Part shown: positions 1-64,000 of the stretch, piece after piece | Position numbering within the stretch: position 1 is the stretch's first letter | Layout of the letters: the number at the start of each line of letters is the position of its first letter | DNA from: an uncultured beta proteobacterium | Lineage (GTDB): Bacteria > Pseudomonadota > Gammaproteobacteria > Burkholderiales > JACQAP01 | Assembly (NCBI GenBank): GCA_963789945.1 | Contig: CAWBMN010000007.1 | Span: 27,178 to 91,177, forward strand | Reading direction: 5' to 3' | Length of the DNA stretch: 64,000 bases | Position numbers and translations under genes: made by a program | The notes under the pieces: model-generated | Database searches by the model: none | The model's input: only the letters and a program-made list of their open reading frames with translations | Told to the model about the DNA's origin: nothing

Positions 1-1
1 A

Positions 2-1408
2 GGCAGCAAATTCCAGATGCACAAGGGCGGCGGGTTAGTCCGGGACGTGTTCCGCACCCGCGACATGCGCCACCTGGTCGGCAACATCGGCATCGCCCAT
101 TGTCGTTATCCCACCGCCGGATCCGCCTCTTCTTTTGCCGAAGCCCAGCCGCTATATGTGAATTCCCCGTTCGGCATCGTGCTCGGCCACAACGGCAACC
201 TCACCAACGCCGAGCAACTCAAGCGCGACCTGTTCCGCCAGGACCTGCGCCACGTCAACACCAATTCCGACTCCGAAGTGCTGCTCAACGTGCTCGCGCA
301 CGAGCTTCAGGAGGCTGCCAACGGCTATCAGCTCGACCCGCCTACCATATTCCAGGCTGTGTCCGGCGTACACCGCCGTTGTCGCGGTGCGTACTCAGTG
401 GTGGCGATGATCGCCGGCTATGGGCTGCTGGCGTTCCGCGACCCTTACGGCATCCGCCCGCTGGTGGTGGGCATGGCAAGAACGGAAAAGGGCGCGGAGT
501 ACCTGGTGGCCTCGGAAAGCGTGGCGCTCGATACCCTGGGATTCGAGCGGGTGCGCGACGTGGCGCCGGGCGAGGCGATATTCATCGATTACGACGGCAA
601 CTTCTACAGCCGCCAGTGCGCCGCGAACCCGCAGCACTATCCCTGCATTTTCGAGTTCGTGTACCTGGCCCGCCCGGACTCGGTGATCGACGGCATCTCG
701 GTGTACGAAACGCGCATGCGCATGGGCGCGAGCCTGGCCGAGAAGATCAAACGCGACTATCGCGACCTGGACATCGACGTGGTGATCCCGATCCCGGATT
801 CGAGCCGCCCCTCGGCGATGGAACTAGCCGAGAATCTCGGGCTGCCTTACCGCGAAGGATTCATCAAGAACCGCTACATCGGCCGCACCTTCATCATGCC
901 GGGACAGGAAGTGCGCAAGAAATCGGTGCGCCAGAAACTGAACGCCATCGGCATGGAATTCAAGGGCAGGAACGTGATGCTGGTGGACGATTCCATCGTG
1001 CGCGGCACCACCAGCCGGGAGATCGTGCAGATGGCGCGCGATGCCGGCGCGCGCAAGGTCTATTTCGCGTCTGCGGCTCCGCCGGTGCGCTATCCCAACG
1101 TCTACGGGATCGACATGCCTACCTCGCGCGAGCTCATCGCCACCGGACGCACCCACGACGAAATTGCCCGCGAGATCGGCGCCGATCGCCTGATCTACCA
1201 GGATCTGGATGCATTGATCGATGACGTGCGCTCGGTCAATCCGAAGATCGAGCATTTCGAGACCTCGTGCTTCAACGGCGTCTATGTCACCGGAGACATC
1301 ACGCCGGAATACCTGGCCGGCGTCGAGGCGCAGCGCAACGATGACGAGTTGTCGCGCCGCGAGGCCAACGTCACCCAACTGGACCTGAACCTGGCGACCG
1401 CCGAATAG
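2..1408 (+). CDS. purF: amidophosphoribosyltransferase, 5'-truncated by the window edge
   Basis: Frame is open from base 2. Translation shows a class-II amidotransferase core ([20 protein letters not shown]) and a PRPP loop ([14 protein letters not shown]). TAG stop at 1406-1408. Confidence 0.95.
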
Positions 1409-1438
1409 AACGCCCCATCCGCGACCCGGCGCCGGCGA

Positions 1439-1467
1439 TTGACAGGCCCGCGTGCCCGGAGTAGCGT
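1439..1467 (+). promoter_or_regulatory. sigma-70-like promoter of the metZ leader
   Basis: TTGACA (1439-1444), 17-nt spacer, TAGCGT (1462-1467). Begins about 30 nt after the purF stop. Confidence 0.4.
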
Positions 1468-1470
1468 GTG

Positions 1471-1526
1471 ATTTCGCGCCGATTTGACGAACAGCTTGCG
1501 GGCGCGTAACAAATACTGCTAAAGCG
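1471..1526 (+). promoter_or_regulatory. candidate SAM-II-like riboswitch (H-type pseudoknot) in the metZ leader
   Basis: GAUUU occurs twice at the 5' end. P1 is CGCGCC (1475-1480) paired with GGCGCG (1501-1506). The 20-nt loop contains GCUU (1494-1497), complementary to AAGC in the 3' tail CUAAAGCG (1519-1526). Recognised from memory of the SAM-II consensus only. Confidence 0.45.
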
Positions 1527-1541
1527 TGTGTCGGATTCCGG

Positions 1542-1578
1542 ACCCGCTTAGCGAAAGCTCAAGCGGGTTTTGTTTTTT
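1542..1578 (+). terminator. intrinsic terminator / attenuator upstream of metZ
   Basis: Stem ACCCGCTT (1542-1549) pairs with AAGCGGGT (1561-1568), followed by TTTTGTTTTTT. Its 5' strand CGCTTAG (1545-1551) can alternatively pair with CTAAAGCG (1519-1526). Confidence 0.7.
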
Positions 1579-1622
1579 CCGGCTGCCGCGAATGCGGCGC
1601 ACGACACGAACGGGGTATTGCG

Positions 1623-2804
1623 ATGAGGTGGGACGAACTGGAACTGGAAACGCTGGCGGTGCGCGCGGGCACGCACCGCAGCCAGTTCAACGAACATTCG
1701 GAAGCGCTGTATCTGACGTCGAGCTTCGTCTTCAAGGACGCAGCCGAGGCGGCGGCGCGTTTTTCCGGCGAGGATCCGGGAATGGTGTACTCGCGCTACA
1801 CCAATCCCACGGTGAGCGCGTTTCAGGAGCGCCTCGCCGCACTGGAGGGCGCGGAGTGCTGCATCGCCACGGCTTCCGGCATGTCGGCGATCCTCGGCTG
1901 CGTGATGGCGCTGATGAAGGCCGGCACCCATATCGTTTCGTCGCGCAGCATTTTCGGCGCGACCGTGCAGTTGTTCGGCACCATGATGCAGCGCTTCGGC
2001 GTCGACACCACGTTCGTGCCGGCGACCGACGTAGGCGCATGGGAACAGGCGATGCGGCCGAACACGCGCTTGTTGTTCCTGGAAACGCCCTCCAATCCTC
2101 TGACCGAGATTTCCGACGTGGCGGCATTGGCCGACGTGGCGCACCGACATGGCGCGCTGCTGGTGGTGGACAATTGCTTTTGCAGCCCGGCGCTGCAGCG
2201 GCCCCTCGAACTCGGGGCCGACATCGTCATGCATTCGGCGACCAAGTATCTGGACGGCCAGGGCCGCGTGCTCGGAGGCGCGGTGCTGGGCAGGCGCGAG
2301 CTGATTCTCGACGGCATGACCGCATTCCTGCGCAGTTGCGGGCCGACGCTGTCGCCGTTCAATGCCTGGGTGATCCTGAAAGGCCTGGAAACGCTGGGCC
2401 TGCGCATGCAGGCGCACTCCCGGGGGGCGCTCGAGCTGGCACAGTGGCTGGAGGCGCACCCGAAAGTCGAGCACGTCTACTATCCGGGACTGTCTTCGCA
2501 TCCGCAACATGCGCTGGCGATGCGTCAGCAGAAGAGCGGCGGCGGCATCGTCTCTTTCGTCGTAAAGGGCGGGCGTGAAGCGGCGTGGAAGGTGGTGGAT
2601 TCGACCCAGCTGATTTCCATCACCGCGAACCTCGGCGATACCAAGACCACGATCACGCATCCAGCCAGCACCACGCACGGGCGCATTGCGCCGGAGGCCC
2701 GCAAGGCGGCGGGGATCGGCGAGGGCTTGCTGCGCATCGCGGTGGGCCTGGAAGCCGTCTCGGACGTCAAGGCCGACCTGGCGCGCGGCCTGGCGAAGGT
2801 GTAG
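1623..2804 (+). CDS. metZ: O-succinylhomoserine sulfhydrylase (PLP-dependent, Cys/Met metabolism family)
   Basis: 393 aa. The N-terminus TLAVRAGTHRSQFNEHSEALYLTSSFVF...YSRYTNPTV and the SATKYLDGQG lysine motif are typical of MetZ. Confidence 0.9.
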   Translation: MRWDELELETLAVRAGTHRSQFNEHSEALYLTSSFVFKDAAEAAARFSGEDPGMVYSRYTNPTVSAFQERLAALEGAECCIATASGMSAILGCVMALMKAGTHIVSSRSIFGATVQLFGTMMQRFGVDTTFVPATDVGAWEQAMRPNTRLLFLETPSNPLTEISDVAALADVAHRHGALLVVDNCFCSPALQRPLELGADIVMHSATKYLDGQGRVLGGAVLGRRELILDGMTAFLRSCGPTLSPFNAWVILKGLETLGLRMQAHSRGALELAQWLEAHPKVEHVYYPGLSSHPQHALAMRQQKSGGGIVSFVVKGGREAAWKVVDSTQLISITANLGDTKTTITHPASTTHGRIAPEARKAAGIGEGLLRIAVGLEAVSDVKADLARGLAKV

Positions 2805-2811
2805 CGGCCAG

Positions 2812-3537
2812 TCACCTGATCGGCACGGCGCGGCAACCAACCGCATCGCAAAGCAGGTACGACCCCTGTTCGTACCAGGCGGCCAGCACCCAGCGTTCGC
2901 ACGTGTGGCCGTCCACTACATGCTCGTGCCGCGCCGGCCTGTGGGTATGTCCGTGGATCAGCCGCGGGTAGGCGTGGCTCCTCAGCACTTCTTCGACTGT
3001 TGCCGGCGCCACGTCCATGATCGCCATTTCCTTCACCTGCTTGGCCTGCTCGCTCTGGCCGCGCACGTCCTGCGCCATGCGCAGGCGTTCGGCCAGCGGT
3101 CTGGTGAGGAAAGCCTGCTGCCAGGCCGGGTTGCGCACCATGGCGCGGAACTTCTGATACGCCACGTCGCCGCTGCACAGCGTGTCGCCGTGCATCAATA
3201 GCGTCGGCCGGCCGTGAAGATTCACCACCGTGGGGTCCTCAAGGATCTTCATTCCGCTTTCGCGGGCGAAGCGGCTGCCGATCAAAAAGTCCCGATTGCC
3301 GTGCATGAAGTACAAAGGCGTGCCGCCATCGGACAGCTTGCGGAATGCATCGGCAATCCTGCGTGCAAACGGATGCTCGAGCCCGTCGTCGCCGATCCAG
3401 TACTCGAACAGGTCGCCGAGCACGTAGAGCGCGTCTGCGGACGGCGCGGTCTGTTCCAGGAAATTCAGCAGGGTTTCATTTGCCGCCGGCGTGTCCGGCG
3501 CCAGATGCAGATCCGAAATGAATAGAGAGTAAGACAC
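2812..3537 (-). CDS. lpxH: UDP-2,3-diacylglucosamine hydrolase
   Basis: LFISDLHL...VLGDLFEYWIGDD...HGNRDF metallophosphatase motifs. I place the start at GTG 3537 (VSYSLFISDLHL), which gives about 241 aa. The ORF-track start at 3618 would translate the IR1 repeat. Confidence 0.85.
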   Translation of the reverse strand: MSYSLFISDLHLAPDTPAANETLLNFLEQTAPSADALYVLGDLFEYWIGDDGLEHPFARRIADAFRKLSDGGTPLYFMHGNRDFLIGSRFARESGMKILEDPTVVNLHGRPTLLMHGDTLCSGDVAYQKFRAMVRNPAWQQAFLTRPLAERLRMAQDVRGQSEQAKQVKEMAIMDVAPATVEEVLRSHAYPRLIHGHTHRPARHEHVVDGHTCERWVLAAWYEQGSYLLCDAVGCRAVPIR

Positions 3538-3539
3538 TC

Positions 3540-3636
3540 GGGATTGGGGACTGAGGATCGGGGACTGAGGTTTGGGAATTGAAGATTGGGCCAGGGCTCT
3601 AGAGCTCCTGGATCTCAATCCCCAATCCTCAATCCC
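3540..3636. repeat. IR1: heptad-periodic inverted repeat between ppiB and lpxH
   Basis: Left arm has 7 tandem heptamers: GGATTGG GGACTGA GGATCGG GGACTGA GGTTTGG GAATTGA AGATTGG. Right arm is TCAATCC CCAATCC TCAATCC, the complement of GGATTGR. The centre CCAGGGCTCTAGAGCTCCTGG is itself palindromic. Confidence 0.7.
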
Positions 3637-3639
3637 GTT

Positions 3640-4137
3640 TCAAACGACTTCCGCTTTTCTGATGACGACGTCTTCTTTCGGAACGTCCTGGTGCATTCCG
3701 TGGCTTCCCGTGGCCACACACTTGATCTTGTCGACCACTTCGCGGCCCTCGACCACGCGCCCGAACACGCAGTAGCCGTAAGCATCCGTAGTGGCGGTGC
3801 GGAAATTCAGGAAATCGTTTTTGGCGACGTTGATGAAGAATTGTGCGGTAGCCGTGTGCGGATTGGGAGTGCGTGCCATGGCGACAGTGTAAGCCTCGTT
3901 CTTGAGCCCGTTCTCGGCCTCGTTCCTGATCGGCGCCCGCGTGGATTTCTCCTTCATGCCGGGTTCGAAACCGCCGCCCTGGACCATGAAGCCGTTGATC
4001 ACGCGATGGAACACGGTGTTGTCGTAAAAACCATCCTTGACGTACTGCAGGAAGTTGTCCACGCTTCCGGGCGCCTTGGCGGCATCGAGCTCGAGGACGA
4101 TGTCGCCCAGCGAAGTTTGCAGTTTCACGCGGCTCAC
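3640..4137 (-). CDS. ppiB: peptidyl-prolyl cis-trans isomerase B (cytoplasmic cyclophilin)
   Basis: 165 aa with cyclophilin motifs [15 protein letters not shown] and [16 protein letters not shown]. No signal peptide. The GTG start overlaps the ppiA stop (GTGA). Confidence 0.9.
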
Positions 4138-4706
4138 TTTGCCTCCACCAGTCTGGCGTCCTGGATTACCACTTCCTGCCGCGGCACATCCTGCGGAAAA
4201 GGGCCGCCCGCTCCGGTCGCAAGCCGGGCGATCCTGTCGACCACGTCCATTCCCTTCACCACTTTGCCGAAAACCGTGTAGCCGTACCCGCGCGCAGTCG
4301 GAGCGGAGTGGTTCAGGAACGCATTGTCGGCGACGTTGATGAAAAACTGCGCGGTCGCGGAGTGTGGATTTGCCGTTCGCGCCATCGCGATGGCCCCGAT
4401 GTCGTTTTTCAGCCCGTTGGCTGCTTCATTCTGGATTGGATCGCGGGTGGGCTTCTGGGTGAAGTCCTGCGAGAAACCGCCACCCTGGATCATGAATCCG
4501 GGGATGACGCGATGGAATATCGTGCCCTTGTAGAAATCGCTTTTCACGTACTCGAGAAAATTCTTCACCGTCTGCGGCGCCTTGTCCGGATAGAGCTCGA
4601 TGCTGATGCTGCCGAGATTGGTTTTCAGTTCCACCTGCGGATTGGCGGCGATGGCCACGGTGCTGCTCAACAAAAGAGCGCAGAGCGCGCCCAATATCTT
4701 CTTCAT
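4134..4706 (-). CDS. ppiA: peptidyl-prolyl cis-trans isomerase A (periplasmic cyclophilin)
   Basis: Start taken at ATG 4706 ([20 protein letters not shown], a signal peptide). Cyclophilin core [15 protein letters not shown]. Confidence 0.9.
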
Positions 4707-4770
4707 CTCATGTCCTTCGAAGCTGGTTTGAAATTGCTCGGCCCGCGAACCTCGGCCCTCGTACCTGTTC

Positions 4771-6003
4771 TTATGCCGCCCCTTCATAGACGATCAGCCA
4801 CTTGCCGCCTTCCTTGATCCAGTACTGGCGTTTCTTCATGCGGTTGGAGAGGTTGCTGCTGCCGTAGTCCTGCTCGAAGGTGGTGACAGCAATTTGTTCC
4901 TTGCCCGGATAGAGCAACAGGGACACGTCGGACAACTGGACCCTGATCCAGGCCTTGGAAGCGTTCACCTGGCGTTTCTGCTCCGACCACTGCTCCAGAG
5001 TGATGCCGTTGGAGGAGAATTGCCGGGCGTAATGCCGCAGGTACGTTTCGGTATCGCGGCTTTCCCAGTCGCGCCGCCAGCGCTCGATCGCGGTCAACAG
5101 ATCGGTTCGCAAAGCTTCGACCTCACCGGGACTGGCCCAGTCGAGCGTATCGGCGATCACCACCGGCGTGGACCCGATTTGCAGTTTGCGGGCGAGGGCT
5201 TCCAGATCGGCGTTGGCAAGAACGATGCAGCCGTCGCTGGCGCGAGGCGGCCGGCTGTAGGTGTCGCGCGGGGTTCCGTGCAGCCAGATTCCGTAGCCGT
5301 CACGACCGCGAACGCGGTCCCACTCGTTCGGATAGTTGATGGGGAATGCGCCGCTGCCGTAGAAATCGGTGAGTTTTTCCCTGGGCAACTGGCTGACCAC
5401 ATGGTAAACGCCGATTGGCGTGCGCTTGTCGCCTTCGCGCAGTTTTTCCAGCCCGTTCTTGCCGATGGTCACGTAATAGTCGGCCACGTAACGTGCCGCG
5501 CCGCCGGCATTCTCGAACACGAACAGGGTCGATTTGGCCGAGTCGAGGACCAGTGCGTACTTCTGTTCTTGCGGCATTTGCAGCAGGTATCGCGGCGCAA
5601 GCTCGCCCGGATTCTCGATCTGATAGCGCATCAGGCGTGCACGCGCCTCCTCTCGCAAACCGTTCACCTGCTCGGACGGGCCGCCCGAAGCGTTGCCGAT
5701 GCTGTTGATCGGGCGGGAACGCGCGAGCAGCAGGTCTCCTCTCACCAGCTGCGCCAGGCGGAAATTAGGGTTCGACGCCAGCAGATTGTCGATCTGTTCG
5801 AGTGCGGAGGAGAATCGCCTCTCACCTATGTCCAGCATCGCCCGCACCAGCATCGCCTCGGGTGCAGCGAGCTGGCGTGCGACGACCGACGGCGGGCCCA
5901 GCCCCATCGCCCAGGCATACGATGCACCGGCCGTGGCGATTACCACCAGCGCCTGCACCAGTGTCTGCCTCGAACCCGCCTGATGTCGGCGTGACGGGGA
6001 CAT
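4771..6003 (-). CDS. L,D-transpeptidase (YkuD-type) with a C-terminal NTF2-like domain
   Basis: 410 aa with an N-terminal signal/anchor. Catalytic region GIWLHGTP...RASDGCIVL (His/Cys motif). The start overlaps the stop of the upstream TPR gene by 1 nt. Confidence 0.85.
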
Positions 6004-6977
6004 CAGTTCATTCTTTCCTGAAAGATCAACCAGCGGTCATTGTTTTTCGTGAGAACCAGCGTCTTGGCGCCGGAAGTGCTCAGAGTGTCGGACTTGTAAC
6101 CCTGACGAAAGCTCACGATGGCCTGGCCATTCGCATCAAAGGAAACCTTGGGCGAGCCTACCGTGACCTCGATCGATATCGGTTTGGTGATGCGATCGCG
6201 CCGCATGGCCTCCCAAGCCGCGCGCGGTTCGCCGCCCGGTACCTGGAAACCGGGCGCGTAGTGGGCGAGGTAGGCATCCGCATCCTTCGCCGACCAGGCT
6301 TTGGCCCAGCCATTCACGGCAGCGAGCACGGCCTCGGTTTCCGCCTTGCCCGGTGCAGGCGACTTCGGCGACGGCTGTTTCTTGTCCTTTGCGTCGGATA
6401 TCACGGCGGGGGCAACCGCGGATTCGGTTGCAACCACCGGCGACTTGCCCTTGCCCGGCACCACGCTGCTCGAGAACAGGTCCTTTATCATCGCCAGCTT
6501 GGTTTGCGCGGCGGCATTGCCGCGGTCGAGTTGCAGCGCCTTATCGTAGGCTTCACTCGCCATCTTGGCGTACACGTCGCCGAGATTCTCGTGCGCGATG
6601 GCGTAGCTCGGATGCGTGCGGATCGCCATTTCCAGCGACTTGCGCGCCTTGTCGTACTGCCCCTGCGAGGCATACAGGACGGCAAGATTGTTATAGGGTT
6701 CGGGCAATTCCGGATAGTCGTCGGTCAGGGCCGTGAATACCTTGATCGCGTCGTTCGGTTTGTTCTGCTCGGTGAGGATCAATCCTTTGAGGAAGCGTGC
6801 GCGCGCGTCGCGCGGATTCACGGTGATCGCGCCCTCGATTTTTTCCAGCGCGGCCGTATGGTTGCCCTGCTTGAATAAACGGCTGGCGTCGTCGTAGTTG
6901 TCGGCGGCCGCCGGTGCGCACTGCAATGCAAGTGCGAGCAGTGCGGCACCCAGCGCTGGGGATTGCAATCGGCTCAT
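6003..6977 (-). CDS. secreted TPR-repeat protein with the same C-terminal domain as the adjacent L,D-transpeptidase
   Basis: Signal peptide MSRLQSPALGAALLALALQCAPAAA, then TPR repeats (AIKVFTALTDDYPE..., NLAVLYASQGQYDKA...). C-terminal region W..AW..KD.DAYL.HYA. Confidence 0.8.
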   Translation of the reverse strand: MSRLQSPALGAALLALALQCAPAAADNYDDASRLFKQGNHTAALEKIEGAITVNPRDARARFLKGLILTEQNKPNDAIKVFTALTDDYPELPEPYNNLAVLYASQGQYDKARKSLEMAIRTHPSYAIAHENLGDVYAKMASEAYDKALQLDRGNAAAQTKLAMIKDLFSSSVVPGKGKSPVVATESAVAPAVISDAKDKKQPSPKSPAPGKAETEAVLAAVNGWAKAWSAKDADAYLAHYAPGFQVPGGEPRAAWEAMRRDRITKPISIEVTVGSPKVSFDANGQAIVSFRQGYKSDTLSTSGAKTLVLTKNNDRWLIFQERMN

Positions 6978-7126
6978 GTGCTAAACTTTACCTCAATAAG
7001 AAACGGTAGGTTATTGTAAATAATAGTAGATTCTATCAGTAGGGCGCCCCGTTCGACAATCCGACTGCGCCCGGGGCCTGCTGGCCCGTTTGGCGGCACC
7101 ATGCACCCGACCCGGAATGAATCCCG

Positions 7127-8494
7127 ATGCTGAAGATTTATAACTCGCTCACCCGCGCCAAGGAGACTTTTACCCCGATTTCCCCCGGAAAGGTGGGAAT
7201 GTACGTGTGCGGGATGACGGTCTACGACTACTGCCACCTTGGCCACGCGCGCTTCATGGCGGTGTTCGATCTGGTCAAGCGCTGGCTGGTCGCGAGCGGC
7301 TTCGAAACTACGTATGTGCGCAACATTACCGACATCGACGACAAGATCATCAAGCGTGCCGCCGAGAACAACGAACCCATCGAGAAATTGACCACCCGTT
7401 TCATCGAAGCGATGAACCAGGACGCGGCTGCGCTCGGCGTGCAGAAGCCCGATGTCGAACCGCGCGCAACCGCCAATGTTCCGGAGATGGTGCGGCTTAT
7501 CGCCGCGCTGATCGACAGGACCCTGGCCTACCAGGCGCCGAACGGCGACGTTTATTACTCGGTGCACAGATTCCCCGGCTACGGCAAGTTATCCGGCAAG
7601 ACGCTGGACGAACTGCGTGCCGGCGAGCGCGTGGAAGTCGATGGCAGCAAGCGTGATCCGCTCGACTTCGTGCTGTGGAAATCGGCGAAGCCGGGCGAGC
7701 CGGCCTGGGATTCGCCCTGGGGCAAGGGGCGGCCCGGATGGCACATCGAGTGCTCGGCGATGAGCGAACGCTACCTCGGCAGCCACTTCGACATCCACGG
7801 CGGCGGCCAGGACTTGCAGTTTCCGCACCACGAGAACGAGATCGCCCAGTCGGAGGGCGCGCACGGGCACACGTTCGTGAACTACTGGATGCACAACGGA
7901 TTCGTGCGCGTGGACAACGAGAAGATGTCGAAGTCGCTCGGCAATTTCTTCACCGTGCGCGAAATCCTGGCGAAGTACGACGCAGAAGTGGTGCGCTTTT
8001 TCATCGTGCGCGCGCACTATCGCAGCCCGCTTAACTACTCCGACCAGCACCTGGATGACGCGAGGGGAGCTCTGACCAGGCTATATACAGCGCTCAAAAG
8101 CGTGCCCGCGAGAGCGGCGAACATCGACTGGAACAATCCCCAAGCCGCGCGATTTCGCGAAGCGATGAACGACGACTTCAATAGCCCGGAAGCGGTTGCG
8201 GTGCTGTTCGACCTTGCCAACGAAGTCAATCGCAGCCAGTCCTCGAGCGCGGCCGCGCTGCTCAAGTCGCTTGGCGCAGTGCTTGGCCTGCTGCAACGCA
8301 ATCCGGAAGAATTTCTGCGCGGCGATCTGCCCGACGGCTGGACCGTGGCACGGATCGAAGAAATGATCGCGGCGCGTGCGCGAGCAAAGCAGGCCAGGAA
8401 TTTCGCCGAGTCCGACCGCATCCGCGACGAACTGCTCGCAGCCGGGATCGTGCTCGAAGACGGGCCCGCGGGCACGACCTGGCGCCGCAAGTAA
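7127..8494 (+). CDS. cysS: cysteine--tRNA ligase
   Basis: 455 aa. HIGH motif (CHLGHAR), KMSKS motif (KMSKSLGN) and a zinc-site region with WHIECS. Confidence 0.97.
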
Positions 8495-8512
8495 CGCGGC
8501 GTCGCGAGCATG

Positions 8513-8540
8513 AACAAGGGCCGCATCAGCGGCCCTTGTT
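8513..8540. terminator. bidirectional hairpin terminator between convergent cysS and dnaJ
   Basis: AACAAGGGCCG - catcag - CGGCCCTTGTT, a perfect 11-bp stem. Confidence 0.65.
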
Positions 8541-8555
8541 ATCGAGTCGCGACAC

Positions 8556-9679
8556 CTATTCGGCGAAGAATTCCTTCACGCGATCCATCCAGCTTTTCGC
8601 GCGCGGGTTGTGGCGGCCGCTGTCGCGCTCGTTGATCTCCTCCAACTCCTGCAGCAATTCCTTCTGCCGCGGCGTGAGGTTCACCGGCGTCTCCACCACC
8701 ACGTGGCATAGCAAGTCGCCGAAAGCGTTGCTGCGAACGCCCTTGATACCCTTGGCGCGCAAACGGAATACTTTTCCGGTCTGGGTCTCCGGTGGAATTT
8801 TGATCTTGGCGTAACCGTCCAGCGTGGGAATCTCGATCTCTCCTCCCAGTGTCGCCCTGGTGATGCTGATCGGCATCTCGCAGTGCAGATCATTGCCTTC
8901 ACGGCTGAACACCTCGTGCTGACGGATATGGATGACCACATAGAGATCTCCCGCCGGACCGCCGTTGACCCCGGCCTCGCCTTCACCCGAAAGGCGGATA
9001 CGGTCGCCCTCGTCCACACCCGCGGGGATCTTGACCGACAGCGTCTTCTGCCGCTTGACCCGGCCCGCGCCGTTGCACGTAGCGCAGGGACTTTGCACGA
9101 CTTTGCCGCTGCCATGGCATTTCGGGCAGGTCTGCTGAATCGAGAAGAAGCCCTGCGTCATGCGCACCTGGCCCTGGCCGCCGCAGGTCGGACAAGTCAT
9201 CGGCTGGGTGCCGGGTTTGGCGCCTGAGCCACCGCAAGTCGCGCACTCATCCATGGTCGGGATTCGCACCCGGGTTTCAGTGCCGCGTGCCGCTTCTTCC
9301 AGCGAGATTTCCAGGTTGTAGCGCAGGTCGGCGCCGCGGTAGACATTGGAGCGCTGGCGCCCCGCACCAAAGATATCGCCGAAAATATCGCCGAAGGCGT
9401 CGGCGAAAGTGCCGAAGCCCGCACCGGCCGCCCCGCCCCCATTCCCGAATGCGGATCGACCCCGGCGTGGCCGTACTGATCGTAGGCGCCGCGCTTGCCG
9501 GCGTCGGAGAGCACTTCGTAGGCTTCCTTCGCCTCCTTGAACAGCCCCTCGGACTTCGGGTTGTCCGGATTACGGTCCGGATGGTGCTTCATCGCCAGCT
9601 TCCGGTAGGCCTTCTTGATGTCCTCTTCGGAAGCGTCGCGATTGACGCCGAGCACCTCGTAGTAGTCGCGTTTCGACAT
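8556..9679 (-). pseudogene. dnaJ: chaperone DnaJ; reading frame broken by an apparent 1-nt deletion in the G/F region (sequencing error not excluded)
   Basis: J-domain (YYEVLGV...HPDRN) in frame A (9679 down to about 9440). The G/F region ([24 protein letters not shown]), zinc finger ([32 protein letters not shown]) and C-terminal domain are in frame B, contiguous with ORF 8556..9269. The frames switch at the C4GC5 tract 9431-9440. Confidence 0.85.
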
Positions 9680-9730
9680 TCAGTTCCTTGTTGGCAGGGT
9701 CGTCGCTTTATTTTTTTCCAGACGACGCAA

Positions 9731-9778
9731 GGGGTGAGCCGGAAATCCGCCTCACCCCTCACGCCTTACGCCTTACCT
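9731..9778. repeat. IR2: hairpin plus heptad tract between dnaK and dnaJ
   Basis: GGGGTGAG - 12-nt loop - CTCACCCC (perfect 8-bp stem), followed by CCTCACC CCTCACG CCTTACG CCTTACC. In the dnaK sense this reads GGTAAGG CGTAAGG CGTGAGG GGTGAGG ... CTCACCCC. Confidence 0.55.
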
Positions 9779-9780
9779 TA

Positions 9781-11715
<1,935 letters not shown>

Positions 11716-11757
11716 GGTCGTTCCTTTGTTCGAAAGTGAAAATGCCTTTGATTACCA

Positions 11758-11786
11758 AGATTTGGTCTTGTGTCCTGAAAATCAAG
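11758..11786 (-). promoter_or_regulatory. possible sigma-32 (heat-shock) promoter of dnaK
   Basis: Minus-strand CTTGAT (11786-11781), 15-nt spacer, CCAAATCT (11765-11758), compared with consensus CTTGAA-N13-17-CCCCATNT. The -35 overlaps the grpE stop. Confidence 0.35.
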
Positions 11787-12351
11787 CCGAGTTGCGCGAT
11801 TTCGCGATGGTAACCAGCGCCGGACGGATCACCCGGTCGTTCAGGTTGTAGCCCTTCTGCAGCACGCTGATCACGGTATTGGGGTCGGCATCGGCTTCCA
11901 CCACGCCTATGCCCTGATGTTTGTGGGGGTCAAACTTCTCCCCTAATGGGTTGATTTCCTTGATGGAAAACTTCTCGAACGCATTGGTCAGCTGCTTCAG
12001 CGTCAACTCCACGCCGCTTTTCAGAGCATCGGTGGAGCCGTTGCCGGATGCGAGCGCCGCCTCCAGGCTGTCGCGTACCGAAAGCAGTTCGACGGCAAAA
12101 CCTTCGAGGGCGTACTTGTGAGCGTTGGCAATGTCGGTCTGCGCGCGCCGGCGGACGTTTTCGGTCTCGGCCTTGGCGCGCAGCCAGGCATCGTGGTGTT
12201 CCTCGGCCGCCAGCTCGGCCTTCTTCAGCAACTCTTCCATGCCCGGAATGGTGTCGACTGTCCGGACCTCATTGGCCGTGTCCTCGGCCCTTACCGAGGC
12301 CGCGTCGTCGTCGTGTTGCGGCACTCCCGCCGCATTTTCCTGGTCCCGCAT
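11782..12351 (-). CDS. grpE: nucleotide exchange factor GrpE
   Basis: Start taken at ATG 12351 (MRDQEN..., 189 aa). GrpE core [15 protein letters not shown]...[14 protein letters not shown]...[16 protein letters not shown]. The longer ORF-track N-terminus is arginine-rich junk. Confidence 0.9.
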
Positions 12352-12380
12352 CAGCCCCTCCTGAATCCAAGTTTCCAAGA

Positions 12381-12409
12381 ATGTTGGGGTCCGGCACTGC
12401 CATTTCAAC
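12381..12409 (-). promoter_or_regulatory. sigma-32-type heat-shock promoter of grpE
   Basis: Minus-strand GTTGAAA (12409-12403), 13-nt spacer, CCCCAACAT (12389-12381). Close to consensus CTTGAAA-N13-14-CCCCATNT and about 30 nt upstream of the grpE ATG. Confidence 0.55.
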
Positions 12410-12584
12410 CCCGCCGCGGCGTCGTGCCCGGCCCGAGCACCGCCCGAATTCAGTGGATTCCGGCGCAAGGAAGTGCTTACTCTCTGGCTTCGGCGACGAG
12501 CGCGGGAAAGCGCAACGACTATACTACCGGCCGCGTCCACGCCCGGGCCGCGGGCGACATCGGAATTCCAACGGGGAGTCCTGA

Positions 12585-13160
12585 ATGAACAAGTATGTTC
12601 TGCTTGCGTATGCGACCGTGTGGTCGATTGTGGCGCCTCCGGTGTTAGCGGAACCGCTGGTGCGGGTGCACGCCACCTACTTCTACGTCGACGGTCCGTC
12701 AGCGACCGTTCTGGCAGCACAAATCGAGCAGAACGGTCCGCCCGGTGCGGATGGCAAACGCTATGCTGGAAAGACCAAGTGGGACGTGCAGTGGAAGTTC
12801 AAGCACGAACAGCATGGAGTCACTTGCGAAATGAAGGAGGTGGCGGTCGCGGTTGGCGTTGCCCAGACCCTGCCAAAGTGGCGCAGCGAGAAAAAGGGCG
12901 TGGCCGCATTGAAGACCCGCTGGCAGCAATTTACCGACGCCCTCAAACGCCACGAGGACGGCCACAAGGATCACGGTGTCGCCGCCGGCAGGGAAATTGA
13001 AGCCGCGCTGCTTGCCGCAAAGCCGGCCAGTAACTGCGAGGATCTTGCCGCGAGCGCGAACTCCGCGGCCGACGCCATCGTGAAGAGGTATCAGAAACTC
13101 GACCAGGAGTACGACCGCAAGACCGGCCACGGCCGCACCCAGGGCGCGGCGCTGCTTTAA
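12585..13160 (+). CDS. secreted DUF922-like putative zinc metalloprotease
   Basis: 191 aa. Signal peptide [22 protein letters not shown], HExxH motif (RHEDGHKDH), and a C-terminal [11 protein letters not shown] typical of the family as I recall it. Confidence 0.65.
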
Positions 13161-13164
13161 TACG

Positions 13165-14268
13165 CTAGTTTTTTGCACCCATCGCAAGCGCGCGGGTGCG
13201 ACTCTCCGCGGCGGCGCGCAGTGCCGGGGCCTGATCCCAGTCGGTGGATGCCCAGCCGTGCATGTTTTCCGCCGCGATGCGGGCCAGCGCCTGAATCCAT
13301 TCGTGGCGCTCGTTCAGGCAGGGAATGCAGTGGAAATCCCCGCCCCCTGCCTTGAGGAAGGCGGCCTTGTTCTCGATGCCGATTTCCTCCAGAGTCTCCA
13401 GGCAATCGGAGACGAATCCCGGACACACCACGTCGACACGAGAGGTCTTGCGTTTGCCCAGTGTTGTGACTGAGTCGATGGTGTAAGGCTTGAGCCACTC
13501 GGTGCGGCCGAAGCGCGATTGGAAAGTCACCACATATTGCTCCGGCTTGAGCCCGAGTTCCTGAGCCAGCATCCGGGCGGTCACCTGGCACTCGCAGTGG
13601 TAAGGATCGCCGCGATCAAGCGTGAAGCGCGGCACGCCGTGAAAGCTCATCACCACTCTGTCCGGCCGGCCATTCACCATCCAGTAGTCGTTGACATTCT
13701 TGGCCAGCGCACCGATGTACGCGGGGTGGTCATGGTAGTGCTTGATCAGCCGCAGCGCCGGCGCGTTGCGCATTTTCCTGACTGCATCGAATACCGCGTC
13801 GAAGGCGCTCGCGGTGGTGCTCGCCGCATACTGCGGATACAGCGGCAGCACCAGAATCCGATCGCATCCCTGGCCGCGCAGTTCGCCGAGCGCGTTGCCG
13901 ACCGACGGTTCGCCGTAGCGCATCGCCCAGGCGATCGCGTGCGGGGTTTTCACGCGCTCGCCGAGATAGCCCTTCAACAGCATCGCCTGTTTTTCAGTGT
14001 GGATCCTCAGCGGGGAGCCGTCCCGGGTCCAGATCTTTGCGTACTTCGCAGCCGACCTTTTCGGTCGCGTGTTGAGGATGATGCCGTTGAGGATCGGCCA
14101 CCAGACCAGCCTCGGTATTTCGACTACGCGCGGATCGGACAGGAATTGCTTGAGGTACCGCTTCACCGCCCCGGCCGTTGGTGTCGCGGGTGTCCCGAGG
14201 TTGATCAACAGAATTCCGGTCCTGGCGATCGTGCCGTGCTGGAACCCGGGTTCGGGAAGAAAGGACAT
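13165..14268 (-). CDS. hemH: ferrochelatase
   Basis: 367 aa. [10 protein letters not shown]...[13 protein letters not shown]...LPLYPQY...SFHG.P are typical HemH blocks. Confidence 0.95.
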
Positions 14269-14269
14269 A

Positions 14270-14380
14270 GGGTTGAGGGGTGCGGGGGCGAGGGGTGAGG
14301 GGTGAGGCGAGAGGCGTCAGGTTGCGCGAGTACCGCGCGTAATGCCCCAAAGTTTTAGCTCGGGCATCCTGCCTCTACCA
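14270..14380. repeat. IR3: G-rich heptad tract (G-quadruplex motif on the + strand) with a weak complementary arm, between hrcA and hemH
   Basis: GGTTGAG GGGTGCG GGGGCGA GGGGTGA GGGGTGA GGCGAGA GGCGTCA (14271-14319). G-runs at 14277-80, 14284-88, 14292-95 and 14299-302. Partial partner CATCCTGCCTCTACC at 14365-14379. Confidence 0.6.
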
Positions 14381-14383
14381 AAT

Positions 14384-15421
14384 TCAATGCTGTGAGAGCG
14401 CGCTCGAAAGCAGCTTGGCGGTGATGTCCACGATCGGGATCACGCGTTCGTAGGCCATGCGGGTGGGGCCGACCACACCCACCGTGCCGACCACCTGGCC
14501 GTCCACTTCGTAAGGCGCAGTCACCACGCTGCACTCGTCCAGAGGCACCAGGCCGGACTCGCCGCCGATGAAAATCTGCACGCCTTGCGCGCGGCTGCTG
14601 ATATCAAGGAGCTGCAACAGGCTGGTCTTCTGCTCGAACATGTCGAACAACCTCCTCAGGCTCGCCATGTTCGACGACAGATCCTGCACGTGCAGCAGGT
14701 TGTGCTCCCCGGAAAGCACGTAGTCCTCCGAGTTGTGGCTCATCACCTCGGTGCCGGCCTCGAGCGCCTGGGTCATGAGCCGCGTCATGTCCTCGCGCAG
14801 CTTGCGCAGTTCATCCTGGACGCGCACCTTGATCTCGTCGAAGGTCAGACCGGAGAAGTTCTGGTTAAGGAAATTGGCGCCTTCGACAAGTTCCGAGGGC
14901 TCGTACGCGCGATCGGTGAGGATGATGCGGTTCTGCACATCCCCGTCAGGGGCGACGATGATCAGCAGGATGCGCCTTTCCGACAGGCGCAGAAATTCGA
15001 TGTGGCGGAATGCAGCGCTCCTGCGCTTGGGCGTCATCACCACACCGGCGAAACGGGTGAGATCGGACAGCAGGTGCGAGGCCTGCAACACCAGTTTCTG
15101 CGTGTTGTCGGGTTGCAACTGGCCCTCGAGCTGATTGATCTCCATCTGGTCGAGCGGCCTGACCTTGAGCAGTGTGTCGACGAAGAAGCGGTAGCCACGC
15201 GGCGTCGGTATGCGGCCGGCCGAAGTGTGCGGGCTGGAGATGAATCCCAGTTCTTCGAGGTCCGCCATGATGTTGCGGATACTCGCCGGGCTCAGTTCGA
15301 GTCCGGAATACCTGGCGAGCGCTCGCGAACCGACCGGCTGCCCTTCGGCAATGTAGCGCTCCACCAGCATTTTCAGCAGGATCTGCGCGCGTTCGCTCGG
15401 CACGGAATCGTTCGTCGCCAT
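14384..15421 (-). CDS. hrcA: heat-inducible transcription repressor HrcA
   Basis: 345 aa. N-terminal winged HTH ([26 protein letters not shown]...[17 protein letters not shown]) and an HrcA C-terminal domain. Confidence 0.95.
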
Positions 15422-15518
15422 GTGGCTATTCTACAAAGCTTTTCGGCATCGAAGCAGCTTTCGTTGGGTGTTCCTGCGGAACCGGCGGTTCGGAGGGAAA
15501 TGTGCTTTAATTCCGGGC

Positions 15519-16391
15519 ATGTCGAGCGCATTCAAGACCATCGCACTGATCGGCAAGTACAAGAGCCCCGAGATCGCCGAGCCGCTTCTGCGGCTGGCGG
15601 ATTTCCTCAAGGGACGCGGCGTCAGGATCGTGCTCGATCCGCTGACGGCCGCGCACATCGGCAAGAACAATCACGCCGTGCTGCCGCTCGACGATGTCGG
15701 CCGGTCCGCCGAACTGGCCATCGTCATCGGCGGCGACGGCACCATGCTCAACATCGCGCGCACTTTCGCGCCTTACAACGTGGCGCTTGTGGGGATCAAC
15801 CAGGGGCGGCTCGGGTTTCTCACCGATCTGTCGATGGACACCATGTTCGAGACCATCGGCTCCATCCTCGATGGCAGCTTCATCACCGAATCGCGCATGT
15901 TGCTGCAGGCTGCGGTGTTGCGCGGCGAGCGCCAGGTGTTGGACGTGCTGGCATTCAATGACGTGTCGGTGAACAAGGGCGCGGAGGGCAGCCTGATCGA
16001 GATCGAAGTGCACATCGACGGACAATTTGTCTACAACCTGCGCTCGGACGGGCTGATCGTTGCCTCCCCCACCGGCTCGACCGCGTACGCGCTTTCTTCC
16101 GGCGGCCCGATTCTGCATCCCAGCCTGAACGTCATTGGCCTGGTCCCGGTCTGTCCGCACACGCTTTCGAACCGCCCGATCGTGGTGAGCAGCGAGTCGG
16201 TGATCGAAATCCTGATTCACAAGGCGGCGGACGCGCGCGCGCATTTCGACAGCCATTCGCACCACGAACTCCAGGAACGCGACAAGGTCATCGTGCGCCG
16301 ATGTCCGCACGCGATCCGCCTGCTCCATCCGCTGGGCCACAACTACTATCACATGCTCCGGGAAAAGCTCCATTGGAGCGAAACCCTGTAA
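15519..16391 (+). CDS. nadK: NAD(+) kinase
   Basis: Start taken at ATG 15519 (MSSAFKTIALIGKY, 290 aa). GGDGT motif (VIGGDGTMLN) and SPTGSTAYALSSGGPI. Confidence 0.9.
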   Translation: MSSAFKTIALIGKYKSPEIAEPLLRLADFLKGRGVRIVLDPLTAAHIGKNNHAVLPLDDVGRSAELAIVIGGDGTMLNIARTFAPYNVALVGINQGRLGFLTDLSMDTMFETIGSILDGSFITESRMLLQAAVLRGERQVLDVLAFNDVSVNKGAEGSLIEIEVHIDGQFVYNLRSDGLIVASPTGSTAYALSSGGPILHPSLNVIGLVPVCPHTLSNRPIVVSSESVIEILIHKAADARAHFDSHSHHELQERDKVIVRRCPHAIRLLHPLGHNYYHMLREKLHWSETL

Positions 16392-16401
16392 CGACGATCA
16401 G
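16386..16401 (+). promoter_or_regulatory. possible LexA (SOS) box upstream of recN
   Basis: CTGTAACGACGATCAG is CTGT-N8-TCAG, one mismatch from CTGT-N8-ACAG. It lies 27 nt upstream of the recN ATG and overlaps the nadK stop. Confidence 0.25.
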
Positions 16402-16427
16402 TCATCGCCGCCGGTTTTTCAGCAGCC

Positions 16428-18092
16428 ATGTTGCGCAGCCTCAGCATCCGCGACTTCGTAATCGTCGACAAGCTCGACCTCGAATTTCAGCCCGGCTTCA
16501 CCGTGCTGACCGGGGAAACCGGTGCCGGCAAGTCCATCCTGATCGACGCGCTGGCCGCGGTGCTGGGCAGCCGCGCCGAATCCGGGCAGGTCCGTGAAGG
16601 AAAAGACAAGACCGAAGTGAGCGCGGAATTCTCGATCGAGGAGGCGCCCACCGTTTCGGATTATCTGGCCGAAAATGATCTCGCCGGCGATGACGGCACG
16701 TGCCTGCTGCGCCGGGTGATCGAGTCTTCGGGCCGCTCGCGCGCGTACGTCAACGGCCGTCCGGCGACGGTGCTGCAGCTTAAGGAGATCGGCGAACTCC
16801 TGGTGGACATCCACGGCCAGCATGCTCATCAGTCGCTGCTGCGCGCGGGCGCGCAGCGCGACCTGCTGGACGGCTACGCCGGCGCCGCCGATCGGGCGCG
16901 CGAAGTTGCGGCGGCATTCCGCGCTTGGCAGGACATCCGGAGCCAGCGGCTGGCGCTGGATAGCGGTGCGCAAGCGCTGGAAGCCGAGCGCGAGCAACTG
17001 CAGTGGCAGGTGAAGGAACTTGATGCGCTCGGGTTCCGCGCCGAGGAATGGGAGGAACTGCAGGCGGAACACAAACGCCTCGCCCATGCCGCCAGCCTGA
17101 TCGAAGCGGTGCAGTTCAGTCTGGAGGTGCTGTCCGAAGGCGAGATGTCCACGCTTGCCGCAGTCGCTTCGGTGAATTCGCGCCTCGAGGGCATGACCGA
17201 TTTCGACCCGCAGTTGAAGGAAATTCTCTCTGCGCTCGAGCCGGCGCAGATCCAGTTGCAGGAGGCCGTCTACAGCCTGCGCCATTATCAGAGCCGCCTG
17301 GACCTGGACCCGCAGCGGCTGCGCGAGGTGGACGCCCGGCTCGACGCCGTGCACACGGCGTCGCGCAAATTCAGGGTAAGTCCGCCGGAGATGCCGGAAC
17401 ATCTGGCGAAAATGAAGGCGCGGCTCGCCGAACTGGAGGCCGGGTTCGACCCGGAAGCGCTGCGCCAGCGCGAGAGCGAGGCGCAAGCGCACTGGCAGGA
17501 ATGCGCGAAGAAGCTCTCTGCAGCACGCAAGAAATCCGCGGCGGATTTTACCAGGAGAGTTACCGCCTCGATGCAGGCGCTGGCGATGGGTGGCGGCGCA
17601 TTCGAGATTGCTCTGCATCCCCTGAGCGAAGCTACTGCACATGGCATGGAGCAGATCGAATTTCTGGTTGCCGGCCACGCCGGCGCTACGCCGCTGGCGC
17701 TGGCGAAGGTGGCCTCCGGTGGCGAACTCTCGCGCATAAGCCTGGCGATCCAGACCGTGACCAGCCAGGTGGCCGCCGTGCCGACGCTGATTTTCGACGA
17801 AGTGGATGCCGGCATCGGCGGGCGCGTCGCCGAAATCGTCGGCCGGATGCTCAGGGAACTCGGCAGCCGTCATCAGGTGATGTGCGTCACCCACCTGCCG
17901 CAAGTGGCCGCGGCCGCAAACCAGCAATGGCAAGTGAGCAAATCGGCGGCCAATGGCAAAGTGGCGAGCCAGGTGGCAGTGCTGGATCGTGCCTCCCGGG
18001 TCGAGGAAATTGCGCGCATGCTCGGCGGCGTGAAGATCACCGAAACCACGCGCAAGCACGCCGCGGAATTGCTCGGGTCCGGCGCGCGCTAG
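16428..18092 (+). CDS. recN: DNA repair protein RecN (SMC-like ATPase)
   Basis: 554 aa. Walker A GETGAGKS, long coiled-coil middle, signature SGGELSRISLAI and Walker B LIFDEVDAGIGG. Confidence 0.95.
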   Translation: MLRSLSIRDFVIVDKLDLEFQPGFTVLTGETGAGKSILIDALAAVLGSRAESGQVREGKDKTEVSAEFSIEEAPTVSDYLAENDLAGDDGTCLLRRVIESSGRSRAYVNGRPATVLQLKEIGELLVDIHGQHAHQSLLRAGAQRDLLDGYAGAADRAREVAAAFRAWQDIRSQRLALDSGAQALEAEREQLQWQVKELDALGFRAEEWEELQAEHKRLAHAASLIEAVQFSLEVLSEGEMSTLAAVASVNSRLEGMTDFDPQLKEILSALEPAQIQLQEAVYSLRHYQSRLDLDPQRLREVDARLDAVHTASRKFRVSPPEMPEHLAKMKARLAELEAGFDPEALRQRESEAQAHWQECAKKLSAARKKSAADFTRRVTASMQALAMGGGAFEIALHPLSEATAHGMEQIEFLVAGHAGATPLALAKVASGGELSRISLAIQTVTSQVAAVPTLIFDEVDAGIGGRVAEIVGRMLRELGSRHQVMCVTHLPQVAAAANQQWQVSKSAANGKVASQVAVLDRASRVEEIARMLGGVKITETTRKHAAELLGSGAR

Positions 18093-18103
18093 CGCGATCT
18101 GGA

Positions 18104-18856
18104 ATGGCCGCCGTGGAAGACACACTGGTTGTGCAGGCCGCCGACGCGGTCGAAGTCGGGTTGCCGGTTGCCGGCATAGGCAGCCGCAGCTACGCCTTCC
18201 TGATCGACTGGCACATCCGCTTACTTCTGGCGTTGGCCTGGCTGCTGCTGATCGCGGTGCTGCTTGGTCTATTGTCGCCGGCGGAGGAATTCTTCCGGCC
18301 TTTGCTGAATGCCGGCAAGCTGACCGTGTACGTGGCGTTGTTGCCGGCGGCGGCGATTTATTTTCTCTACCACCCCGTGCTCGAGATCGCGATGCAGGGC
18401 CGCACGCCGGGAAAGCGCATGGCGGGGATACGCATCGTCACCGAGCGCGCGCTGACTCCCGACGCCGGCGCGCTGATCATCCGCAACGTCTTCAGGCTGG
18501 TGGATTCGCTGCCGGCGTTCTATGTGCTCGGGCTGGTGGTGGCGATGTTAACCCCGCGCCAGGTGCGCATTGGCGACATTGCCGCCGGTACGCTGCTGGT
18601 TTACGACAGCGGCAAGGGCAAGCTCGATTTCGACGGTGTGATCGGCTCATCCACCTCACGGCTCTCGCCCGGCGATCGGGAGCTGCTGGACGATCTGCTC
18701 GAGCGCTGGCGCGGGCTCGAAGCGCCATTGCGCCGTGGCCTCGCGGAAAAATTCCTGGCGCGCATCGGCGAACCGGTGGCGGGCAACGATAGCGAGGCCG
18801 GGCTGCGCAAGCGCCTGCGCAAGCTCAGGGATGAGTCCCGTGGCAAACCGGCCTGA
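18104..18856 (+). CDS. RDD-family membrane protein
   Basis: Start at ATG 18104, 250 aa. YAFLIDWHIRLLL...GRTPGKRMAGIRIV...RNVFRLVD with about 3 TM segments. The ORF-track entry 17048..18856 fuses it to an out-of-frame read through recN. Confidence 0.75.
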   Translation: MAAVEDTLVVQAADAVEVGLPVAGIGSRSYAFLIDWHIRLLLALAWLLLIAVLLGLLSPAEEFFRPLLNAGKLTVYVALLPAAAIYFLYHPVLEIAMQGRTPGKRMAGIRIVTERALTPDAGALIIRNVFRLVDSLPAFYVLGLVVAMLTPRQVRIGDIAAGTLLVYDSGKGKLDFDGVIGSSTSRLSPGDRELLDDLLERWRGLEAPLRRGLAEKFLARIGEPVAGNDSEAGLRKRLRKLRDESRGKPA

Positions 18857-19838
18857 GGCCGCGCTCGCGGCCTGGCTCCAGGGACGCGCCGCGCAATGGC
18901 AGCGTCTGAGCCGGGCGCTCGCCGAGGTCAGCGCGCGCCGGCAGGCGGATTTGCCGCAATTGAAGGAACTGGTGAGCGGCTACCGCGCGCTCGCGCGCGA
19001 CGTGTCGCTGGTACGGGCTGCGGCGCCCGACGCCAGGCTGGTGGATCGGCTGGAAGCGCTGCTTACGCAGGCGCGCGAGGTGATCCACCGCAGACCGGGC
19101 AACGTTCGCGATGCCCTGACCGGTTTGTTTCGCGACGGCGCGGCGCGGGTGGCCTTCGAGTTGCGCGGGCGCATCGCCGCGGTCACGGCTCTTTTTCTCG
19201 CCAGTGCCGCGGCCGGCTGGTGGCTGGTGCACCGTTACCCGGAGCTGGCGGCGCTGTTCGCTTCCGAGCAGATGATCAACGGCGTGCAGCGCGGCGAACT
19301 CTGGACTGACGGATTGATCAACATTGTGCCCTCGGCGCTGCTGTCGCTGGGGATCATGAGCAACAACATCGTGGTTACGCTGTTCGCGTTTACGCTGGGT
19401 GCCCTGTACGGACTTGGCACGCTGTATATCGTCGGCATGAACGGGCTGATGCTGGGCGGGGTGTTTGCGCTGACGGCGCAGCACGGCCTGGCGGGCCGGC
19501 TTGCAGAGTTCGTGGTCGCGCACGGCATGGTCGAGATCTCTGTAATCCTGCTCGCCGCGGCGGTCGGAGTCGAGCTCGGAGAAGCCCTGGCGCGTCCGGG
19601 CAACCGCAGCCGGGCGCACGCGTTTCGCGAGGCTGTGCGCCGCGCCGGACAGTTGCTGCCGGTGTGCGTGGTCTTCCTGGTCGGCGCAGGACTGATCGAA
19701 GGATACGTTTCGCCCGATCCGCATTTCGCCATGGCGCAGCGCATTGCCATCGGTGTGGCCTATTGGCTGCTCCTGGTGCTGGTGCTCAGCGGCAGGCTGC
19801 GGCGGCGGCCACCCCGCCGCTCAGACCTGATGCTGTGA
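18831..19838 (+). CDS. SpoIIM/DUF95-like polytopic membrane protein
   Basis: Start taken at ATG 18831, overlapping the RDD gene by 26 nt. Hallmark IMSNNIVVTLFAFTLGALYGLGTLYIVGMNGLMLGG plus HGMVEISVILLAAA. Confidence 0.7.
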   Translation: MSPVANRPEAALAAWLQGRAAQWQRLSRALAEVSARRQADLPQLKELVSGYRALARDVSLVRAAAPDARLVDRLEALLTQAREVIHRRPGNVRDALTGLFRDGAARVAFELRGRIAAVTALFLASAAAGWWLVHRYPELAALFASEQMINGVQRGELWTDGLINIVPSALLSLGIMSNNIVVTLFAFTLGALYGLGTLYIVGMNGLMLGGVFALTAQHGLAGRLAEFVVAHGMVEISVILLAAAVGVELGEALARPGNRSRAHAFREAVRRAGQLLPVCVVFLVGAGLIEGYVSPDPHFAMAQRIAIGVAYWLLLVLVLSGRLRRRPPRRSDLML

Positions 19839-21116
19839 GCGCAGGGATTCGTAGGACCGCAGCACCGCGCGATCGAGCTGGGCCGGCACGGTTGTGACCG
19901 CTTGTGCGCCGCTGCGGCGCAGCCGCAGCGTCATGCCGCGCACCGACTGCAGCATTTCCGCGGCGGCAAACGCCTGGTAAGGATGGAGCCAGTGGCTGGA
20001 TTGCCGGTGGTGCAGCGACAGCGTGTCCTCATCCAGCGTGCCCGCGATCAGAGGCAGATGCTTGGGCGCCAGCAACTGCACGGCGCGCAACAACTGGGCG
20101 GGATCCTGGCTTTCGTCCACATCCGTGAGCAGCACCACCAGGCTGCGCTGATGCAGCAGGCGGCGCGCCAGCAGCGCGGCCGCCAGCGGGTTGGATTCGG
20201 AACCGACCGGGCGCGCCTGCTCGAGAATGCGGCGCACCCCGAGCAGCGCCGCTGCCCCATGTCCCGGCGGCAGCGCCGCCAGCGGACGCTCGGCAAACAC
20301 GATGATTCCGACGTGATCGCCGTTCAGGATCGCTCTTTCCGCCAGCCTGGCGGCAACGTTCACGTAGTGGTGCAGCCGGCTCAGCGTCCCGGCCTGAAGG
20401 TTCGAAGTCCTGCCTGCATCCAGCAGAACTAGCAGTTCCAGGTTGCGCTCCTCGCTGTGCAGGCGCACGGTATAACGCTGGCTGCGCGCGGTGGCTTTCC
20501 AGTCGATCGCCCGCATCGGATCGCCGGGCCGATAGTCACGCAATCCGATCAGTTCGAAGCCGGCGCCCGCGCTGCGTTGCGCCCGCTCGCCCTGGGGACG
20601 GGTGCCGGGCCCGCGCTCAGCACCGCGCAGCCGCGCCGGCACGACTTTCAGACGGTGCGCGATGTCGAACTTGCGGGACCACCACGCCAGTCCGAACATG
20701 CCGCGCGTGCGGGTGTAGACCGGCTGCCAGTCGAGCGTGCCCAGTTTCTGCGCCGTGAACGCAGAAGAATGCACTACGTCGCCGTGCGCCGGCACCGTGT
20801 AAGCGGCAATCGAGTCGCCGCCGCTCAGGCCGTTGGCAAAGACCTGTTGCAGTTCGACCCTGAGCGGCCGTTCGCCGTCGTTGCCGAGAACCAGGTCCGC
20901 AGTGGCCGGCTGGCCAAGCAAGACGCGCTCGGGAATGCCTGGCGAGATGCGGAGTCCGCGCCGCCGCGCGGCAATGCCTTCCAGCAGCAGCCCGATCAGC
21001 AGGCTCGCTGCCGGCACGCGCCACAAGTCTGGCCAGGGATCGTCCTGCCACTGGCCGACGATTCCGAGCAGCGTCACCGCCGCCGCGACCACATAAGACC
21101 GTGCGGTCAGGTTCAT
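19821..21116 (-). CDS. DUF58 (vWA-like) protein, membrane-anchored, MoxR partner
   Basis: 431 aa with two N-terminal TM segments. DUF58 core LRDYRPGDPMRAIDWKATARSQRYTVRLHSEE...LLVLLDAGR. The 3' end overlaps the convergent SpoIIM-like gene by 18 nt. Confidence 0.8.
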   Translation of the reverse strand: MNLTARSYVVAAAVTLLGIVGQWQDDPWPDLWRVPAASLLIGLLLEGIAARRRGLRISPGIPERVLLGQPATADLVLGNDGERPLRVELQQVFANGLSGGDSIAAYTVPAHGDVVHSSAFTAQKLGTLDWQPVYTRTRGMFGLAWWSRKFDIAHRLKVVPARLRGAERGPGTRPQGERAQRSAGAGFELIGLRDYRPGDPMRAIDWKATARSQRYTVRLHSEERNLELLVLLDAGRTSNLQAGTLSRLHHYVNVAARLAERAILNGDHVGIIVFAERPLAALPPGHGAAALLGVRRILEQARPVGSESNPLAAALLARRLLHQRSLVVLLTDVDESQDPAQLLRAVQLLAPKHLPLIAGTLDEDTLSLHHRQSSHWLHPYQAFAAAEMLQSVRGMTLRLRRSGAQAVTTVPAQLDRAVLRSYESLRSQHQV

Positions 21117-21153
21117 CCCGGAGAGCCAGATCCGGATGAAGGTGTGCGGCGTC

Positions 21154-22104
21154 TCACTCGCGCGGTACCTTGACGCTGTCGAGGATGCTTTGTGCGACCT
21201 GAAGGTCGCCGACCCCTTCGAGCGCAGCGTCCGGGGTCAGCATCAGGCGGTGCGGCAGAACGAAGCGGGCCATGGCCTTGACGTCGTCGGGCGCGACGAA
21301 TTCCGCGTCGCGCAGTGCCGCCGCAATGCGGGCGCAACGCATCAGCGCCAGCGCACCGCGGGTGGACAGGCCCAGGTTGATCTGGGAGTGGTTGCGGCTG
21401 GCGGCGGCGATGTCGGTGACGTAGCCGTAGATCGCCTCGGACACATGCACTTTTGCGACTTGCGCGCGCGCCAGAGCCAGGGCATCGCCGGCGAGCGGGG
21501 TGATCGGCGCAGTCGCGTTGAAGTGCCCGCCGCGCAGGTCGTAGGTGCGCAGCACCTTGTGCTCCATCGCCGCCGCCGGATAGTCCACGTCTAGCCGCAT
21601 CAGGAAGCGGTCGAGCTGCGACTCGGGAAGCGGAAAGGTGCCCTCGAAATCGCGCGGGTTCTGGGTCGCGATGACCAGGAAGTCCTGCGGCAGGCTGTAG
21701 GTCTTGCGGTCGATGGTGACCTGGAACTCCTCCATTGCCTGAAGCAGTGCCGACTGGGTCTTCGGCCCGGAGCGGTTGATCTCGTCGACCAGCACGATGC
21801 TGGCGAACAGCGGTCCCGGGACGAACTCGAACTTTTTCTCCTCGCGGCTGAAGATGTGGATGCCGGTGATGTCCGAGGGCATCAGGTCGGCGGTGCATTG
21901 CACGCGGTTGAAGCTGCCGCCGAGCGCCGCTGCGACCGATTTCGCCAGCAGGGTCTTGCCGATGCCGGGCACGCCCTGCAGCAACACGTGGCCGCCGGCG
22001 ATCAGCCCGATGCACAGTCCGTGTATGACCTGGTCCATGCCGAACACCACGGTTTCCAGTTGAGTGCGCAGTTGCTGTTCGAGGCTGGAAGCGGGATTGC
22101 TCAT
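21154..22104 (-). CDS. MoxR-family AAA+ ATPase
   Basis: 316 aa. Walker A LLQGVPGIGKT, Walker B VLVDEINR, and ATQNP...G.F.LPE.QLDRF typical of MoxR/AAA_3. Confidence 0.9.
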   Translation of the reverse strand: MSNPASSLEQQLRTQLETVVFGMDQVIHGLCIGLIAGGHVLLQGVPGIGKTLLAKSVAAALGGSFNRVQCTADLMPSDITGIHIFSREEKKFEFVPGPLFASIVLVDEINRSGPKTQSALLQAMEEFQVTIDRKTYSLPQDFLVIATQNPRDFEGTFPLPESQLDRFLMRLDVDYPAAAMEHKVLRTYDLRGGHFNATAPITPLAGDALALARAQVAKVHVSEAIYGYVTDIAAASRNHSQINLGLSTRGALALMRCARIAAALRDAEFVAPDDVKAMARFVLPHRLMLTPDAALEGVGDLQVAQSILDSVKVPRE

Positions 22105-23369
22105 TGCAGGTGTTTCCTTATGCTGTTGATGAGGTTGTTCAGGCGTACCAGGTCGGGCGTGCGCCCCTGCGCAAGCCCGGCGTGCATTGCCCTCAGTTCG
22201 TCGATCCGGTTGCGCGGCACGCGCGGGTAACGTGCCAGCAGTTCCCAGTCAATGGCGTCTGCGCCGGAACCGGCGCCGCGCACCTCCGCGAAAAAGTGGC
22301 GCAGCAGACCCAGCGCGACCTCGCGGCCGGCCAGGCGCCTTGCGAACAGTCCGCCCACCGCGCGCACGAAGTCCACGGCACGCGGCAGCTCGGGCGGCCG
22401 AATCAGCGGGGCGATGCGGTTGCTGCGCCCAACAATATAGATGAGCCAGAAGCCGACGATGAACCACAGCGTGGCGTGCAGTCGCGCGTCGCCGAAGAAC
22501 GCACTCGGGTCGTAGACTTCGGTCAGGCCCTGATGCATGTCGTCGAAAATCACCCAGCCGTCCGCGCCCAGCGAACCGGCCACGATGTTGGCCAGCAGGC
22601 GCGCGTTGTCGCCAGCGCCGAGGGTGGCGTTGCCGAACAGGTCGGCGTAGCCGCTGATCCAGCCGGTGCCCTCGCCGATGCGCACTTGCCAGAACGCCGG
22701 AGATCGCGCCAAAGGATCGTCGAGCAATGCCAGACTGGTGCGGAATTTTTCCTTCGACTTGAGCGCCAGAGGATAGAGTAAATTCGTGCGCACCTGCACC
22801 TCTTGCACTGCCTTCAGGACCGGGTGTGGGCCGCGGGGAATCAGTCTGCGTGGCCGAGGCCGGCCATCCTTGTCGAGTTGCAACTGTGCCGTGGCTGCGT
22901 CCCCGGACTCTTCCGCCTGATCGCCTTCCGGGTCCGCGAATTCCAGGCTGAATCCGAGCGCGGCCGGCATGCCTGGTGGCTGCGCGAGGCGAAGCTGCGG
23001 CTGTGCGAAAACCTCCATGCTGCCGTCGAGCACCAGCACCGCATTGCCGCGCTCGATCCAGTCTTTCAACGCGTCGATTTCCAGTTGCCGTGCCGGCAGG
23101 GTCTGCGGCAACGTCAAAATCATGAGATTGCCGCGTTCCGGCAGGCCCGCATCTGCCGGCAGCCGGTCGTAGCGGCTGCGCAGGCTCCTGACGCGGATGC
23201 CGCTTGACTCGATCCAGGATTGCAGGCCCCGAAGCCCGCGGCTGCCACGGTCCGCGGTCGTCGGCATGGATTCCGGCGCGGTATCGGGTTCACGCGGGCC
23301 GATCAGGAGCACGAACACCAGGTACACGGCAGCCAGCGCGCCGAGCAGAGTGACGAGGCGCTCTTTCAT
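22101..23369 (-). CDS. DUF4350-like membrane protein
   Basis: Start at ATG 23369 (MKERLVTLLGALAAVYLVFVLL, a TM anchor), 422 aa. Contains an extracytoplasmic domain and a second TM (LWFIVGFWLIYIV). ATGA overlaps with both neighbours. Family call is from memory of the architecture and neighbourhood. Confidence 0.5.
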   Translation of the reverse strand: MKERLVTLLGALAAVYLVFVLLIGPREPDTAPESMPTTADRGSRGLRGLQSWIESSGIRVRSLRSRYDRLPADAGLPERGNLMILTLPQTLPARQLEIDALKDWIERGNAVLVLDGSMEVFAQPQLRLAQPPGMPAALGFSLEFADPEGDQAEESGDAATAQLQLDKDGRPRPRRLIPRGPHPVLKAVQEVQVRTNLLYPLALKSKEKFRTSLALLDDPLARSPAFWQVRIGEGTGWISGYADLFGNATLGAGDNARLLANIVAGSLGADGWVIFDDMHQGLTEVYDPSAFFGDARLHATLWFIVGFWLIYIVGRSNRIAPLIRPPELPRAVDFVRAVGGLFARRLAGREVALGLLRHFFAEVRGAGSGADAIDWELLARYPRVPRNRIDELRAMHAGLAQGRTPDLVRLNNLINSIRKHLQ

Positions 23370-24367
23370 CGGGGTGCCGCGCCGGCTGCTGGCGTGCCGA
23401 CGATGGCGTGCGCAGCCTGGTGCAGCGGCGCAAGCTGGGCCGCCACCACCAACCGGTTGCCGAACAATACCGCATCGGCCGCTGCAGCCAGCTCGGCAAA
23501 AGCTGCGGCATGAGCACGCGCCGCAGCGCCGAGCCGTGCCAGCATTTCCCTGTTGGTAAGGCTCTGGTCGTCCGGTAGCAGGCCACGCTCGATCAGTTCC
23601 TGCAGCACCAGACGCAGCAGTGCCGCCGGTTGTTGGGCGGGAGGAAGATTGGTCACGTCTTTCCAGGCGAGTTTGGCGGCACCGGCGGCGGCCGGCACGC
23701 GGCCGGCGCGTTGCATTCGGCTTCGTCGCTGCAGCCACGTCGACAGATTGGCCGTGCGCAACTCGTTGACCACGACCGCCAGCGCCAGCAGCAGTATCAC
23801 AGCCACGCTGGCGCGCAGGATGAGGTCCGCAAGCCACTCCGGGGGGTCCAGCGACTTGAGGAATTGTGTCAGCCACCGGTAGTCAGATTCTCCGCTGCCG
23901 CGCAGCTTTTGCGCCAGCCAGTCCTTGAATCGTTGCCACCAGGAAACCGGCGGCTTGGGTTCCACTTCCAGCGTGCGCGCCAGCAGTTCCGGCAGCGCCG
24001 CAAGATCGAATCGCTCTACGCCGGCAGGCGGGCTTCGAAAAGAGCCCAGCAGCGCGCGCAGGTCGCGAAGCTGGTCAGGGGTGGTTTGCAAATCGAGGGG
24101 TTGGCTCAATGAACCTGCGGCCGGCAATGCTGCAACCGACTGTGCGAGCCCGGGACAGACTTCTTCCAGAATCAGGCGCCGGTAAGGCGGTACCGGCTCG
24201 GCCCCGGCGTTGAGCGTACTGAGGCACCGATCCAAGCGCCGGCCGATTTCATCTGCGCGGGCATCGGCGTCCGCTGAAGCCCGCGCGACCGGCAGCGCCA
24301 GCGCGCTGAACAACAGGCCGAGCAGTAAGAAACAGCGGCGCGCCGCGTCAGGCCATCCGCGCCGCAA
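23366..24367 (-). CDS. DUF4129-like membrane protein
   Basis: 333 aa with a TTG start. Signal peptide (CFLLLGLLFSALALPVARA), central TM (ASVAVILLLALAVVV), and a C-terminal LPDDQSLTNREML...AADAVLFG resembling DUF4129. Confidence 0.5.
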   Translation of the reverse strand: MRRGWPDAARRCFLLLGLLFSALALPVARASADADARADEIGRRLDRCLSTLNAGAEPVPPYRRLILEEVCPGLAQSVAALPAAGSLSQPLDLQTTPDQLRDLRALLGSFRSPPAGVERFDLAALPELLARTLEVEPKPPVSWWQRFKDWLAQKLRGSGESDYRWLTQFLKSLDPPEWLADLILRASVAVILLLALAVVVNELRTANLSTWLQRRSRMQRAGRVPAAAGAAKLAWKDVTNLPPAQQPAALLRLVLQELIERGLLPDDQSLTNREMLARLGAAARAHAAAFAELAAAADAVLFGNRLVVAAQLAPLHQAAHAIVGTPAAGAAPR

Positions 24368-25112
24368 GATCGTGACCTTCCTTCCTCAATTTCAGATCGT
24401 GGTACTGCACGATCATGATCGAGTAGATCAGGGGTGCGGTGATGCCGCCGATCGCGGCTTCAACCAGGCTTACCGTAATCAATGCGTCGCTCGAGGCCTT
24501 GCCTTCCGACATGACCAGAGTGACGCCAAAAACAATCATGAGGCCGATGTATAGAATCATCACGATGACCACCGGGACGGAAACCACGGTCAGCGTGCGC
24601 CACCAGTTGCCCCAGACCAGCCGGTGGCTGCGCTTGAGCGAAGCCAGCGCCGATTCCCCGTCGAGGACGATGGCGAAAAACCCGAACGACAGGCTCAGCG
24701 ACAGGATGATGCCGGGGATGACGAGCAATATCAGGCCGCCGGCCATTGCAAGTAAGTACAGGATGGCTGCGCCGATGAGCGAGAGTACGCACTGGACGCC
24801 CCGAGCCAGCGCCTGTCCGGCGCTTGCCTCGTGCATGCCGGCCGCGGCGCCGAGCCGGTAAACAACTGCGCCGATCAGGATCATGTAGATCGGCAGCGCC
24901 ACCAGGAAGACGACCAGAACAGTCGATCCGGGTATCGGACTTTCGGTCGTTTCGGGGCCGTTCATGAGGACGTTGGCGATGTTCGGGATTGCGAGCACCA
25001 CAGCCGCCGCCAGTGACAAAGGAAAAACGCCGGCAAATGCCTTGACGAACAACTTGAAACCGCTGTCGAGTACCCTGCCTATGGTCTGCGGTTCACTCGC
25101 GAGTGCCACCAT
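24348..25112 (-). CDS. polytopic (about 6 TM) membrane protein with a C-terminal YHDLKLRKEGHDL motif
   Basis: Start taken at ATG 25112, with GGGGGA 5 nt upstream. Hydrophobic segments throughout. The C-terminal Y.DL..RKEG.DL tail recurs in a family of uncharacterised membrane domains. Confidence 0.6.
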   Translation of the reverse strand: MVALASEPQTIGRVLDSGFKLFVKAFAGVFPLSLAAAVVLAIPNIANVLMNGPETTESPIPGSTVLVVFLVALPIYMILIGAVVYRLGAAAGMHEASAGQALARGVQCVLSLIGAAILYLLAMAGGLILLVIPGIILSLSLSFGFFAIVLDGESALASLKRSHRLVWGNWWRTLTVVSVPVVIVMILYIGLMIVFGVTLVMSEGKASSDALITVSLVEAAIGGITAPLIYSIMIVQYHDLKLRKEGHDLAARMA

Positions 25113-25234
25113 GTCTGTCCCCCAAGTGTGGTTGCGACGAAATTCCACGGCCCGAACGAACGTCCGCGGCCGCTCCCGCCGTCATGGCGGATGCCCGTTC
25201 CGGAAAGCGACCGGCATTCGCCGGATTCGCAGTT

Positions 25235-25666
25235 TCAGGATTTGTTCCGGTTCGGACAGTCGGCCTTGATGCAGTCGGCATACAACTGCAACGAATGCTC
25301 GTGGATGGTGAAGCCGCGGTCCTTGGCGATCCTGACCTGGCGACGCTCGATTTCCGGATCGTAGAACTCCTCGACCTGTCCGCATTGGATGCAGACCAGG
25401 TGATCGTGGTGGCCGCCCTGGTTGAGTTCGAATACCGCCTTGCCGGATTCGAAATGGTGGCGGATCAGGATGCCCGCCTGCTCGAACTGGGTGAGCACCC
25501 GGTAGATGGTTGCCAATCCGATCTCCATGCCTTCCTTCATCAGCATCTTGTAGACGTCCTCGGCGGTGAGGTGGCGCACGTCGCTGTTCTCGAACAGGTC
25601 GAGAATCTTCAGGCGGGGTAGTGTGGCCTTCAGTCCGATGTTCTTGAGATCGTGCGGTGTGGTCAT
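25235..25666 (-). CDS. fur: ferric uptake regulator
   Basis: Start at ATG 25666, 143 aa. [15 protein letters not shown]...LSAEDVY-type HTH, HHDHLVC..CG and EF.D metal sites. Confidence 0.9.
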
Positions 25667-25687
25667 GACAGGACTGACAGGAAAGGG

Positions 25688-25706
25688 TTGGTGAATTATC
25701 ATAGCG
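25688..25706 (-). promoter_or_regulatory. weak Fur-box-like site upstream of fur
   Basis: Minus-strand GCTATGATAATTCACCAAC contains ATGATAAT, the core of GATAATGATAATCATTATC. Only about 10/19 bases match. Confidence 0.3.
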
Positions 25707-25769
25707 GCTTTCAAACCACTTGGATACCGCGTCCGGACGCCGTTGCCGCCGGATGACGCTGCTCACTTC

Positions 25770-26959
<1,190 letters not shown>

Positions 26960-26975
26960 GCATGTTGGCGCCGCG

Positions 26976-27004
26976 TTGAACCGCGCCGTGCCTTCCTCTA
27001 TAAT
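26976..27004 (+). promoter_or_regulatory. sigma-70 promoter of carAB
   Basis: TTGAAC (26976-26981), 17-nt spacer, TATAAT (26999-27004). Confidence 0.55.
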
Positions 27005-27018
27005 GCGCGCTCACAATG

Positions 27019-27050
27019 AAAGCGGGAGGGGCGTGTGCCTCTCCCGCTTT
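27019..27050 (+). promoter_or_regulatory. strong leader hairpin at the 5' end of the carA transcript
   Basis: AAGCGGGAGGGG - cgtgtg - CCTCTCCCGCTT is a 12-bp stem including one G:T, followed only by TTTCC. It starts about 10 nt after the predicted TSS. Confidence 0.4.
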
Positions 27051-27096
27051 CCATATGTAGAGTACCCTTCCAACCCGCGCTTCCCGGGAGTCCTAC

Positions 27097-28236
27097 TTGC
27101 CTGCGCCCGACCGTCAGCCTGCCGTCCTAGTGCTCGCCGACGGCACGATTTTCCGGGGCATTTCCATTGGTGCGCAGACACACACCGCCGGCGAGGTCGT
27201 GTTCAACACCGCAATCACCGGCTACCAGGAAATCCTCACCGATCCGTCCTATTGCCGGCAGATCGTCACCCTGACGTATCCGCACATCGGCAACGTCGGT
27301 GTCAATCCGGAAGACATTGAATCCGCCAAGGTCTTTGTCGCGGGGCTGGTGATTCGCGACCTGCCGGTGCTTGCCAGCAACTTCCGCCGCACACAGGACC
27401 TGTCCGACTATCTCAAGGCGCAGGGCATCGCGGCGATCGCCGGCATCGATACCCGCAAGCTCACCCGCATCCTGCGTGAGAAAGGTGCGCAAAACGGTTG
27501 CCTGATGGGCGGCCGGGTAGACGAGGCGTTGGCGCTGAAGGAAGCGCGCGCCTTTCCCGGGTTGGCCGGCATGGACCTGGCGAAAGTGGTGAGTTGCTCC
27601 AAATCCTACGAATGGAACCAGACCGACTGGGCGCTGGGCAAAGGTTACGGCTCCCGGCCCGCGCAGACATATCACGTCGTGGCGTACGACTACGGCATCA
27701 AGTACAACATTCTGCGCAAACTCGCCGGCCGCGGCTGCCGCCTGACCGTACTGCCGGCACAGGCGTCCGCGGAACAGGCGATGGCACTCAATCCCGACGG
27801 AATTTTTCTGTCCAACGGTCCGGGCGATCCCGAGCCCTGCGATTACGCCATCAAGGCCATTCGCAAGGTTCTCGACGCCGGCGTGCCGACGTTCGGCATC
27901 TGCCTCGGCCACCAGTTGCTCGGACTGGCCAGCGGTGCAAGGACCGTCAAGATGAAATTCGGTCATCACGGTGCCAACCATCCGGTGCAGGACCTCGACA
28001 GCGGACGGGTGATGATTACCAGCCAGAATCACGGCTTCGCAGTGGACGCCGGGACGCTGCCGGCTAACATCAGGGTGACGCACGTATCGCTGTTTGACGG
28101 CAGCCTGCAGGGATTCGAGCGCACCGACAAGCCGGCGTTCTGCTTCCAGGGCCATCCCGAAGCCAGCCCCGGTCCGCACGACGTCGACTACCTGTTCGAC
28201 CGCTTCATCGGCCTGATGCAAAAGCGGCACAGGTAG
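27097..28236 (+). CDS. carA: carbamoyl-phosphate synthase small (glutaminase) subunit
   Basis: 379 aa with a TTG start. [12 protein letters not shown], and the GATase triad region GICLGHQLL...HGANHPV. Confidence 0.95.
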
Positions 28237-28237
28237 A

Positions 28238-28427
28238 TTTCACCACAGAGATTCACTTCTATACCCCCTTGAGGGGTACACCGAGACACAGAGGAAACCT
28301 GGAGAGACAAATTAGAGCCGTGAGAAATGAAGAAATCGAGATCGGGAAACGCGCGCATTTGCAGGTGTCTTGTTTTCCGATTCTTACGATTTTCTCCGTA
28401 CCTCTGTGTCTCTGTGGTTGATTCACA
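28238..28427. repeat. IR4: about 190-nt long imperfect palindrome (CACAGAG family) filling the carA-carB spacer
   Basis: Outer arms CACCACAGAGATTCAC / ACACCGAGACACAGAGG (left) pair with CCTCTGTGTCTCTGTGGTTGATTCAC (right). Inner arms GAGAAATGAAGAAATCGAGATCGGGAAAC pair with GTTTTCCGATTCTTACGATTTTCTC. It ends 1 nt before the carB ATG. Confidence 0.7.
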
Positions 28428-31634
<3,207 letters not shown>

Positions 31635-31717
31635 GCCGGCGATCCGGCACAAACGCAGCCAGCCGAACAATAATCGGCGGCACCCGCGCCCCACAGCCAC
31701 TAAAGAGGTATTGAAAG

Positions 31718-32194
31718 ATGAGCAAGATTCCGCTGACCGTCAAAGGCGCCGAATTGATGCGTGCCGAGTTGCACCAGCTCAAGACCGTGGAGCGGCCGAA
31801 AGTGATCGCCTCGATCCAGGAAGCGCGAACCCACGGGGACCTGTCGGAGAACGCCGAGTATGATGCCGCGAAGGAAAGGCAGAGCTTCATCGAAGGCCGC
31901 ATCGTCGAACTGGAGGGCAAGCTCGCCAATGCGCAGATCATCGATCCGGCGCACGTCGATGCCGACGGCCGCTGCGTATTCGGCGCCACCGTGGAGCTGG
32001 AAGAGGTGGGCAGCGGCGAACCCGTGACCTACCAGATCGTCGGCGATGACGAAGCCGACATCAAGAGCGGAAAGATCTCGATCAGCTCCCCGATCGCGCG
32101 TGCGCTGATCGGTAAGTACTCCGGCGACGTCGCGGAAGTCAAGGCGCCCGGCGGCATCAAGGAGTACGAGATCCTGGACGTCAAATATCTTTGA
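31718..32194 (+). CDS. greA: transcription elongation factor GreA
   Basis: 158 aa. [16 protein letters not shown]......P.V...[19 protein letters not shown] and [14 protein letters not shown]. Confidence 0.95.
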
Positions 32195-32199
32195 AGATA

Positions 32200-32335
32200 T
32201 TCACCATAGAGACACCGAGGCACAGAGAATTACGCATGAACAGACTAAACCGGATCAAACACTACCGATTCCAGACCTTTGAGAGTCATTCAGTATTCCG
32301 GTCTTCTCTGTGCTTCGGTGTCTCTGTGGTTAGTC
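32200..32335. repeat. IR5: CACAGAG-family inverted repeat in the greA 3' region
   Basis: ACCATAGAGACACCGAGGCACAGAGAA (32203-32229) pairs with TTCTCTGTGCTTCGGTGTCTCTGTGGT (32304-32330). This gives 27 bp: 25 Watson-Crick plus 2 G:T. Spacer 74 nt. Confidence 0.85.
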
Positions 32336-32367
32336 CGGTACGAGCAGATTCACGCAAACGGACTCCA

Positions 32368-32721
32368 TCAGGGACGATTCTGAAAACTGCGCTTGAGCGC
32401 ACGGCGCGGTTTTCTTTTCGGCTTGGCCCGGGGCTTCGAGTCCGATTCGGGACGCTGGCGGTAAATCACCAGGACCTTGCCGATATGCTGGACTGCGGCC
32501 GCATCGAGATTCTCACAAACCCGGCGCAGGATATCCGACCTGGCGTCGCGGTCTTCGCCGGCGGCCCGGACCTTGATCAGTTCATGCGCGTTGAGGCTGC
32601 GGTCGATTTCCGTGAGCACCGCCGCAGTGAGCCCGCCATCGCCGATCAGGACCACGGGATCGAGGGCGTGAGCGCGGGCCTGTAGCGCGCGGCGCTCTCC
32701 GGGGGTCAATTGATTTGCCAA
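32368..32721 (-). CDS. yhbY: RNA-binding protein YhbY (CRS1/YhbY domain) with a basic C-terminal tail
   Basis: Start taken at TTG 32721, with GGAGG 5 nt upstream. LTPGERRALQARAHALDPVVLIGDGGLT..V..EI...L..HELIKV. Confidence 0.75.
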   Translation of the reverse strand: MANQLTPGERRALQARAHALDPVVLIGDGGLTAAVLTEIDRSLNAHELIKVRAAGEDRDARSDILRRVCENLDAAAVQHIGKVLVIYRQRPESDSKPRAKPKRKPRRALKRSFQNRP

Positions 32722-32752
32722 GAAATCCTCCGTAAAAAGGAAATTGTAGGCA

Positions 32753-33379
32753 ATGGCACGAACCAAGACCAGCAAAGCCTGGATGCGCGAGCATGTCACC
32801 GACCCCTACGTGCGGCGCGCGAAGCAGGAGGGTTACCGCTCGCGCTCGGCCTATAAACTGATCGAGGTGCTGGAGAAGGACAAACTGGTCCGCCCGGGAA
32901 TGACTGTGGTGGATCTCGGCGCCGCACCCGGCGGATGGTCGCAGGTGCTGGCTCCGCTGGTTGGCAGCGTTGGGCGTGTGATTGCGCTCGATGTGCTGGA
33001 AATGGCGCCGGTCGAGGGGGTGGCTTTCATTTGTGGCGATTTCTCCGAGACCACGACTCTGGAACGGCTGGAAAAGGAACTGGCTGGCCGTCGCATCGAC
33101 CTTGTGATTTCAGATATGGCGCCCAATATCAGCGGTGTCAGCCTCGTGGACCAGGCCCGTTCGGTCGGGTTAGCCGAACTGGCACTGGAATTTGCCCGCG
33201 ACAGGCTGAAACCAGGCGGCAGCTTTCTGGTCAAAATGTTCCAGGGTTCGGGGATTGACGAATTCAGAAAGCAGCTCGCCGAGTCATTTACGACGGTCGC
33301 GGTGCGCAAGCCGAAGGCATCACGCGACCGATCCAGCGAGTTATATCTGCTGGCCAAGGGAAGACGCTCCACCGTGTGA
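32753..33379 (+). CDS. rlmE: 23S rRNA (uridine2552-2'-O)-methyltransferase
   Basis: 208 aa. [26 protein letters not shown] site [14 protein letters not shown], and [10 protein letters not shown]. Confidence 0.9.
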
Positions 33380-33463
33380 AATGCGGCAGCGGCGAGCACG
33401 GTCAAATGGGTTTAGAATGAGCCACGAAATTCGCGGTTTGTCACTGCGGTACTGAAGGAGCAC

Positions 33464-35356
<1,893 letters not shown>

Positions 35357-35361
35357 GAAAC

Positions 35362-35507
35362 CCGTGAGGGGTCAGGAGAGAGGGGTGAGGGGTCGAATCC
35401 TCACCCTTTTCGTTTCTTGAATTCGCGGTTGAACGTTGAGAATCTTCGCAACTTGGCCAGCGGGAACGTGATGGCACATCCTCACTCCTCACCCCTCACC
35501 CCTCGCG
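35362..35507. repeat. IR6: GGGGTGA-type inverted repeat spanning the ftsH-folP junction
   Basis: 5' arm CGTGAGGGGTCAGGAGAGAGGGGTGAGGGG (35363-35392). 3' arm CCTCACTCCTCACCCCTCACCCCTCGCG (35480-35507), which lies inside the first codons of folP. Confidence 0.65.
35382..35415 (+). terminator. intrinsic terminator-like hairpin after ftsH, formed from part of the IR6 5' arm
   Basis: GGGTGAGG (35383-35390) - ggtcgaat - CCTCACCC (35399-35406), followed by TTTTCGTTTCTT. Confidence 0.55.
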
Positions 35508-36346
35508 CCGTTCTGCAGCTTGGCCGCTTCTCGCTGAGGCTGGAGCACCCGCTGATCATGGGGGTGGTGAACGTCACGCCGGATTCGTTTTCCGATGGTG
35601 GTCGTTTCTTCGGTACGCAGCAGGCACTGGAACACGCGCGGGTCCTGATCGAGGAAGGCGCCGACATTCTCGACATCGGCGGGGAGTCCTCGCGGCCGGG
35701 TGCGGAGCCGGTGGGCCTCGACGAGGAATTGCGGCGGGTGATGCCGGTGCTGGAACAACTCGCGCCAGGTCCGGTACCGGTATCGGTCGACACCTGCAAG
35801 CCGGAGGTAATGCGCCACGCGATAGCGGCCGGGGCGGCGATGGTGAACGATATCAACGCGTTGCGCGAACCGGGGGCGCTCGAGGCGGTGGCGCAAAGTC
35901 AGGCTGCGGTGTGCCTGATGCACATGCAGGGTGAGCCGCGCTCGATGCAGCGCGACCCGAAATATGAAGACGTGGTGGCAGAGGTTACGATGTTTCTCGC
36001 GCAACGCGTTGACGCTGCGCAGCAGGCGGGTATTGCACGCGAGCGCATCGTCATCGACCCCGGCTTCGGCTTCGGCAAGAATACCGCTCACAACCTCGGA
36101 CTGCTGAGGGGCCTGCACAAAATTGCCGGTCTCGGACAGCCGGTGCTGGTCGGACTGTCGCGCAAATCGCTATTCGGTAAAATCACCGGCAAACCGGTAG
36201 CGGACCGTGTTTCCGCGAGCGTGGCCGCGGCGCTGCTTGCGGTCGAGCGCGGCGCCGCACTGGTTCGCGTGCACGACGTGGCGGCGACCCGCGATGCGCT
36301 GCTGGTGCTCAACGCAATCGAAGGACATTCCCTTGCCAAAAGCTAG
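35471..36346 (+). CDS. folP: dihydropteroate synthase
   Basis: [27 protein letters not shown] and ALVRVHDV. The start is ambiguous (ATG 35471, or TTG 35417 in the ORF track). Confidence 0.9.
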
Positions 36347-37703
36347 AAAGTACTTCGGAACCGACGGCGTGCGCGGGCGCGTGGGGGAGCTGCCGATCAC
36401 GCCCGAGCTGGTGATGCATCTGGGCTATGCAGCCGGCAAGGTGCTTACGGCGGAACATGAGTTGCCTTCGGGCGAGCACGCGGCAGTGCTGATCGGCAAG
36501 GACACGCGCATCTCCGGTTATATGCTTGAATCGGCCCTGCAGGCAGGGCTGTCGGCCGCAGGCGTGGACATTTACCTTTCGGGGCCTATGCCGACCCCGG
36601 CGGTCGCCTATCTCACCCGCGCCCTGAGGCTGCAGGCCGGCATCGTCATCTCCGCCTCGCACAATCCCTTCGAAGACAACGGCATCAAGTTCTTCTCCGC
36701 CGATGGCAACAAGCTTCCGGACTCGGTCGAGCATGCGATCGAAGCGCGCTTGGATGCGCCGCTGGAAACCATGCCTTCGGCGCAACTGGGCAAGGCGCGG
36801 CGTATCGACGACGCGGCCGGCCGTTACATCGAGTTCTGCAAGAGCACGTTTCCGAATGATCTCGATCTGCGCGGCTTGAGGCTGCTGGTGGACTGCGCAC
36901 ATGGCGCGACCTATCACATCGCCGCGCACGTTTTTCACGAGCTTGGCGCGGATGTAACCTCGATAGGCAATCACCCGGACGGACTGAACATCAACCGCGA
37001 TTGCGGCGCGACGCACCCGCAAGCGCTGGTGGCAGCGGTCAAGGCAAACCGTGCACACCTCGGGATCGCGTTCGACGGCGACGGCGACCGGCTGGTGATG
37101 GCGGACCACTCGGGCAGGCTTTACGACGGCGACCAGTTGCTCTATGTGATCGCGCGCTTCCACCACGAGCGGGGGACGCTCAAAGGCGGCGTAGTCGGCA
37201 CGCTGATGACCAATCTGGGAATGGAACAGGCGCTGGCCGGGCTTGGCGTGCCTTTCGCGCGCGCGCCAGTGGGCGATCGCTATGTGCTGGAACAGCTGAT
37301 CGAGAACGACTGGCAGCTTGGCGGCGAAAATTCCGGTCACATCATCTGCCTCGACAAGCACACCACGGGCGACGGCATCGTCTCCGCCCTGCAGGTGCTG
37401 CATGCGCTGCGCGCCGAAGGCAAGCCGCTGGCCGACCTGTGTGGGGACATGCGCATGTACCCGCAGGTCCTGGTGAACGTGAAAGTGCGCAAGGGCTTCG
37501 ACTTGCAGGCAAATGAGGAGGTACAGGCGGCGCTTAGGGCCACCGAAGCCCGGCTCAAGGGAACCGGCCGCGTGCTGTTGCGCGCTTCGGGAACCGAGCC
37601 GGTGATCCGGGTCATGATCGAAGGCGAAGGGCGCAGGGACATTACGCGGCTCGCCGATGCGCTTGCCGAAACCATCCGGACACAGGCCCACGTTCCTGCC
37701 TGA
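36333..37703 (+). CDS. glmM: phosphoglucosamine mutase
   Basis: Start taken at TTG 36333 ([15 protein letters not shown]) with GAAGGA upstream; it overlaps the folP stop. Active-site [14 protein letters not shown]. Confidence 0.9.
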
Positions 37704-37749
37704 ATCCCGGCAGGCTCGCGCGGGCGCAGCAAAGGGCCGTGCAATCAAA

Positions 37750-37771
37750 CTGTCACAATGCGGCCATACAA
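37750..37771 (+). promoter_or_regulatory. possible Pho box upstream of pstS
   Basis: CTGTCAC-aatg-CGGCCAT-acaa has 11-bp phasing. The first half-site matches CTGTCAT 6/7; the second is poor. Confidence 0.3.
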
Positions 37772-37818
37772 TCTCCGTGTTGGCTCGCAAAATTCCACAA
37801 TGACAGGAGATTGACCTC

Positions 37819-38829
37819 ATGCTCAAGATCCACAGATTAACGCTGGTCGCAAGTGCCGCGGCATGCGCGATTGCGCTCGGCGCAGGCGCCGTTCCGGCGC
37901 ACGCCCAGACAGTCAAGATCGACGGTTCTTCGACCGTGTTCCCGATTACCGAAGCAGTTGCCGAGGACTTTCAGAAGTCCAAGAAAGGCAAGATCAGGGT
38001 AACGGTCGGCATTTCCGGCACCGGCGGCGGCTTCAAGAAATTCTGCCGCGGCGAGATCGATATTTCCGATGCATCCCGTCCGATCCTGAAGAAGGAGATG
38101 GACGAGTGCAAGAAGAACGGCATCCAGTACATCGAGCTGCCGGTCGCCTACGACGCGCTCACGGTAGTGATCCACCCCGAGAACAAATGGGCGCAGACCC
38201 TGACCGTGGCCGACCTGAAGAAAATGTGGGAGCCGGCCGCCCAAGGCAAGGTCACCAACTGGAAGCAGGCCAACCCGGGTTTCCCGGATGCGCCGCTGAA
38301 GCTCTTCGGTGCCGGCGCCGATTCCGGAACCTTTGACTACTTCACCGAGGCGATCAACGGCAAGGCCAAGTCCAGCCGCGGCGACTTTACCGCTTCGGAA
38401 GACGACAACGTGCTGGTGCAGGGGGTGTCGCGCGACGTCAATGCACTCGGCTTCTTCGGGCTGGCCTACTACATAGAGAATCAGGACAAGCTCAAGGCGG
38501 TGGCCGTTGCGGAGAAATCAGGCGCCAAGGGCGTGCTGCCTTCGGTAGAAACCGTGATGGACGGCTCGTACCAGCCGCTGTCGCGTCCGATTTTCATTTA
38601 CGTCAACGCCAAGTCGCTCGAGCGACCCGAAATCAGGGAGTTCCTCGAGTTCTACATGAAGAACGCCGATGCCCTGGTGCGCGAAGTCAAGTACGTTCCT
38701 CTTCCCGCGGATGCCTACGCCTACAACAACGATCACATCCAGAAGAAGGTCTTGGGCACCAAGTTCGGCGGCGAGAACAAAGTCGGACTGACCATCCAGC
38801 AACTGATGAAGATGGAAGCAAAGCTGTAG
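37819..38829 (+). CDS. pstS: phosphate ABC transporter substrate-binding protein
   Basis: 336 aa. Signal peptide, [16 protein letters not shown] and [10 protein letters not shown], typical of the PstS family. Confidence 0.9.
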
Positions 38830-38848
38830 TCAAACGCAATTCCGACAC

Positions 38849-38878
38849 ACAGGAGGGGCGCGACCCCTCCTGTTTTTT
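38849..38878 (+). terminator. intrinsic terminator / attenuating hairpin between pstS and pstC
   Basis: ACAGGAGGGG - cgcga - CCCCTCCTGT followed by TTTTTT. Confidence 0.65.
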
Positions 38879-38933
38879 GCCCGGATTCCGGGTGATCGGA
38901 GATTTCTGCAATAATAGCCCCGGCTCCGAACCG

Positions 38934-39887
38934 ATGAGCTCCGTTGCCCCCACCCACAGCCTGAATATCTTGGCGGATAACACAGTCAGCGCGCGGCTCG
39001 CGAAGAGGAAATCCCGCCATATTCGCGAGCGCTTCATCGAGGTTCTTCTTTTCCTCGCTGCATCGGTGTCGGTTGCGGTTACGGTCGGCATCGTCGTCAT
39101 CCTGGTTACCGAGTCGTACCAGTTTTTCCAGAATGTCCCGCTATGGGACTTCCTCACCGATACGCAATGGACGCCGCTGTTCGACGACGCGCACTACGGC
39201 ATCATGGTGTTGCTTTCGGGCACGCTGGTCAGTTCCTTCGTCGCGCTTTCGGTGGCGATCCCGCTGGGCACCATCATCGCGATCTACCTGTCGGAGTTCG
39301 CGCCGTTCTCGATACGTGAGGTGGCGAAGCCTTTCCTCGAGCTGCTGGGCGGCGTGCCCACTATTGTCTACGGATATTTCGCGCTGCTGTACGTAACCCC
39401 GGCGCTGCAGTTTTTCTTCCCCGGCCTGCCGGGCTTCAACCTTCTGTCCGCCGGCCTGGTGATGGGCATCATGATCATTCCTTACGTGAGTTCGGTGTCC
39501 GAGGACGCGATGCGCGCGGTGCCGATGGCGATGCGCGAGGGCTCGTATGCGATGGGGGCCACGCGCTTCCAGACTGCGATCCGGGTGGTGACGCCTGCGG
39601 CCTTTTCGGGAATTGCCGCCGCTTACATCCTGGGTATTTCGCGCGCGGTGGGAGAAACCATGATCCTGGCGGTCGCTGCCGGCATGCAGCCCAATCTGAC
39701 GTGGGACCCGACGGAACCGGCCGCCACCATCACCGCATATATCGTCCAGGTGGCGCTCGGCGACCTGCCGCACGGCAGCATCGGCTATCAAACCATTTTT
39801 GCCGCCGGTCTTACCCTGATGTTATTGACGCTGTTTTTCAATATCCTCGGACATATGCTGAAGCGCAGATACCGGCAGGCCTACTGA
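38934..39887 (+). CDS. pstC: phosphate ABC transporter permease PstC
   Basis: Start taken at ATG 38934. Six TM segments and the EAA-like loop YVSSVSEDAMRAVPMAMREGSYAMGATRFQ. Confidence 0.9.
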   Translation: MSSVAPTHSLNILADNTVSARLAKRKSRHIRERFIEVLLFLAASVSVAVTVGIVVILVTESYQFFQNVPLWDFLTDTQWTPLFDDAHYGIMVLLSGTLVSSFVALSVAIPLGTIIAIYLSEFAPFSIREVAKPFLELLGGVPTIVYGYFALLYVTPALQFFFPGLPGFNLLSAGLVMGIMIIPYVSSVSEDAMRAVPMAMREGSYAMGATRFQTAIRVVTPAAFSGIAAAYILGISRAVGETMILAVAAGMQPNLTWDPTEPAATITAYIVQVALGDLPHGSIGYQTIFAAGLTLMLLTLFFNILGHMLKRRYRQAY

Positions 39888-39888
39888 T

Positions 39889-40812
39889 ATGGCCGACATG
39901 ACCGTAGCAGAGATCCGGGCGCTGATAGTCAAGCACAAGCGCTGGGACCTCATCTTTGCCACTATCGGCGTGCTGTCGTTGATGGTCGGCGTACTCACCT
40001 TCGCCTCGCTGTTCGCCGGCATGGCGATCGACGGCGCGCACCGGCTATCGCTGGATTTCTTCACCAATTTCCCGTCGCGGCGCCCCGAAGAGGCGGGCAT
40101 CCTGTCGGCATGGGTCGGTACCACGCTGGTGATGATCGTCACCGCGGTCACCGCGGTGCCGCTCGGCGTGGCGGGCGCGGTTTATCTCGAGGAGTACGCG
40201 CCCAAGAACTGGGTCACCGACGTTATCGAGATCAACGTCACCAACCTGGCAGGCGTGCCCTCGATCGTTTACGGCCTGCTTGCGTTGGGGCTGTTCGTGT
40301 ACCAGTTCGGCTTCGGACAGAGCATTCTCTCCGCCGGCCTGACCCTGGCGCTGCTGATCCTGCCGGTGGTGATTGTCGCCACGCGCGAAGCGATCCGCTC
40401 GATACCGGCAGTCATCCGCGAAGGGGCCTACGCATTGGGCGCCACCAAGTGGCAGACTACCGCGGATCACATTCTTCCCTATTCGCTTCCGGGGATCCTG
40501 ACGGGCGTAATCATCGGAATGGCTCGGGCCATCGGCGAGACGGCGCCAATCATCACCATCGGCGCGCTGACATTCATCGCCTTCCTGCCGCAGGCGCCGT
40601 TCAGCGGCGATCCGCCGGCGGGCCTGTTCGACTGGCTATTCGCGCCCTTTACTGTAATGCCGATCCAGATGTTCAACTGGACTTCGCGTCCGGAGGCGGC
40701 GTTCCATCAGAACGCCGCCGCCGCCGGCCTGGTGCTGGTGGTGATGACGCTGTCCATGAATGCCTTGGCGATCTACATTCGCTACCGGCTCAGAAAGAAA
40801 ATCAAGTGGTAA
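39889..40812 (+). CDS. pstA: phosphate ABC transporter permease PstA
   Basis: 307 aa with the EAA loop ATREAIRSIPAVIREGAYALGATKWQ. Confidence 0.9.
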   Translation: MADMTVAEIRALIVKHKRWDLIFATIGVLSLMVGVLTFASLFAGMAIDGAHRLSLDFFTNFPSRRPEEAGILSAWVGTTLVMIVTAVTAVPLGVAGAVYLEEYAPKNWVTDVIEINVTNLAGVPSIVYGLLALGLFVYQFGFGQSILSAGLTLALLILPVVIVATREAIRSIPAVIREGAYALGATKWQTTADHILPYSLPGILTGVIIGMARAIGETAPIITIGALTFIAFLPQAPFSGDPPAGLFDWLFAPFTVMPIQMFNWTSRPEAAFHQNAAAAGLVLVVMTLSMNALAIYIRYRLRKKIKW

Positions 40813-40821
40813 GGACTCGCC

Positions 40822-41622
40822 ATGTCGAAAATCACTGAAGGAACCGCCGCGCACGCGAACCTCGTCGTCAAGGCCGAGGCGCAAAACCTGAGTTTCTACT
40901 ATGGCGCGTTCAACGCGTTGAAGCGCATCAACATGCCGATCTACGAGAAGAAGGTCACGGCGCTGATCGGGCCTTCCGGTTGCGGCAAGTCAACGTATCT
41001 GCGCTGCTTCAACCGCATGCACGATCTTTACGCGGGCAATCGCTACGAAGGCGAAATCCGGCTCCAACCCGACAATACCAACCTGCTGAATCAGCAGGTG
41101 GACCCCATTGAAGTGCGCATGCGCATCAGCATGGTGTTTCAAAAGCCCAATCCCTTCCCGAAATCGATCTACGAGAACGTGGCCTATGGCCTGCGCGTGC
41201 GCGGCGTGAGGAGCGTGGCGGTACTCGACGAGAAGGTGGAACAGGCGCTGCGCGGCGCTGCCTTGTGGGACGAGGTGAAAGAGCGGCTCAATGACCTGGC
41301 GTTCAACCTTTCCGGGGGGCAGCAGCAACGCCTTTGTATCGCGCGGGCGCTCGCCACCGAGCCGGAGATTCTGCTGTTCGACGAACCCACCTCGGCGCTC
41401 GACCCGATCGCCACGGCGAGCATCGAGGAATTGATTGCCGACCTGAAGCACAAGGTGACAATTCTGATCGTCACCCACAACATGCAGCAAGCGGCGCGCG
41501 TTTCGGACTTCACCGCTTACATGTATCTGGGCGAGATGATCGAGTTCGACGCCACCGACACCATCTTCATCAAACCCAAGAACAAGGCCACTGAAGATTA
41601 CATCACCGGGCGCTTCGGGTAG
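40822..41622 (+). CDS. pstB: phosphate ABC transporter ATP-binding protein
   Basis: 266 aa. Walker [10 protein letters not shown], signature [14 protein letters not shown] and Walker [13 protein letters not shown]. No phoU follows. Confidence 0.95.
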
Positions 41623-41760
41623 GCGAAGCGGACGGTTCTGTAGCGGCTTGGGCCAATCCCATCACATTCGAGTGGTCGGGCCGTTGAGTCTCTAACGCCC
41701 TGATTCTCCTCAGTGCCATTCCCCGGGTCCGCGCGTTCCACCAATTCGCGGCGCACAACG

Positions 41761-41790
41761 TTGACCCCCCTTCCCCCGGACGGGTAAAAT
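41761..41790 (+). promoter_or_regulatory. sigma-70-like promoter of tpiA-secG
   Basis: TTGACC (41761-41766), 18-nt spacer, TAAAAT (41785-41790). It lies 28 nt upstream of the tpiA ATG. Confidence 0.45.
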
Positions 41791-41817
41791 TCGTCAGTTT
41801 TTCCGGTGGGATAGCGC

Positions 41818-42591
41818 ATGCGGCAGCGGCTGGCGGTGGGCAACTGGAAGATGTTTGGCAGCCTTCCAGAAAACCAGGCCCTACTCGACACGGTCGCGGC
41901 GGCTGTGGCAGGGCTTCGCAAGACAATTTGCGTGGTCTGCGTTCCTTTCCCCTACCTCGCCCAGACCCAGGCAGCGTTGGCCGGGTCGAAAGTGGCATGG
42001 GGCGCCCAGAATGTCAGCCAGCATCCCAAAGGAGCGTTTACTGGTGAAGTCTCCGCCGGGATGTTGCGCGAGTTTGGCTGCAGATATGTGATCGTCGGGC
42101 ATTCCGAGCGCAGGCAGTGGTTCGGCGAGGACGACCGCACGGTGGCGCTCAAGGCGAAAGCGGTGCTGGCGGCGGGAATGGTACCGATTATTTGCGTCGG
42201 CGAAACACTCTCTGAGCGTGAGAGTGGCGTGACCGAAAAAGTGGTGGGACGGCAGATTGCCGCGGCCCTGGACGAACTGGGTAGCGAGATAGTGAAAGGC
42301 GCGGTCCTGGCCTACGAGCCGGTCTGGGCGATCGGCACGGGCAGGACTGCAAGCCCGGAACAGGCGCAAGCGGTACACGCCAGCATTCGTGGCTTGCTGG
42401 CCAAACGGGACAGCAGCCTTGGCGATTTGGCTCCGATACTTTATGGCGGCAGCGTCAAGGCCGCGAACGCCGCGGAATTGTTCGCGATGCCGGACGTCGA
42501 TGGCGGATTGATTGGCGGCGCTTCGCTGGTGGCCCAGGAATTCATTTCGATCTGCAGGGCGGCGGATCAACCGAGCGGGCGGGACGGCTGA
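41818..42591 (+). CDS. tpiA: triose-phosphate isomerase
   Basis: 257 aa with VGNWKM, IVGHSERR, AYEPVWAIGTG and GGASL. Confidence 0.95.
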   Translation: MRQRLAVGNWKMFGSLPENQALLDTVAAAVAGLRKTICVVCVPFPYLAQTQAALAGSKVAWGAQNVSQHPKGAFTGEVSAGMLREFGCRYVIVGHSERRQWFGEDDRTVALKAKAVLAAGMVPIICVGETLSERESGVTEKVVGRQIAAALDELGSEIVKGAVLAYEPVWAIGTGRTASPEQAQAVHASIRGLLAKRDSSLGDLAPILYGGSVKAANAAELFAMPDVDGGLIGGASLVAQEFISICRAADQPSGRDG

Positions 42592-42623
42592 AAAAAGCTG
42601 GACGCGGAAACGACAGGATACTT

Positions 42624-42983
42624 ATGGAAACCTTGATTCTAGTTCTTCATGTGGCTGCGGCCTTGTGCGTAATCGGGCTGGTGCTGCTCCAGCACGGCAA
42701 GGGCGCGGATATGGGAGCGGCATTCGGCAGCGGCTCCGCCGGCAGCCTGTTCGGCTCCAGCGGCTCGGCCAACTTTCTGAGCCGCACAACCGCAGTCATC
42801 GCAGCGGTGTTCTTCCTTACCAGCCTTGGGCTGACGTACGTCGCCAGCCACAAAGGCAGGCCCGAGGGGGTGATGTCCACGCACCAGGAGGAACCGGTCG
42901 AACCGGCGAAGGCTATTCCGGCACCATCGGGCACGGTGCCGGCGCCTGACGGCAACTCCAAGGCGAACGAAGTACCGAAATAA
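42624..42983 (+). CDS. secG: preprotein translocase subunit SecG
   Basis: 119 aa. LVLLQHGKGADMGAAFGSG...LFG..G..NFL.R.T is typical SecG. Confidence 0.9.
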   Translation: METLILVLHVAAALCVIGLVLLQHGKGADMGAAFGSGSAGSLFGSSGSANFLSRTTAVIAAVFFLTSLGLTYVASHKGRPEGVMSTHQEEPVEPAKAIPAPSGTVPAPDGNSKANEVPK

Positions 42984-42985
42984 CG

Positions 42986-43072
42986 GTGCTGAGTGCCCGG
43001 TACTGTGTGCTGCGAACAAATGGCATCAGGCCCGGGACTTCAGCACACAGCACTCAGTACTCAGTACTGAGT
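42986..43072. repeat. IR7: heptad-periodic inverted repeat between secG and tRNA-Leu
   Basis: Left arm GCTGAGT GCCCGGT ACTGTGT GCTG. Right arm CAGCACA CAGCACT CAGTACT CAGTACT GAGT. The inner 12 bp pair with one mismatch. Confidence 0.65.
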
Positions 43073-43076
43073 TTGC

Positions 43077-43161
43077 GCCGACGTGGTGAAATTGGTAGAC
43101 ACGCCATCTTGAGGGGGTGGTGGGGTAACCCGTGGGAGTTCGAGTCTCCCCGTCGGCACCA
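43077..43161 (+). tRNA. leuU: tRNA-Leu (anticodon GAG), type II with a long variable arm, CCA encoded
   Basis: Acceptor GCCGACG/CGTCGGC. D-arm GTGGTGAAATTGGTAGACAC. Anticodon stem-loop CCATC-TTGAGGG-GGTGG. T-arm GGGAG-TTCGAGT-CTCCC, 3' ACCA. Same secG-tRNA-Leu linkage as in E. coli. Confidence 0.9.
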
Positions 43162-43176
43162 AAGCATGCAAGGCGC

Positions 43177-43278
43177 GACAGGCAAGACTCCGCGGCAGGC
43201 AGAGGCGCGGAGACGCAGGCAGGCATGGGGAACGGCCTGGCGCGCGCAATCGATTCTGATCCTGCCTGCTGACAGGCC
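43177..43278. repeat. IR8: weaker GCAGGCA-type inverted repeat between tRNA-Leu and nuoA
   Basis: CAGGCAGG (43216-43223) pairs with CCTGCCTG (43261-43268). The left arm is loosely 7-nt periodic (GACAGGC...GGCAGAG...GACGCAG GCAGGCA). GACAGGC is repeated at 43177 and 43271. Confidence 0.4.
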
Positions 43279-43289
43279 GAGAGTGGTCA

Positions 43290-43658
43290 ATGCTTGAGCA
43301 GTACTTTCCGATTCTGCTGTTCATCTTCGTCGGCCTGGCCGTCGGTGTGGCGCTTCCCCTTTTGGGCGGCGGGCTGAGCCGGTTGCTCGGCGTTCACCGT
43401 CCCGATCCCGAGAAACTTTCTCCCTACGAGTGCGGTTTCGAGGCCTTCGAGGACGCGAGGATGAAGTTCGACGTTCGCTATTACCTCGTCGCCATCCTGT
43501 TCATCCTGTTCGACCTTGAAATCGCCTTTCTTTTTCCCTGGGCGGTCGTGCTCGAGGATATCGGCACCTTCGGCTTTGTTTCCATGGTCATATTCCTTGC
43601 CATCCTCGTCATAGGCTTCGTTTACGAGTGGAAAAAGGGCGCATTGGAGTGGGATTGA
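43290..43658 (+). CDS. nuoA: NADH-quinone oxidoreductase subunit A
   Basis: 122 aa, 3 TM, with [10 protein letters not shown]...[11 protein letters not shown]. Confidence 0.93.
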
Positions 43659-43692
43659 GACCGCTCACCAGTTTCCGGAGAACATAAGCGAC

Positions 43693-44169
43693 ATGACCAT
43701 CGAAGGCGTTACCGAAAAAGGCTTCGTCACCACCACGATCGACAACGTCATCAATTGGACGCGCACCGGCTCGATGTGGCCGATGACTTTTGGCCTGGCT
43801 TGTTGCGCTGTGGAGATGATGCACGCAGGCGCGGCGCGTTACGACCTCGACCGGTTCGGCGTGGTGTTCCGTCCTAGCCCGCGCCAATCCGACGTCATGA
43901 TCGTGGCCGGCACGCTGTGCAACAAGATGGCGCCTGCGCTGCGCAAGGTTTACGACCAGATGGCCGAGCCGCGCTGGGTCATCTCGATGGGCTCCTGCGC
44001 CAACGGCGGAGGCTACTACCACTATTCCTACTCGGTGGTGCGCGGCTGCGATCGAATCGTCCCGGTGGATGTTTACGTTCCCGGCTGCCCGCCCACCGCG
44101 GAGGCGCTGCTTTACGGAATCATCCAGCTCCAGAACAAGATCCGGCGCACCAACACCATCGCGCGCTGA
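43693..44169 (+). CDS. nuoB: NADH-quinone oxidoreductase subunit B
   Basis: 158 aa with N2 cluster cysteines in [19 protein letters not shown] and VPGCPP. Confidence 0.95.
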
Positions 44170-44180
44170 CCCCTCCGGCC

Positions 44181-44780
44181 ATGAACACCAAGCTCTCTGC
44201 GCTTGCCGAAAACCTGAAGACCATGCTCGGCGACAGGGTCGTGAGCCTTGAGGAATCCCGTGGTGAGCTGACGCTGGTGGTCAAAGCAACGGACGTTCTC
44301 TGGGCGGCCGCGCAGCTGCGCGATCATCCGCAATTCGGCTTCGAGCAGCTCGTGGACTTGTGCGGCGTAGATTATCTCGACTTCGGCAATCGCCCGCGCG
44401 AAGGCGCGCGCTACGCAGTCGTGTATCACCTGCTCGCGGTTTCGCGCAACCAGCGCCTGCGGATGCGGGTGTTTGCCACGGATGACGAGTATCCCTCTAT
44501 GGACTCGGTCAACGGCATCTGGCCGTCGGCCAACTGGTACGAGCGCGAAACCTTCGACCTCTTCGGGATCGTGTTTCCCGGACATCCCGACCTGCGCCGC
44601 ATCCTCACTGACTACGGCTTCATCGGCCATCCTTTCCGCAAAGACTTCCCGCTCTCCGGGTACGTGGAGGTGCGCTACGACCCGGACCAGAGCCGCGTCA
44701 TCTACCAGCCGGTCAGCATCGAGCCGCGCGAGACCGTGCCTCGTGTTGTGCGTGAAGCAAACTACGGGGATGTGGAATGA
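44181..44780 (+). CDS. nuoC: NADH-quinone oxidoreductase subunit C
   Basis: Start at ATG 44181, 199 aa. [50 protein letters not shown]. Confidence 0.93.
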
Positions 44781-44834
44781 AGGTAATGACTCAGCACAAT
44801 TTTCCCATGAATTTTAGCTCCGGCCGCCCTGCGG

Positions 44835-44859
44835 GCTTAACTTGCCAGGGCAAGTTAGC
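44835..44859 (+). other. hairpin inside the unusually long nuoC-nuoD spacer
   Basis: TAACTTGCC (44838-44846) - ag - GGCAAGTTA (44849-44857), extendable to GC...GC with one bulge. Confidence 0.5.
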
Positions 44860-44932
44860 CTGCACTGAAGTTCATCGTGTAACGCCGATGGTCTTCGATT
44901 TCCCGCTCATGGTGTCACTACCAATTTGAGCT

Positions 44933-46186
44933 ATGGCTGAGATCCGTAATTACACGATGAACTTTGGGCCTCAGCACCCTGCGGCGCACGGGGTGTTGCG
45001 GCTGGTGCTGGAACTGGATGGCGAGGTGATCCAGCGCGCCGATCCGCACATCGGCCTGCTGCATCGCGCGACCGAGAAACTCGCCGAGCACAAGACTTTC
45101 CTGCAGTCGGTGCCGTACATGGACCGCCTGGACTACGTGTCGATGATGTGCAACGAGCATGCCTACGTGATGGCGATCGAGAACCTGCTCGGGATCGACG
45201 TTCCGCAGCGGGCGCAGTATATCCGCGTGATGTTCGACGAAATTACCCGGGTGCTCAATCACCTGCTCTGGCTGGGGGCGCATGCACTCGACGTCGGCGC
45301 CATGACCGTGTTCCTTTACTGCTTCCGCGAGCGCGAGGACCTGATGGACTGCTACGAAGCGGTCTCGGGTGCGCGCCTGCACGCTGCTTACTACCGGCCG
45401 GGCGGTGTGTTTCGCGATCTGCCCGACGCTATGCCGCGTTACCAGGCTTCCAGGATCCACGACGACAAGGCGGTGCGCGAACTCAATCAGAACCGGCAGG
45501 GCTCTCTTCTGGATTTCATCGAGGACTTTACCGATCGATTTCCCCGATTTGTGGACGAATACGAGACGCTGCTCACCGACAACCGCATCTGGAAGCAGCG
45601 CACGGTGGGTATCGGCGTGGTCGCCCCCGAGCGTGCGCTGGCACTCGGGTTCAGCGGACCGATGCTGCGCGGCTCGGGGGTGGAGTGGGATCTGCGCAAG
45701 AAGCGCCCCTACGCGGTGTACGACCGGATGGATTTCGACATCCCGGTGGGGGTCAACGGCGACTGCTACGACCGCTATCTGGTGCGCATCGAGGAAATGC
45801 GCCAGTCGAACCGCATCGTCAGGCAGTGCATCGACTGGCTGCGCAAGAACCCTGGGCCGGTCATCACCGGTGACCACAAGGTGGCGCCGCCCTCGCGCGT
45901 GGACATGAAAATGAACATGGAAGAGCTGATCCACCATTTCAAGCTCTTCACCGAAGGTATGCACGTGCCGGCGGGCGAGACCTATTGCGCGGTCGAGGCA
46001 CCCAAGGGCGAGTTCGGCATCTACCTCATTTCCGACGGCGCCAACAAGCCTTACCGGGTGAAAATCCGCGCACCGGGGTTTGCCCACCTGGCGGCGCTGG
46101 ATGAGATGGCGCGCGGCCACATGATCGCGGACGTGGTGGCCATCATCGGCACCCAGGACATCGTATTCGGCGAGGTGGACCGATGA
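44933..46186 (+). CDS. nuoD: NADH-quinone oxidoreductase subunit D
   Basis: 417 aa with [16 protein letters not shown] and the C-terminal [13 protein letters not shown]. Confidence 0.96.
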
Positions 46187-46674
46187 ACGCGCCGATGATG
46201 CTGTCGCCGGAAGCACTGGCGAAGATCGACAAGGCGATCACCAAGTATCCGTCGAATCAGCGGCAGTCGGCGGTGATGGCCGCGCTCACGGTCGCTCAGG
46301 ACGAGAAGGGCTGGCTATCTACCGAGACCATGGATTTCGTCGCGCAGTACCTGGGCATGCCGCCGATTGCGGTGTACGAAGCGGCGGCTTTCTACGGCAT
46401 GTACAACCTGCAACCGGTCGGGCGCAACAAGATCACCATCTGCACCAATCTGCCGTGCGCGCTGTCGGGCGCTACCGGTGCCGCCGAACACCTGAAGAAG
46501 AAACTCGGAATCGGATTCAACGAAACCACCCCGGACGGCGGTTTCACGCTCAAGGAAGGCGAATGCCTGGGGGCTTGCGGCGATGCGCCGGTGTGCCTGC
46601 ATAACGACAAGAAAATGCTGTCGTTCATGACGCCGGACAAACTGGATGCGCTGATCGAGGAGCTGAAGAAATGA
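46183..46674 (+). CDS. nuoE: NADH-quinone oxidoreductase subunit E
   Basis: 163 aa with 2Fe-2S cysteines in ICTNLPCAL and [15 protein letters not shown] overlap with nuoD. Confidence 0.93.
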
Positions 46675-47972
46675 ACGCTCCGCTTCCTCCTTTCCCACCG
46701 GACATTTACGGGCCTGAAGCGGTCCTGCTCAAGGGGATCACCGGGCTCAACTGGCGCCTGAAGGACTACGAGGCGCGCGGTGGCTACGAGGCGCTGAAGA
46801 AAATCCTGCGCGAGAGCATCGCGCCGGAGCAGGTAATCGCCGAAGTGAAGAAATCGGCTTTGCGCGGGCGTGGCGGCGCAGGCTTTCCGACCGGGCTCAA
46901 GTGGAGCTTCATGCCGCGTGCCTTCGCCGGGCAGAAGTACCTGGTGTGCAACTCCGACGAGGGCGAGCCCGGCACCTTCAAGGACCGCGACCTCTTGCGC
47001 TACAACCCGCATATCGTCATCGAAGGCATGGCGATCGCGGCCTATGCGATGGGAATCACGGTCGGCTACAACTACATCCACGGCGAGATCTGGGAAGTGT
47101 ACGAGCGCTTCGAGGAGGCGCTCGCCGAGGCCTATGACGCCGGCTACCTGGGCAAGAGCATCCAGGGCTCGGCATTCAACTTCGATCTGCACGCACACCA
47201 CGGCTGGGGTGCGTACATCTGCGGCGAGGAAACTGCGCTGCTGGAGTCACTGGAAGGCAAAAAGGGACAACCGCGCTTCAAGCCGCCGTTCCCGGCGAGC
47301 TACGGCCTGTACGGCAAGCCGACCACGATCAATAACACCGAAACCTTTGCCGCGGCGCCCTGGATCATCGTCAACGGCGGCGAGGCCTTCCTGAATCTCG
47401 GCCGGCCTAACAACGGCGGCACCAAGATCTTTTCGGTCACCGGTCACGTCGAAAGTCCCGGCAATTATGAAGTCAGGCTCGGCACGCCCTTCGCGAAATT
47501 GCTGGAAATGGCCGGCGGAATGCGCGGCGGGCGCAAGCTGAAAGCGGTCATTCCCGGCGGATCTTCCATGCCGGTGCTGCCCGCCGAAGTCATGATGCAG
47601 ACTGATATGGACTACGATTCGATCGCCAAGGCCGGCTCGATGCTGGGTTCGGGGGCGGTGATCGTCATGGACGAGACCACCTGCATGGTTCGAGCGTTGC
47701 AGCGCCTGTCGTATTTCTATTTCGAAGAATCCTGTGGCCAATGCACGCCCTGTCGCGAAGGCACCGGCTGGCTGTACCGGATTGTCCATCGCATAGAAAC
47801 GGGTGAGGGCCGCAGCGAGGACCTGGAAACGCTGAACTCGGTCGCCGACAACATCGCCGGGCGGACCATCTGTGCGCTGGGCGACGCGGCGGCGCTGCCG
47901 GTGAAGAGCTTCACCAAGTACTTCCGCGAAGAGTTCCAGTACCACATCGATCACAAGAAATGCCTGGTATGA
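46671..47972 (+). CDS. nuoF: NADH-quinone oxidoreductase subunit F
   Basis: 433 aa. FMN/NADH site [13 protein letters not shown] and 4Fe-4[17 protein letters not shown] overlap with nuoE. Confidence 0.96.
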
Positions 47973-47985
47973 GGCCAGACTACTG

Positions 47986-50370
47986 ATGGCGCACCTCGAA
48001 GTAGACGGCCGGCCGGTCGAAGTACCGGACAACAGCACCATAATGGACGCCGCCAACAAGCTCGGCATCTACGTTCCGCATTTCTGCTATCACAGGAAGC
48101 TGTCGATCGCCGCCAACTGCCGCATGTGCCTGGTGCAGGTGGAAAAGGCGCCGAAACCGTTGCCCGCCTGCGCCACCCCGGCCACCGAGGGAATGAAGGT
48201 CCAGACCCACTCGGAGGCCGCGATCAAGGCGCAGAAGGGCGTGATGGAATTCCTGCTCATCAACCATCCGCTCGACTGCCCGATCTGCGACCAGGGCGGC
48301 GAGTGCCAGTTGCAGGACCTCGCGGTCGGCTACGGCTCATCGAGTTCCCGCTACACGGAACCGAAGCGGGTGGTCACGAACAAGAATCTCGGGCCGCTGG
48401 TCTGCGCCGACGAGATGACCCGCTGCATTCACTGCACCCGCTGTGTGCGTTTCGGTCAGGAGATCGCCGGCATCATGGAACTCGGCCTGGTCGGCCGCGG
48501 CGAGCACGCCGAGATCATGCCGTTCGTGGCGCGCACCGTGGATTCGGAACTGTCGGGGAACATGATCGACGTTTGCCCGGTGGGCGCGCTCACCTCCAAA
48601 CCATTCCGCTACAAGGCGCGCACCTGGGAGCTGGCGCGGCGCAAGGCCATCAGCCCGCACGACGGACTCGGTTCCAATCTGGTGGTCCAGGTGAAGGACA
48701 ACCGCGTCATGCGCGTCCTGCCGCTCGAGAACGAAGCCGTCAACGAGTGCTGGATCTCCGACCGCGACCGGTTTTCCTACGAGGCCCTCAACTCGCAAGA
48801 GAGGCTGACCACGCCGATGATCAAGCGCGACGGCAACTGGGAGGAGGCAGACTGGACCACCGCGCTCGAGTTCGTCGCTGCGGGGCTCAGGCGCATCCGC
48901 GATGCGCATGGCGGCAACGCGGTCGGCGCGCTCGGGTCGCCACAGGCGACCGTGGAAGAGCTGTTTCTGCTCGGCAAGCTTGCGCGCGGCATCGGTAGCG
49001 GCAACGTCGATTTCCGCCTGCGGCAATCGGACTTTTCCGGGGACGGGAGCCTGTGCGGGGCGCCCTCGCTGGGAATGAAGGTCGCCGCGATCAATGGTCT
49101 GGACCGGGTGTTGGTGGTGGGCTCGACCTTGCGCAAGGAGCACCCGCTGCTGGCGCAGCGATTCCGGCAGGCGGTAAAAAAAGGGGCGCAGTTCAACCTG
49201 ATCAATCCGGTGGACGACGATCTGCTGATGCGCGTGGACAACAGGACGATCGTCGCCCCGAGCGCGATGGCCGAGGCGCTCGGCCAGGTGCTGAAAGCTG
49301 CCGCCGAGGAGAAGTCAATGGCCGTGCCGGCGGGCGTGGCTGGTCTCGCGGTGCGCGATTCCGCCCGCGCCATCGCGCAAAGTCTGGTTTCGGGCGCGAA
49401 TCGCGCGATATTTCTCGGTAACATTGCGCAGCATCATCCGCAGGCCAGCCAGTTGCATCGCCTGGCGCAGGAACTGTCGAAAATCGCAGGCGCGAACTTC
49501 GGTTTTCTCGGCGAGGCGGCAAACAGCGTCGGCGGTTACCTCGCGGGCGCGCTGCCGTTCGGGCGCGAGCCCCCGGGCCTCAACGCCGCGCAGATGCTTA
49601 TCCAGCCGCGCCGGGCTTACCTGCTGCTGAATGCGGAAGTCGAACTGGATACCTTCGACCCGCGTACCGCGCGCGCAGCAATGCACGCCGCCGAACTGGT
49701 GGTGGTCATGTCCCCGTACATGCAACGCGCCGCCGATTACGCGCAGGTGTTGCTTCCGGTGTCGCCGTTCACCGAGACCGCCGGGACCTACGTCAACACC
49801 GAGGGCATGGTGCAGAGCTTTCAGGGTGCGGTGCGGCCGCTGGGCGAAACGCGCCCGGCGTGGAAAGTTTTACGTGTGCTCGGTACGCTTCTCGACCTTC
49901 CGGGTTTCGATTTCGACAACATCGAGCAGGTGCGCGGCGAGTGGAAAAATTCAGTGGGCGAGGTTGCGTCCAGGCTGTCGAACGAAATTGGCGGTGTACC
50001 CGCGGTGATCGCTCCGGCGCGGCCGGAGGGCGTTGAGGGGGCCGCATTCGAGAGAATCGGCGAAGTGCCGATCTACCATGCGGACGCGATCGTGCGGCGC
50101 GCGGAATCTCTGCAGCAAACCCGGGACGCGCAAGTTGGGACGGCCTGGCTGCCGGGAAGCCTGATTGAAAAACTTGGTTTACGCCAGGGCGACCGCCTCA
50201 GGATCTTGCAGGAGGGCGGTGAAGCCATGTTGCCCTTCGATCGCGATGATCGCCTGCCCGCGGAGTGCGTGCGCCTGCCCTCGGGCTGCCGCGAGACGGC
50301 AGGTCTGGGCGCAATGTTCGGCCTGGTGAAACTGGAACGTGTGGCCGCACAACAGAAGGTGACGGCATGA
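47986..50370 (+). CDS. nuoG: NADH-quinone oxidoreductase subunit G
   Basis: 794 aa with an N-terminal 2Fe-2S ([15 protein letters not shown]), 4Fe-4S motifs ([20 protein letters not shown]) and a molybdopterin-like domain. Confidence 0.96.
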
Positions 50371-51425
50371 GTTTGGTATTCCTCGAGGATCTCATCGGAC
50401 CGGGCGGGGTTATTGCGCTCTGGACGCTGGCGAAGATTCTCGCCATCGTCATCCCGGTCATCCTGAGCGTCGCCTACCTCACGCTGGCGGAGCGCAAGGT
50501 CATCGGCTACATGCAGATCCGCATCGGCCCGAATCGCGTCGGCTACAAGGGCCTGCTGCAGCCGTTCGCTGATGTGCTCAAGCTGCTGGTCAAGGAAGTC
50601 ATCGTGCCCTCCGGCGCGAACAAGTTCCTGTTCATTCTGGCCCCCGTGCTCGCCATCATGCCGGCACTGGCGGCCTGGGCAGTGGTGCCGTTTTCACCGG
50701 AGCTGGTGCTGGCGGACGTCAACGCGGGGCTGCTGTACGTGATGGCGATTACCTCGATGGGCGTGTACGGCGTGATCATCGCCGGCTGGGCGTCGAATTC
50801 CAAGTACGCCTTCCTCGGCGCCATGCGCTCCGCGGCGCAGATCGTCTCCTACGAGATCGCGATGGGATTTGCCCTGGTGAGCGTGCTGATGATGTCGGGC
50901 AGCTTGAATCTGTCCACCATCGTCAACGAACAGAACTCCGGGTGGGGGCTGCTGGGATGGAACCTGATTCCGCTGTTGCCGATGTTCATGGTGTATTTCA
51001 TTTCCGGCGTGGCGGAGACCAACCGCGCGCCTTTCGACGTCGCTGAAGGCGAATCGGAAATAGTGGCCGGTTTCCACGTCGAATACTCGGGCACAGCCTT
51101 CGCCGTGTTCTTCCTGGCTGAATACGCGAACATGATCCTGGTCTCCGCGCTGGCCTCGGTCATGTTCCTCGGCGGCTGGCTGTCCCCGGTACCAAGCCTG
51201 TTTGCGGACTTGGTAAGAGCTCCCTGGCTTGCTGCGGATGGCTTTCCCTGGCTGGCGCTCAAAGTGGCCTTCCTGCTGTTCTGTTTCCTGTGGTTCCGCG
51301 CCACCTTTCCGCGCTACCGCTACGACCAGATCATGCGGCTGGGCTGGAAGGTTTTCATCCCGTTGACGATAGTCTGGCTGGTCCTGGTCGGCGGACTGAT
51401 GCAGACACAGTTCTGGCCATGGTAG
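50367..51425 (+). CDS. nuoH: NADH-quinone oxidoreductase subunit H
   Basis: Start at ATG 50367 (ATGA overlap with nuoG), 352 aa. [20 protein letters not shown] and [14 protein letters not shown]. Confidence 0.95.
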
Positions 51426-51435
51426 GGACGGAAGA

Positions 51436-51927
51436 ATGATCGAGCGCATTCGCGACTTTTTCCGCACCTTTCTGCTCTTCGAGCTTGTGAAGGGCCTGAT
51501 GCTCACCGGCCGCTACTTCTTCGCGCGCAAGATCACGGTGCAGTTTCCGGAGGAAAAGACGCCCCAGTCGGGGCGCTTCCGCGGCCTGCATGCGCTGCGC
51601 CGCTATCCCAACGGCGAGGAACGCTGCATTGCCTGCAAGCTGTGTGAAGCGGTATGCCCGGCGCTGGCAATCACCATCGAATCCGAGCAGCGTGCCGACG
51701 GTACCCGCCGCACCACGCGCTACGACATCGACCTCACCAAGTGCATTTTCTGCGGATTCTGCGAGGAGTCCTGTCCGGTGGACTCGATCGTCGAGACCCG
51801 CATCCTCGAATACCACGGGGAAAAGCGCGGAGACCTGCTGTACACCAAGGAGATGCTGCTGGCGATCGGCGACCGCTACGAAGACCAGATCGCCAGGGAC
51901 CGCGCCGAGGATGCAGCGTACCGATGA
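51436..51927 (+). CDS. nuoI: NADH-quinone oxidoreductase subunit I
   Basis: 163 aa with two 4Fe-4S motifs, [12 protein letters not shown] and [12 protein letters not shown]. Confidence 0.95.
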
Positions 51928-51935
51928 GGCGAGAA

Positions 51936-51987
51936 GCGTGAGGGGTGAGGAGTGAGGGGAAGACCCCTTACTCCTCAATCCTTACCA
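51936..51987. repeat. IR9: tight GTGAGGR-type hairpin between nuoI and nuoJ
   Basis: GAGGAGTGAGGGG (51947-51959) - AAGA - CCCCTTACTCCTC (51964-51976) gives 13 bp: 12 Watson-Crick plus 1 G:T. Flanked by further units (GCGTGAGGGGT... / ...AATCCTTACC). Confidence 0.8.
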
Positions 51988-51995
51988 ACAAGAAC

Positions 51996-52766
51996 ATGGA
52001 TTTCAAGACCGGCGTCTTTTATTTCTTCGCGGCCATGCTGGTGTTCGCCGCGCTGCGCGTCATTACCGCGCGCAATCCGGTGCATTCTGCCCTTTTCCTG
52101 GTGCTGGCGTTCTTTACCGCCGCGGCGCTGTGGGTGCTGCTCGAGGCCGAGTTTCTCGCCATCGCGCTGGTGCTGGTCTACGTCGGTGCGGTGATGGTGC
52201 TGTTCCTGTTCGTGGTGATGATGCTCGACATCAACCTCGACCGATTGCGCGAGGGCTACTGGGACTACCTGGTGCCGGCGCTGATCGTGGCGGGCGTGAT
52301 GGTGGCGGAAATGGCGATCATCCTCGGCGCCCGCTACTTTGACCTCGAGGGCATGCCGGCGCCCGAGCCCAGGGGCGGGGACTACAGCAACACACGCGAG
52401 CTCGGCCTCCTGATCTATACCGACTACGTCTATCCGTTCGAGATCGCCGCGGTGATCCTGCTGGTGGCGATCGTCGCCGCCATCGCCCTGACGCTGCGCC
52501 ATCGCAAGGACACCAAGTACATCGACGCTGCGAAGCAGATCAACATCCACCGCAAGGACCGCGTGCGGTTGGTGTCGATGCCGTCGGAAAGCAAGGATGA
52601 AGGCAGGATGAAGGATGAAGGCGGAAGAAAAATTCAAACGTGGGGAAGCGCGGTAGTGCACGCGGAAAGCCAGGCATCGGATTGTTCCGGCCTCTGTGGT
52701 TCGGCGTTTCACTTCATCCTTCATCCTTCATCCTTCATCCTTTCGACGCCCGGAGGGCGGCGATGA
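51996..52766 (+). CDS. nuoJ: NADH-quinone oxidoreductase subunit J, carrying an about 57-codon C-terminal extension that reads through repeat IR10
   Basis: Start at ATG 51996 ([15 protein letters not shown]...). Conserved core to about ...[11 protein letters not shown]. The frame then stays open through IR10 to TGA 52764-52766, which overlaps the nuoK ATG (ATGA). Confidence 0.85.
52593..52742. repeat. IR10: GGATGAA-type inverted repeat inside the 3' end of the nuoJ ORF
   Basis: Left arm AAGGATGAAGGCAGGATGAAGGATGAAGGCGG. Right arm CACTTCATCCTTCATCCTTCATCCTTCATCCTT. The 85-nt spacer contains a solo CTCTGTGGTT (52692-52701) of the IR4/IR5 family. Confidence 0.8.
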
Positions 52767-53068
52767 TCTCCCTCTCCCACTACCTCATTCTTGGCGCCGT
52801 GCTGTTCGCGATCAGCGTGGTGGGCATCTTTTTGAACCGCAAGAACGTGATCATCCTGCTGATGGCGATCGAGCTGATGCTGCTGGCGGTGAACATGAAT
52901 TTCGTCGCCTTTTCGCATTTCCTGCAGGACAGCGCCGGTCAGGTATTCGTGTTTTTCATCCTCACCGTGGCGGCGGCCGAGTCGGCAATCGGTCTGGCGA
53001 TCCTGGTGGTGCTGTTCCGCAATGTTCGCACCATCAACGTCGACGATCTGGACAAGTTGAAAGGATGA
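52763..53068 (+). CDS. nuoK: NADH-quinone oxidoreductase subunit K
   Basis: Start at ATG 52763 with GGAGGG 6 nt upstream. 101 aa, 3 [14 protein letters not shown]...[14 protein letters not shown]. Confidence 0.93.
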
Positions 53069-53071
53069 AAA

Positions 53072-53155
53072 GCGTGAGGAGAGAGGAGTTAGCGGTGAGG
53101 AAAGCAAAACCTGGGGTGAGTTTGCCCCTCACCCCTCACTCCTTACCCCTTACGC
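53072..53155. repeat. IR11: GTGAGGA/GGGGTGA-type inverted repeat between nuoK and nuoL
   Basis: GCGTGAGGAGAGAGGAGTTAGCGGTGAGG ... GGGGTGAG-tttgccc-CTCACCCC TCACTCCTTACCCCTTACGC. The inner 8-bp stem is perfect; the outer arms are imperfect. Confidence 0.65.
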
Positions 53156-53165
53156 ACTTGGATCC

Positions 53166-55127
53166 ATGAAAAGCCTCTACCTCATCGTCCCTCTCGCCCC
53201 GCTTGCCGGCGCGCTGATTGCCGGCCTGCTGGGCTGGCTGATCGGCCGTCGTGCCACGCACTGGGTGGCGATCACCGGCATGACGGTGTCAACCATCGCA
53301 GCCTTTCTGGTGTTTCGCGACGTGCTCGCCGGCAACACGTTCGACGAACCGATCTATACCTGGATCACCACCGGTGACATTTCGCTGGAAATCGGATTCC
53401 TGATCGACCGATTGTCGGCCACCATGATGCTGGTCGTAACTTTCGTCTCGCTGATGGTGCACATCTACACCATTGGCTACATGGCGGACGATCCCGGCTA
53501 CCAGCGCTTCTTTTCCTACATTTCCCTCTTCACCTTCTCGATGCTTATGCTGGTGATGAGCAACAATTTCCTGCAGCTGTTCTTCGGCTGGGAAGCGGTG
53601 GGCCTGGTTTCCTATCTGCTGATCGGCTTCTGGTACGCGCGCCCGAGCGCGATCTATGCCAGCCTCAAGGCCTTCCTGGTCAATCGCGTCGGAGATTTGG
53701 GTTTTCTGCTTGGGATCGCACTGATTTTCGTGTTCTGCGGTTCGCTGGAATACGCGCAGGTTTTCTCCCGCGCGCCGGAGCTGACCGGCGAGACGGTGGA
53801 AATGGCCTACGTCGGCTGGCCGCTGCTTACCACCATCTGCATCCTGCTGTTCATCGGCGCGATGGGAAAATCGGCGCAGTTTCCGCTGCACGTCTGGCTG
53901 CCGGACTCGATGGAGGGCCCGACGCCGATCTCGGCACTGATTCATGCCGCCACCATGGTAACCGCGGGCATTTTCATGGTGGCGCGCATGTCGCCGCTGT
54001 TCGAGTTGTCGGAAACGGCGCTGTCGTTCGTGATGGTGATCGGCGCAATCACCGCATTGTTCATGGCGCTGGTGGCAGTGGTGCAGAACGATATCAAGCG
54101 GGTGGTGGCCTATTCGACGCTGTCGCAACTCGGTTACATGACCGTGGCGCTCGGCGCCTCGGCCTACGCCGGGGCCATATTTCACCTGGTCACCCACGCC
54201 TTTTTCAAGGCGCTGTTGTTCCTCGGCGCCGGCTCGGTGATCATCGCCCTGCACCACGAGCAGGACATGCGCAGGATGGGCGGTTTGAGGAAGTACATGC
54301 CGATCACCTACGCCACCATGCTCATCGGTGCTGTGGCAAGCGCGGGCATTCCCGGTTTCTCCGGTTTCTTTTCCAAGGACGCGATCATCGAGGCCGTGCA
54401 TCTGTCGCAATTGCCGGGCAGCGGTTTTGCCCACTTCTGTGTGCTGTCATGCGTGTTCGTCACAGCGTTCTATACCTTCCGGCTGTTTTTCATGACTTTC
54501 CACGGCAAGGAGCGTTTCGAAGTTCACGCTGGCGATCACGGACACGCGCAGGGCCACGTACCCCACGAGTCCCCCTGGGTGGTCACCGTGCCGCTGGTGG
54601 TCCTGGCGGTGCCGACGATCTGTGCCGGGTGGGTGATCGGGACGGTGCTGTTCGGCGGCTTCTTCGGCGATGCCATCGTGGTTGCCAGATCACACGACGT
54701 GCTCGCGCAGCTGGGCGGGGATTTTCACGGCGTGATGGCGATGATGGCGCACGCGCTGGCCACCTGGCCGTTGTGGCTTGCGGTTGCCGGCATTGCCGGC
54801 GCGGCCTGGTTGTATCTCAGGCCCACCGACCTGCCGGACAAGTTTCGGCAGTGGTTCTCGCCGCTCTATACGCTTCTCGAGCAGAAGTACTATTTCGACC
54901 GTTTCAACGACTGGTTCTTTGCAGGCGGTGCGCGCCTGGTCGGGCGCGGGTTGTGGAAAGGCGGCGATGTCGCTGTGATCGACGGCTTCGTCAACGGTGC
55001 CGCAACGCTGGTCGGCTGGCTGGCGACTGTCGTGCGCAAACTCCAATCCGGATATGTCTATACCTACGCCTTCGCCATGATCATTGGCATGGTGACCCTG
55101 CTTACGCTCTGGTTTGCCCGAAGCTGA
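53166..55127 (+). CDS. nuoL: NADH-quinone oxidoreductase subunit L
   Basis: 653 aa polytopic antiporter-like subunit. WEAVGLVSYLLIGFW...GKSAQFPLHVWLPDSMEGPTP. Confidence 0.96.
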   Translation: MKSLYLIVPLAPLAGALIAGLLGWLIGRRATHWVAITGMTVSTIAAFLVFRDVLAGNTFDEPIYTWITTGDISLEIGFLIDRLSATMMLVVTFVSLMVHIYTIGYMADDPGYQRFFSYISLFTFSMLMLVMSNNFLQLFFGWEAVGLVSYLLIGFWYARPSAIYASLKAFLVNRVGDLGFLLGIALIFVFCGSLEYAQVFSRAPELTGETVEMAYVGWPLLTTICILLFIGAMGKSAQFPLHVWLPDSMEGPTPISALIHAATMVTAGIFMVARMSPLFELSETALSFVMVIGAITALFMALVAVVQNDIKRVVAYSTLSQLGYMTVALGASAYAGAIFHLVTHAFFKALLFLGAGSVIIALHHEQDMRRMGGLRKYMPITYATMLIGAVASAGIPGFSGFFSKDAIIEAVHLSQLPGSGFAHFCVLSCVFVTAFYTFRLFFMTFHGKERFEVHAGDHGHAQGHVPHESPWVVTVPLVVLAVPTICAGWVIGTVLFGGFFGDAIVVARSHDVLAQLGGDFHGVMAMMAHALATWPLWLAVAGIAGAAWLYLRPTDLPDKFRQWFSPLYTLLEQKYYFDRFNDWFFAGGARLVGRGLWKGGDVAVIDGFVNGAATLVGWLATVVRKLQSGYVYTYAFAMIIGMVTLLTLWFARS

Positions 55128-55142
55128 GGACGGGAAGACATC

Positions 55143-56624
55143 ATGTTCGGACTGCCCTACCTGAGCACCGTCATTTGGCTGCCGATCCTTGCCGGCATAG
55201 CGGTGCTTTTCACCGGCTCGGACCGCCATGCCAACGCCGCCCGCTGGCTGGCGCTCGCCGGCGCCGTTGGCGGCCTCGTGGTTGCGCTGCCGCTCTACTC
55301 CGGATTCGACCCCGGCACACCGGGGATGCAGTTCGTGGAGTTGATGCCCTGGATCGAGTCCTACAGTGTCAACTATCACCTCGGTATCGACGGTGTTTCG
55401 CTCCTGATGATCCTGCTCAACTGTTTCACCACCGTGCTGGTGGTGCTGGCGGGATGGCAGGTGGTGCAGAGCCGGGTGGCCCAGTACATGGCAGCCTTCC
55501 TGATCCTTTCCGGGATCATGAACGGTGTGTTCTGCGCGCAGGATGCCGCGCTGTTCTATGTCTTTTTCGAGGCGACGCTGATCCCGATGTTCATCGTCAT
55601 CGGCGTATGGGGAGGGCCGAACCGGGTTTATGCAGCGCTCAAGTTTTTCCTCTACACACTGGTCGGATCGCTGCTGACCCTGATTGCATTCATCTATCTG
55701 TACGTTGCCTCCGAGGGCAGTTTCGCACTGGCCGACTACTACCGCCTGCCGATTCCTCTGGGCACCCAGATCCTGTTGTTCATTGCCTTCTTTGCCGCGT
55801 TTGCGGTCAAGGTGCCGATGTTCCCGGTACATACGTGGTTGCCCGATGCGCATGTCGAGGCACCCACCGGCGGTTCCGTGGTGCTGGCAGCCGTGATGCT
55901 GAAGCTTGGTGCCTACGGTTTCATCCGGCTGTCGCTGCCGATTCTGCCGGATGCCAGCCACGTGGCTGCCCCGGTCGTCATCGGCTTGTCGCTGATCGCG
56001 GTGGTGTATATCGGAGTAGTGGCACTGGTGCAGACCGACATGAAGAAGCTGATCGCCTATTCCTCGATTTCGCACATGGGATTCGTGACGCTGGGCATTT
56101 TCCTGTTCAACGACCACGGCATGGAAGGGGCGGTAATCCAGATGGTCTCGCACGGCTTCGTTTCCGGCGCGCTTTTCCTGTGCGTCGGCGTCCTGTACGA
56201 CCGCATGCACTCGCGTTTGATCGCCGACTACGGCGGGGTGGTGAACCGGATGCCGGTATTTGCCGCCTTCTTCGTTCTGTTCGCGATGGCCAATTCCGGT
56301 TTGCCGGGCACCAGCGGATTTGTCGGCGAGTTCCTGGTGATTCTGGGGACGATGGAGGAGAACTTCTGGTACGCAGTCGCAGCGGCGAGCACGCTGCTGT
56401 TCGGCGCCGCCTATACACTGTGGATGATCAAGCGCGTCGTTTTCGGCCCGGTGGCCAACGGCAAGGTTGCAGCTTTGACAGACATCACGCTGCGCGAGCG
56501 CTTGGTGCTCGGCCTGGTCGCGATCGCGGTGCTGGCGATGGGGCTATATCCCCAGCCGTTCGCCGCGGTGCTGCATACCTCGGTCAACGAACTCCTGACG
56601 CTGGCAAACCAGAGCAAATTATGA
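55143..56624 (+). CDS. nuoM: NADH-quinone oxidoreductase subunit M
   Basis: 493 aa antiporter-like subunit. FAVKVPMFPVHTWLPDAHVEAPT. Confidence 0.96.
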   Translation: MFGLPYLSTVIWLPILAGIAVLFTGSDRHANAARWLALAGAVGGLVVALPLYSGFDPGTPGMQFVELMPWIESYSVNYHLGIDGVSLLMILLNCFTTVLVVLAGWQVVQSRVAQYMAAFLILSGIMNGVFCAQDAALFYVFFEATLIPMFIVIGVWGGPNRVYAALKFFLYTLVGSLLTLIAFIYLYVASEGSFALADYYRLPIPLGTQILLFIAFFAAFAVKVPMFPVHTWLPDAHVEAPTGGSVVLAAVMLKLGAYGFIRLSLPILPDASHVAAPVVIGLSLIAVVYIGVVALVQTDMKKLIAYSSISHMGFVTLGIFLFNDHGMEGAVIQMVSHGFVSGALFLCVGVLYDRMHSRLIADYGGVVNRMPVFAAFFVLFAMANSGLPGTSGFVGEFLVILGTMEENFWYAVAAASTLLFGAAYTLWMIKRVVFGPVANGKVAALTDITLRERLVLGLVAIAVLAMGLYPQPFAAVLHTSVNELLTLANQSKL

Positions 56625-56629
56625 AAACA

Positions 56630-56740
56630 GGGCCGAGGGACGAGGATCGAGGGACGAGGGAAATGCAAAATCGCGCCGTTGCGCTTAGTGCTTGTCCCTC
56701 GATCCTCGTCCCTCGGCCCTCACCCCTCGCCCCACGTCCC
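56630..56740. repeat. IR12: GAGGGAC-type inverted repeat with 26-bp perfect arms between nuoM and nuoN
   Basis: GGGCCGAGGGACGAGGATCGAGGGAC (56630-56655) is the exact reverse complement of 56694-56719. The 38-nt spacer is followed by more C-rich units (CTCACCCCTCGCCCCACGTCCC). Confidence 0.9.
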
Positions 56741-56747
56741 TGAATTT

Positions 56748-58205
56748 ATGGAATACGAGATTCCCGATTTCCTGCTGGCCGCCCCCGAGATCGTCCTGCT
56801 GACAATGGTCTGCGTCATTCTGATCGTGGACCTGTTTCTGTCCGATGCCCGCCGGGTCTGGACCTATGCGCTGAGCCAGTTGTCGCTGATCGGTACCGCG
56901 GTGCTGGTGTTCGTCATGGGCGGGGAGGACGTCGCCTACACGTTCAACGGCATGTTCGTGGACGACCCGATGGCGAACGTGCTCAAGATCGCAGTCTGCC
57001 TGACCGTGGCCGTCATGCTGGCCTACTCGCGCGCCTACGTTGCCGCGCGCGACATGTATCGCGGGGAATTCTTTGTGCTTTCGCTGTTCGCCACGCTAGG
57101 CATGATGGTGATGATTTCGGCGAACCACTTCCTGGTGCTTTACCTGGGGCTGGAGCTGCTGTCGCTGTCCTTGTATGCCATGGTGGCGCTGCCGCGCGAC
57201 GCCGGCAACAGCACCGAGGCGGCGATGAAATACTTCGTGCTGGGCGCGCTGGCCTCGGGCATGCTGCTCTACGGCATGTCGATGATCTACGGCGCCACCG
57301 GTTCGCTGGAGGTCACCGAAGTGGCGCAGCGCATTTTCGACGGCGAGGCCATTCCGACCATCCTGATTTTCGGGCTGGTATTCGTGGTTGCCGGTATCGG
57401 CTTCAAGCTTGGCGCCGTGCCGTTCCACATGTGGGTGCCGGACGTCTATCACGGCGCGCCGACAGCGGTGACGCTGCTGATCGGAACCGCGCCCAAGCTG
57501 GCGGCATTCGCGTTCATCATGCGTCTGCTGGTCGAGGCGCTTGGCATGCAGCAATTGCTGGTCGAGTGGCAGCAGATGCTGGTGCTGCTGGCGGTGGCTT
57601 CGCTCGCCATCGGAAACATCACGGCAATAGCCCAGACCAACCTGAAGCGAATGCTGGCCTATTCGACCATTTCGCACATGGGTTTCCTGCTGCTCGGCAT
57701 CCTCAGCGGCACGGTCGAGGGATTCGGCGCGGCCATGTTCTACACCGTCATTTATGTGCTGATGGCCCTGGGCACTTTTGGCATGATCCTGCTGCTGTCG
57801 CGCCAGGGCTTCGAAGCGGAGAACCTGGATGACTTCAAGGGGCTTAACCAGCGCGACCCTTGGTACGCTTTCATCATGATGCTGCTGATGTTCTCAATGG
57901 CGGGCATCCCGCCCACCATGGGATTTTGGGCCAAGCTGTTCGTACTCCAGGCGGTACTGTCGGTGGGTTACTTGTGGCTCGCGGTGGTGGCTGTGCTGTT
58001 CTCGTTCATCGGCGCGTTTTACTATCTGCGTGTGGTCAAGCTGATGTACTTCGATACGCCGACCGACGCGGCGCCAATCGAGCCGCATGGCGACATCCGG
58101 GTTCTGATGTCCGTAAACGGCCTCGCGGTGCTGGTATTCGGGTTGGCGCCGGCCTCGCTCCTGGCCATATGCGAACGCGCGATACAGCTTTCCCTGTCCC
58201 AGTGA
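56748..58205 (+). CDS. nuoN: NADH-quinone oxidoreductase subunit N
   Basis: Start at ATG 56748 (MEYEIPDF...), 485 aa. [22 protein letters not shown]. The ORF-track start at 56679 would translate IR12. Confidence 0.93.
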
Positions 58206-58750
58206 GCACCGATTTCACCGAGAAGAAGGTTTCCTCGCAGCAGGTCTATCACGGCCGCTTGCTGCAGGTGAATGAGGACGAGGTCACGTTGCCGGACGGC
58301 AGCCACGCGCGGCGCGAATACGTCCTGCATCCCGGAGCCGCCTTGATCCTGCCGGTTTTCGACGACGGTTCGGTGCTGCTCGAGCGCCAGTTCCGCTATC
58401 CGGCCGGTGGCCATTTCTACGAACTGCCCGCTGGAAAGCTTGAGCCAGACGAGCCGCCGCTGGAAACCGCCAGGCGCGAGCTTCAGGAGGAGACGGGTTA
58501 TGTGGCGGCCGAGTGGCGCGAGCTCGGCCGCTTGCATCCCTGTGTCGGATATTCCAACGAGACCATCGACTTTTTCCTGGCACGCAAGCTTGAATTCAAG
58601 GGCGCGCAACTCGACGAAGGCGAGTTCCTGGAGACGTTGCGCTTGCCGCTTGCCGAGGGTCTGGACTGGATTCGGCGCGGGCGCATCAGCGACACTAAAA
58701 CCATTCTCGGCCTGTTTTGGGCCGAGAAGATCCTCAGGGAAACCTGGTAG
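58202..58750 (+). CDS. Nudix hydrolase (ADP-ribose pyrophosphatase-like)
   Basis: GTG start at 58202 overlaps the nuoN stop. 182 aa with Nudix box [23 protein letters not shown]. Confidence 0.8.
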
Positions 58751-58765
58751 AAGTTCCCGGCCGGT

Positions 58766-60718
58766 TCAGGCCAGCATGGCTGTCTGTTGCTCCGCGCCGG
58801 TTTCTGCCGGAAAGGGTTGCGGGTGCCCGAACACGAAACCCTGGCCGTACAGCACGCCCATCTCGGTGAGGATGTTCAAGACTTCCTGGTTCTCGACCCA
58901 TTCGGCGATCACCTGCTTGTTGAGGCCCTTCGCCACGTCGCACAACGCGCGTACGAACAGGCGATTGGCTTCATCGGTTGCCAGACCGCGTATGAAATTG
59001 CCGTCGATCTTCAGGTAGTCCACCTCGAAGCGCTTGAGGAAATAGAACGAGCTGAACCCCGCGCCGAAATCGTCGAGCGCGAAACGGCAGCCCAGTTTCT
59101 TCATCTGCGCGATGAACTCCTGTGTGACGCCCACTTCCGCCATTGCCGCGGTTTCCGTGATCTCGAACACCAGTTGATCGTGGTCCACTGGTGCGGCCGC
59201 GAGCATGGCATGGAATCGCCGCACCCACTGCTGGTCGGAGAGGCTCACTCGCGACAGGTTTACGAAGTAACGAATCTTCTTGCCGCGCATATGCGGTTGC
59301 TTCAGGATTTCCAGAACCTTGGCGACCACGCGCAGATCGATTTCCTGGACCATGCCGAGCGACTCTGCCACTTCGATGAACTGTCCCGGTAGGACGATAT
59401 TGCCGCTGCGGTCGAGGATTCGTACCAGCACTTCGTGGTGGACCAGTTGCCGGTCCGCCAGCCTGACCACCGGCTGCGAGTAGAGCAAAACGCGGTCCTC
59501 GTCCAGCACTTCGCGCAGTTCCCGCGCCCAGTGCACACGCCGGTGGGTGCTGCGCAGGTCGTCGGGATTGTGATCGTGCAGCACGAAACGGTTGCGGCCG
59601 TTGTCCTTCGCCTGGTACATGGCGATGTCCACATTGGCGAGCAGCGAGGCCACGTCATTGCCGTGGAACGGATAGGACACCACGCCGGCCGAGGCGGTCA
59701 ACGTCGACAGGCAGCCCTGATCGCCCAACCGGAACTTGTAGTGGCGCACCGCGGTGAGCGCGCGTTCGGCGACCTGCGCGGCCTCGGCGCGCAGCGCATC
59801 TGGAAGATGCAGCGCGAACTCGTCGCCGCCCAGGCGGAAAACCTGTGCGTTCTCGTCTTTCACCACGTCCTTGAGTAGTCCACCGATGCCGACGATCAAC
59901 TGGTCGCCGGCACGATGGCCGAAGTTGTCGTTGATGTACTTGAAGTGATCGACGTCCAGAAGCAGTACCGAACCTTTTTCGCCTTCTGCGAGCGCGGCCT
60001 CCAGCGCTTTCTGCAGCGAGACCCGGTTGGGCAGGCCGGTAAGCGTATCGTGGGTGGCAAAGCGTTCGATTTCGAGCGCCGCCTTGTGCTGCTCGGTGAC
60101 GTTGCGGGCGGTGCCGCGCAGCCCGATGATCGCGCTGTTGTCGTCATAGGTGGCGCGCGCATTGATTCCCACCCAGCGGTCGTTGCCGTCGGCGGAAATG
60201 AGGTGGGTGAGGTAGTTCTTTACCTGTCCGTTTCTACGCAGCGTGGACAGGAAGCGGCGGTTGGAAACATGGGCAAGGCCGGCTTCGAAGTCGAAAAAGC
60301 AGCGGCCGATCAGGTCCTTCTGCTGCAATCCAAAGATGTCCACGCAGCCGTTGTTGAGGTAGGTGAAGCGGCCCAGCGCATCGGTGGTCCAGATCAGGTC
60401 GTGCGAAGTCTCCACCAGGTCGCGGTAGCGCGACTCGCTCTCCAGCAGCAGTTGAATGATGCGGCGCTTTTCCTTGAGCGTCCTGCGCACTGCCGCCAGT
60501 TCGTCTTCGTATTTCTCGGTTTCGTGCTTGTCGCTGCCGCCCATCAGCGCCGAACCGGCCAGGCCGTCGATAATCTCGCGCGCATAACGCCGGTGACCGC
60601 CGTCGGTGCGCCGGGCCACGAGCACGCCCTGCGAGTCCCAGCGTCTGAGTTTCTGCACTGGGACGCCGAGCAGTGCAGCGGCTTCCTGAATCGAGTATTC
60701 GGGAAGTTCGTGCGCCAT
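58766..60718 (-). CDS. MerR-type HTH / coiled-coil / PAS / GGDEF / EAL protein (RpfR-like candidate DSF receptor)
   Basis: Start taken at ATG 60718 (MAHELPEY...), 650 aa. HTH YSIQEAAALLGVPVQKLRRWDSQGVLVARRTDGGHRRY. PAS (SRYRDLVETSHDLIWTTD...). Intact GGDEF (RLGGDEFAL). EAL signatures (EVLVR, DDFGAGFSS, KIDG, AEWVE, QGF). Confidence 0.85.
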   Translation of the reverse strand: MAHELPEYSIQEAAALLGVPVQKLRRWDSQGVLVARRTDGGHRRYAREIIDGLAGSALMGGSDKHETEKYEDELAAVRRTLKEKRRIIQLLLESESRYRDLVETSHDLIWTTDALGRFTYLNNGCVDIFGLQQKDLIGRCFFDFEAGLAHVSNRRFLSTLRRNGQVKNYLTHLISADGNDRWVGINARATYDDNSAIIGLRGTARNVTEQHKAALEIERFATHDTLTGLPNRVSLQKALEAALAEGEKGSVLLLDVDHFKYINDNFGHRAGDQLIVGIGGLLKDVVKDENAQVFRLGGDEFALHLPDALRAEAAQVAERALTAVRHYKFRLGDQGCLSTLTASAGVVSYPFHGNDVASLLANVDIAMYQAKDNGRNRFVLHDHNPDDLRSTHRRVHWARELREVLDEDRVLLYSQPVVRLADRQLVHHEVLVRILDRSGNIVLPGQFIEVAESLGMVQEIDLRVVAKVLEILKQPHMRGKKIRYFVNLSRVSLSDQQWVRRFHAMLAAAPVDHDQLVFEITETAAMAEVGVTQEFIAQMKKLGCRFALDDFGAGFSSFYFLKRFEVDYLKIDGNFIRGLATDEANRLFVRALCDVAKGLNKQVIAEWVENQEVLNILTEMGVLYGQGFVFGHPQPFPAETGAEQQTAMLA

Positions 60719-60780
60719 CGCACGCCTCGTACTTATTTGCTGCCGGTTGGTCGGGCCGGCAATCCCAACTCGCCGGCGCA

Positions 60781-61743
60781 TTAGTGCAGGAGCTTGGCGA
60801 CGCCAGGTTCGTCCTGGCGCGCGCCCGTGGCGGTTAGGTCGTTCTGCCGCGACACCAGCCGCTGCATCAGCTTGAGATCGCGATGACTTAAGTTCAGCGC
60901 CGTGTCGACCCACACCTCGACCACACCCACCAGTTCCTCGTAGTCGAGCTTGTGGACACGCCTGCGCGCTGCGGCAATGCCGGCCATCGCATTGCGGCTG
61001 CGGCTGCGGGTGCGGGACCGGATGAAGCTGGCGATTTCCGCTTCACCCCGGCCCTGTTCCACGACCAGATCCACCACCCCCACCGCCAGCATATCATCGG
61101 CGCTGTAAATCTTGCCACTGGTGATCAGGTTCTCGGTTGCACGCTTGCCCACTTTGCGCTCCAGGAAGGAATAGGCCCCCATGCCCGGAAACAGGTTGAA
61201 CAGGATCTCCGGAAAACCGAAGCGCGCCTGGCGCTCCGCGATCAGCACGTCGGACGACAACGCGGCCTCGAAGCCGCCGCCCAGACATTCGCCCTGGATC
61301 AGCGAGATCGTGGTGATCGGCAATTCATGGCCGATGTAATTGCGGTAAAGGACATCCACGCAGGCCTTGCCGTAACCGAGCAGGCCGTCCCGGTCCTGAT
61401 TGTTGATCAGCCTGGTGAACAGGCTGAGGTCGCCGCCGAGGTTGAACACCCCGGGGACCCTGGACGCCAGGACCGCGTATTCGACCGGTTTACTTTCACC
61501 GCCACAGTCCACTTCGCCGCCGGTACGGGTGATGAATCGGCAGTAGCGGTCCAGGTCGCGCAGCAGCTCCGGATTGAAATTGGGCCTGGGCGTCGGATTC
61601 CAGCGCAACCACATTGCGTGTTGTTCTCTGTCGAAAAAGGCGGAAAGCTGTTCCGAGAAGAAGTACTCGGCCGCTGCCCCGGCAGGCTCGGCGCCAGTCG
61701 ATGCCGGGACCTGTAGCAGTTCCTGTGGAATATTCATGTCCAT
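60781..61743 (-). CDS. rpfF: crotonase-fold DSF-family signal synthase (RpfF-like)
   Basis: 320 aa. From memory it aligns block by block with Xanthomonas RpfF: VFNLGGDLSLF, LGGGFEAALSS (first catalytic Glu), FPEILFNLFPGMGAYSF (second Glu), VWVDTALNLSHRDLKLMQRLV. AGGAGA lies 8 nt upstream of the ATG. Confidence 0.8.
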   Translation of the reverse strand: MDMNIPQELLQVPASTGAEPAGAAAEYFFSEQLSAFFDREQHAMWLRWNPTPRPNFNPELLRDLDRYCRFITRTGGEVDCGGESKPVEYAVLASRVPGVFNLGGDLSLFTRLINNQDRDGLLGYGKACVDVLYRNYIGHELPITTISLIQGECLGGGFEAALSSDVLIAERQARFGFPEILFNLFPGMGAYSFLERKVGKRATENLITSGKIYSADDMLAVGVVDLVVEQGRGEAEIASFIRSRTRSRSRNAMAGIAAARRRVHKLDYEELVGVVEVWVDTALNLSHRDLKLMQRLVSRQNDLTATGARQDEPGVAKLLH

Positions 61744-62080
61744 TTTCTGTCTCTCCTGTGCGAGTGGATTTAGTTTGCTTTTCAGGCCGCCACAGGACCC
61801 CCCCCATTGCGGCTTGCGATTTGACTGTAGTCGAATACACAGGTAAATAGCAAATCTAACACTTTGATAGATTTAATTATTCCGCTTTGTTGTCAATAAT
61901 TTGGATGAGCTTGTCACTGTAAGACGACAAAAAATTTTGATCTTTTGCTTATTGGGGGCCGCAAACGAAGTGTGGATGAGCTTCAACAACGCCGTACAAA
62001 CGATGGATTTTGTTGACGTTCCGCTCGAGAAAGGCTAGAAAGGAAACCCATAAGAACTAGAGTTGCACGCTCGGTCCCCT
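61744..62080. promoter_or_regulatory. AT-rich divergent control region between rpfF and aas
   Basis: About 33% G+C by hand count over 61841-61960. Direct repeat TGGATGAGCTT at 61903 and 61972. Short inverted repeats TTGTC-N10-GACAA (61911-61930) and GACT-gt-AGTC (61823-61832). Confidence 0.5.
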
Positions 62081-64000
62081 ATGCGTCTCCTCCTCCGTTC
62101 CATTGCGCGGCTGTTTTTCCGCGTCAGGCTCGTCGGCGACCTGGCGCCGTTCGGCAATGCGGATCGGCTGCTGCTGGTCGCCAACCACCATTCGCGGTTC
62201 GACGCGGTGTTTCTGGCCCTGTTTCTGCCGCGCGCGCCGGTCATCGTCGTTCCGCCAGAGGAAACCCGTAGCCGGTGGATGCGCTGGGTGCTGGGGCACG
62301 TCGACCACGAAGTGCACGACCTGAATAATCCCCTGAGCATGAAACCGCTGCTGCGCTTGCTGCGCGGCGGACGCCCAGTGGTGCTGTTCCCGGAGGGGCG
62401 CATCGCGCGCAACGCCGCGGTGATGAAGGTGTACCCGGTACCCGCACTGATTGCGCTCAAGAGCGGCGCCGTGGTGCTGCCGGTGCACGTGGAAGGCGCC
62501 GGCCAGTGGTTCAGCCGCTCCGGATCTGCGTCGGTCATACGGCGGCTCCTTCCCTCCGTGACGGTGCGCGTGTTCGCGCCCACCCGGATTGACGGGGGTG
62601 CCGCCGGCAGCGCGCGCCGGCGGCGCGCCTTCGCCACCCGCAGGCTCACAGCCATCCTGCAGGCCATGGCGCTGGAATCGCACGCTTGCAAGCCTCTGTT
62701 CGAGTGCTTTCTCGACGCGGTCGCGGCGCATGGGCGCGGCGCCGTGCTGATGGAAGATCAAAACGAGGATCCGCAGACCTACGGCCAGTTTCTGCGCATG
62801 AGCCTGGCGCTGTCGCGGCTGCTCAGGCGTTTCACCAGCGAGGGCGAGAACGTCGGCCTGCTGCTTCCGAACATGGTCCCATCGGTGGGTGTGGTAATGG
62901 CCCTATCGGCGATGAAGCGCGTGCCGGCCATTTTCAATTACACGGCCGGTCCGCTGGGGGTGGAAAGTGCGCGGGTTGCGGCCGGTGTGCGCACCGTGAT
63001 CACTTCGCGCAAGTTCATCGAGCAGGCGCATCTGCAGGCCCTGCTGGATGTGCTTGCAGGATGCAACATCGTCTATCTCGAGGATTTGCGCCGCCAGTTC
63101 GGCTGGCGCGACAAATTGTGGTTGCTGGGATTCGCACTGCGCTTTCCGCGGCTGGTGATCGCCAGGCAGTCCACGCTCGATCCCGCGGTGGTGTTGTTCA
63201 CCTCAGGCTCGGAAGACCGGCCCAAAGGGGTGGTGCTTTCGCACCGTGCCATCGTCGCAAACGTGGCACAGATGCGCGCTGTGTTCGACTTCTCGCCCGA
63301 AGACAAGATCCTGAATCCGCTGCCGCTGTACCACGCCTACAGCTTCACCGCCGGCATCATGCTGCCGCTGATCACCGGCACGCGGCTTTACCTTTTCATC
63401 TCACCGCTGCGTTACCGCGCCATTCCCGAGATTGCTTACCGGCGCGATTGCACCATCCTGTTCGGAACCAGCACCTTCCTGTCGTTCTACGCGCGCTATG
63501 CCAATCCGACGGACTTCTGCCGGCTGCGCTACGTAATCTCCGGCGGCGAGAAGCTCTCGCCCGAGGTCGCAAGGGTGTGGATGGAGAAGTTCGGGTTGCG
63601 CATCCTGGAGGGCTACGGTTCGACGGAATGCGCGCCGGTAATTTCGCTGGCTACCCCATCGGCGTACCGCCGTAAAGCGGTGGGCCGATTCCTGCCCGGC
63701 ATCGATTACCAGATCGAGCCCATGGACGGTATCGACAAAGGGGGAGTCCTGCACATCCGCGGGCCTAACCTGATGCTGGGGTACTATCGCTATGCCAATC
63801 CCGGCGTGATCGAGGCGCCCAAGTCCGGCGTGGGCGAAGGCTGGTACGATACCGGCGACGTGGTGGAAGTGGACCAGGACGGCATGCTCAGCATCTCCGG
63901 GCGGGTGAAACGCTTTGCCAAGATCGCCGGCGAAATGGTGTCGCTCGACATGATCGAGCACGTGGCGCGCGAAGCTTCGTCCGAGCACCATCATGCCGCA
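62081..64000 (+). CDS. aas: bifunctional 2-acylglycerophosphoethanolamine acyltransferase / acyl-ACP synthetase, 3'-truncated by the window edge
   Basis: Not in the ORF track because there is no stop in the window; my own translation gives 640 codons open from ATG 62081. PlsC HX4D box (NHHSRFD), FPEGRI, AMP-binding TSGSEDRPKGV, EGYGSTECAP, WYDTGD, KRFAKIAGEMVSL. Colinear with E. coli Aas as I recall it. Confidence 0.85.
   Translation, partial: MRLLLRSIARLFFRVRLVGDLAPFGNADRLLLVANHHSRFDAVFLALFLPRAPVIVVPPEETRSRWMRWVLGHVDHEVHDLNNPLSMKPLLRLLRGGRPVVLFPEGRIARNAAVMKVYPVPALIALKSGAVVLPVHVEGAGQWFSRSGSASVIRRLLPSVTVRVFAPTRIDGGAAGSARRRRAFATRRLTAILQAMALESHACKPLFECFLDAVAAHGRGAVLMEDQNEDPQTYGQFLRMSLALSRLLRRFTSEGENVGLLLPNMVPSVGVVMALSAMKRVPAIFNYTAGPLGVESARVAAGVRTVITSRKFIEQAHLQALLDVLAGCNIVYLEDLRRQFGWRDKLWLLGFALRFPRLVIARQSTLDPAVVLFTSGSEDRPKGVVLSHRAIVANVAQMRAVFDFSPEDKILNPLPLYHAYSFTAGIMLPLITGTRLYLFISPLRYRAIPEIAYRRDCTILFGTSTFLSFYARYANPTDFCRLRYVISGGEKLSPEVARVWMEKFGLRILEGYGSTECAPVISLATPSAYRRKAVGRFLPGIDYQIEPMDGIDKGGVLHIRGPNLMLGYYRYANPGVIEAPKSGVGEGWYDTGDVVEVDQDGMLSISGRVKRFAKIAGEMVSLDMIEHVAREASSEHHHAA

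Follow-up and report, generated by a model that had tools for sequence, protein, structure and literature searches.

Convergent heptanucleotide repeat arrays as hairpins at gene junctions of a betaproteobacterium and its relatives

In Xanthomonas campestris and X. citri, tandem arrays of the G-rich heptamer GGGAATC have been described, 89-93% of them intergenic; the G-rich strand of an array is the coding strand where the array follows an ORF and the non-coding strand where it precedes one (Rehm et al. 2015, PLoS One, PMC4692102). In this system, 70-75 array pairs are convergent, that is purine-first, and form potential stem-loops, and the position of the arrays is conserved between species while their length and sequence vary (PMC4692102). 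More generally, heptanucleotide repeats are over-represented among the longer simple sequence repeats (SSRs) of many bacterial genomes including Burkholderia, and polymerase slippage on a contact of about 7 nt was proposed as their cause (Mrazek, Guo and Shah 2007, PNAS, as cited in PMC4692102 and PMC4679880). Beggiatoaceae carry TAACTGA repeats, which are direct in all but one of 170 sets, the exception being inverted (PMC4679880), and Geobacter metallireducens carries heptamer repeats of the types GGACCGG and MTYCTGA (PMC2700814).

Here, we analysed a 64-kb stretch of betaproteobacterial DNA (the window, meaning this whole stretch), in which an earlier note had reported twelve intergenic hairpins with arms made of tandem 7-8 nt units and had known of no described class of such elements. 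NuoK of the window matches only short metagenome contigs, and the best hits at species level are unclassified betaproteobacterial MAGs of 93% identity. Our best reading is that these elements are convergent pairs of heptanucleotide SSR arrays (octanucleotide at two loci), and that Xanthomonas, with its convergent GGGAATC arrays, and the many bacteria with long heptanucleotide SSRs have elements of the same kind. A class with convergent heptamer arrays was indeed already published (Rehm et al. 2015, PMC4692102).

Periodic arrays and hairpins at the gene junctions of the window

Counting arrays of at least three copies with at most two mismatches, we found 10 period-7 arrays in the window; 100 Markov-2 shuffles gave 0.35 on average and never more than 2. 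Every period-7 array found by Tandem Repeats Finder and our own scan lies at a named gene junction, in the following ranges:

3541-3636, 9750-9777, 14269-14316, 35364-35509, 43040-43073
51936-51959, 52601-52744, 53125-53150, 56629-56741

Eleven of the twelve reported elements could be located, and ten of these fold as RNA far better than their dinucleotide shuffles (200 per element; z -3.3 to -7.9), but IR3 forms no hairpin. IR8 was not among the loci for which units had been listed, and the sole further structured junction that we found, nuoC/nuoD (44781-44930, z -3.0), is non-periodic. The flanking genes ppiB, lpxH, dnaK, dnaJ, hrcA, hemH, carA, greA and folP had been named correctly. The elements are as follows:

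IR1, 3539..3637, minus strand: ppiB/lpxH; units GGATTGR/GGACTGA; z -7.2. The outer stem of 23 bp begins 3 nt past the ppiB stop, and the lpxH GTG start (3540-3538) falls at the very end of what we delimit as the 3′ arm.
IR2, 9724..9780, minus strand: dnaK/dnaJ; z -6.7. Four purine-rich units (GGTAAGG CGTAAGG CGTGAGG GGTGAGG) directly follow the dnaK stop; outer stem 15 bp, 18 pairs including a 3-bp apical helix.
IR3, 14269..14316, minus strand: hrcA/hemH; lone heptamer array, C-rich on the sense strand, abutting the hemH ATG with no real partner arm; z -1.15.
IR4, 28238..28426, plus strand: carA/carB; 8-nt CACAGAGR-type units; z -4.0. The stem fills the entire gap from stop to start codon.
IR5, 32203..32330, unstranded: between convergent greA (plus) and yhbY (minus); 8-nt unit family of IR4; 27-bp arms with 2 G:T on the plus strand; z -7.6.
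IR6, 35363..35509, plus strand: ftsH/folP; GGGGTGA units; z -3.3.
IR7, 42984..43072, plus strand: secG/tRNA-Leu; CAGYACT units; z -4.6. Purine-neutral, with the G-rich arm first; the tRNA lies 4 nt past the element.
IR9, 51938..51985, plus strand: nuoI/nuoJ; GTGAGGR units; z -7.0. The 21-bp stem is 10 nt away from both the stop and the start.
IR10, 52593..52742, plus strand: nuoJ/nuoK; GGATGAA / CTTCATC units; z -5.8.
IR11, 53075..53158, plus strand: nuoK/nuoL; GTGAGGR / CCCTCAC units; z -4.7; 33 predicted pairs in total.
IR12, 56629..56741, plus strand: nuoM/nuoN; GAGGGAC/GAGGATC units; z -7.9. Arms of 30 nt are 97% complementary, and the 3′ end carries further CCCTCAC-type units that are unpaired.

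The units are arranged head to tail in about three copies or more and are 7 nt long, with IR4 and IR5 having 8-nt units instead. The description of both IR2 arms as repeat arrays applies to the purine-rich side, but the complementary side consists of a single unit, CTCACCCC. No conserved coding core is interrupted, as had been stated, but the nuoJ ORF of the window strain runs through all of IR10, and the 3′ arm of IR6 is probably inside the folP ORF, whose start is likely the ATG at 35471. Pairing is a feature of the 7-nt period: in 1.41 Mb, comprising the window and related loci, arrays with a reverse-complement partner amount to 16 of 37 at period 7, 2 of 27 at period 5 and 0 of 50 at period 6.

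Rfam 15 at its gathering threshold gave no match over the whole window. No sense-strand terminator-like site was found at IR7 or IR9-IR12, the total count of such sites is not above that in shuffles, and reading of the element sequences revealed no T-runs after the stems. Because none of the elements coincides with a terminator-like site on the sense strand, intrinsic (Rho-independent) terminators were rejected.

Purine-first outnumbers pyrimidine-first order by 17:0 at junction hairpins and by 8:0 in the metagenome arrays; when periodic hairpins are considered, 13 are purine-first, none is pyrimidine-first and one is neutral. The earlier note had linked this polarity to the direction of transcription. 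That reasoning does not hold: a purine arm followed by a pyrimidine arm keeps this order when reverse-complemented, so the polarity cannot track transcription and is uninformative about it. Purine-first order is thus a strand-symmetric rule, found in the window, in metagenomes and in Xanthomonas.

Selection on RNA had also been argued from mismatches that are wobble pairs on the sense strand. For IR5 the count of 25 Watson-Crick and 2 G:T pairs over 27 bp is right; its flanking genes are convergent, and therefore it has no single sense strand. Within the window, the sense strand is the better folder in 9 of 10 elements, but this is the case in 14 of 32 related junction elements, in which G:U pairs number 104 on the sense versus 96 on the antisense strand; nuoI/J of L046 even has four A.C mismatches on the sense strand. 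Sense-strand wobble, suggestive in the window, fails in the 32 relatives and was dropped as proof of RNA selection.

Unit turnover and concerted arm change among relatives

We found the paired-array architecture at the orthologous nuoI/J, J/K, K/L and M/N junctions of several betaproteobacterial lineages with differing units: ACGGGAA in Hydrogenophilus, GGGACTA and CACAGAGA in L046, and GGGGCTA/GGAATTA in Thiobacillus. The architecture outlives the unit sequence, which upholds the proposal that periodic arms and self-complementarity are the shared property. The dynamics are of SSR type: at nuoJ/K and nuoK/L, contigs that are 94-98% identical in nuoH-M already have different units, spacers and copy numbers, and the two arms are often unequal in copies (8.5 vs 4 units at nuoI/J of L017, 4 vs 1 in IR2).

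The comparison of orthologous junctions suggested in the earlier note also revealed that double changes keep pairing. In sibling contigs of about 95% identity, 93% of the cells of the alignment are paired and 10 pairs are doubly changed, a result reached by 0 of 500 shuffles. In L004, a GC pair is changed to CG at columns 13, 20, 27 and 34 (partners 89, 82, 75 and 68), which is the same unit position in all four units and in both arms. Copy number shifts by slippage, the unit turns over fast, and the two arms come to carry matching complementary variants, placed alike in every unit.

Pairing is not kept in every case. The one-armed arrays IR2, IR3 and L026 count against maintained pairing, and arms are ill-matched at nuoM/N of L012 and at nuoK/L of L006 and L008 (-35.5 vs about -50 kcal/mol). 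L168, considered as a two-armed orthologue of IR3, was set aside because the ORFs beside it are incompatible with hemH. Among (GGGGTGA)3 arrays sampled from metagenomes, 76 of 84 are without any partner; (GGGGTGA)n...(TCACCCC)n pairs are nonetheless present in unrelated metagenome contigs.

The units are also less specific to each locus than had been claimed. The window holds at least six unit types, among them GGATGAA, CAGYACT and CACAGAGR, which lack G-runs; rotations or variants of GGGGTGA occur at 5-6 of its loci (IR2, IR3, IR6, IR9, IR11 and the tail of IR12), and IR4 and IR5 have CCACAGAGACACCGAGGCACAGAG in common. Within these 64 kb, arms are common to a sub-family (the GGGGTGA type; IR4 and IR5), whole elements are not. 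Beyond the window, CACAGAGR units recur at two loci of another genome, L046, and GGATTGR arms occur at another locus, nuoJ/K, in the sibling strains L002 and L007, where 20 of 23 nt are identical to the IR1 arms. ACGGGAA is found at two junctions of L017, and the unit of L016 is AGTGAAA. The nuoJ/K element is absent from L012, and most of 80 related species have junction gaps too short for such an element. Altogether, the elements keep their position between relatives, and their length and sequence vary.

Stem placement and the possible origin of the pairing

The stems lie 0-10 nt from the upstream stop codon and, as measured, 3-27 nt from the next start (about 1-2 nt for lpxH with its start re-placed at GTG 3540-3538). 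With the stem folded out, the residual spacer is about 5-34 nt; for comparison, relatives have medians of 21-39 nt at these junctions. Between stem and start, no Shine-Dalgarno match was found for nuoJ (-0.7), nuoL (-3.1), nuoN (+0.4), carB (-2.7) and hemH (+1.9 kcal/mol), and most other genes score -5 to -11 kcal/mol. Since nuoJ, nuoL and nuoN are also weak in relatives without the element, the missing site is not element-specific, which weakens it as a signature of these elements.

We consider it an evenly balanced proposition that the elements are self-complementary repeats which are driven by slippage and, by folding out of the mRNA, preserve translational coupling, a coupling that we purely infer. 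The purine- or G-rich array begins at or just past the upstream stop, and the complementary C-rich array ends just before the downstream start. Once paired in the polycistronic mRNA, an insert of 50-190 nt would fold out as one long stem-loop, whose base would restore the ordinary intercistronic distance between the stop and the next start. Translational coupling could then survive in tight operons such as nuo, carAB and ppiB-lpxH, either by re-initiation or by a terminating ribosome unmasking the start. Pairing would be maintained because the start site would be buried or set apart by an insert that does not fold. On this model they would be tolerated self-folding repeats and not regulators, and any REP-like mRNA protection would be a by-product. 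Hairpins that fold out intervening RNA are known from the split ribosome-binding site of phage T4 gene 38 and the ribosome shunt of cauliflower mosaic virus, which are single, sequence-specific and experimentally proven cases; by analogy, an upstream signal or stop may here be brought next to a downstream start. The fold-out model leaves both the purine-first rule and the preference for 7 nt unaccounted for. Moreover, the concerted arm change could stem from DNA-level templated repair between the arms, or from allele replacement by recombination, in either case without RNA selection.

REP/BIME elements of enterobacteria and pseudomonads are intergenic, often intercistronic imperfect palindromes that form mRNA stem-loops without U-tracts; REP copies have a conserved sequence in common and are linked to RAYT transposases. 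The earlier note favoured selection on RNA structure. With a function of the REP/BIME type, a block to 3′-5′ exonucleases, or processing directed by the hairpins, would set segment-specific stabilities in operon mRNAs. We regard this as unlikely. It agrees with the folding scores, the covariation across strains, the sense-strand advantage in the window, the use of the same nuo junctions by several lineages with differing units, and the position within operons without U-tracts. However, the sense advantage is gone in the wider set, occurrence is patchy, arrays can be one-armed and are often unequal in arm copy number, and no conserved loop or sequence is present for a processing enzyme to recognise.

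Somewhat harder still to credit is a distinct, widespread and self-renewing class of intercistronic elements, in which the hairpin would template the homogenisation of its own arms and the stem would serve as a bridge for ribosome re-initiation or shunting. The start codon at the 3′ base of the stem would receive the ribosome that has terminated at the 5′ base, and purine-first polarity would be an RNA-level requirement. Such polarity might ensure that the C-rich arm is never exposed to Rho, that stop codons in all three frames lie right past the upstream gene, or that Shine-Dalgarno-like purine runs are kept from the start codon.

It is very unlikely that the elements are copies of small mobile elements (REP/RAYT- or MITE-like) in coexisting sub-families, for which locus specificity would be an effect of viewing only 64 kb. 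The recurrence of GGGGTGA-type, CACAGAGR, GGATTGR and ACGGGAA units at different loci and genomes, and of the paired GGGGTGA arrays in unrelated metagenome contigs, would fit. Yet the spacers between identical arms are unrelated (IR4 vs IR5; nuoI/J vs nuoK/L of L017), so that the conserved internal sequence of a MITE is lacking, and copy number varies between arms and between strains. Reading of the element sequences revealed no GTAG-type REP head, no transposase was found among the approximately 28 window ORFs scanned, and orthologues with common flanks have interiors that diverged in place (window vs L012, nuoM/N).

We find it more improbable again that DNA processes alone, namely replication slippage and intrastrand template switching (quasipalindrome correction), keep the arms alike, with no selection on the folded form and neutral junk confined to harmless places. 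Mismatch pattern and polarity are both strand-symmetric, and the periodic change in L004, affecting all eight units at once, resembles homogenisation and not eight independent substitutions; the flush placement of the stem between stop and start and the exclusive purine-first orientation are left unexplained. Least probable of all are G-quadruplexes acting on DNA or RNA, with the C-rich arm as competing partner, as proposed for the heptamers of Xanthomonas and Nostoc: GGGGTGA arrays have at least four G-runs in IR3 and in metagenomes, IR6 also has GGGGTGA units, and GGGAATC and GGGGAYT oligonucleotides form G4 in vitro (PMC4692102), but a 20-30 bp duplex should out-compete G4 where both arms are present, and units without G-runs, including AGTGAAA, led us to reject this as a general explanation.

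Significance and comparison with described elements

The same essential-operon junctions, occupied by units that differ between lineages and with strain variants in which both arms have switched, make an unusually clean system. It makes testable whether pairing is selected or produced mechanically, and whether or not a long fold-out stem preserves translational coupling.

Like REP/BIME elements, those of the window are intercistronic stem-loops without U-tracts; they differ in having tandem-repeat arms, units that change between loci and unrelated spacers, with no RAYT in the ORFs scanned. Tandem 7-nt units, mostly intergenic and in many copies, are also a feature of the cyanobacterial STRR, the Beggiatoaceae TAACTGA and the Geobacter repeats, where, unlike in the window, the unit is one sequence per genome. 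The heptanucleotide SSRs of Mrazek 2007 are, as cited, direct repeats, whereas the window elements are inverted pairs that form hairpins.

What is new here is the presence of different units at orthologous nuo junctions of several betaproteobacterial lineages, the joint change of both arms in contigs of about 95% identity, and the flush fit of the stem base between one gene's stop and the following start codon; the parts of the Xanthomonas report available to us (PMC4692102) describe neither arm co-variation nor this geometry. In Xanthomonas a single unit with G4 potential is used genome-wide, whereas the window, in a betaproteobacterial host, has several units without G-runs and includes an 8-nt type. 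The likeness to the Xanthomonas arrays is otherwise close: the arrays of the window all lie at gene junctions, with stems 0-10 nt from the stop, they follow the same strand rule for the G-rich array, their hairpins are convergent with the purine- or G-rich arm first, and among relatives elements of this type are conserved in position and variable in length and sequence.

Periodic hairpins at gene junctions

The window, of about 62% G+C, carries ppiB-lpxH, dnaK-dnaJ, hrcA, hemH, carAB, greA, yhbY, rlmE, ftsH-folP, secG-tRNA-Leu and the nuoA-N operon. Its dnaJ (8556-9679, minus strand) is divided between two overlapping frames: ORF 9197-9679 encodes the J domain, and the other frame, open over 8556-9569, the zinc finger and the C-terminal portion, which suggests that the Gly/Phe-rich region contains a frameshift or a sequencing error. 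Ten period-7 arrays (three or more copies, no more than 2 mismatches) were detected by Tandem Repeats Finder and a separate autocorrelation scan, while Markov-2 shuffles averaged 0.35 and never exceeded 2. All 10 are located at the junctions where an earlier note on this DNA had described hairpins with arms of tandem units. The structural intuition of that note was right in part, and its claims on polarity, wobble and novelty were wrong. Ten elements fold far below dinucleotide shuffles, but IR3 does not, being a lone C-rich array with the hemH start codon at its end and without a real partner arm.

Fold z of the junction elements against dinucleotide shuffles
IR1, ppiB/lpxH: -7.2
IR2, dnaK/dnaJ: -6.7 (four purine-rich units, one complementary unit)
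IR3, hrcA/hemH: -1.15
IR4, carA/carB: -4.0
IR5, greA 3' end: -7.6
IR6, ftsH/folP: -3.3
IR7, secG/tRNA-Leu: -4.6
IR9, nuoI/J: -7.0
IR10, nuoJ/K: -5.8
IR11, nuoK/L: -4.7
IR12, nuoM/N: -7.9

The sole other structured junction found, the 150 nt between nuoC and nuoD (44781-44930), has a moderate structure (z -3.0) and no 7-nt periodicity. Periodic arms are no general trait of hairpins in this genome, since non-periodic ones also occur in the window:

8513-8541, between convergent cysS and dnaJ: terminator-like stem, z -7.2
27013-27045, upstream of carA: GC-rich stem of 14 bp with TTTCC after it, z -4.1, perhaps a terminator or an attenuator

The pattern of periodic hairpins is real and striking. 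We surveyed 1.41 Mb, composed of the window and 80 related nuo loci, for arrays with a reverse-complement array within 200 nt, and such a partner accompanies 16 of 37 arrays of period 7, none of 50 of period 6, 2/27 of period 5, 2/3 of period 8 and 3/6 of period 9. Altogether, the elements are slippage-prone 7-8 nt repeat arrays set as convergent pairs at gene boundaries, and their arms form very stable predicted single-strand stem-loops and co-vary.

Strand, polarity and position between stop and start codons

The 5' placing of the purine-rich arm had been read as tracking transcription. This is automatic and thus uninformative: taking the reverse complement of an inverted repeat gives back the same arrangement of arms, so that the rule holds on both strands. 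The informative fact is the lack of a pyrimidine-first arrangement. Among periodic junction hairpins, 13 are purine-first (purine/G-rich arm 5' of the complementary arm), none pyrimidine-first and one neutral; for non-periodic ones the figures are 4, 0 and 6. Metagenomes supplied an independent sample of 84 (GGGGTGA)3 arrays: a complementary array lies downstream of 8 and upstream of none, the other 76 being solitary. The comparison locus L126 (~2249-2420, reverse strand) carries a compound element, (GGGGTGA)7, a spacer and (CTCCTCA)3, with (CTGTTCA)6-7 and (GGTGAAT)2 immediately after them; this second part is a small pyrimidine-first hairpin adjoining the purine-first one, and the sole periodic case of that kind seen.

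Sense-strand wobble, put forward as a sign of selection on RNA, did not hold beyond the window. Among its elements, 9/10 fold better on the sense than on the antisense strand, compared with only 14 of 32 related junction elements, where G:U pairs number 104 on the sense and 96 on the antisense strand. At nuoI/J of L046, from another genome, four A.C mismatches fall on the sense strand, and IR5, flanked by convergent genes, is without a single sense strand.

The elements are fitted closely between coding sequences. From the upstream stop codon to the outer stem there are 0-10 nt, and from the stem to the downstream start 3-27 nt as measured; at lpxH, with the start re-placed at GTG 3540-3538, the latter distance is ~1-2 nt. 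With the stem closed, stop and start are ~5-34 nt apart, which is a normal intercistronic spacing. Between stem and start, no Shine-Dalgarno match was found at nuoJ, nuoL, nuoN, carB and hemH, and the same genes have weak sites in element-free relatives too. The GTGAGGR arms of IR9 (51938-51985) and IR11 (53075-53158) themselves resemble the Shine-Dalgarno consensus (GGAGGTGA) and their partner arms (TCACTCCTTA, CCTCAC) the 16S rRNA 3' end, so that each of these stems joins an SD-like to an anti-SD-like sequence; CACAGAGR and CAGYACT are among the units lacking such likeness.

Coding frames also run into some elements. In this strain the nuoJ frame (51996-52766) spans the entire IR10 hairpin, gaining ~57 residues, and its TGA overlaps the nuoK ATG (ATGA, 52763-52766); in sibling contigs it stops at a TGA within the first arm (called NuoJ of 201-224 aa). 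Since none of the codons between 35471 and 35558 is an in-frame start, folP probably begins at ATG 35471, in which case the C-rich 3' arm of IR6 would be translated as an N-terminal extension.

We propose that in the operon mRNA the insert would fold out as a stem-loop, which would bring the upstream stop and the downstream start together again and allow translational coupling to survive. Pairing might then persist because inserts that do not fold are selected against, or because the arms are homogenised at the DNA level with the hairpin as template. We give this mechanism an even chance. A REP-like role, in which the hairpins would stabilise transcripts or direct their processing, is possible but unlikely. 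No sense-strand terminator-like site coincides with any element, and an Rfam search of the window gave no match.

Units and arms across loci, lineages and strains

Units had been described as locus-specific, and this is contradicted within the window and outside it. GGGGTGA variants are the units of IR2, IR3, IR6, IR9, IR11 and the IR12 tail, a 24-nt arm is common to IR4 and IR5, whose CACAGAGR 8-mer also forms two hairpins in L046, and nuoJ/K of sibling contigs L002 and L007 has GGATTGR arms identical to those of IR1 at 20/23 nt. CTCTGTGGTT, the end of the 3' arms of IR4 (28405-28420) and IR5 (32317-32332), also lies within the IR10 spacer at 52670-52705 (GCCTCTGTGGTTCGG); only some sibling contigs have this spacer type, one of two unrelated types at nuoJ/K.

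With one genome per species, the nearest NuoK (93% identity) belongs to unclassified betaproteobacterial MAGs, and remoter matches to Thiobacillus, Hydrogenophilaceae, Nitrosomonadaceae and Methylophilaceae genomes. The same nuo junctions carry this architecture in other lineages too, built from different units: Hydrogenophilus has ACGGGAA (nuoI/J and nuoK/L), L046 has GGGACTA, CACAGAGA and GAGTGTT, two Thiobacillus have GGGGCTA/GGAATTA, L066 has AGGGCGG and L012 has GTGAACG. In most of the 80 species the junctions are short and free of elements (medians of 21-39 nt for the gaps at nuoI/J, nuoK/L and nuoM/N), and occurrence is therefore patchy. Dispersal as a mobile family, which the sharing of arms between loci might suggest, is improbable. 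In one MAG (L011), the 437-nt nuoI/nuoJ gap holds a hicA/hicB toxin-antitoxin pair (Pfam HicA_toxin 7.9e-18, HicB_lk_antitox 3.8e-11), and the nuoK/nuoL gap is 807 nt.

Sibling strains are represented by 10 metagenome contigs with identical NuoK, which match the window at 94-98% identity across most of nuoH-nuoM, except for L008 (88%). Among these ~95% identical contigs, elements vary in copy number, spacer and unit. At nuoK/L, L004 has GTGACRR/GTCACxx where the window has GTGAGGR/CCCTCAC: a GC pair has become CG at alignment columns 13, 20, 27 and 34, paired with 89, 82, 75 and 68, that is, at the identical unit position in all four units and both arms. Over nine nuoK/L variants, 93% of cells are paired, with two-sided changes in 10 pairs; none of 500 shuffles reached this level, and shifting the partner column lowers pairing to 39-59%. 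Part-mismatched states also exist, at nuoK/L in L006 and L008 (-35.5 vs ~-50 kcal/mol) and at nuoM/N in L012. At nuoI/J of L007, the IR9-type hairpin has several changes, and a ~70-nt extra insert just upstream of it forms a second hairpin. Concerted change could also come from purely DNA-level, neutral homogenisation, which we regard as quite improbable given the placing of the stems against stop and start codons; in the fold-out model, homogenisation would be one of two ways of maintaining the pairing.

Heptamer arrays in other bacteria

The earlier note knew of no described class with these properties. Heptamer arrays are already in the literature, so that this claim falls; the class is known but unexplained there. 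In the accessible parts of PMC4692102, PMC4679880 and PMC2700814 we found no counterpart for several units in one genome, including non-G4-forming ones, for orthologous essential-operon junctions across several betaproteobacterial lineages, for concerted two-arm change between near-identical strains, or for the flush stop/start geometry. A G-quadruplex function, conceivable for G-rich arms, is the least probable reading, as some units do not form G4.

Geobacter metallireducens has the heptamer sets GGACCGG and MTYCTGA (PMC2700814). According to Mrazek 2007, as cited in PMC4692102 and PMC4679880 (MacGregor 2015), heptanucleotide repeats are over-represented within the SSRs of many bacteria, including Burkholderia, and polymerase slippage was proposed as the cause. 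The closest parallel is with the GGGAATC arrays of Xanthomonas which, in the part of Rehm et al. 2015 (PMC4692102) available to us, are 89-93% intergenic, with 70-75 present as convergent inverted pairs, are conserved in position between species while variable in length and sequence, and are transcribed, with function unknown. As far as that part goes, they adjoin ORF ends under the same strand rule as the elements of the window.

Follow-up and report, generated by a model that had tools for sequence, protein, structure and literature searches.

The window, that is, the whole 64,000-nucleotide stretch of DNA that was analysed, contains a seven-gene set in which two plus-strand genes converge on five minus-strand genes. 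The gene models agreed with the seven ORFs and strands given in the first-pass annotation, and every junction that it described was recovered, from the convergent overlap of the two arms to the two ATGA overlaps, the 20-nt overlap and the 37-nt gap inside the five-gene arm:

18104-18856, plus strand, RDD gene (250 aa)
18831-19838, plus strand, SpoIIM-like gene (335 aa)
19821-19838, no single strand, convergent 3' overlap of the SpoIIM-like and DUF58 genes (18 nt, read from the sequence)
19821-21116, minus strand, DUF58 gene (431 aa)
21117-21153, minus strand, gap between the DUF58 and MoxR genes (37 nt)
21154-22104, minus strand, MoxR gene (316 aa)
22101-22104, minus strand, ATGA overlap of the MoxR and DUF4350 genes
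22101-23369, minus strand, DUF4350 gene (422 aa)
23366-23369, minus strand, ATGA overlap of the DUF4350 and DUF4129 genes
23366-24367, minus strand, DUF4129 gene (333 aa)
24348-24367, minus strand, overlap of the DUF4129 and polytopic membrane protein genes (20 nt)
24348-25112, minus strand, gene for a polytopic membrane protein, heading the five-gene arm (254 aa)

The ATG of the SpoIIM-like gene gives a 26-nt overlap with the stop region of the RDD gene, as read from the sequence, and the DUF4129 gene starts with TTG, preceded by GGAAGGAAGG.

The family assignments were checked with profile HMMs and judged by Pfam's own gathering scores; the RDD, SpoIIM, DUF58, AAA_3, DUF4350 and DUF4129 calls all exceeded the gathering cut-off. 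The earlier statement that every product except MoxR is membrane-anchored also held, as each of the six non-ATPase products showed TM segments or a signal peptide by hydropathy. The set is predicted to consist of one cytoplasmic AAA+ motor and six membrane proteins, with topology assigned from hydropathy and charge (the positive-inside rule). No common domain was detectable among the soluble extensions of these proteins, giving no sign of a shared docking module.

The MoxR protein matched AAA_3 with 195.9 bits (cut-off 27) and AAA_lid_2 with 76.4 bits in Pfam, and its nearest solved structure was 2r44 (E = 5.8e-64). Walker A (G44-T51) and Walker B (D107 and E108) were at least 95% conserved in 72 sequences, and the ATPase site is shown by these motifs to be intact. 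MoxR is predicted to be the sole fully soluble, cytoplasmic component; a weak hydrophobic stretch, considered as a TM segment, was rejected as the AAA+ core strand beside Walker A. The DUF58 protein, presumed to be the MoxR adaptor, matched Pfam DUF58 with 94.7 bits (cut-off 23.4) and VWA_2 below threshold (23.4 bits), and the structure search found no solved relative. Hydropathy placed an N-terminal TM hairpin at residues 5-21 and 34-50, with five K/R within the 15 residues past TM2, and under the positive-inside rule the vWA-like body would be cytoplasmic and held by this hairpin. The MIDAS slot D233-A-G235-R236-[TAS]-S238 was found in 69-70 of the 70 orthologs, with T331-D332 retained. By its residues the slot is non-canonical (DxGRxS vs DxSxS), so that canonical metal-mediated target binding may not apply.

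The DUF4350 protein (49.1 bits; cut-off 30.4) comprises an N-terminal membrane anchor, a GIFT alpha/beta domain (residues ~45-280), TM2 (~297-317) and a helical domain (~331-421), of which the GIFT domain is predicted to be periplasmic and the C-terminal helical domain cytoplasmic. In a Foldseek search with its AlphaFold2 model (mean pLDDT 85.2), 5fms, the N-terminal domain of IFT52, was the top PDB match (E = 4e-6), ahead of a GH42 trimerisation domain and of GATase1/ThuA-like folds, and the modelled periplasmic domain has a GldG/IFT52-like (GIFT) fold. Directly ahead of TM2 lie the motif F275-D-D-x-H-Q-G281, Y286-D287, D294 and R296, which show little or no variation. GldG partners the GldA/GldF ABC transporter and IFT52 partners the intraflagellar transport complex; neither is, to our knowledge, coupled to MoxR. 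The FDDxHQG motif, which is invariant, is specific to the DUF4350 subfamily of the module. A link between DUF4350 and GldG by HHpred was reported previously (PMC5898192).

The DUF4129 protein (32.4 bits; cut-off 24.8) has a signal peptide (ARA|SA), a helical domain with Cys48 and Cys71, a TM segment at 183-199 and the DUF4129 domain at 251-318, which would be cytoplasmic by the same topology rules, while the helical domain would be periplasmic. It is the least conserved component (23-36% identity), with only C48, C71, E202, T271 and E274 conserved at 95% or more; its AlphaFold2 model (pLDDT 46) was unusable. Among 10 diverse orthologs, DUF4129 was the top or sole Pfam match for 8. A conserved Cys pair was found solely in this predicted periplasmic domain, and the GIFT and Cys-pair domains are the only ones in the module predicted to face the periplasm.

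The three remaining products are polytopic. The RDD protein (55.1 bits; cut-off 24.1) spans the membrane with three TM segments and extends at its C-terminus into a conserved stretch (R201, W202 and R210), whose membrane side is uncertain by hydropathy and charge. The SpoIIM-like protein (PF01944, 112.3 bits; cut-off 26.9) has the conserved motifs NNIxV, AHGxVE and IEGxxSP and carries an arginine-rich soluble N-terminal domain of ~115 aa, probably cytoplasmic by the positive-inside rule. An identification as the sporulation protein SpoIIM was rejected, as the equivalog TIGR02831 scored 16.6 bits against a cut-off of 100.2, and the label 'SpoIIM-like' would be valid at the family level only. 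Bacillus SpoIIM, of the SpoIID/SpoIIM/SpoIIP engulfment complex, belongs to the same Pfam family and has been described as a polytopic membrane scaffold recruiting extracytoplasmic partners (PMC5898192), but the window protein has the extra N-terminal domain and the module has no SpoIID or SpoIIP genes; judged by named homologues, the host of the window would be a proteobacterium of the Burkholderiales type. The seventh protein, with six predicted TM segments, belongs by its profile matches to the YciC/UPF0259/GPDPase_memb/DUF7847/DUF975 clan. The Pfam matches of the window copy were sub-threshold (18-19 bits; NCBIfam YciC 22.5 vs 227); two orthologs were above threshold (GPDPase_memb, 35.7 vs 29.6, in locus L009; UPF0259, 32.5 vs 31.4, in L021), and the ortholog in L081 has precomputed Pfam matches to UPF0259 and DUF7847. 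Its conserved parts are the WWR170-172 loop and the C-terminal tail D239..R243..G246xD248..R252.

For the neighbourhood census, the DUF4350 gene served as the anchor; 155 species genomes contained it, and 80 species-level genomes were kept from these. Co-conservation, which had been left as a point to be checked, was strong: the seven-gene order and strands recur unchanged across the 80 species-level genomes, far above chance. All seven genes were present in 50 of the 80 loci, and nearly all of the gaps were contig ends. With tblastn, orthologs were detected for MoxR in 80/80 loci, for the YciC-like protein in 72, for the DUF58 and DUF4129 proteins in 70 each, for the SpoIIM-like protein in 65 and for the RDD protein in 64, in each case adjoining the SpoIIM-like gene. 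The DUF4129-to-DUF4350 and DUF4350-to-MoxR overlaps were -4 or -1 nt in 88-89% of the loci, showing two operon junctions that are, judged from this spacing, translationally coupled in ~88% of the species, and the 3' ends of the SpoIIM-like and DUF58 genes overlapped by 4-77 nt in 34 of the 61 loci with measurable spacing. The same seven-gene layout was present in L081 under independent gene calls and Pfam labels, although the gene in the DUF4129 slot had no recorded Pfam match there. No eighth conserved gene was found among the 80 loci (the top flanking family occurred in 10/80); recN and fur flank the module in the closest relatives only, and the flanks vary by lineage. As far as gene order tells, the seven families are shown to be inherited jointly as a fixed-order unit. 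In L013, L018 and L060, RDD and SpoIIM were absent within ~7-10 kb of the DUF4350 gene, and therefore both may be accessory.

The first-pass annotation also proposed that the extended membrane set was without an assigned substrate or phenotype. That part stood, as no substrate, phenotype or functional assignment for the exact module was found in the literature searched, but the kind of module is already known from mycobacteria, and a 2015 study had described its core. According to a table in PMC8191103, six of the seven families lie on consecutive locus tags in mycobacteria (Rv3689-Rv3695 / MAB_0386c-0392c): Rv3689 is a membrane protein, Rv3691 DUF4350, Rv3692 MoxR, Rv3693 DUF58, Rv3694c SpoIIM-like and Rv3695 RDD, whereas Rv3690, in the DUF4129 slot, is unnamed there, and the match of this moxR2 locus to the module is one of annotation rather than of sequence comparison. 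The same table describes a joint shift in expression of the counterpart genes as a block in M. chelonae. The mycobacterial locus belongs to a different phylum and envelope from those of the window's host, and by the locus-tag suffixes in that table its RDD and SpoIIM genes are divergent, whereas they are co-directional in the window.

Makarova, Galperin and Koonin (2015) predicted a DUF4350, MoxR and vWA core to be a secretion or membrane-remodelling complex, and noted that in bacteria SpoIIM homologues have a COG0714 ATPase and a vWA protein as neighbours (PMC5898192); their prediction is independent of the present reading. Like the DUF4350 protein of the module, the archaeal arCOG01314 (DUF4350) protein of that study carries a signal or anchor at its N-terminus, a large GldG-like domain outside the cytoplasm and a TM segment in its C-terminal part, and its neighbourhood shares the MoxR (COG0714) ATPase and a vWA/DUF58 protein. 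In contrast, the archaeal version has Ig-like/S-layer-type membrane proteins (pfam07760), which the module lacks, its vWA protein is predicted to be secreted, where the module's would have a cytoplasmic body, and its description includes no RDD, DUF4129 or YciC-like protein (PMC5898192). The Bat/BatI-type operon (Bacteroides, Borrelia, Leptospira and Rhizobium) is likewise widely conserved and has a MoxR and DUF58 core followed by several membrane proteins, namely BatA/BatB vWA proteins, with TPR/SH3 proteins. By Pfam, however, BatA/BatB-type vWA membrane proteins, whose MIDAS domain is periplasmic, are missing from the module, as are TPR, SH3 and BatD proteins; DUF4350, DUF4129, YciC-like, SpoIIM-like and RDD proteins are found instead. 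Bat/BatI has been put forward as an aerotolerance complex, and the Rhizobium study names an envelope-integrity phenotype in its title (PMC5700661).

Our tentative reading, with a probability of roughly 0.45, is that the seven products form one machine, embedded in the membrane and powered by a MoxR AAA+ ring, that would serve in envelope remodelling, assembly or secretion. A cytoplasmic AAA+ motor serving a membrane complex would fit the predicted topology. By analogy with MoxR/vWA pairs of solved structure such as NorQ/NorD, the MoxR hexamer would grip the DUF58 adaptor and pull or twist it through ATP hydrolysis; the adaptor would in turn remodel the cytoplasmic tails of the bitopic DUF4350 and DUF4129 proteins, and their periplasmic domains would thereby change in state or assembly. 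The membrane platform would be made up of the polytopic SpoIIM-like, RDD and YciC-like proteins, and the likely output would be the assembly or gating of an envelope structure, i.e. envelope remodelling or secretion.

The NorQ/NorD, RavA/ViaA and CbbQ/CbbO pairs resemble the module in having a MoxR-class AAA+ hexamer with a vWA-type partner. According to PMC9976466 and PMC13036017, a finger of the vWA protein lies inside the AAA+ pore, a linker is remodelled, and in NorQ/NorD-type pairs the vWA domain plugs the ring and the target is remodelled by ATP. Metal insertion is, according to the same papers, a frequent role of characterised pairs, and an unlikely alternative is that the module acts as a chaperone that inserts a cofactor or metal into an unlinked enzyme of the membrane or periplasm, on the model of NorQ/NorD for NO reductase or of the MoxR-type system for methanol dehydrogenase, with the membrane proteins delivering or holding the metal. 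The invariant acidic/His cluster of DUF4350 by the membrane (D276, D277, H279, D287 and D294) could bind a cation. However, NorQ/NorD-type pairs serve a defined, usually nearby-encoded enzyme, whereas no linked client or conserved client enzyme gene adjoined the module in the 80 loci, and the flanks were unrelated housekeeping genes. NorD requires an intact vWA domain, whereas the module's DUF58 protein has the DxGRxS slot and its own membrane anchor. No substrate, secreted cargo or enzyme linked to the module was found, and its role is probably not the maturation of a specific linked enzyme.

Somewhat less probable is a transport or ion-homeostasis system, in which the RDD, SpoIIM-like and YciC-like proteins would form a transporter, MoxR would regulate its assembly and the GldG-like domain would play the accessory part that it has in the GldAFG ABC transporter. 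Cation/proton antiport has been reported for one RDD protein, and the similarity of the DUF4350 domain to GldG/GIFT and the presence of three polytopic proteins agree with such a system. However, a transport role is not established for any of the three polytopic families, no solute-binding fold was detected, and neither Pfam nor the flank survey of the 80 loci revealed genes for an ABC ATPase or permease within the module or close to it.

We consider it doubtful, more so than transport, that the RDD and SpoIIM-like pair and the five-gene MoxR operon are two independent units lying side by side. The arms are on opposite strands, in L066, L074, L076 and L077 the pair adjoins the opposite end of the operon, inserts of 1.7-3.4 kb separate it in L011, L017 and L056, and in L013 and L018 it is missing from the ~10 kb around the DUF4350 gene. 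Nevertheless, the pair adjoins the operon in 64-65 of the 80 loci, nearly every locus with sufficient contig, where the other neighbours have fully turned over, and the relocated pair still adjoins it; the pairing is also found by annotation in the mycobacterial table (PMC8191103), and the linkage of SpoIIM, vWA and ATPase was noted by Makarova et al. (PMC5898192).

A role in anti-phage defence or conflict, as in the MoxR-vWA systems of Kaur et al. (2020), is close to excluded: MoxR-vWA cores do occur in conflict systems (PMC7159879), and MoxR has a secondary Pfam match to bpMoxR (40.7 bits), but PADLOC gave no defence family for the six partners and matched MoxR at the P-loop level only, Pfam revealed no beta-propeller, effector or sensor domain, tblastn found no plasmid copies of the DUF4350 protein, and the module lies in a housekeeping setting with a gene content that is stable among species.

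Seven ORFs occupy the interval between recN (16428-18092, +) and fur (25235-25714, -), with an RDD/SpoIIM-like pair on the plus strand converging on a five-gene MoxR operon on the minus strand.

Genes of the module (window coordinates, strand, product, length)
18104-18856, + strand, RDD protein, 250 aa
18831-19838, + strand, SpoIIM-like protein, 335 aa
19821-21116, - strand, DUF58 protein, 431 aa
21154-22104, - strand, MoxR ATPase, 316 aa
22101-23369, - strand, DUF4350 protein, 422 aa
23366-24367, - strand, DUF4129 protein, 333 aa
24348-25112, - strand, polytopic membrane protein (YciC-like), 254 aa

The junctions described in the first-pass annotation are all present in the window sequence: an 18-nt overlap of the convergent 3' ends (19821-19838), two ATGA overlaps (22101-22104 and 23366-23369), a 20-nt overlap (24348-24367) and a 37-nt gap (21117-21153), which places the DUF58 gene just downstream of the MoxR gene. 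The RDD and SpoIIM-like genes overlap by 26 nt, and the DUF4129 gene starts with TTG, with GGAAGGAAGG just upstream. The frames of the module genes were chosen by homology. Long alternative-frame or antisense ORFs of up to 602 aa also lie over recN and the module (16419-18125, -; 17048-18856, +; 21113-22015, -; 22101-23876, -); these are high-GC artefacts and not genes, since the GC-rich window produces long spurious ORFs in other frames. The GC content of the module is 66-68% (the bins of 18001-24000 being the high part); the 2-kb bins on either side have about 61-65%. The difference may simply be an effect of Ala/Leu/Arg-rich membrane proteins. The module stands within a housekeeping block (14384-31634) in the order hrcA (-), nadK (+), recN (+), module, fur (-), bamE (+), dapB (+), carA (+) and carB (+). 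Neither promoter-like sites (1, against a shuffled expectation of 1.0) nor terminator-like sites (7, against 5.9) were in excess, and no Rfam family reached the threshold anywhere in the 64 kb. The sole tRNA gene of the window is a tRNA-Leu with the anticodon GAG (43077-43161).

The six families named at first sight were confirmed by Pfam, all with scores above the gathering cut-offs. The RDD protein scored 55.1 bits (cut-off 24.1) over the full model (1-136 of 137), the DUF58 protein 94.7 bits (cut-off 23.4), the DUF4350 protein 49.1 bits (cut-off 30.4), and the MoxR protein 195.9 bits for AAA_3 and 76.4 bits for AAA_lid_2. The SpoIIM-like protein matched SpoIIM (PF01944) with 112.3 bits (cut-off 26.9). 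The model of the sporulation SpoIIM ortholog, a component of the Bacillus subtilis DMP complex (TIGR02831), gave 16.6 bits (cut-off 100.2), so that by these profile scores the name 'SpoIIM-like' holds at the family level only. In an independently annotated locus with precomputed Pfam matches (L081), the SpoIIM-like ortholog (11574-12545) carries a weak match to PF28475 (DUF8413), roughly N-terminal to SpoIIM; the SpoIIM-like protein of the window had no match to this model at E <= 0.01. The DUF4129 match (32.4 bits, cut-off 24.8) covered only the C-terminal 70 residues or so; among 10 diverse orthologs, three were above the cut-off, five were below it with DUF4129 as the best or only match, and two had no match. 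The polytopic membrane protein, which is the first gene of the minus-strand arm, matched DUF7847, GPDPase_memb and UPF0259/YciC only below threshold in the window copy, with 17.9-18.8 bits where about 29-31 are required. The matches of all 10 tested orthologs were confined to the YciC/UPF0259, GPDPase_memb, DUF7847 and DUF975 group, two of them above threshold (L009, 35.7 against 29.6; L021, 32.5 against 31.4), and the ortholog in L081 has precomputed matches to UPF0259 and DUF7847.

As a unit, the module is genuine and strongly conserved. With a profile built on DUF4350 homologues, 155 species-representative genomes were found, from which the 80 best loci for the DUF4350 subfamily were kept. 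Most are from Gammaproteobacteria sensu GTDB, including Burkholderiales, Steroidobacteraceae, Woeseiaceae and Granulosicoccaceae, with one locus each from Nitrospirales, Binatia, Krumholzibacteriia and Thermodesulfobacteriota. All 80 are from MAGs and none from a cultured isolate, so that the subfamily has no obvious genetic model at present. Searches by tblastn with the window proteins found orthologs of MoxR in 80 of the 80 loci, of the YciC-like protein in 72, of DUF58 and DUF4129 in 70 each, of the SpoIIM-like protein in 65 and of RDD in 64. The complete set was found in 50 loci, nearly all gaps being due to contig ends, and the gene order and strands were constant throughout. The DUF58 gene adjoins the MoxR gene in 70 loci, and the others are cut by contig ends, save for L060. 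In six loci where tblastn reported no DUF4129, the slot between the YciC-like and DUF4350 genes is filled by a divergent protein of about 300 aa with a signal peptide, which forms its own cluster (for example, L023:6343-7263); loci with a DUF4129 gene missed by tblastn include L023, L034, L062, L076 and L078. Translation within the operon is tightly coupled: where DUF4129 meets DUF4350 and DUF4350 meets MoxR, the genes overlap by 4 nt or 1 nt in 88-89% of loci. The SpoIIM-like and DUF58 genes, which converge, overlap at their 3' ends in 34 of 61 loci. The recN and fur flanks are limited to the five or six closest relatives (L001-L006), and the neighbours differ in other lineages. Clustering of all other ORFs yielded no eighth conserved gene, the top non-module family being found in 10 of the 80 loci; the seven genes thus make up a complete, self-contained unit. 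An exhaustive search put the DUF4350 subfamily at about 389 clusters at 50% identity (E <= 1e-30) and the wider family at about 3,020, and among 72,556 plasmids searched by tblastn there was no match to the DUF4350 protein.

The same set can be seen in mycobacteria. In PMC8191103, RDD, SpoIIM, DUF58, MoxR, DUF4350 and a membrane protein are on consecutive locus tags in M. chelonae, M. abscessus and M. tuberculosis (Rv3689-Rv3695), and the module appears to match the M. tuberculosis and M. abscessus locus, a match of the family set on consecutive genes by annotation only. According to the same source, expression of the locus in M. chelonae drops together with glpFK in a double lysogen, and Rv3689 has a strong CRP peak in a ChIP-seq list. 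In archaea, a DUF4350-MoxR-vWA neighbourhood was predicted to have a secretion or membrane-remodelling role (Makarova et al. 2015, PMC5898192). This arCOG01314 system shares the DUF4350, MoxR and vWA core with the module, and its DUF4350 protein is built alike, with a signal or anchor at the N-terminus, a large domain outside the cytoplasm and a TM segment at the C-terminus (PMC5898192), whereas its Ig-like/S-layer-type membrane components (COG4743/pfam07760) have no equivalent among the seven module proteins by Pfam or in an eighth gene, and the DUF4350 protein of the module has, as modelled, an additional cytoplasmic helical domain of about 105 aa. An adjacent DUF58 gene defines MoxR proper according to Snider and Houry, as quoted in PMC12067865, and the module MoxR has this neighbour. 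Bat-type operons share only the MoxR and DUF58 core with the module; the BatA/BatB vWA membrane proteins and TPR/SH3/BatD proteins described in PMC5700661 were not found in the module by Pfam. A bifidobacterial cluster of MoxR, DUF58 and a transglutaminase is also mentioned in PMC12067865.

The claim that the module has no assigned function stands as far as literature searches on the DUF families, MoxR and the Rv genes go: they yielded only tables of transcriptome data, a list of ChIP-seq peaks and the comparative-genomics paper of 2015. The overall observation was likewise borne out in full. Its presentation as an unexplained module stands in that the unit is genuine and conserved, but it is not a new kind, since it is a further example of a set already visible in well-studied genomes and its core, with a predicted role, was described in 2015.

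The ATPase is intact. The Walker A motif GxPGxGKT (44-51) and the Walker B residues D107-E108 of MoxR are at least 95% conserved among 72 sequences, the other AAA+ motifs are also kept, and the nearest solved structure is a MoxR protein (2r44, E = 5.8e-64). By hydropathy and charge, the DUF58 protein begins with a TM hairpin, after which comes a stretch rich in K/R, suggesting that its body is cytoplasmic. Its MIDAS slot (residues 233-238) reads D-A-G-R-[TAS]-S, not DxSxS, in 69-70 of 70 orthologs, with an invariant Arg at the position expected for a metal-coordinating Ser; the downstream T331-D332 is retained, and the score for VWA_2 was 23.4 bits, below the cut-off of 27.

The AlphaFold2 model of the DUF4350 protein was good (pLDDT 85) and had an anchor at the N-terminus, followed by an alpha/beta domain in the periplasm, another TM helix and, in the cytoplasm, a helical domain, with hydropathy placing the TM segments at 8-24 and 297-313. 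Foldseek matched the periplasmic domain to the N-terminal (GIFT) domain of IFT52 (5fms, E = 4e-6), followed by a GH42 trimerisation domain and GATase1/ThuA-like folds. The first match agrees with an earlier link of DUF4350 to GldG by HHpred (PMC5898192), and the modelled domain is assigned a GldG/GIFT-like flavodoxin-type fold. Just N-terminal to the second TM helix, in a predicted periplasmic position (residues 275-296), there is an acidic/His cluster, FDDxHQG..YD..D.R, whose residues are invariant or nearly so; it could be a cation or ligand site.

The DUF4129 protein is the fastest-evolving component and is predicted to carry a signal peptide, a periplasmic domain in which a Cys pair is conserved, a single TM segment and, in the cytoplasm, the DUF4129 domain. 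Its AlphaFold2 model was unusable (pLDDT 46), the alignment holding only homologues of at least 71% identity. The YciC-like protein has six predicted TM segments, both ends predicted to be cytoplasmic and a conserved C-terminal tail, and the N-terminal domain of the SpoIIM-like protein, which is about 115 aa long and rich in arginine, is predicted to lie in the cytoplasm. Profile searches for solved relatives of the DUF58, SpoIIM-like, RDD, DUF4129, YciC-like and DUF4350 proteins gave only chance-level matches. A docking domain shared among the soluble extensions was rejected by all-against-all hhalign of the C-termini of DUF4350 and RDD, both terminal parts of DUF4129, the N-termini of the SpoIIM-like and YciC-like proteins and the N-terminal region of DUF58 (best probability 19.8%).

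Among AAA+ systems, MoxR/vWA pairs belong to the most widespread, and to our knowledge only a few have known clients. DUF4129 is also found at the C-terminus of TgpA-type transglutaminases, partners of MoxR and DUF58. From the predicted topologies, we infer that MoxR would share one side of the membrane with the DUF58 body, the DUF4350 tail and the DUF4129 domain. In NorQ/NorD, the vWA domain acts as a plug in the MoxR ring, and a linker is remodelled as ATP is hydrolysed (PMC9976466 and PMC13036017). If this model can be borrowed by analogy, MoxR would work via the membrane-tethered DUF58 protein on the tails that the two single-pass proteins, DUF4350 and DUF4129, extend into the cytoplasm. 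Remodelling of the tails would in turn change the periplasmic domains of both, while the SpoIIM-like, RDD and YciC-like proteins, all three polytopic, could serve as the platform. We give this reading, a MoxR-DUF58 motor acting on bitopic tails in envelope assembly, remodelling or secretion, a probability of about 0.45.

The module could instead be a metal-insertion chaperone, as the NorQ/NorD analogy itself would allow; however, no client gene of a NorQD-like maturation chaperone is conserved nearby, and envelope assembly, remodelling or secretion is favoured over enzyme maturation because no client enzyme is linked; this is also the role that Makarova et al. predicted from the archaeal neighbourhood. 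A transporter, built on the same three polytopic proteins, is another possible reading. The two arms might also be unrelated units standing side by side. The RDD and SpoIIM genes are missing within about 10 kb of the DUF4350 gene in L013 and L018, and L060 is also a true exception; in four loci (L066, L074, L076 and L077) the pair has its place on the opposite flank of the operon, upstream of the YciC-like gene and not downstream of DUF58, and it is separated from DUF58 by 1.7-3.4 kb of unrelated DNA in three (L011, L017 and L056), and in all seven it remains beside the operon. A defence system is nearly excluded, since PADLOC had no match for the six partners and only weak P-loop matches for MoxR, and beta-propeller, effector and sensor domains are absent from the module by Pfam.

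A stronger form of the motor reading, which we consider rather unlikely, is that the seven proteins form one physical trans-membrane machine, so far uncharacterised in any organism and common to Proteobacteria and Actinobacteria with an archaeal cousin, in which the cytoplasmic MoxR ring, through a membrane-tethered DUF58 adaptor, would drive conformational work across the inner membrane via DUF4350 and DUF4129 and so bring about the assembly, gating or export of something in the envelope. If true, this would amount to a new class of envelope or secretion apparatus powered by an AAA+ ATPase. The fixed seven-gene version spans many proteobacterial lineages, and the apparent counterpart in M. 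tuberculosis and M. abscessus has been unexplained since genome sequencing. Solving the function would give roles at once to six families that are poorly known or unexplained (DUF58, DUF4350, DUF4129, non-sporulation SpoIIM, RDD and YciC-like proteins) and test the ten-year-old prediction of secretion or membrane remodelling; the module is functional dark matter with a testable architecture, to which the present analysis adds a topology map, the conserved motifs and the result on the eighth gene. The window copy has no special twist and is one more clean example, with nothing surprising to a specialist. The closest homologues are from MAGs named 'Burkholderiales bacterium'; for the DUF4129 protein a 100% identical database cluster exists (P0149), and the best match of the neighbouring DUF4350 protein is 97% identical.

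Follow-up and report, generated by a model that had tools for sequence, protein, structure and literature searches.

What are four large hairpins doing inside an operon whose products are needed in equal amounts? Complex I contains each Nuo subunit in one copy. In the stretch of DNA analysed here (64,000 nucleotides, hereafter the window), inverted repeats with tandem-heptad arms, IR9, IR10, IR11 and IR12, lie at nuoI/J, the nuoJ 3' end, nuoK/L and nuoM/N, respectively. A first-pass annotation had reported four heptad hairpins there and suggested that, as REP elements do, they protect upstream segments and so set subunit stoichiometry. We found all four in those places, each folding beyond chance. 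The locus is a natural test: an essential, equimolar 14-gene operon carries four hairpins, and relatives supply variants, decayed copies and empty sites. Few long repeats are as over-represented in bacterial genomes as heptanucleotide arrays. Should such hairpins influence how mRNA is processed or how translation is coupled, they would add a widespread layer to operon architecture; otherwise they would serve well as a model of the persistence of hypermutable palindromes within essential operons.

NCBIfam profile matches confirmed the identities of nuoI to nuoN, all on the + strand. The nuoI gene (51436..51927; NF004538, E = 3e-94) ends with TGA in an ATGA context (CGATGA), 68 nt ahead of nuoJ. 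An ATGA overlap joins nuoJ to nuoK (52763..53068; NF004321), which has the Shine-Dalgarno sequence GGAGGG at 52750-52755 and a stop in an ATGA context (GGATGA). After 97 nt comes nuoL (53166..55127; profile match), without a clear Shine-Dalgarno. The L/M spacer is 15 nt long, with a GAGGA Shine-Dalgarno and no element, and nuoM (55143..56624; profile match; stop in an ATGA context, TTATGA) is separated by 123 nt from nuoN (56748..58205; NF004442, profile positions 2-482). Among the proximal junctions, A/B, B/C and F/G measure 34, 11 and 13 nt, D/E and E/F are ATGA overlaps and, by homology with the relative L081, G/H is an ATGA overlap and H/I is 10 nt. The 152-nt C/D junction has its own hairpin, of a different, non-heptad type, as had been noted. 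The three intergenic heptad hairpins cover about 224-245 of 303 distal non-coding bases (about three quarters to four fifths), which is most of the spacer and short of the "nearly all" originally claimed. Nor is such an operon "normally compact" in this clade: our survey of nuo junctions found 174 of 647 to be at least 45 nt long, 77 of those strongly folded.

IR9 (51938..51985, + strand) has arms of 22 nt each (51938-51959 and 51964-51985), with a 5' arm reading GTGAGGG GTGAGGA GTGAGGG G, the loop AAGA, and a 3' arm reading CCCTTAC TCCTCAA TCCTTAC. Read by eye, it forms 18 Watson-Crick pairs, three G.U pairs and one mismatch, with the inner 14 pairs enclosing the 4-nt loop. IR11 (53072..53155, +; arms 53072-53100 and 53127-53155) consists of GCGTGAGG AGAGAGG AGTTAGC GGTGAGG on the 5' side and CCTCACC CCTCACT CCTTACC CCTTACGC on the 3' side. 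It ends 10 nt upstream of the nuoL ATG, and the 9-nt sequence ATGAAAAGC brackets it as an exact direct repeat (53065-53073 and 53166-53174). IR12 (56629..56741, +) has 30-nt arms (56629-56658 and 56691-56720), the 5' one made of AGGGNCG-type units; by eye, its stem runs for 27 uninterrupted Watson-Crick pairs, then a G.U, then two more pairs. The 32-nt loop contains a small GC hairpin, and the 3' arm is followed by three unpaired C-rich heptads, to 56741. The gap from hairpin to nuoN ATG is 27 nt and contains no Shine-Dalgarno.

Across the four hairpins the arm units are tandem heptads, GTGAGGN, GGATGAA and GAGGGAC, and TRF reported period 7 at 51938, 52605/52712, 53125 and 56629/56694. Seven was the sole enriched tandem period among periods 3-12 in the 64-kb window (33 scanned windows, as opposed to 0-3 otherwise). 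GGG/GGGG tracts occur in IR9 and IR12 units and are missing from IR10 (GGATGAA) and from allelic GTGACNN units. Stems begin 3-10 nt past the nuoI, nuoK and nuoM stops. Sense-strand RNA folding gave -38.6, -63.0, -44.7 and -72.5 kcal/mol for IR9, IR10, IR11 and IR12, with z-scores of -6.8, -5.2, -5.3 and -8.1, and none of 200 shuffles was as stable. Sense-strand scans found no promoter and no terminator-like site at the four hairpins, and their 3' flanks are C-rich or mixed; lacking a U-tract, they are therefore not intrinsic terminators. Rfam 15 gave no match at the gathering threshold anywhere in the window.

IR10 (52593..52742, +) differs in lying within a reading frame. GGATGAA units make up its 5' array (52593-52627), which a structured loop of ~80 nt separates from the 3' array, (CTTCATC)x4 (52707-52742). 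As assembled, nuoJ (51996..52766, +) encodes 256 aa with a profile match over residues 1-201; NuoJ family homology stops near residue 201 (about 52598), and the last 50-55 codons are read-through over IR10 up to the ATGA overlap with nuoK. In sister strains the nuoJ TGA falls within the IR10 5' array, giving proteins of 201-224 aa that end in ...SEGKDEG*, ...SESKDEV* or ...SEGRDEKQV*, and the IR10 alleles differ both in their loops and in their units (AGGATTG / CAATCCC). Only in the present assembly is IR10 inside the nuoJ ORF, and an exact look-up of the 256-aa NuoJ found it absent from the protein collection.

Five further heptad hairpins lie in housekeeping junctions of the window: at ppiB-lpxH, dnaK-dnaJ and hrcA-hemH, after ftsH, and at secG-tRNA-Leu. 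The ppiB-lpxH element (3539..3637, - strand) is built of GGGATTG / GGGACTG units; the one directly after ftsH (35364..35510, +) pairs GTGAGGG / CCTCACC arms across a 96-nt loop; and the one that separates secG from tRNA-Leu(gag), shortly before nuoA (42984..43073, +), has GGTGCTG / GTACTGT units and folds at -46.3 kcal/mol. The dnaK-dnaJ element (9726..9780, -; GTAAGGC / GTGAGGG units) directly follows the stop of a 645-aa ORF, upstream of a DnaJ-like ORF; the naming of these neighbours is our own reading of the sequence. Together the nine elements use at least five different units, with GTGAGGN, GGATGAA, GAGGGAC, GGGATTG and GTACTGA families coexisting in one genome. GTGAGGN units recur at IR9, IR11, 35364 and 9747, and GTGCTG-family units occur at secG-tRNA-Leu in the window and at K/L in L001/L093. 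By eye, the nine have no shared termini, nor do they have the one conserved GTAG-type consensus palindrome that defines REP and REPIN sequences. Similar elements with other units occupy nuo junctions of the relatives L001, L002, L005 (Hydrogenophilus, GGGAAAC), L016, L017/L026 (Gallionella), L022 and L056 (Thiobacillus), betaproteobacterial MAGs among them. In 1.7 Mb of relatives, 7 was again the commonest tandem period, with 38 arrays; periods 6 and 9 had 14 and 8, respectively. We conclude that heptad hairpins are a widespread class that is not specific to nuo.

Comparison of strains that are 94-98% identical revealed the elements as hypervariable islands: among same-population strains they are 53-70% identical, and adjoining coding sequence is 95-100% identical. 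Both arms change together. The M/N hairpin is homologous in L094, where all units, in either arm, read AGGCACG / CGTGCCT in place of the window's AGGGACG / CGTCCCT. Units at K/L are GTGAGGN in the window versus GTGACNN in L084/L085, and those at J/K are GGATGAA versus AGGATTG in L082/L087. IR12 is retained in the 98%-identical strains L171-L174, its 3' arm is partly deleted in the decayed copy of L091, and in L093/L001 the M/N site is empty (TAAAATG) and J/K is a GTGA overlap. IR9 is kept in sister strains and has an orthologue even in L093, with NuoM 85% identical. Every one of the ten sister-strain contigs covering I/J, J/K or K/L retains a hairpin despite heavy sequence turnover. Formal covariation among nine close K/L alleles was not above shuffled controls, because these alleles vary too little.

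The claim that the purine arm lies 5' on the sense strand carries no strand information. G-first polarity is nearly universal in the window and relatives (14/14, 12/12 and 17/18 heptad hairpins), and a G-first hairpin reads G-first on either strand, so polarity says nothing about which strand is transcribed. Folding on the two strands, compared as a test for selection at the RNA level, showed no sense-strand advantage: of 19 non-redundant heptad hairpins, 10 were more stable on the sense and 9 on the antisense strand (Wilcoxon p = 0.37), with G.U pairs at 63/638 sense and 45/599 antisense. IR9 alone folds 10 kcal/mol better in the sense orientation, via its three G.U pairs, and non-heptad junction hairpins favour the sense strand (32 versus 14, p = 0.006). 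As for geometry, the stem starts a median of 3-4 nt past the upstream stop, and, once the hairpin is discounted, such junctions retain a median of 12-13 unpaired nt (14 nt for ordinary short junctions). ATGA-context upstream stops were found at 13/42 hairpin junctions versus 16/163 others (p = 0.002), which suggests that hairpin junctions derive from overlap-coupled gene pairs.

The closest known system is that of Rehm et al. 2015, who described G-rich heptamers, GGGAATC in Xanthomonas and GGGGA(C/T)T in Nostoc (PMC4692102). The Xanthomonas heptamers often form convergent pairs able to fold into stem-loops, 70-75 pairs per genome, with the C-rich side just upstream of the next start; arrays in both genera are strongly biased to non-coding DNA between aligned ORFs, are transcribed, and vary widely in length and sequence between close relatives (PMC4692102). 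Our elements resemble these in their 7-nt tandem units (at least two), convergent G-rich arrays, stem-loop, closeness to the upstream stop and sequence variation within stable flanks. They differ in having several unit families per genome instead of one dominant unit, and in their host, an uncultured soil betaproteobacterium; the earlier work also gives no account of four occupied junctions in one operon, or of NuoJ read-through. A general survey of simple sequence repeats (SSRs) aside, we found no description of such elements in Betaproteobacteria in the literature.

Any explanation has to accommodate what we observed of the heptad hairpins: their anatomy, stability, family membership, hypervariability, concerted arm change and presence/absence. 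We consider it somewhat better than an even bet that they are hypermutable palindromes, tolerated since they are looped out, for which blocking of RNases is a likely side effect and not a stoichiometry device. In anatomy, each is an array of G-rich tandem heptads followed by a loop and the complementary C-rich array. They are copies of a genome-wide class that corresponds, in Betaproteobacteria, to the convergent GGGAATC arrays known from Xanthomonas. Their origin and turnover would most likely take place at the DNA level: replication slippage may expand, contract and homogenise the 7-nt units, and intrastrand template switching (quasipalindrome correction) may transfer changes between arms, so that the hairpin would persist while its sequence shifts fast. 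The elements accumulate in junctions of co-directional genes, with the stem a few bases past the upstream stop; with the whole element looped out, the spacer that remains has an ordinary length, which would make the element tolerable even in an operon with equimolar products. Once transcribed, stems of 22-30 bp are bound to fold into very stable RNA hairpins, which would block 3'-5' exonucleases. Stems of at least 20 bp are the canonical RNase III substrate, as in phage T7 early mRNA, and the predicted stems of IR12 (30 bp) and of IR9 (22 bp with a single mismatch) reach that length. The hairpins may also occlude the nuoJ, nuoL and nuoN starts, which have no Shine-Dalgarno, until the upstream ribosome terminates. 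Such RNA-level effects are likely to be physical consequences, not a selected device for Nuo stoichiometry.

Some observations sit less easily with tolerated palindromes. The hairpins kept in all ten sister contigs and the retention of IR9 could reflect selection for RNA structure and not a DNA process that corrects itself. Slippage plus template switching does not explain the strict G-first polarity, which hints at a constraint on transcripts or on element formation. The sense-strand advantage of IR9 and the sense bias of the non-heptad junction hairpins also run against it.

Selection for RNA structure is most directly put as REP-like protection from 3' exonucleases, or, for the 22-30 bp stems, as RNase III sites, that would tune the abundance of nuo segments and thereby subunit output. 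A 15-kb polycistronic mRNA would plausibly gain from internal barriers, and very stable stems right behind stop codons, the long-term retention of the I/J hairpin, the presence of hairpins at all sites in sister strains and the better sense-strand fold of IR9 are all consistent with this. Precedent exists: the REP between malE and malF shields upstream mRNA from 3' exonucleases, and protective 3' structures reshape operon mRNA levels (PMC5927463). To that extent, and in the REP-like placement of stable stems 3-10 nt past the stop, the analogy drawn by the first-pass annotation holds. As an account of Nuo stoichiometry it is unsupported. With one copy of each subunit per complex, unequal stoichiometry does not arise and differential output has no rationale; the elements occur genome-wide, without a class-wide sense-strand folding bias or significant covariation at K/L; in the sister lineage L093/L001 neither M/N nor J/K holds an element; and one arm of IR12 has decayed in a strain that is 98% identical. 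We therefore regard selected protection as unlikely, though worth keeping in mind.

Like the REP, BIME and REPIN elements of Enterobacteria and Pseudomonas, ours are extragenic palindromes that abound between genes running in the same or in converging directions, and they form stable RNA hairpins. Those families, however, have a genome-wide consensus with a GTAG-type motif, RAYT-mediated mobilisation and stems of about 12-15 bp, whereas ours have no common consensus, arms that are internally periodic (7 nt) and evolve by unit turnover, and stems of 22-30 bp. Liang, Rudd and Deutscher reportedly found in 2015 that a REP no farther than about 15 nt from a stop codon can influence how the gene upstream is translated. 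As with other protective hairpins and RNase III sites, stable boundary stems could define processed, stabilised mRNA segments. Protective structures in E. coli, however, are conserved and demonstrably active, and most are situated within coding sequence (Dar and Sorek 2018, PMC5927463), whereas here the architecture alone is conserved.

The geometry raises a second possibility, translational coupling, in which the hairpin would enforce 1:1 synthesis over a long spacer, either because the terminating ribosome melts the lower stem and so exposes the next initiation region or because the folded hairpin brings the stop near the start for re-initiation. The stem base lies 3-10 nt past the upstream stop and 10-27 nt ahead of the start, a Shine-Dalgarno can be recognised at the element-free nuoM and nuoK starts but not at those of nuoJ, nuoL or nuoN, and the unpaired spacer has the length of a normal short junction; the enrichment of ATGA-context stops points the same way, and coupling would suit an equimolar complex. 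The same geometry would, however, arise from mere tolerance, IR10 is simply translated through in the present strain, and relatives with empty sites use simple overlaps, so the hairpin is dispensable for coupling. We find coupling doubtful. No more convincing, in our estimation, is its extension to a self-renewing class of obligately G-first punctuation that bridges a stop to a start lacking a Shine-Dalgarno and takes over the coupling role of ATGA overlaps. The G-rich arm, being made first, would sequester the C-rich arm once transcribed and hide it from Rho, and the proposal would extend to long operons of housekeeping genes in many Beta- and Gammaproteobacteria.

Comparable positions are known for other heptanucleotide long SSRs, such as the STRR of heterocystous cyanobacteria and TAACTGA of Beggiatoaceae; TAACTGA arrays closely precede start codons without Shine-Dalgarno, some overlap the ends of upstream ORFs, and units with stop triplets close all three reading frames (MacGregor 2015, PMC4679880). 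As reported there, the survey of Mrazek 2007 ranks 7-nt units as the most over-represented long SSR class and Burkholderia and Xanthomonas among the genomes richest in long SSRs (via PMC4679880). Such arrays are mostly one-armed direct repeats, whereas the paired, self-complementary arrangement is the rule here.

Mobile MITE- or REPIN-like elements, inserting at ATGA overlaps and duplicating their target, could explain the exact repeat ATGAAAAGC around IR11, at whose location L054 has a matching empty site (aaaggATGAAGACC), the M/N flanks that by our own reading agree at 7/9 positions, the recurrence of unit families at separate loci, and presence/absence polymorphism. But flanking direct repeats at 77 hairpin junctions were no commoner than in mismatched controls, the elements have no shared terminal sequence or conserved consensus, no transposase or RAYT was noticed in the window, and alleles at one site resemble in-situ divergence (GGATGAA to AGGATTG), not replacement. 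Mobility thus seems improbable, and we rejected target-site duplication as a general feature, with the exact 9-nt repeat confined to IR11.

DNA non-B structures (G-quadruplex, i-motif or cruciform) have been put forward for the heptamers of Xanthomonas and Nostoc. That such structures act here, on replication or transcription, seems very improbable: GGG/GGGG tracts do lie 7 nt apart in IR9, IR12 and the 14269 and 3541 arrays, both strands fold equally well, and such oligonucleotides form G4 in vitro (PMC4692102), but many units (GGATGAA, GTGACAA, GTACTGA; TTAGTCG in relatives) lack the G-tracts for G4, which is therefore not general here, the complementary arm competes with G4 in paired elements, and the Xanthomonas arrays likewise have no function found. 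We also set aside three narrower ideas. Mimicry of Shine-Dalgarno and anti-Shine-Dalgarno sequences by GTGAGG / CCTCAC arms does not extend to the GGGAAAC, GTGCTGC, GTGACAA and TTAGTCG units of relatives, which are not Shine-Dalgarno-like; TGA in all three frames, as a reason for heptads, is true of GTGAGGN, GGATGAA and GTGACNN only and fails for GAGGGAC, GGGAAAC and GGGAATC; and the likeness of AAGGATG to a CsrA site is not general. A practical point applies to annotation: heptad hairpins break metagenome assemblies and can shift annotated gene ends, as with NuoJ here.

The four inverted repeats that the first-pass annotation had placed among nuoI, J, K, L, M and N lie where it put them: IR9 at nuoI/J (51938-51985), IR10 at the nuoJ 3' end and J/K (52593-52742), IR11 at nuoK/L (53072-53155), and IR12 at nuoM/N (56629-56720, with three more C-rich heptads to 56741). 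Of the five distal junctions in this essential operon, four hold an element. The arms are built from tandem heptads, GTGAGGN in IR9 and IR11, GGATGAA in IR10, and units of the GAGGGAC type in IR12, and no period but 7 is enriched in the window (33 windows qualify, compared with 0-3 at periods 3-12). Folded as sense RNA, IR9, IR10, IR11 and IR12 reach -38.6, -63.0, -44.7 and -72.5 kcal/mol (z = -6.8, -5.2, -5.3 and -8.1), with 0 of 200 dinucleotide shuffles as stable as any of them. Read from the arms, the IR12 stem has 27 consecutive Watson-Crick pairs, one G.U and 2 further pairs, and the IR9 stem has 14 inner pairs (one G.U) around a 4-nt loop and reaches 22 positions with one mismatch; the earlier descriptions, a perfect 26-bp stem and a 13-bp stem with a tetraloop, were essentially right. 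Scans of the window found no Rfam family, promoter or sense-strand terminator matching the heptad elements.

The remaining nuo junctions are, as had been described, ATGA overlaps (D/E, E/F and, by homology with metagenome contig L081, G/H) or spacers of 10-34 nt (A/B 34, B/C 11, F/G 13, L/M 15 and, by the same homology, H/I 10), and the 152-nt nuoC/D spacer (44781-44932) contains a hairpin of a different, non-heptad kind (GGGCTTAACTTGCC AGG GCAAGTTAGCC). The operon had also been called normally compact, which it is not in this clade. A survey of 647 non-redundant nuo junctions from ~160 related loci gave 87 overlaps, 386 spacers below 45 nt and 174 longer ones, of which 77 fold strongly and 97 do not. 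Hairpins are commonest at I/J (24%), followed by J/K (11%), L/M (10%), K/L (8%) and M/N (5%). Stems start at a median of 3-4 nt past the stop and end 15-18 nt ahead of the start, and the unpaired remainder of these junctions (median 12-13 nt) is about as long as an ordinary short junction (median 14). Thus, with the hairpin looped out, the effective length of the junction is normal.

At hairpin junctions, an ATGA context is enriched among the upstream TGA stops (13/42 vs 16/163, Fisher p = 0.002), all four element-bearing stops in the window read ATGA, and some relatives have simple overlaps at their junctions, which suggests that many hairpin spacers are opened-up former overlap junctions. 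A 9-nt direct repeat without mismatches, ATGAAAAGC (53065-53073 and 53166-53174), lies on both sides of IR11 and extends by eye to 17 nt with 13 positions matching. This repeat looks like a duplicated ancestral ATGA-overlap nuoK/nuoL junction, and the corresponding empty form, aaaggATGAAGACC, is found in the related locus L054. The junction survey did not find flanking direct repeats as a general feature of hairpin junctions; similar vestigial junction copies are seen at I/J of L132 and K/L of L111.

The heptad hairpins are a dispersed class, not a nuo device. Elsewhere in the window, heptad elements lie between ppiB and lpxH (3539-3637), between dnaK and dnaJ (~9726-9780), after ftsH (35364-35510), between secG and a tRNA-Leu gene (42984-43073) and, as one arm only, between hrcA and hemH (14269-14321). 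Seven is also the commonest tandem period across 1.7 Mb of related loci, and heptad hairpins with other units occupy nuo junctions in a Hydrogenophilus MAG (GGGAAAC, at I/J and K/L), Gallionella MAGs, a Thiobacillus MAG and several unclassified Burkholderiales. Arrays of the heptamer GGGAATC in Xanthomonas, where stem-loop-capable convergent pairs are very frequent and no function was found (PMC4692102), are the same thing as the window's heptad hairpins. According to another report, heptanucleotides are the most over-represented class of long SSR, with Burkholderia and Xanthomonas among the richest genomes (PMC4679880). The window elements belong to a known but unexplained repeat class, here in a new lineage and a striking setting.

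Two of the elements outside nuo have features of their own. The hrcA-hemH array reads AGGGGTG/GAGGGGT on the + strand, where it carries a strong G-quadruplex motif, and is hence C-rich on the transcribed - strand. Its end coincides exactly with the start codon of hemH, and no complementary arm was found near 14269-14321. The secG-tRNA-Leu hairpin has units (GGTGCTG / GTACTGT) closely like those of the K/L hairpins in L001 and L093, from an 81-85% relative, and one unit family is therefore present at different loci in different genomes.

Searching with the exact window NuoK gave ten metagenome contigs, most of them 94-98% identical to the window at the DNA level, and four more (~98%) came from a search with a member of a NuoN cluster. 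A hairpin is present at each covered junction in all of these strain contigs. The elements themselves are hypervariable islands, with 53-70% identity compared to 95-100% in the coding flanks right up to the element edge. K/L units are GTGAGGN in the window and GTGACNN in strain contigs L084 and L085, J/K units are GGATGAA in the window and AGGATTG / CAATCCC in L082 and L087, and the L087 I/J element is 72 nt longer. In L091 (NuoM 98% identical) the 3' arm of IR12 is partly lost. L093 (NuoM 85% identical) keeps an orthologous IR9; its nuoJ and nuoK simply overlap (GTGA), and its M/N site is empty (CTCTAAAATGG). L094, at the same distance, has an IR12 homologue (-84 kcal/mol) in which AGGGACG / CGTCCCT has become AGGCACG / CGTGCCT in every unit of both arms. 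From these comparisons we conclude that architecture is kept while sequence turnover is concerted and compensated, and that elements are gained or lost at the scale of sister lineages (NuoM ~85% identical). A formal covariation test on nine close K/L alleles gave no excess over controls. Heptad hairpins also appear to fragment short-read assemblies; the L081 contig breaks exactly at the nuoM stop (window-equivalent 56624), the edge of IR12.

All four elements had been noted to carry the purine arm 5' on the sense strand. They do, but this holds no strand information, since a G-first hairpin (G-rich heptad array 5', complementary C-rich array 3') is still G-first when reverse-complemented, as in the antisense folds of the four elements. 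The polarity is therefore a property of the element and cannot reflect gene orientation. It is found in 14/14, 12/12 and 17/18 heptad hairpins in the window and related loci L001-L170, with other inverted repeats split 22 to 24. Selection at the mRNA level would be expected to tolerate transitions as G.U on the sense strand. On that premise, 19 non-redundant nuo heptad hairpins showed no sense-strand folding advantage (sense better in 10, antisense in 9; Wilcoxon p = 0.37), with G.U counts of 63/638 sense and 45/599 antisense; IR9 alone has a strong sense bias. Non-heptad junction hairpins are sense-biased (32 vs 14, p = 0.006). A near-perfect palindrome of ~28-30 bp (GTAGGGTGGGCACG...CGTGCCCACCCTAC), REP-like and without a heptad basis, recurs as one family at I/J of L017, in the 2580-upstream region, and at M/N of L024, a different nuo junction in each of these Gallionella-related MAGs.

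Most likely, then, these elements are hypermutable heptanucleotide palindromes, tolerated at co-directional junctions because they are looped out. Slippage would homogenise the units, and arm complementarity may be kept by arm-to-arm template switching, that is, quasipalindrome correction, which is established in E. coli genetics. The proposed setting of subunit stoichiometry by the hairpins is unsupported, because complex I is equimolar, the elements are not nuo-specific, two are absent in sister lineages, and there is no sense-strand signature. Effects on the nuo transcript are predicted: stems of 22-30 bp (-39 to -73 kcal/mol) should block PNPase and RNase II, and IR12 and IR9, with stems long enough for RNase III, are candidate substrates for it. 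Stems 3-4 nt from a stop could disturb termination, an interference reported for REPs. Shine-Dalgarno sequences precede nuoK (GGAGGG) and nuoM (GAGGA); none is recognisable between hairpin and start codon for nuoJ, nuoL or nuoN (51986-51995, 53156-53165 and 56721-56747), which, judging from sequence, makes coupling to upstream termination plausible for these three genes. The locus is worth more as a natural system for asking why heptad palindromes exist, why they are G-first, and how their persistence fits with fast mutation than as a regulatory discovery.

IR10 lies within nuoJ, as first described, in the window assembly but not in sister strains. The NuoJ family profile stops at residue 201; sister-strain proteins are 201-224 aa, their TGA stop falling within the 5' heptad array (...SEGKDEG*, ...SESKDEV*, ...SEGRDEKQV*), and the window ORF is 256 aa. 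In the window an 11-nt unit puts this TGA out of frame, and the ORF reads through the loop and 3' arm to the nuoK ATGA overlap. Alternatively, the extension could come from heptad miscounts in the assembly. NuoJ ORFs of 243-357 aa, running into or across nuoK, are also found in many related MAGs (L016, L022, L024, L031, L034, L042, L057, L058 and L075), and reflect either real read-through, caused by elements at the 3' end of nuoJ, or frame errors from miscounted repeats. Finally, two unrelated types of loop (~84 and ~60 nt) occur in the J/K element among strains otherwise 94-98% identical (52590-52770 compared with L171 and with L083 and L086), suggesting local recombination or very fast turnover within the loop.

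What the first reader, a model, noticed from the sequence alone, without database searches (positions are those of the whole stretch)
58766..61743. rpfF-type DSF synthase operon with a MerR-HTH-PAS-GGDEF-EAL protein: a possible one-protein link from fatty-acid signal to c-di-GMP and DNA binding
The 320-aa crotonase aligns block by block with RpfF as I recall it, including both catalytic glutamates (GGGFEAALS and FPEILFNLFPGMGAYSF). Sixty-two nt downstream on the same strand lies a PAS-GGDEF-EAL protein. Its gene-pair layout matches that of RpfF with the BDSF receptor RpfR in Burkholderia and Cronobacter. Here the N-terminus is a clear MerR-type helix-turn-helix followed by a coiled coil, whereas RpfR has an RpfF-interaction domain at that position. 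The GGDEF motif is intact but no RxxD I-site is visible. All EAL catalytic signatures are present. In Burkholderia, as I recall it, RpfR works with a separate DNA-binding partner. In this protein the DNA-binding module is fused. That would merge signal perception, c-di-GMP turnover and transcriptional output in one polypeptide. I am not aware that this variant has been characterised.
Basis: partly seen in the sequence, partly recalled or inferred. Interest (0 to 1): 0.68.

Follow-up and report, generated by a model that had tools for sequence, protein, structure and literature searches.

The report
DSF-type synthase with DNA-binding c-di-GMP enzyme
An uncultured group of soil and groundwater Burkholderiales carries a conserved gene set for a fatty-acid quorum-signal synthase and a cyclic-di-GMP enzyme that has its own MerR-type DNA-binding head, a combination that known systems split between separate proteins and that nobody has yet tested.

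Summary
On the minus strand, a 320-aa crotonase (60781-61743) lies 62 nt upstream of a 650-aa MerR-HTH / long helix / PAS / GGDEF / EAL protein (58766-60718).

- **Crotonase:** it belongs to the same NCBIfam family as the validated Burkholderia BDSF synthase. It keeps both catalytic glutamates and is far from metabolic hydratases.
- **Partner protein:** it is not an RpfR/PdeR orthologue. It fails that family model, lacks the FI domain, and keeps 1 of 5 BDSF-contact residues. Its GGDEF and EAL catalytic motifs are invariant in 62 relatives, and there is no I-site.
- **Conservation:** the crotonase is immediately upstream of the receptor gene in 64/64 informative genomes. All are uncultured Burkholderiales, with receptor identity of 56-93%. 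A divergent Aas-type acyl-ACP synthetase/acyltransferase gene sits next to the pair.
- **New finding:** a near-invariant 23-bp dyad (61852-61874) lies at a fixed distance upstream of the crotonase. It is a candidate operator. It also occurs in at least 68 unrelated metagenomic contexts, so its binding protein is unresolved.

RpfF-like genes pair with GGDEF-EAL proteins carrying other N-termini elsewhere. PdeL (HTH-EAL) and PdeR-MlrA are functional precedents. Verdict: a new variant of a known kind, plausible but untested.

The parts
60781..61743 (-). RpfF/BDSF-synthase-family crotonase, 320 aa. Catalytic E159 and E179.
   Evidence: Scores 345.5 bits on NCBIfam PRK08788 (cut-off 177). Best PDB matches are 5fus/6dgn/3m6m at E about 1e-51, with both Glu aligned. 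NJ tree.
58766..60718 (-). 650-aa protein: MerR-HTH, long helix, PAS, GGDEF, EAL.
   Evidence: Pfam domains. Catalytic motifs invariant in 62 relatives. Sixty-seven species-level homologues.
60569..60697 (-). MerR/excisionase-type winged HTH (residues 8-50). The QKLRRWD..GGHRRY signature is nearly invariant.
   Evidence: 42% identity to the E. coli MlrA HTH over 45 aa. PDB sequence matches to CarH, LitR, TipA and BldC.
60407..60529 (-). Predicted long helix (residues 64-104) linking the HTH to PAS. Presumed dimerisation or signalling helix.
   Evidence: AlphaFold secondary structure, moderate confidence.
60104..60430 (-). PAS domain (residues 97-205) with the family-invariant H150-V-S-N153-R154-R155-F motif.
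   Evidence: Pfam. Alignment to the RpfR PAS domain.
59588..60058 (-). GGDEF domain (residues 221-377). GGDEF at 297-301, no RxxD I-site.
58820..59524 (-). EAL domain (residues 399-633) with all catalytic signatures.
61852..61874 (.). 23-bp dyad AAATCTATCA-AAG-TGTTAGATTT (10-3-10). Candidate operator of the crotonase-receptor operon.
   Evidence: Inverted repeat. Unique in the 64-kb window, with 0 expected by chance. Nearly invariant in 54 aligned intergenic regions while the flanks diverge. Distance to the crotonase start is conserved.
61824..61853 (-). Putative weak sigma-70 promoter: TTGCTA, 18 nt, TACAGT. Its -35 element overlaps the right arm of the dyad.
   Evidence: Read from the sequence and the alignment. 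It falls below the threshold of the consensus scan, which found none. This is an inference.
61744..62080 (.). AT-rich (44.5% GC) divergent intergenic region.
62081..64000 (+). Divergent Aas-type gene encoding an acyl-ACP--phospholipid O-acyltransferase fused to a long-chain-fatty-acid--ACP ligase. It runs off the end of the window.
   Evidence: Translation. Pfam Acyltransferase plus AMP-binding. NCBIfam PRK08043 at 699 bits for the truncated product. Conserved next to the crotonase in all loci with enough upstream DNA, including L061, where the other flank differs.

Best explanation
This is a three-gene fatty-acid signalling module, inherited vertically in an uncultured Burkholderiales lineage.

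1. **Signal synthesis.** The crotonase is a DSF-family synthase. By analogy with RpfF/Bcam0581, it dehydrates a 3-hydroxyacyl-ACP and hydrolyses the thioester, releasing a cis-2-unsaturated fatty acid. This step is inferred from family membership and the two catalytic glutamates.

2. **Sensing and output.** The co-transcribed cytoplasmic protein is a c-di-GMP turnover enzyme. Its GGDEF and EAL sites are both conserved, and it has no product-inhibition site. A PAS domain is presumed to control its activity by sensing the fatty acid or a related cue. A MerR-type HTH lets the same dimer bind DNA. It would then work like a 'trigger' enzyme, with its DNA-binding output depending on ligand and c-di-GMP occupancy. 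In effect it merges into one chain what E. coli does with PdeR plus the MerR-like MlrA, what Burkholderia does with RpfR plus GtrR, and what PdeL does with a LuxR-type HTH. This step is inferred.

3. **Operator.** The 23-bp dyad sits at a fixed distance upstream of the crotonase and abuts the -35 element. It is the most likely operator, which would give autoregulation of signal synthesis and receptor level. This step is inferred.

4. **Fatty-acid recycling.** The divergent Aas-type enzyme re-activates free fatty acid to acyl-ACP or phospholipid. That role is comparable to RpfB, which offsets RpfF's thioesterase activity and turns the signal over. This step is inferred.
For: **Crotonase family membership**
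- 345.5 bits on PRK08788 (cut-off 177). The validated B. cenocepacia RpfF scores 412 on the same model.
- PDB RpfF hits have E about 1e-51, against 1e-15 for metabolic crotonases.
- E159/E179 align with RpfF E141/E161.
- It nests inside the RpfF clade. It is as similar to Xcc RpfF (39.8%) and Bcen RpfF (35.5%) as those two are to each other (38.7%).
- JGI labels homologues 'DSF synthase'.

**Receptor**
- Domain calls are all above cut-offs.
- Catalytic motifs are invariant in 62 members spanning 56-93% identity.

**Linkage**
- The crotonase is directly upstream of the receptor in 64/64 loci that have upstream DNA.
- The gap is 62 nt, with no terminator-like site in it.
- L061 keeps the aas-crotonase-receptor trio although its downstream context differs.
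- RpfF-like genes pair independently with GGDEF-EAL proteins carrying other N-termini: FI-PAS in Burkholderia, and membrane domains in Sphingomonas and Methylobacterium.

**Operator**
- The dyad is unique in the window, near-invariant in 54 loci, symmetric in L061, and positioned relative to the crotonase start.

**Precedents**
- PdeR-DgcM-MlrA and PdeL (PMC5052742).
- RpfR-GtrR, and the acyl-CoA ligase DsfR acting as a BDSF receptor (PMC12838280).
- The HTH is 42% identical to the MlrA HTH.
Against: - **No biochemical data.** All carriers are uncultured MAGs.
- **The PAS domain is not RpfR-like.** Only 1 of 5 BDSF-contact positions is conserved in a low-identity alignment. No RpfR chain appears among the PDB sequence or fold matches.
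- **Synteny is weak evidence here.** The whole neighbourhood (NUDIX, nuoN) is syntenic in nearly all carriers, so synteny alone does not prove functional coupling.
- **The dyad is not placed like a MerR operator.** It does not lie between -35 and -10 elements separated by a 19-20-bp spacer.
- **The dyad is widespread.** It occurs in at least 68 of 120 metagenomic contigs that show no crotonase, aas or receptor and no MerR HTH nearby. A different, widespread regulator may bind it.
- **The promoter assignment is weak.** It was not called by the consensus scan.
Confidence: 0.5

Rival explanations
1. The module is real, but the 23-bp dyad is the site of a different, widespread transcription factor. 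The fused HTH would then bind some other sequence, or serve only for dimerisation or partner contact.
For: - Of those, 68 lie in other contexts: ABC exporters, PEP-CTERM proteins, a haem-oxygenase-like gene downstream of another PAS-PAS-GGDEF-EAL gene, and TIR-Sel1. None has a MerR HTH on the same stretch.
- The half-site TCTATCA resembles the TetR operator half-site (own knowledge).
- The dyad is not placed as in classical MerR promoters.
Against: - No other regulator gene is conserved in the locus.
- The HTH recognition region and the dyad are both almost invariant across the family. The one lineage with an altered, still symmetric dyad (L061) also carries a unique Q22Y change in the HTH. 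This is a single event.
- The other contexts are of biofilm or c-di-GMP type and could be the regulon of this protein. Their contigs could not be assigned to genomes.
Confidence: 0.35
2. The two genes are neighbours by vertical inheritance only. The PAS domain would then sense an unrelated cue such as redox state, a flavin or haem, or oxygen, and the crotonase product would not be its ligand.
For: - RpfR ligand contacts are not conserved.
- Fold matches are generic PAS/LOV domains.
- C125, C140, H106, H150 and H172 are invariant among the 29 closely related sequences (74-93% identical) aligned. Cys/His conservation is compatible with a cofactor or redox sensor.
- nuoN and NUDIX are just as syntenic as the pair.
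Against: - The genes are co-directional with a 62-nt gap. The pair is retained down to 56% identity and in a changed context (L061).
- RpfF-like plus GGDEF-EAL pairing recurs in three unrelated architectures.
- No LOV chain appears among the 53 PDB sequence matches at E<=1, and the LOV GXNCRFLQ motif is absent (read from the sequence).
- The invariant H150/N153/R154/R155 cluster sits where RpfR contacts the carboxylate.
Confidence: 0.25
3. The crotonase and the Aas-type enzyme form a lipid-remodelling or housekeeping pair, acting as an acyl-ACP dehydratase/thioesterase plus a re-activation enzyme. No diffusible signal would be made.
For: - NCBI names the family only 'crotonase/enoyl-CoA hydratase family protein'.
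- RpfF-like genes also occur in non-signalling-looking contexts. In the Methylibium plasmid one sits between an iron-containing redox enzyme and a ferritin. On an E. coli plasmid one sits among ABC-transporter, FtsX-like permease and lipoprotein-sorting genes and hypothetical proteins.
- The aas gene is as tightly linked to the crotonase as the receptor is.
Against: - The two validated members that bracket this protein in the tree both make cis-2 signal fatty acids (PMC12838280).
- Co-transcription with a signalling enzyme rather than with lipid-synthesis genes.
- Acyl-activating enzymes next to or acting with DSF synthases are themselves part of known DSF systems: RpfB (own knowledge) and DsfR.
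Confidence: 0.12

Closest known systems
RpfF(Bc)/RpfR BDSF system of Burkholderia cenocepacia and Cronobacter
   Same: - The synthase belongs to the same NCBIfam family (PRK08788) and has the same catalytic glutamates.
- It sits next to a cytoplasmic PAS-GGDEF-EAL protein with both motifs intact.
- Transcriptional output is expected.
   Different: - The receptor is not an RpfR/PdeR orthologue (277 bits against a cut-off of 782; 28% identity).
- The FI (RpfF-interaction) domain is replaced by a MerR HTH plus a long helix.
- Four of the five BDSF-contact residues differ.
- The genes are co-directional rather than convergent.
- RpfR needs the separate regulator GtrR to reach DNA.
E. coli PdeR (YciR)-DgcM-MlrA trigger module
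   Same: A PAS-GGDEF-EAL enzyme (30% identical to the window protein over 545 aa) controls a MerR-like transcription factor. The window HTH is 42% identical to the MlrA HTH over 45 aa.
   Different: In E. coli these are separate proteins that interact, and no DSF synthase is involved. Here the MerR-type HTH and the enzyme are one chain, and the MlrA C-terminal domain is absent.
E. coli PdeL (YahA), an HTH-EAL trigger phosphodiesterase
   Same: One polypeptide with a DNA-binding HTH and an active EAL domain. PdeL binds an imperfect palindrome upstream of its own promoter and autoregulates in a c-di-GMP-dependent way.
   Different: PdeL has a LuxR-type HTH, no PAS or GGDEF domain, and no linked signal synthase.
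Xanthomonas rpfB-rpfF-rpfC-rpfG cluster
   Same: An RpfF-family synthase sits next to a fatty-acid-activating AMP-ligase gene (rpfB there, an Aas-type gene here). The output is c-di-GMP degradation.
   Different: - Sensing in Xanthomonas is by a membrane hybrid kinase (RpfC) and an HD-GYP regulator (RpfG).
- The window crotonase fails the Xanthomonas RpfF equivalog model (204 bits against a cut-off of 550).
- The ligase here is fused to an acyltransferase and is predicted to target ACP, not CoA.
RpfF-like + membrane-anchored GGDEF-EAL pairs on Sphingomonas and Methylobacterium plasmids
   Same: These are the closest cultured-organism crotonases, about 46% identical by tblastn. They also lie directly next to a GGDEF-EAL protein.
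   Different: Their partners have hydrophobic N-termini with or without PAS_7, no HTH, and convergent orientation. They are also uncharacterised.

Membership tests
DSF synthase, BDSF-synthase type (crotonase superfamily; NCBIfam NF006452/PRK08788) | Scores above the curated family cut-off | tested here: met
   345.5 bits against a cut-off of 177. The validated B. cenocepacia RpfF scores 412 on the same model.
DSF synthase, BDSF-synthase type (crotonase superfamily; NCBIfam NF006452/PRK08788) | Two catalytic glutamates (Xcc RpfF E141 and E161) | tested here: met
   E159 and E179 align with them in the 3m6m alignment.
DSF synthase, BDSF-synthase type (crotonase superfamily; NCBIfam NF006452/PRK08788) | Closer to validated DSF synthases than to metabolic enoyl-CoA hydratases | tested here: met
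   PDB RpfF matches at E 1e-51 to 1e-47, against 1e-15 or weaker for the rest. NJ tree with PaaF as outgroup.
DSF synthase, BDSF-synthase type (crotonase superfamily; NCBIfam NF006452/PRK08788) | Makes a cis-2-unsaturated fatty acid from 3-hydroxyacyl-ACP (dehydratase plus thioesterase) | not testable with these tools
   Needs expression and LC-MS or GC-MS.
Xanthomonas-type RpfF (NCBIfam NF053515 equivalog) | Scores above the equivalog cut-off | tested here: not met
   203.7 bits against a cut-off of 550. B. cenocepacia RpfF also fails at 188 bits.
RpfR/PdeR (NCBIfam NF007474/PRK10060) | Scores above the equivalog cut-off | tested here: not met
   277 bits against a cut-off of 782. RpfR_Bc scores 1162 and PdeR 1338.
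RpfR/PdeR (NCBIfam NF007474/PRK10060) | N-terminal FI (RpfF-interaction) domain | tested here: not met
   RpfR residues 1-115 match PdeR (44% identity, E 9e-29) but not the window protein (E 1.5).
RpfR/PdeR (NCBIfam NF007474/PRK10060) | BDSF-contact residues in PAS (S168, N171, Y/F182, R186, N201 in Bc numbering) | tested here: not met
   They map to H150, N153, G164, N168 and D180. Only N153 is kept. The alignment has low identity, so the mapping is approximate (residues from PMC6361424).
RpfR/PdeR (NCBIfam NF007474/PRK10060) | PAS-GGDEF-EAL core with intact motifs, encoded next to an rpfF-family gene | tested here: met
   The orientation differs from Burkholderia.
MerR-family transcription regulators | N-terminal winged HTH matching MerR profiles | tested here: met
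   PF00376 at 46.3 bits (cut-off 28.2) and PF13411 at 37.5 (cut-off 21.6). Sequence matches to CarH, TipA, BldC and MlrA.
MerR-family transcription regulators | Long dimerisation helix followed by a C-terminal effector-binding domain | tested here: inconclusive
   A helix at residues 64-104 is predicted at moderate confidence. The effector module is a PAS-GGDEF-EAL array, not a classical MerR C-terminal domain.
MerR-family transcription regulators | Palindromic operator inside a promoter with an over-long (19-20 bp) spacer | tested here: not met
   The only conserved dyad lies upstream of the putative -35 element and overlaps it. The putative spacer is 18 nt.
Trigger phosphodiesterases that bind DNA (PdeL type) | HTH and a catalytically competent EAL domain in one chain | tested here: met
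   The HTH class differs: MerR here, LuxR in PdeL (PMC5052742).
Trigger phosphodiesterases that bind DNA (PdeL type) | Binds a palindrome upstream of its own promoter, in a c-di-GMP-dependent manner | not testable with these tools
   A candidate dyad was found, but binding is untested.

The most novel reading that the evidence does not exclude
One polypeptide perceives a DSF-family fatty acid, turns over c-di-GMP, and binds the 23-bp dyad AAATCTATCA-N3-TGWTAGATTT directly. The dyad would mark both its own operon and a regulon of dozens of promoters in these soil Burkholderiales: ABC exporters, PEP-CTERM proteins, and a haem-oxygenase-like enzyme next to another GGDEF-EAL gene. That would be a complete quorum-signal-to-transcription pathway in a single protein, with a readable operator code.
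Probability: 0.2. Interest if true: 0.78.

Novelty: new variant of a known kind. Interest (0 to 1): 0.55.

Why it matters
DSF-family signalling and c-di-GMP control of gene expression are normally connected through separate proteins: RpfR with GtrR, PdeR with MlrA, and RpfC/RpfG with Clp. A natural fusion of a MerR-type DNA-binding head to a PAS-GGDEF-EAL enzyme, co-transcribed with the signal synthase, is a 'Rosetta-stone' argument that these partnerships are direct.

It would also give a minimal, portable system for studying how ligand and c-di-GMP occupancy are converted into promoter occupancy: one synthase, one sensor-effector, one operator. The module is confined to abundant but uncultured soil and groundwater Burkholderiales, so it points to fatty-acid quorum sensing in a group with no experimental model. 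All parts are small enough to test by heterologous expression.

Tried and rejected
- **Rfam, 58600-62200, permissive threshold.** No RNA family matched, so the GC-rich leader hairpin remains unexplained.
- **Consensus sigma-70 scan.** No promoter reached the threshold. The promoter I give is a weaker reading by eye.
- **Other readings of the dyad region.** A sigma-54 -24/-12 reading fails because the GG/GC spacing is wrong. An IHF reading (WATCAANNNNTTR fits the window copy) was rejected because the perfect-palindrome variants do not fit. Both rest on my own knowledge of the consensus sequences.
- **AlphaFold of residues 1-215.** Only pLDDT 65. Foldseek against the PDB gave generic LOV/PAS matches, with no RpfR in the top 50 shown, so it does not identify the ligand.
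- **Representative-library search with residues 1-215.** The list was swamped by multi-PAS proteins. Only the protein's own family, down to 49% identity, covered both HTH and PAS.
- **L071.** It looked like a second MerR-PAS-GGDEF-EAL lineage in the tblastn table, but it is a dCache_3-GGDEF-EAL protein.
- **FadL-type channel next to aas.** Present only in L061. In L002, HtpG follows aas instead.
- **Tying the 'other-context' dyad sites to receptor-bearing genomes.** I used the haem-oxygenase-like neighbour. The NCBI MAG found (DATNCW01) is not among the 67 receptor genomes, and its orthologue has no dyad, so the test was uninformative.
- **HMM of the HTH against all ORFs of the 120 dyad-bearing contigs.** Hits fell only in loci that also carry the receptor gene.

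Full report
**What is there.** The finding covers two co-directional minus-strand genes.

- **Crotonase.** The upstream gene (60781-61743) encodes a 320-aa crotonase with an AGGAGA ribosome-binding site.
- **Partner protein.** Sixty-two nt downstream, an ATG at 60718 preceded by GAGG opens a 650-aa protein ending at 58766. The longer GTG-initiated ORF (715 aa) overlaps the crotonase gene, and homologues do not support it. Their conserved sequence begins at the E-Y-[ST]-I-Q-E motif.
- **Domains.** Pfam places all four domains above curated cut-offs: a MerR-type HTH (residues 9-45, also matching HTH_17/excisionase), PAS (97-205), GGDEF (221-377) and EAL (399-633).
- **Structure model.** A moderate-confidence AlphaFold model (pLDDT 65) shows a winged HTH, a single long helix at 64-104, and then the PAS fold.

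**The crotonase is a DSF-synthase-family enzyme.**

- It scores 345.5 bits on NCBIfam PRK08788 (cut-off 177) and 203.7 on the Xanthomonas RpfF equivalog (cut-off 550).
- I recovered the experimentally validated B. cenocepacia BDSF synthase from a chromosome-2 record (L081). It behaves the same way, at 412 and 188 bits. PRK08788 is therefore the BDSF-synthase family, and the window protein is a member.
- Against solved structures, the four best matches are RpfF proteins: 5fus, 6dgn, 3m6m (E about 1e-51) and 7zq7 (E 7e-47). The next, metabolic crotonases, reach only 1e-15, and DspI (5wyb) reaches 6e-13.
- E159 and E179 align with the catalytic E141/E161 of Xanthomonas RpfF.
- In a neighbour-joining tree rooted with E. 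coli PaaF, the family sits inside the RpfF-like clade. The window protein is 39.8% identical to Xcc RpfF and 35.5% to Bcen RpfF. Those two validated enzymes are 38.7% identical to each other.

**The partner is not RpfR.**

- B. cenocepacia RpfR and E. coli PdeR both belong to NCBIfam PRK10060 (1162 and 1338 bits; cut-off 782). The window protein scores 277.
- It is 28% identical to RpfR and 30% to PdeR over the PAS-GGDEF-EAL core. Its best solved relative is RbdA/PA0861.
- RpfR and PdeR share the FI domain (44% identity). The window protein lacks it.
- The residues that hold BDSF in RpfR are S169, N172, Y183, R187 and N202 in Cronobacter (PMC6361424). They map to H150, N153, G164, N168 and D180, so only N153 is kept. 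The alignment is of low identity, so this mapping is approximate.
- The same helix carries a family-invariant H150-V-S-N153-R154-R155-F motif that could bind a carboxylate. That is only a suggestion.
- The GGDEF motif, the GTP and Mg sites, and all EAL catalytic residues are invariant in 62 family members. The I-site position is variable and never RxxD.

**Distribution and linkage.**

- A scan of one genome per species found 67 loci encoding a homologue of this protein at 56-93% identity (best matched segment), a few of them cut short by contig ends. All are metagenome-assembled genomes, mostly labelled Burkholderiales or Betaproteobacteria, from soil and groundwater.
- The crotonase lies directly upstream in all 64 loci that contain upstream DNA.
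- The neighbourhood is syntenic: a divergent Aas-type gene, then the crotonase, the receptor, a convergent NUDIX gene (Pfam NUDIX), and nuoN. Synteny alone is therefore weak evidence of coupling.
- Three observations strengthen it.
  - L061, the most divergent member, keeps aas, crotonase and receptor. Downstream, however, it has a Dus gene and a two-component system in place of NUDIX and nuoN, and a FadL-type fatty-acid channel follows aas.
  - The crotonase-receptor gap contains no terminator-like site.
  - RpfF-family genes pair independently with GGDEF-EAL proteins carrying different N-termini. These are FI-PAS in Burkholderia and hydrophobic membrane domains, with or without PAS_7, on Sphingomonas and Methylobacterium plasmids.
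- The HTH-helix-PAS module itself was not found outside this family in a search of 1.8 billion representatives.

**The Aas-type neighbour.** The plus-strand gene starting at 62081 runs off the window. It encodes an acyltransferase domain fused to an AMP-binding domain. Its best match is the bifunctional acyl-ACP--phospholipid O-acyltransferase / long-chain-fatty-acid--ACP ligase, at 699 bits for the truncated product.

Acyl-activating enzymes are recurrent members of DSF systems. RpfB sits next to rpfF in Xanthomonas (own knowledge), and the acyl-CoA ligase DsfR is a BDSF receptor in Burkholderia (PMC12838280). A recycling or turnover role is a reasonable inference here.

**A conserved dyad in the AT-rich region.**

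- Alignment of 54 aas-crotonase intergenic regions shows one block that stays almost invariant while everything around it drifts: AAATCTATCA-N3-TG(T/A)TAGATTT, a 10-3-10 inverted repeat.
- In the window it is at 61852-61874. It is the only copy in 64 kb even with three mismatches allowed, with zero expected by chance. It occurs once per related locus.
- Its distance to the crotonase start is conserved (median 105 nt, sd 23). Its distance to aas is not (median 193, sd 46).
- Its right arm overlaps a weak -35-like TTGCTA, which lies 18 nt upstream of TACAGT. This promoter is my own reading; the consensus scan did not call it.
- L061 carries a changed but still symmetric version, AAACCTGACA-AAC-TGTCAAGTTT. 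It also has a unique Q22Y substitution in an otherwise near-invariant recognition region. This is one event and only suggestive.
- The core half-sites are about 11 bp apart, as expected for a dimeric HTH protein. The position, however, is not that of a classical MerR operator.

**The dyad is not private to this locus.**

Of these, 52 carry the crotonase, aas or receptor, and 68 carry none of them.
- Apart from a few AT-rich contigs that may be chance matches, these are 50-67% GC contigs with unrelated flanks. The dyad is therefore a binding site, not a mobile repeat.
- Adjacent genes include the following:
  - ABC exporters.
  - PEP-CTERM proteins.
  - A TIR-Sel1 protein.
  - In about nine contigs, a haem-oxygenase-like/TENA-family gene just downstream of a 1002-aa PAS-PAS-GGDEF-EAL gene.
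- None of these stretches encodes a MerR HTH of this family.
- Two readings remain open. These sites may be the regulon of the fused protein, or a different and widespread regulator may bind the dyad.
- I could not assign the contigs to genomes. One attempt through an orthologue in an NCBI MAG was uninformative.

**Comparison with known systems.**

- In function, the closest precedents are the 'trigger' phosphodiesterases (PMC5052742).
  - E. coli PdeR belongs to the same family as RpfR. It controls the MerR-like activator MlrA by direct contact.
  - PdeL carries a LuxR-type HTH on an active EAL domain and binds a palindrome upstream of its own promoter in a c-di-GMP-sensitive way.
- Burkholderia RpfR reaches DNA through GtrR (PMC12838280).
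- The window protein's HTH is 42% identical to the MlrA HTH over 45 residues. MerR HTHs are generally alike, and HspR and BldC models score similarly.
- The protein thus looks like a fusion of the two halves of a PdeR/MlrA-type module, placed under a DSF-type synthase. Literature searches found no description of this architecture.

**Verdict.**

- The sequence observation is confirmed.
The synthase assignment is solid at family level and the HTH is real. The receptor, however, is a distinct PAS-GGDEF-EAL lineage rather than an RpfR variant. Ligand, enzymatic direction and DNA target are all untested.
- The most likely model has confidence of about 0.5. It is a DSF-type signal module whose sensor is a self-contained, DNA-binding c-di-GMP trigger enzyme. 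The enzyme would autoregulate through the 23-bp dyad, with an Aas-type enzyme recycling the fatty acid.
- It is a new variant of a known kind, of moderate interest, and can be tested directly by heterologous expression.

Noticed in passing
window 61852-61874; metagenome loci L087-L206: The 23-bp dyad AAAYCTATCA-N3-TGWTAGATTT also occurs, with unrelated flanks, in at least 68 metagenomic contigs that have no crotonase, aas or receptor. It sits next to ABC exporters, PEP-CTERM proteins, a TIR-Sel1 protein and other genes. It could mark a regulon, or be the site of a different widespread regulator.
   Followed up: partly
L103 2266-6540 (also L092, L177, L099, L116, L172, L181, L112, L121): A recurring arrangement: a 1002-aa PAS-PAS-GGDEF-EAL gene, then the dyad, then a 295-aa Haem_oxygenas_2/TENA-family (haem-oxygenase-like iron enzyme) gene. 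An 'iron-containing redox enzyme' also directly precedes the RpfF-like gene on the Methylibium petroleiphilum plasmid (L084 5210-5938). This hints at a link between such enzymes and RpfF-type chemistry.
   Followed up: partly
L043 5103-5891; L063 about 5000-5730: In some relatives an IS200/Y1-transposase-like (REP-associated, RAYT-type) gene is inserted between the crotonase and the receptor. This widens the gap to about 0.9-1 kb without disrupting either gene (Pfam Y1_Tnp confirmed for L043 only).
   Followed up: partly
L061 1388-2719: In the most divergent family member, a FadL/TodX-type outer-membrane fatty-acid channel follows the Aas-type gene. That makes a fatty-acid uptake and activation unit divergent from the synthase-receptor operon. 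It was not seen in the other loci.
   Followed up: yes
window 61765-61800 (minus strand leader): The crotonase 5' leader contains a GC-rich hairpin with a G-run (GCCGC-AATGGGGGGGGTCCTGTG-GCGGC). It is conserved among the closest relatives only. No Rfam family matches it.
   Followed up: partly
window 61978-62021: A second, weaker inverted repeat (GAGCTTCAACAA / TTGTTGACGTTC, 83% complementary) lies near the start of the Aas-type gene. It overlaps a partly conserved AACGTCAAC block and may belong to the aas promoter.
   Followed up: no
L082 6820-8778; L083 6853-9183: Cultured Sphingomonas parapaucimobilis and Methylobacterium strains carry, on large plasmids, RpfF-family genes about 46% identical to the window crotonase. 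Each is convergent with a GGDEF-EAL protein that has a hydrophobic N-terminus. These uncharacterised pairs could serve as culturable models.
   Followed up: partly
window 51945-58205 and 58211-58750: Context of the finding. Upstream, on the plus strand, are long, strongly hydrophobic ORFs that I read as the distal part of a nuo (NADH dehydrogenase) operon, ending in nuoN. That labelling is my own reading of the translations. A NUDIX hydrolase gene follows (Pfam NUDIX confirmed) and is convergent with the receptor. There is a terminator-like hairpin at 58704-58728, inside the end of the NUDIX gene just downstream of the receptor stop codon.
   Followed up: partly
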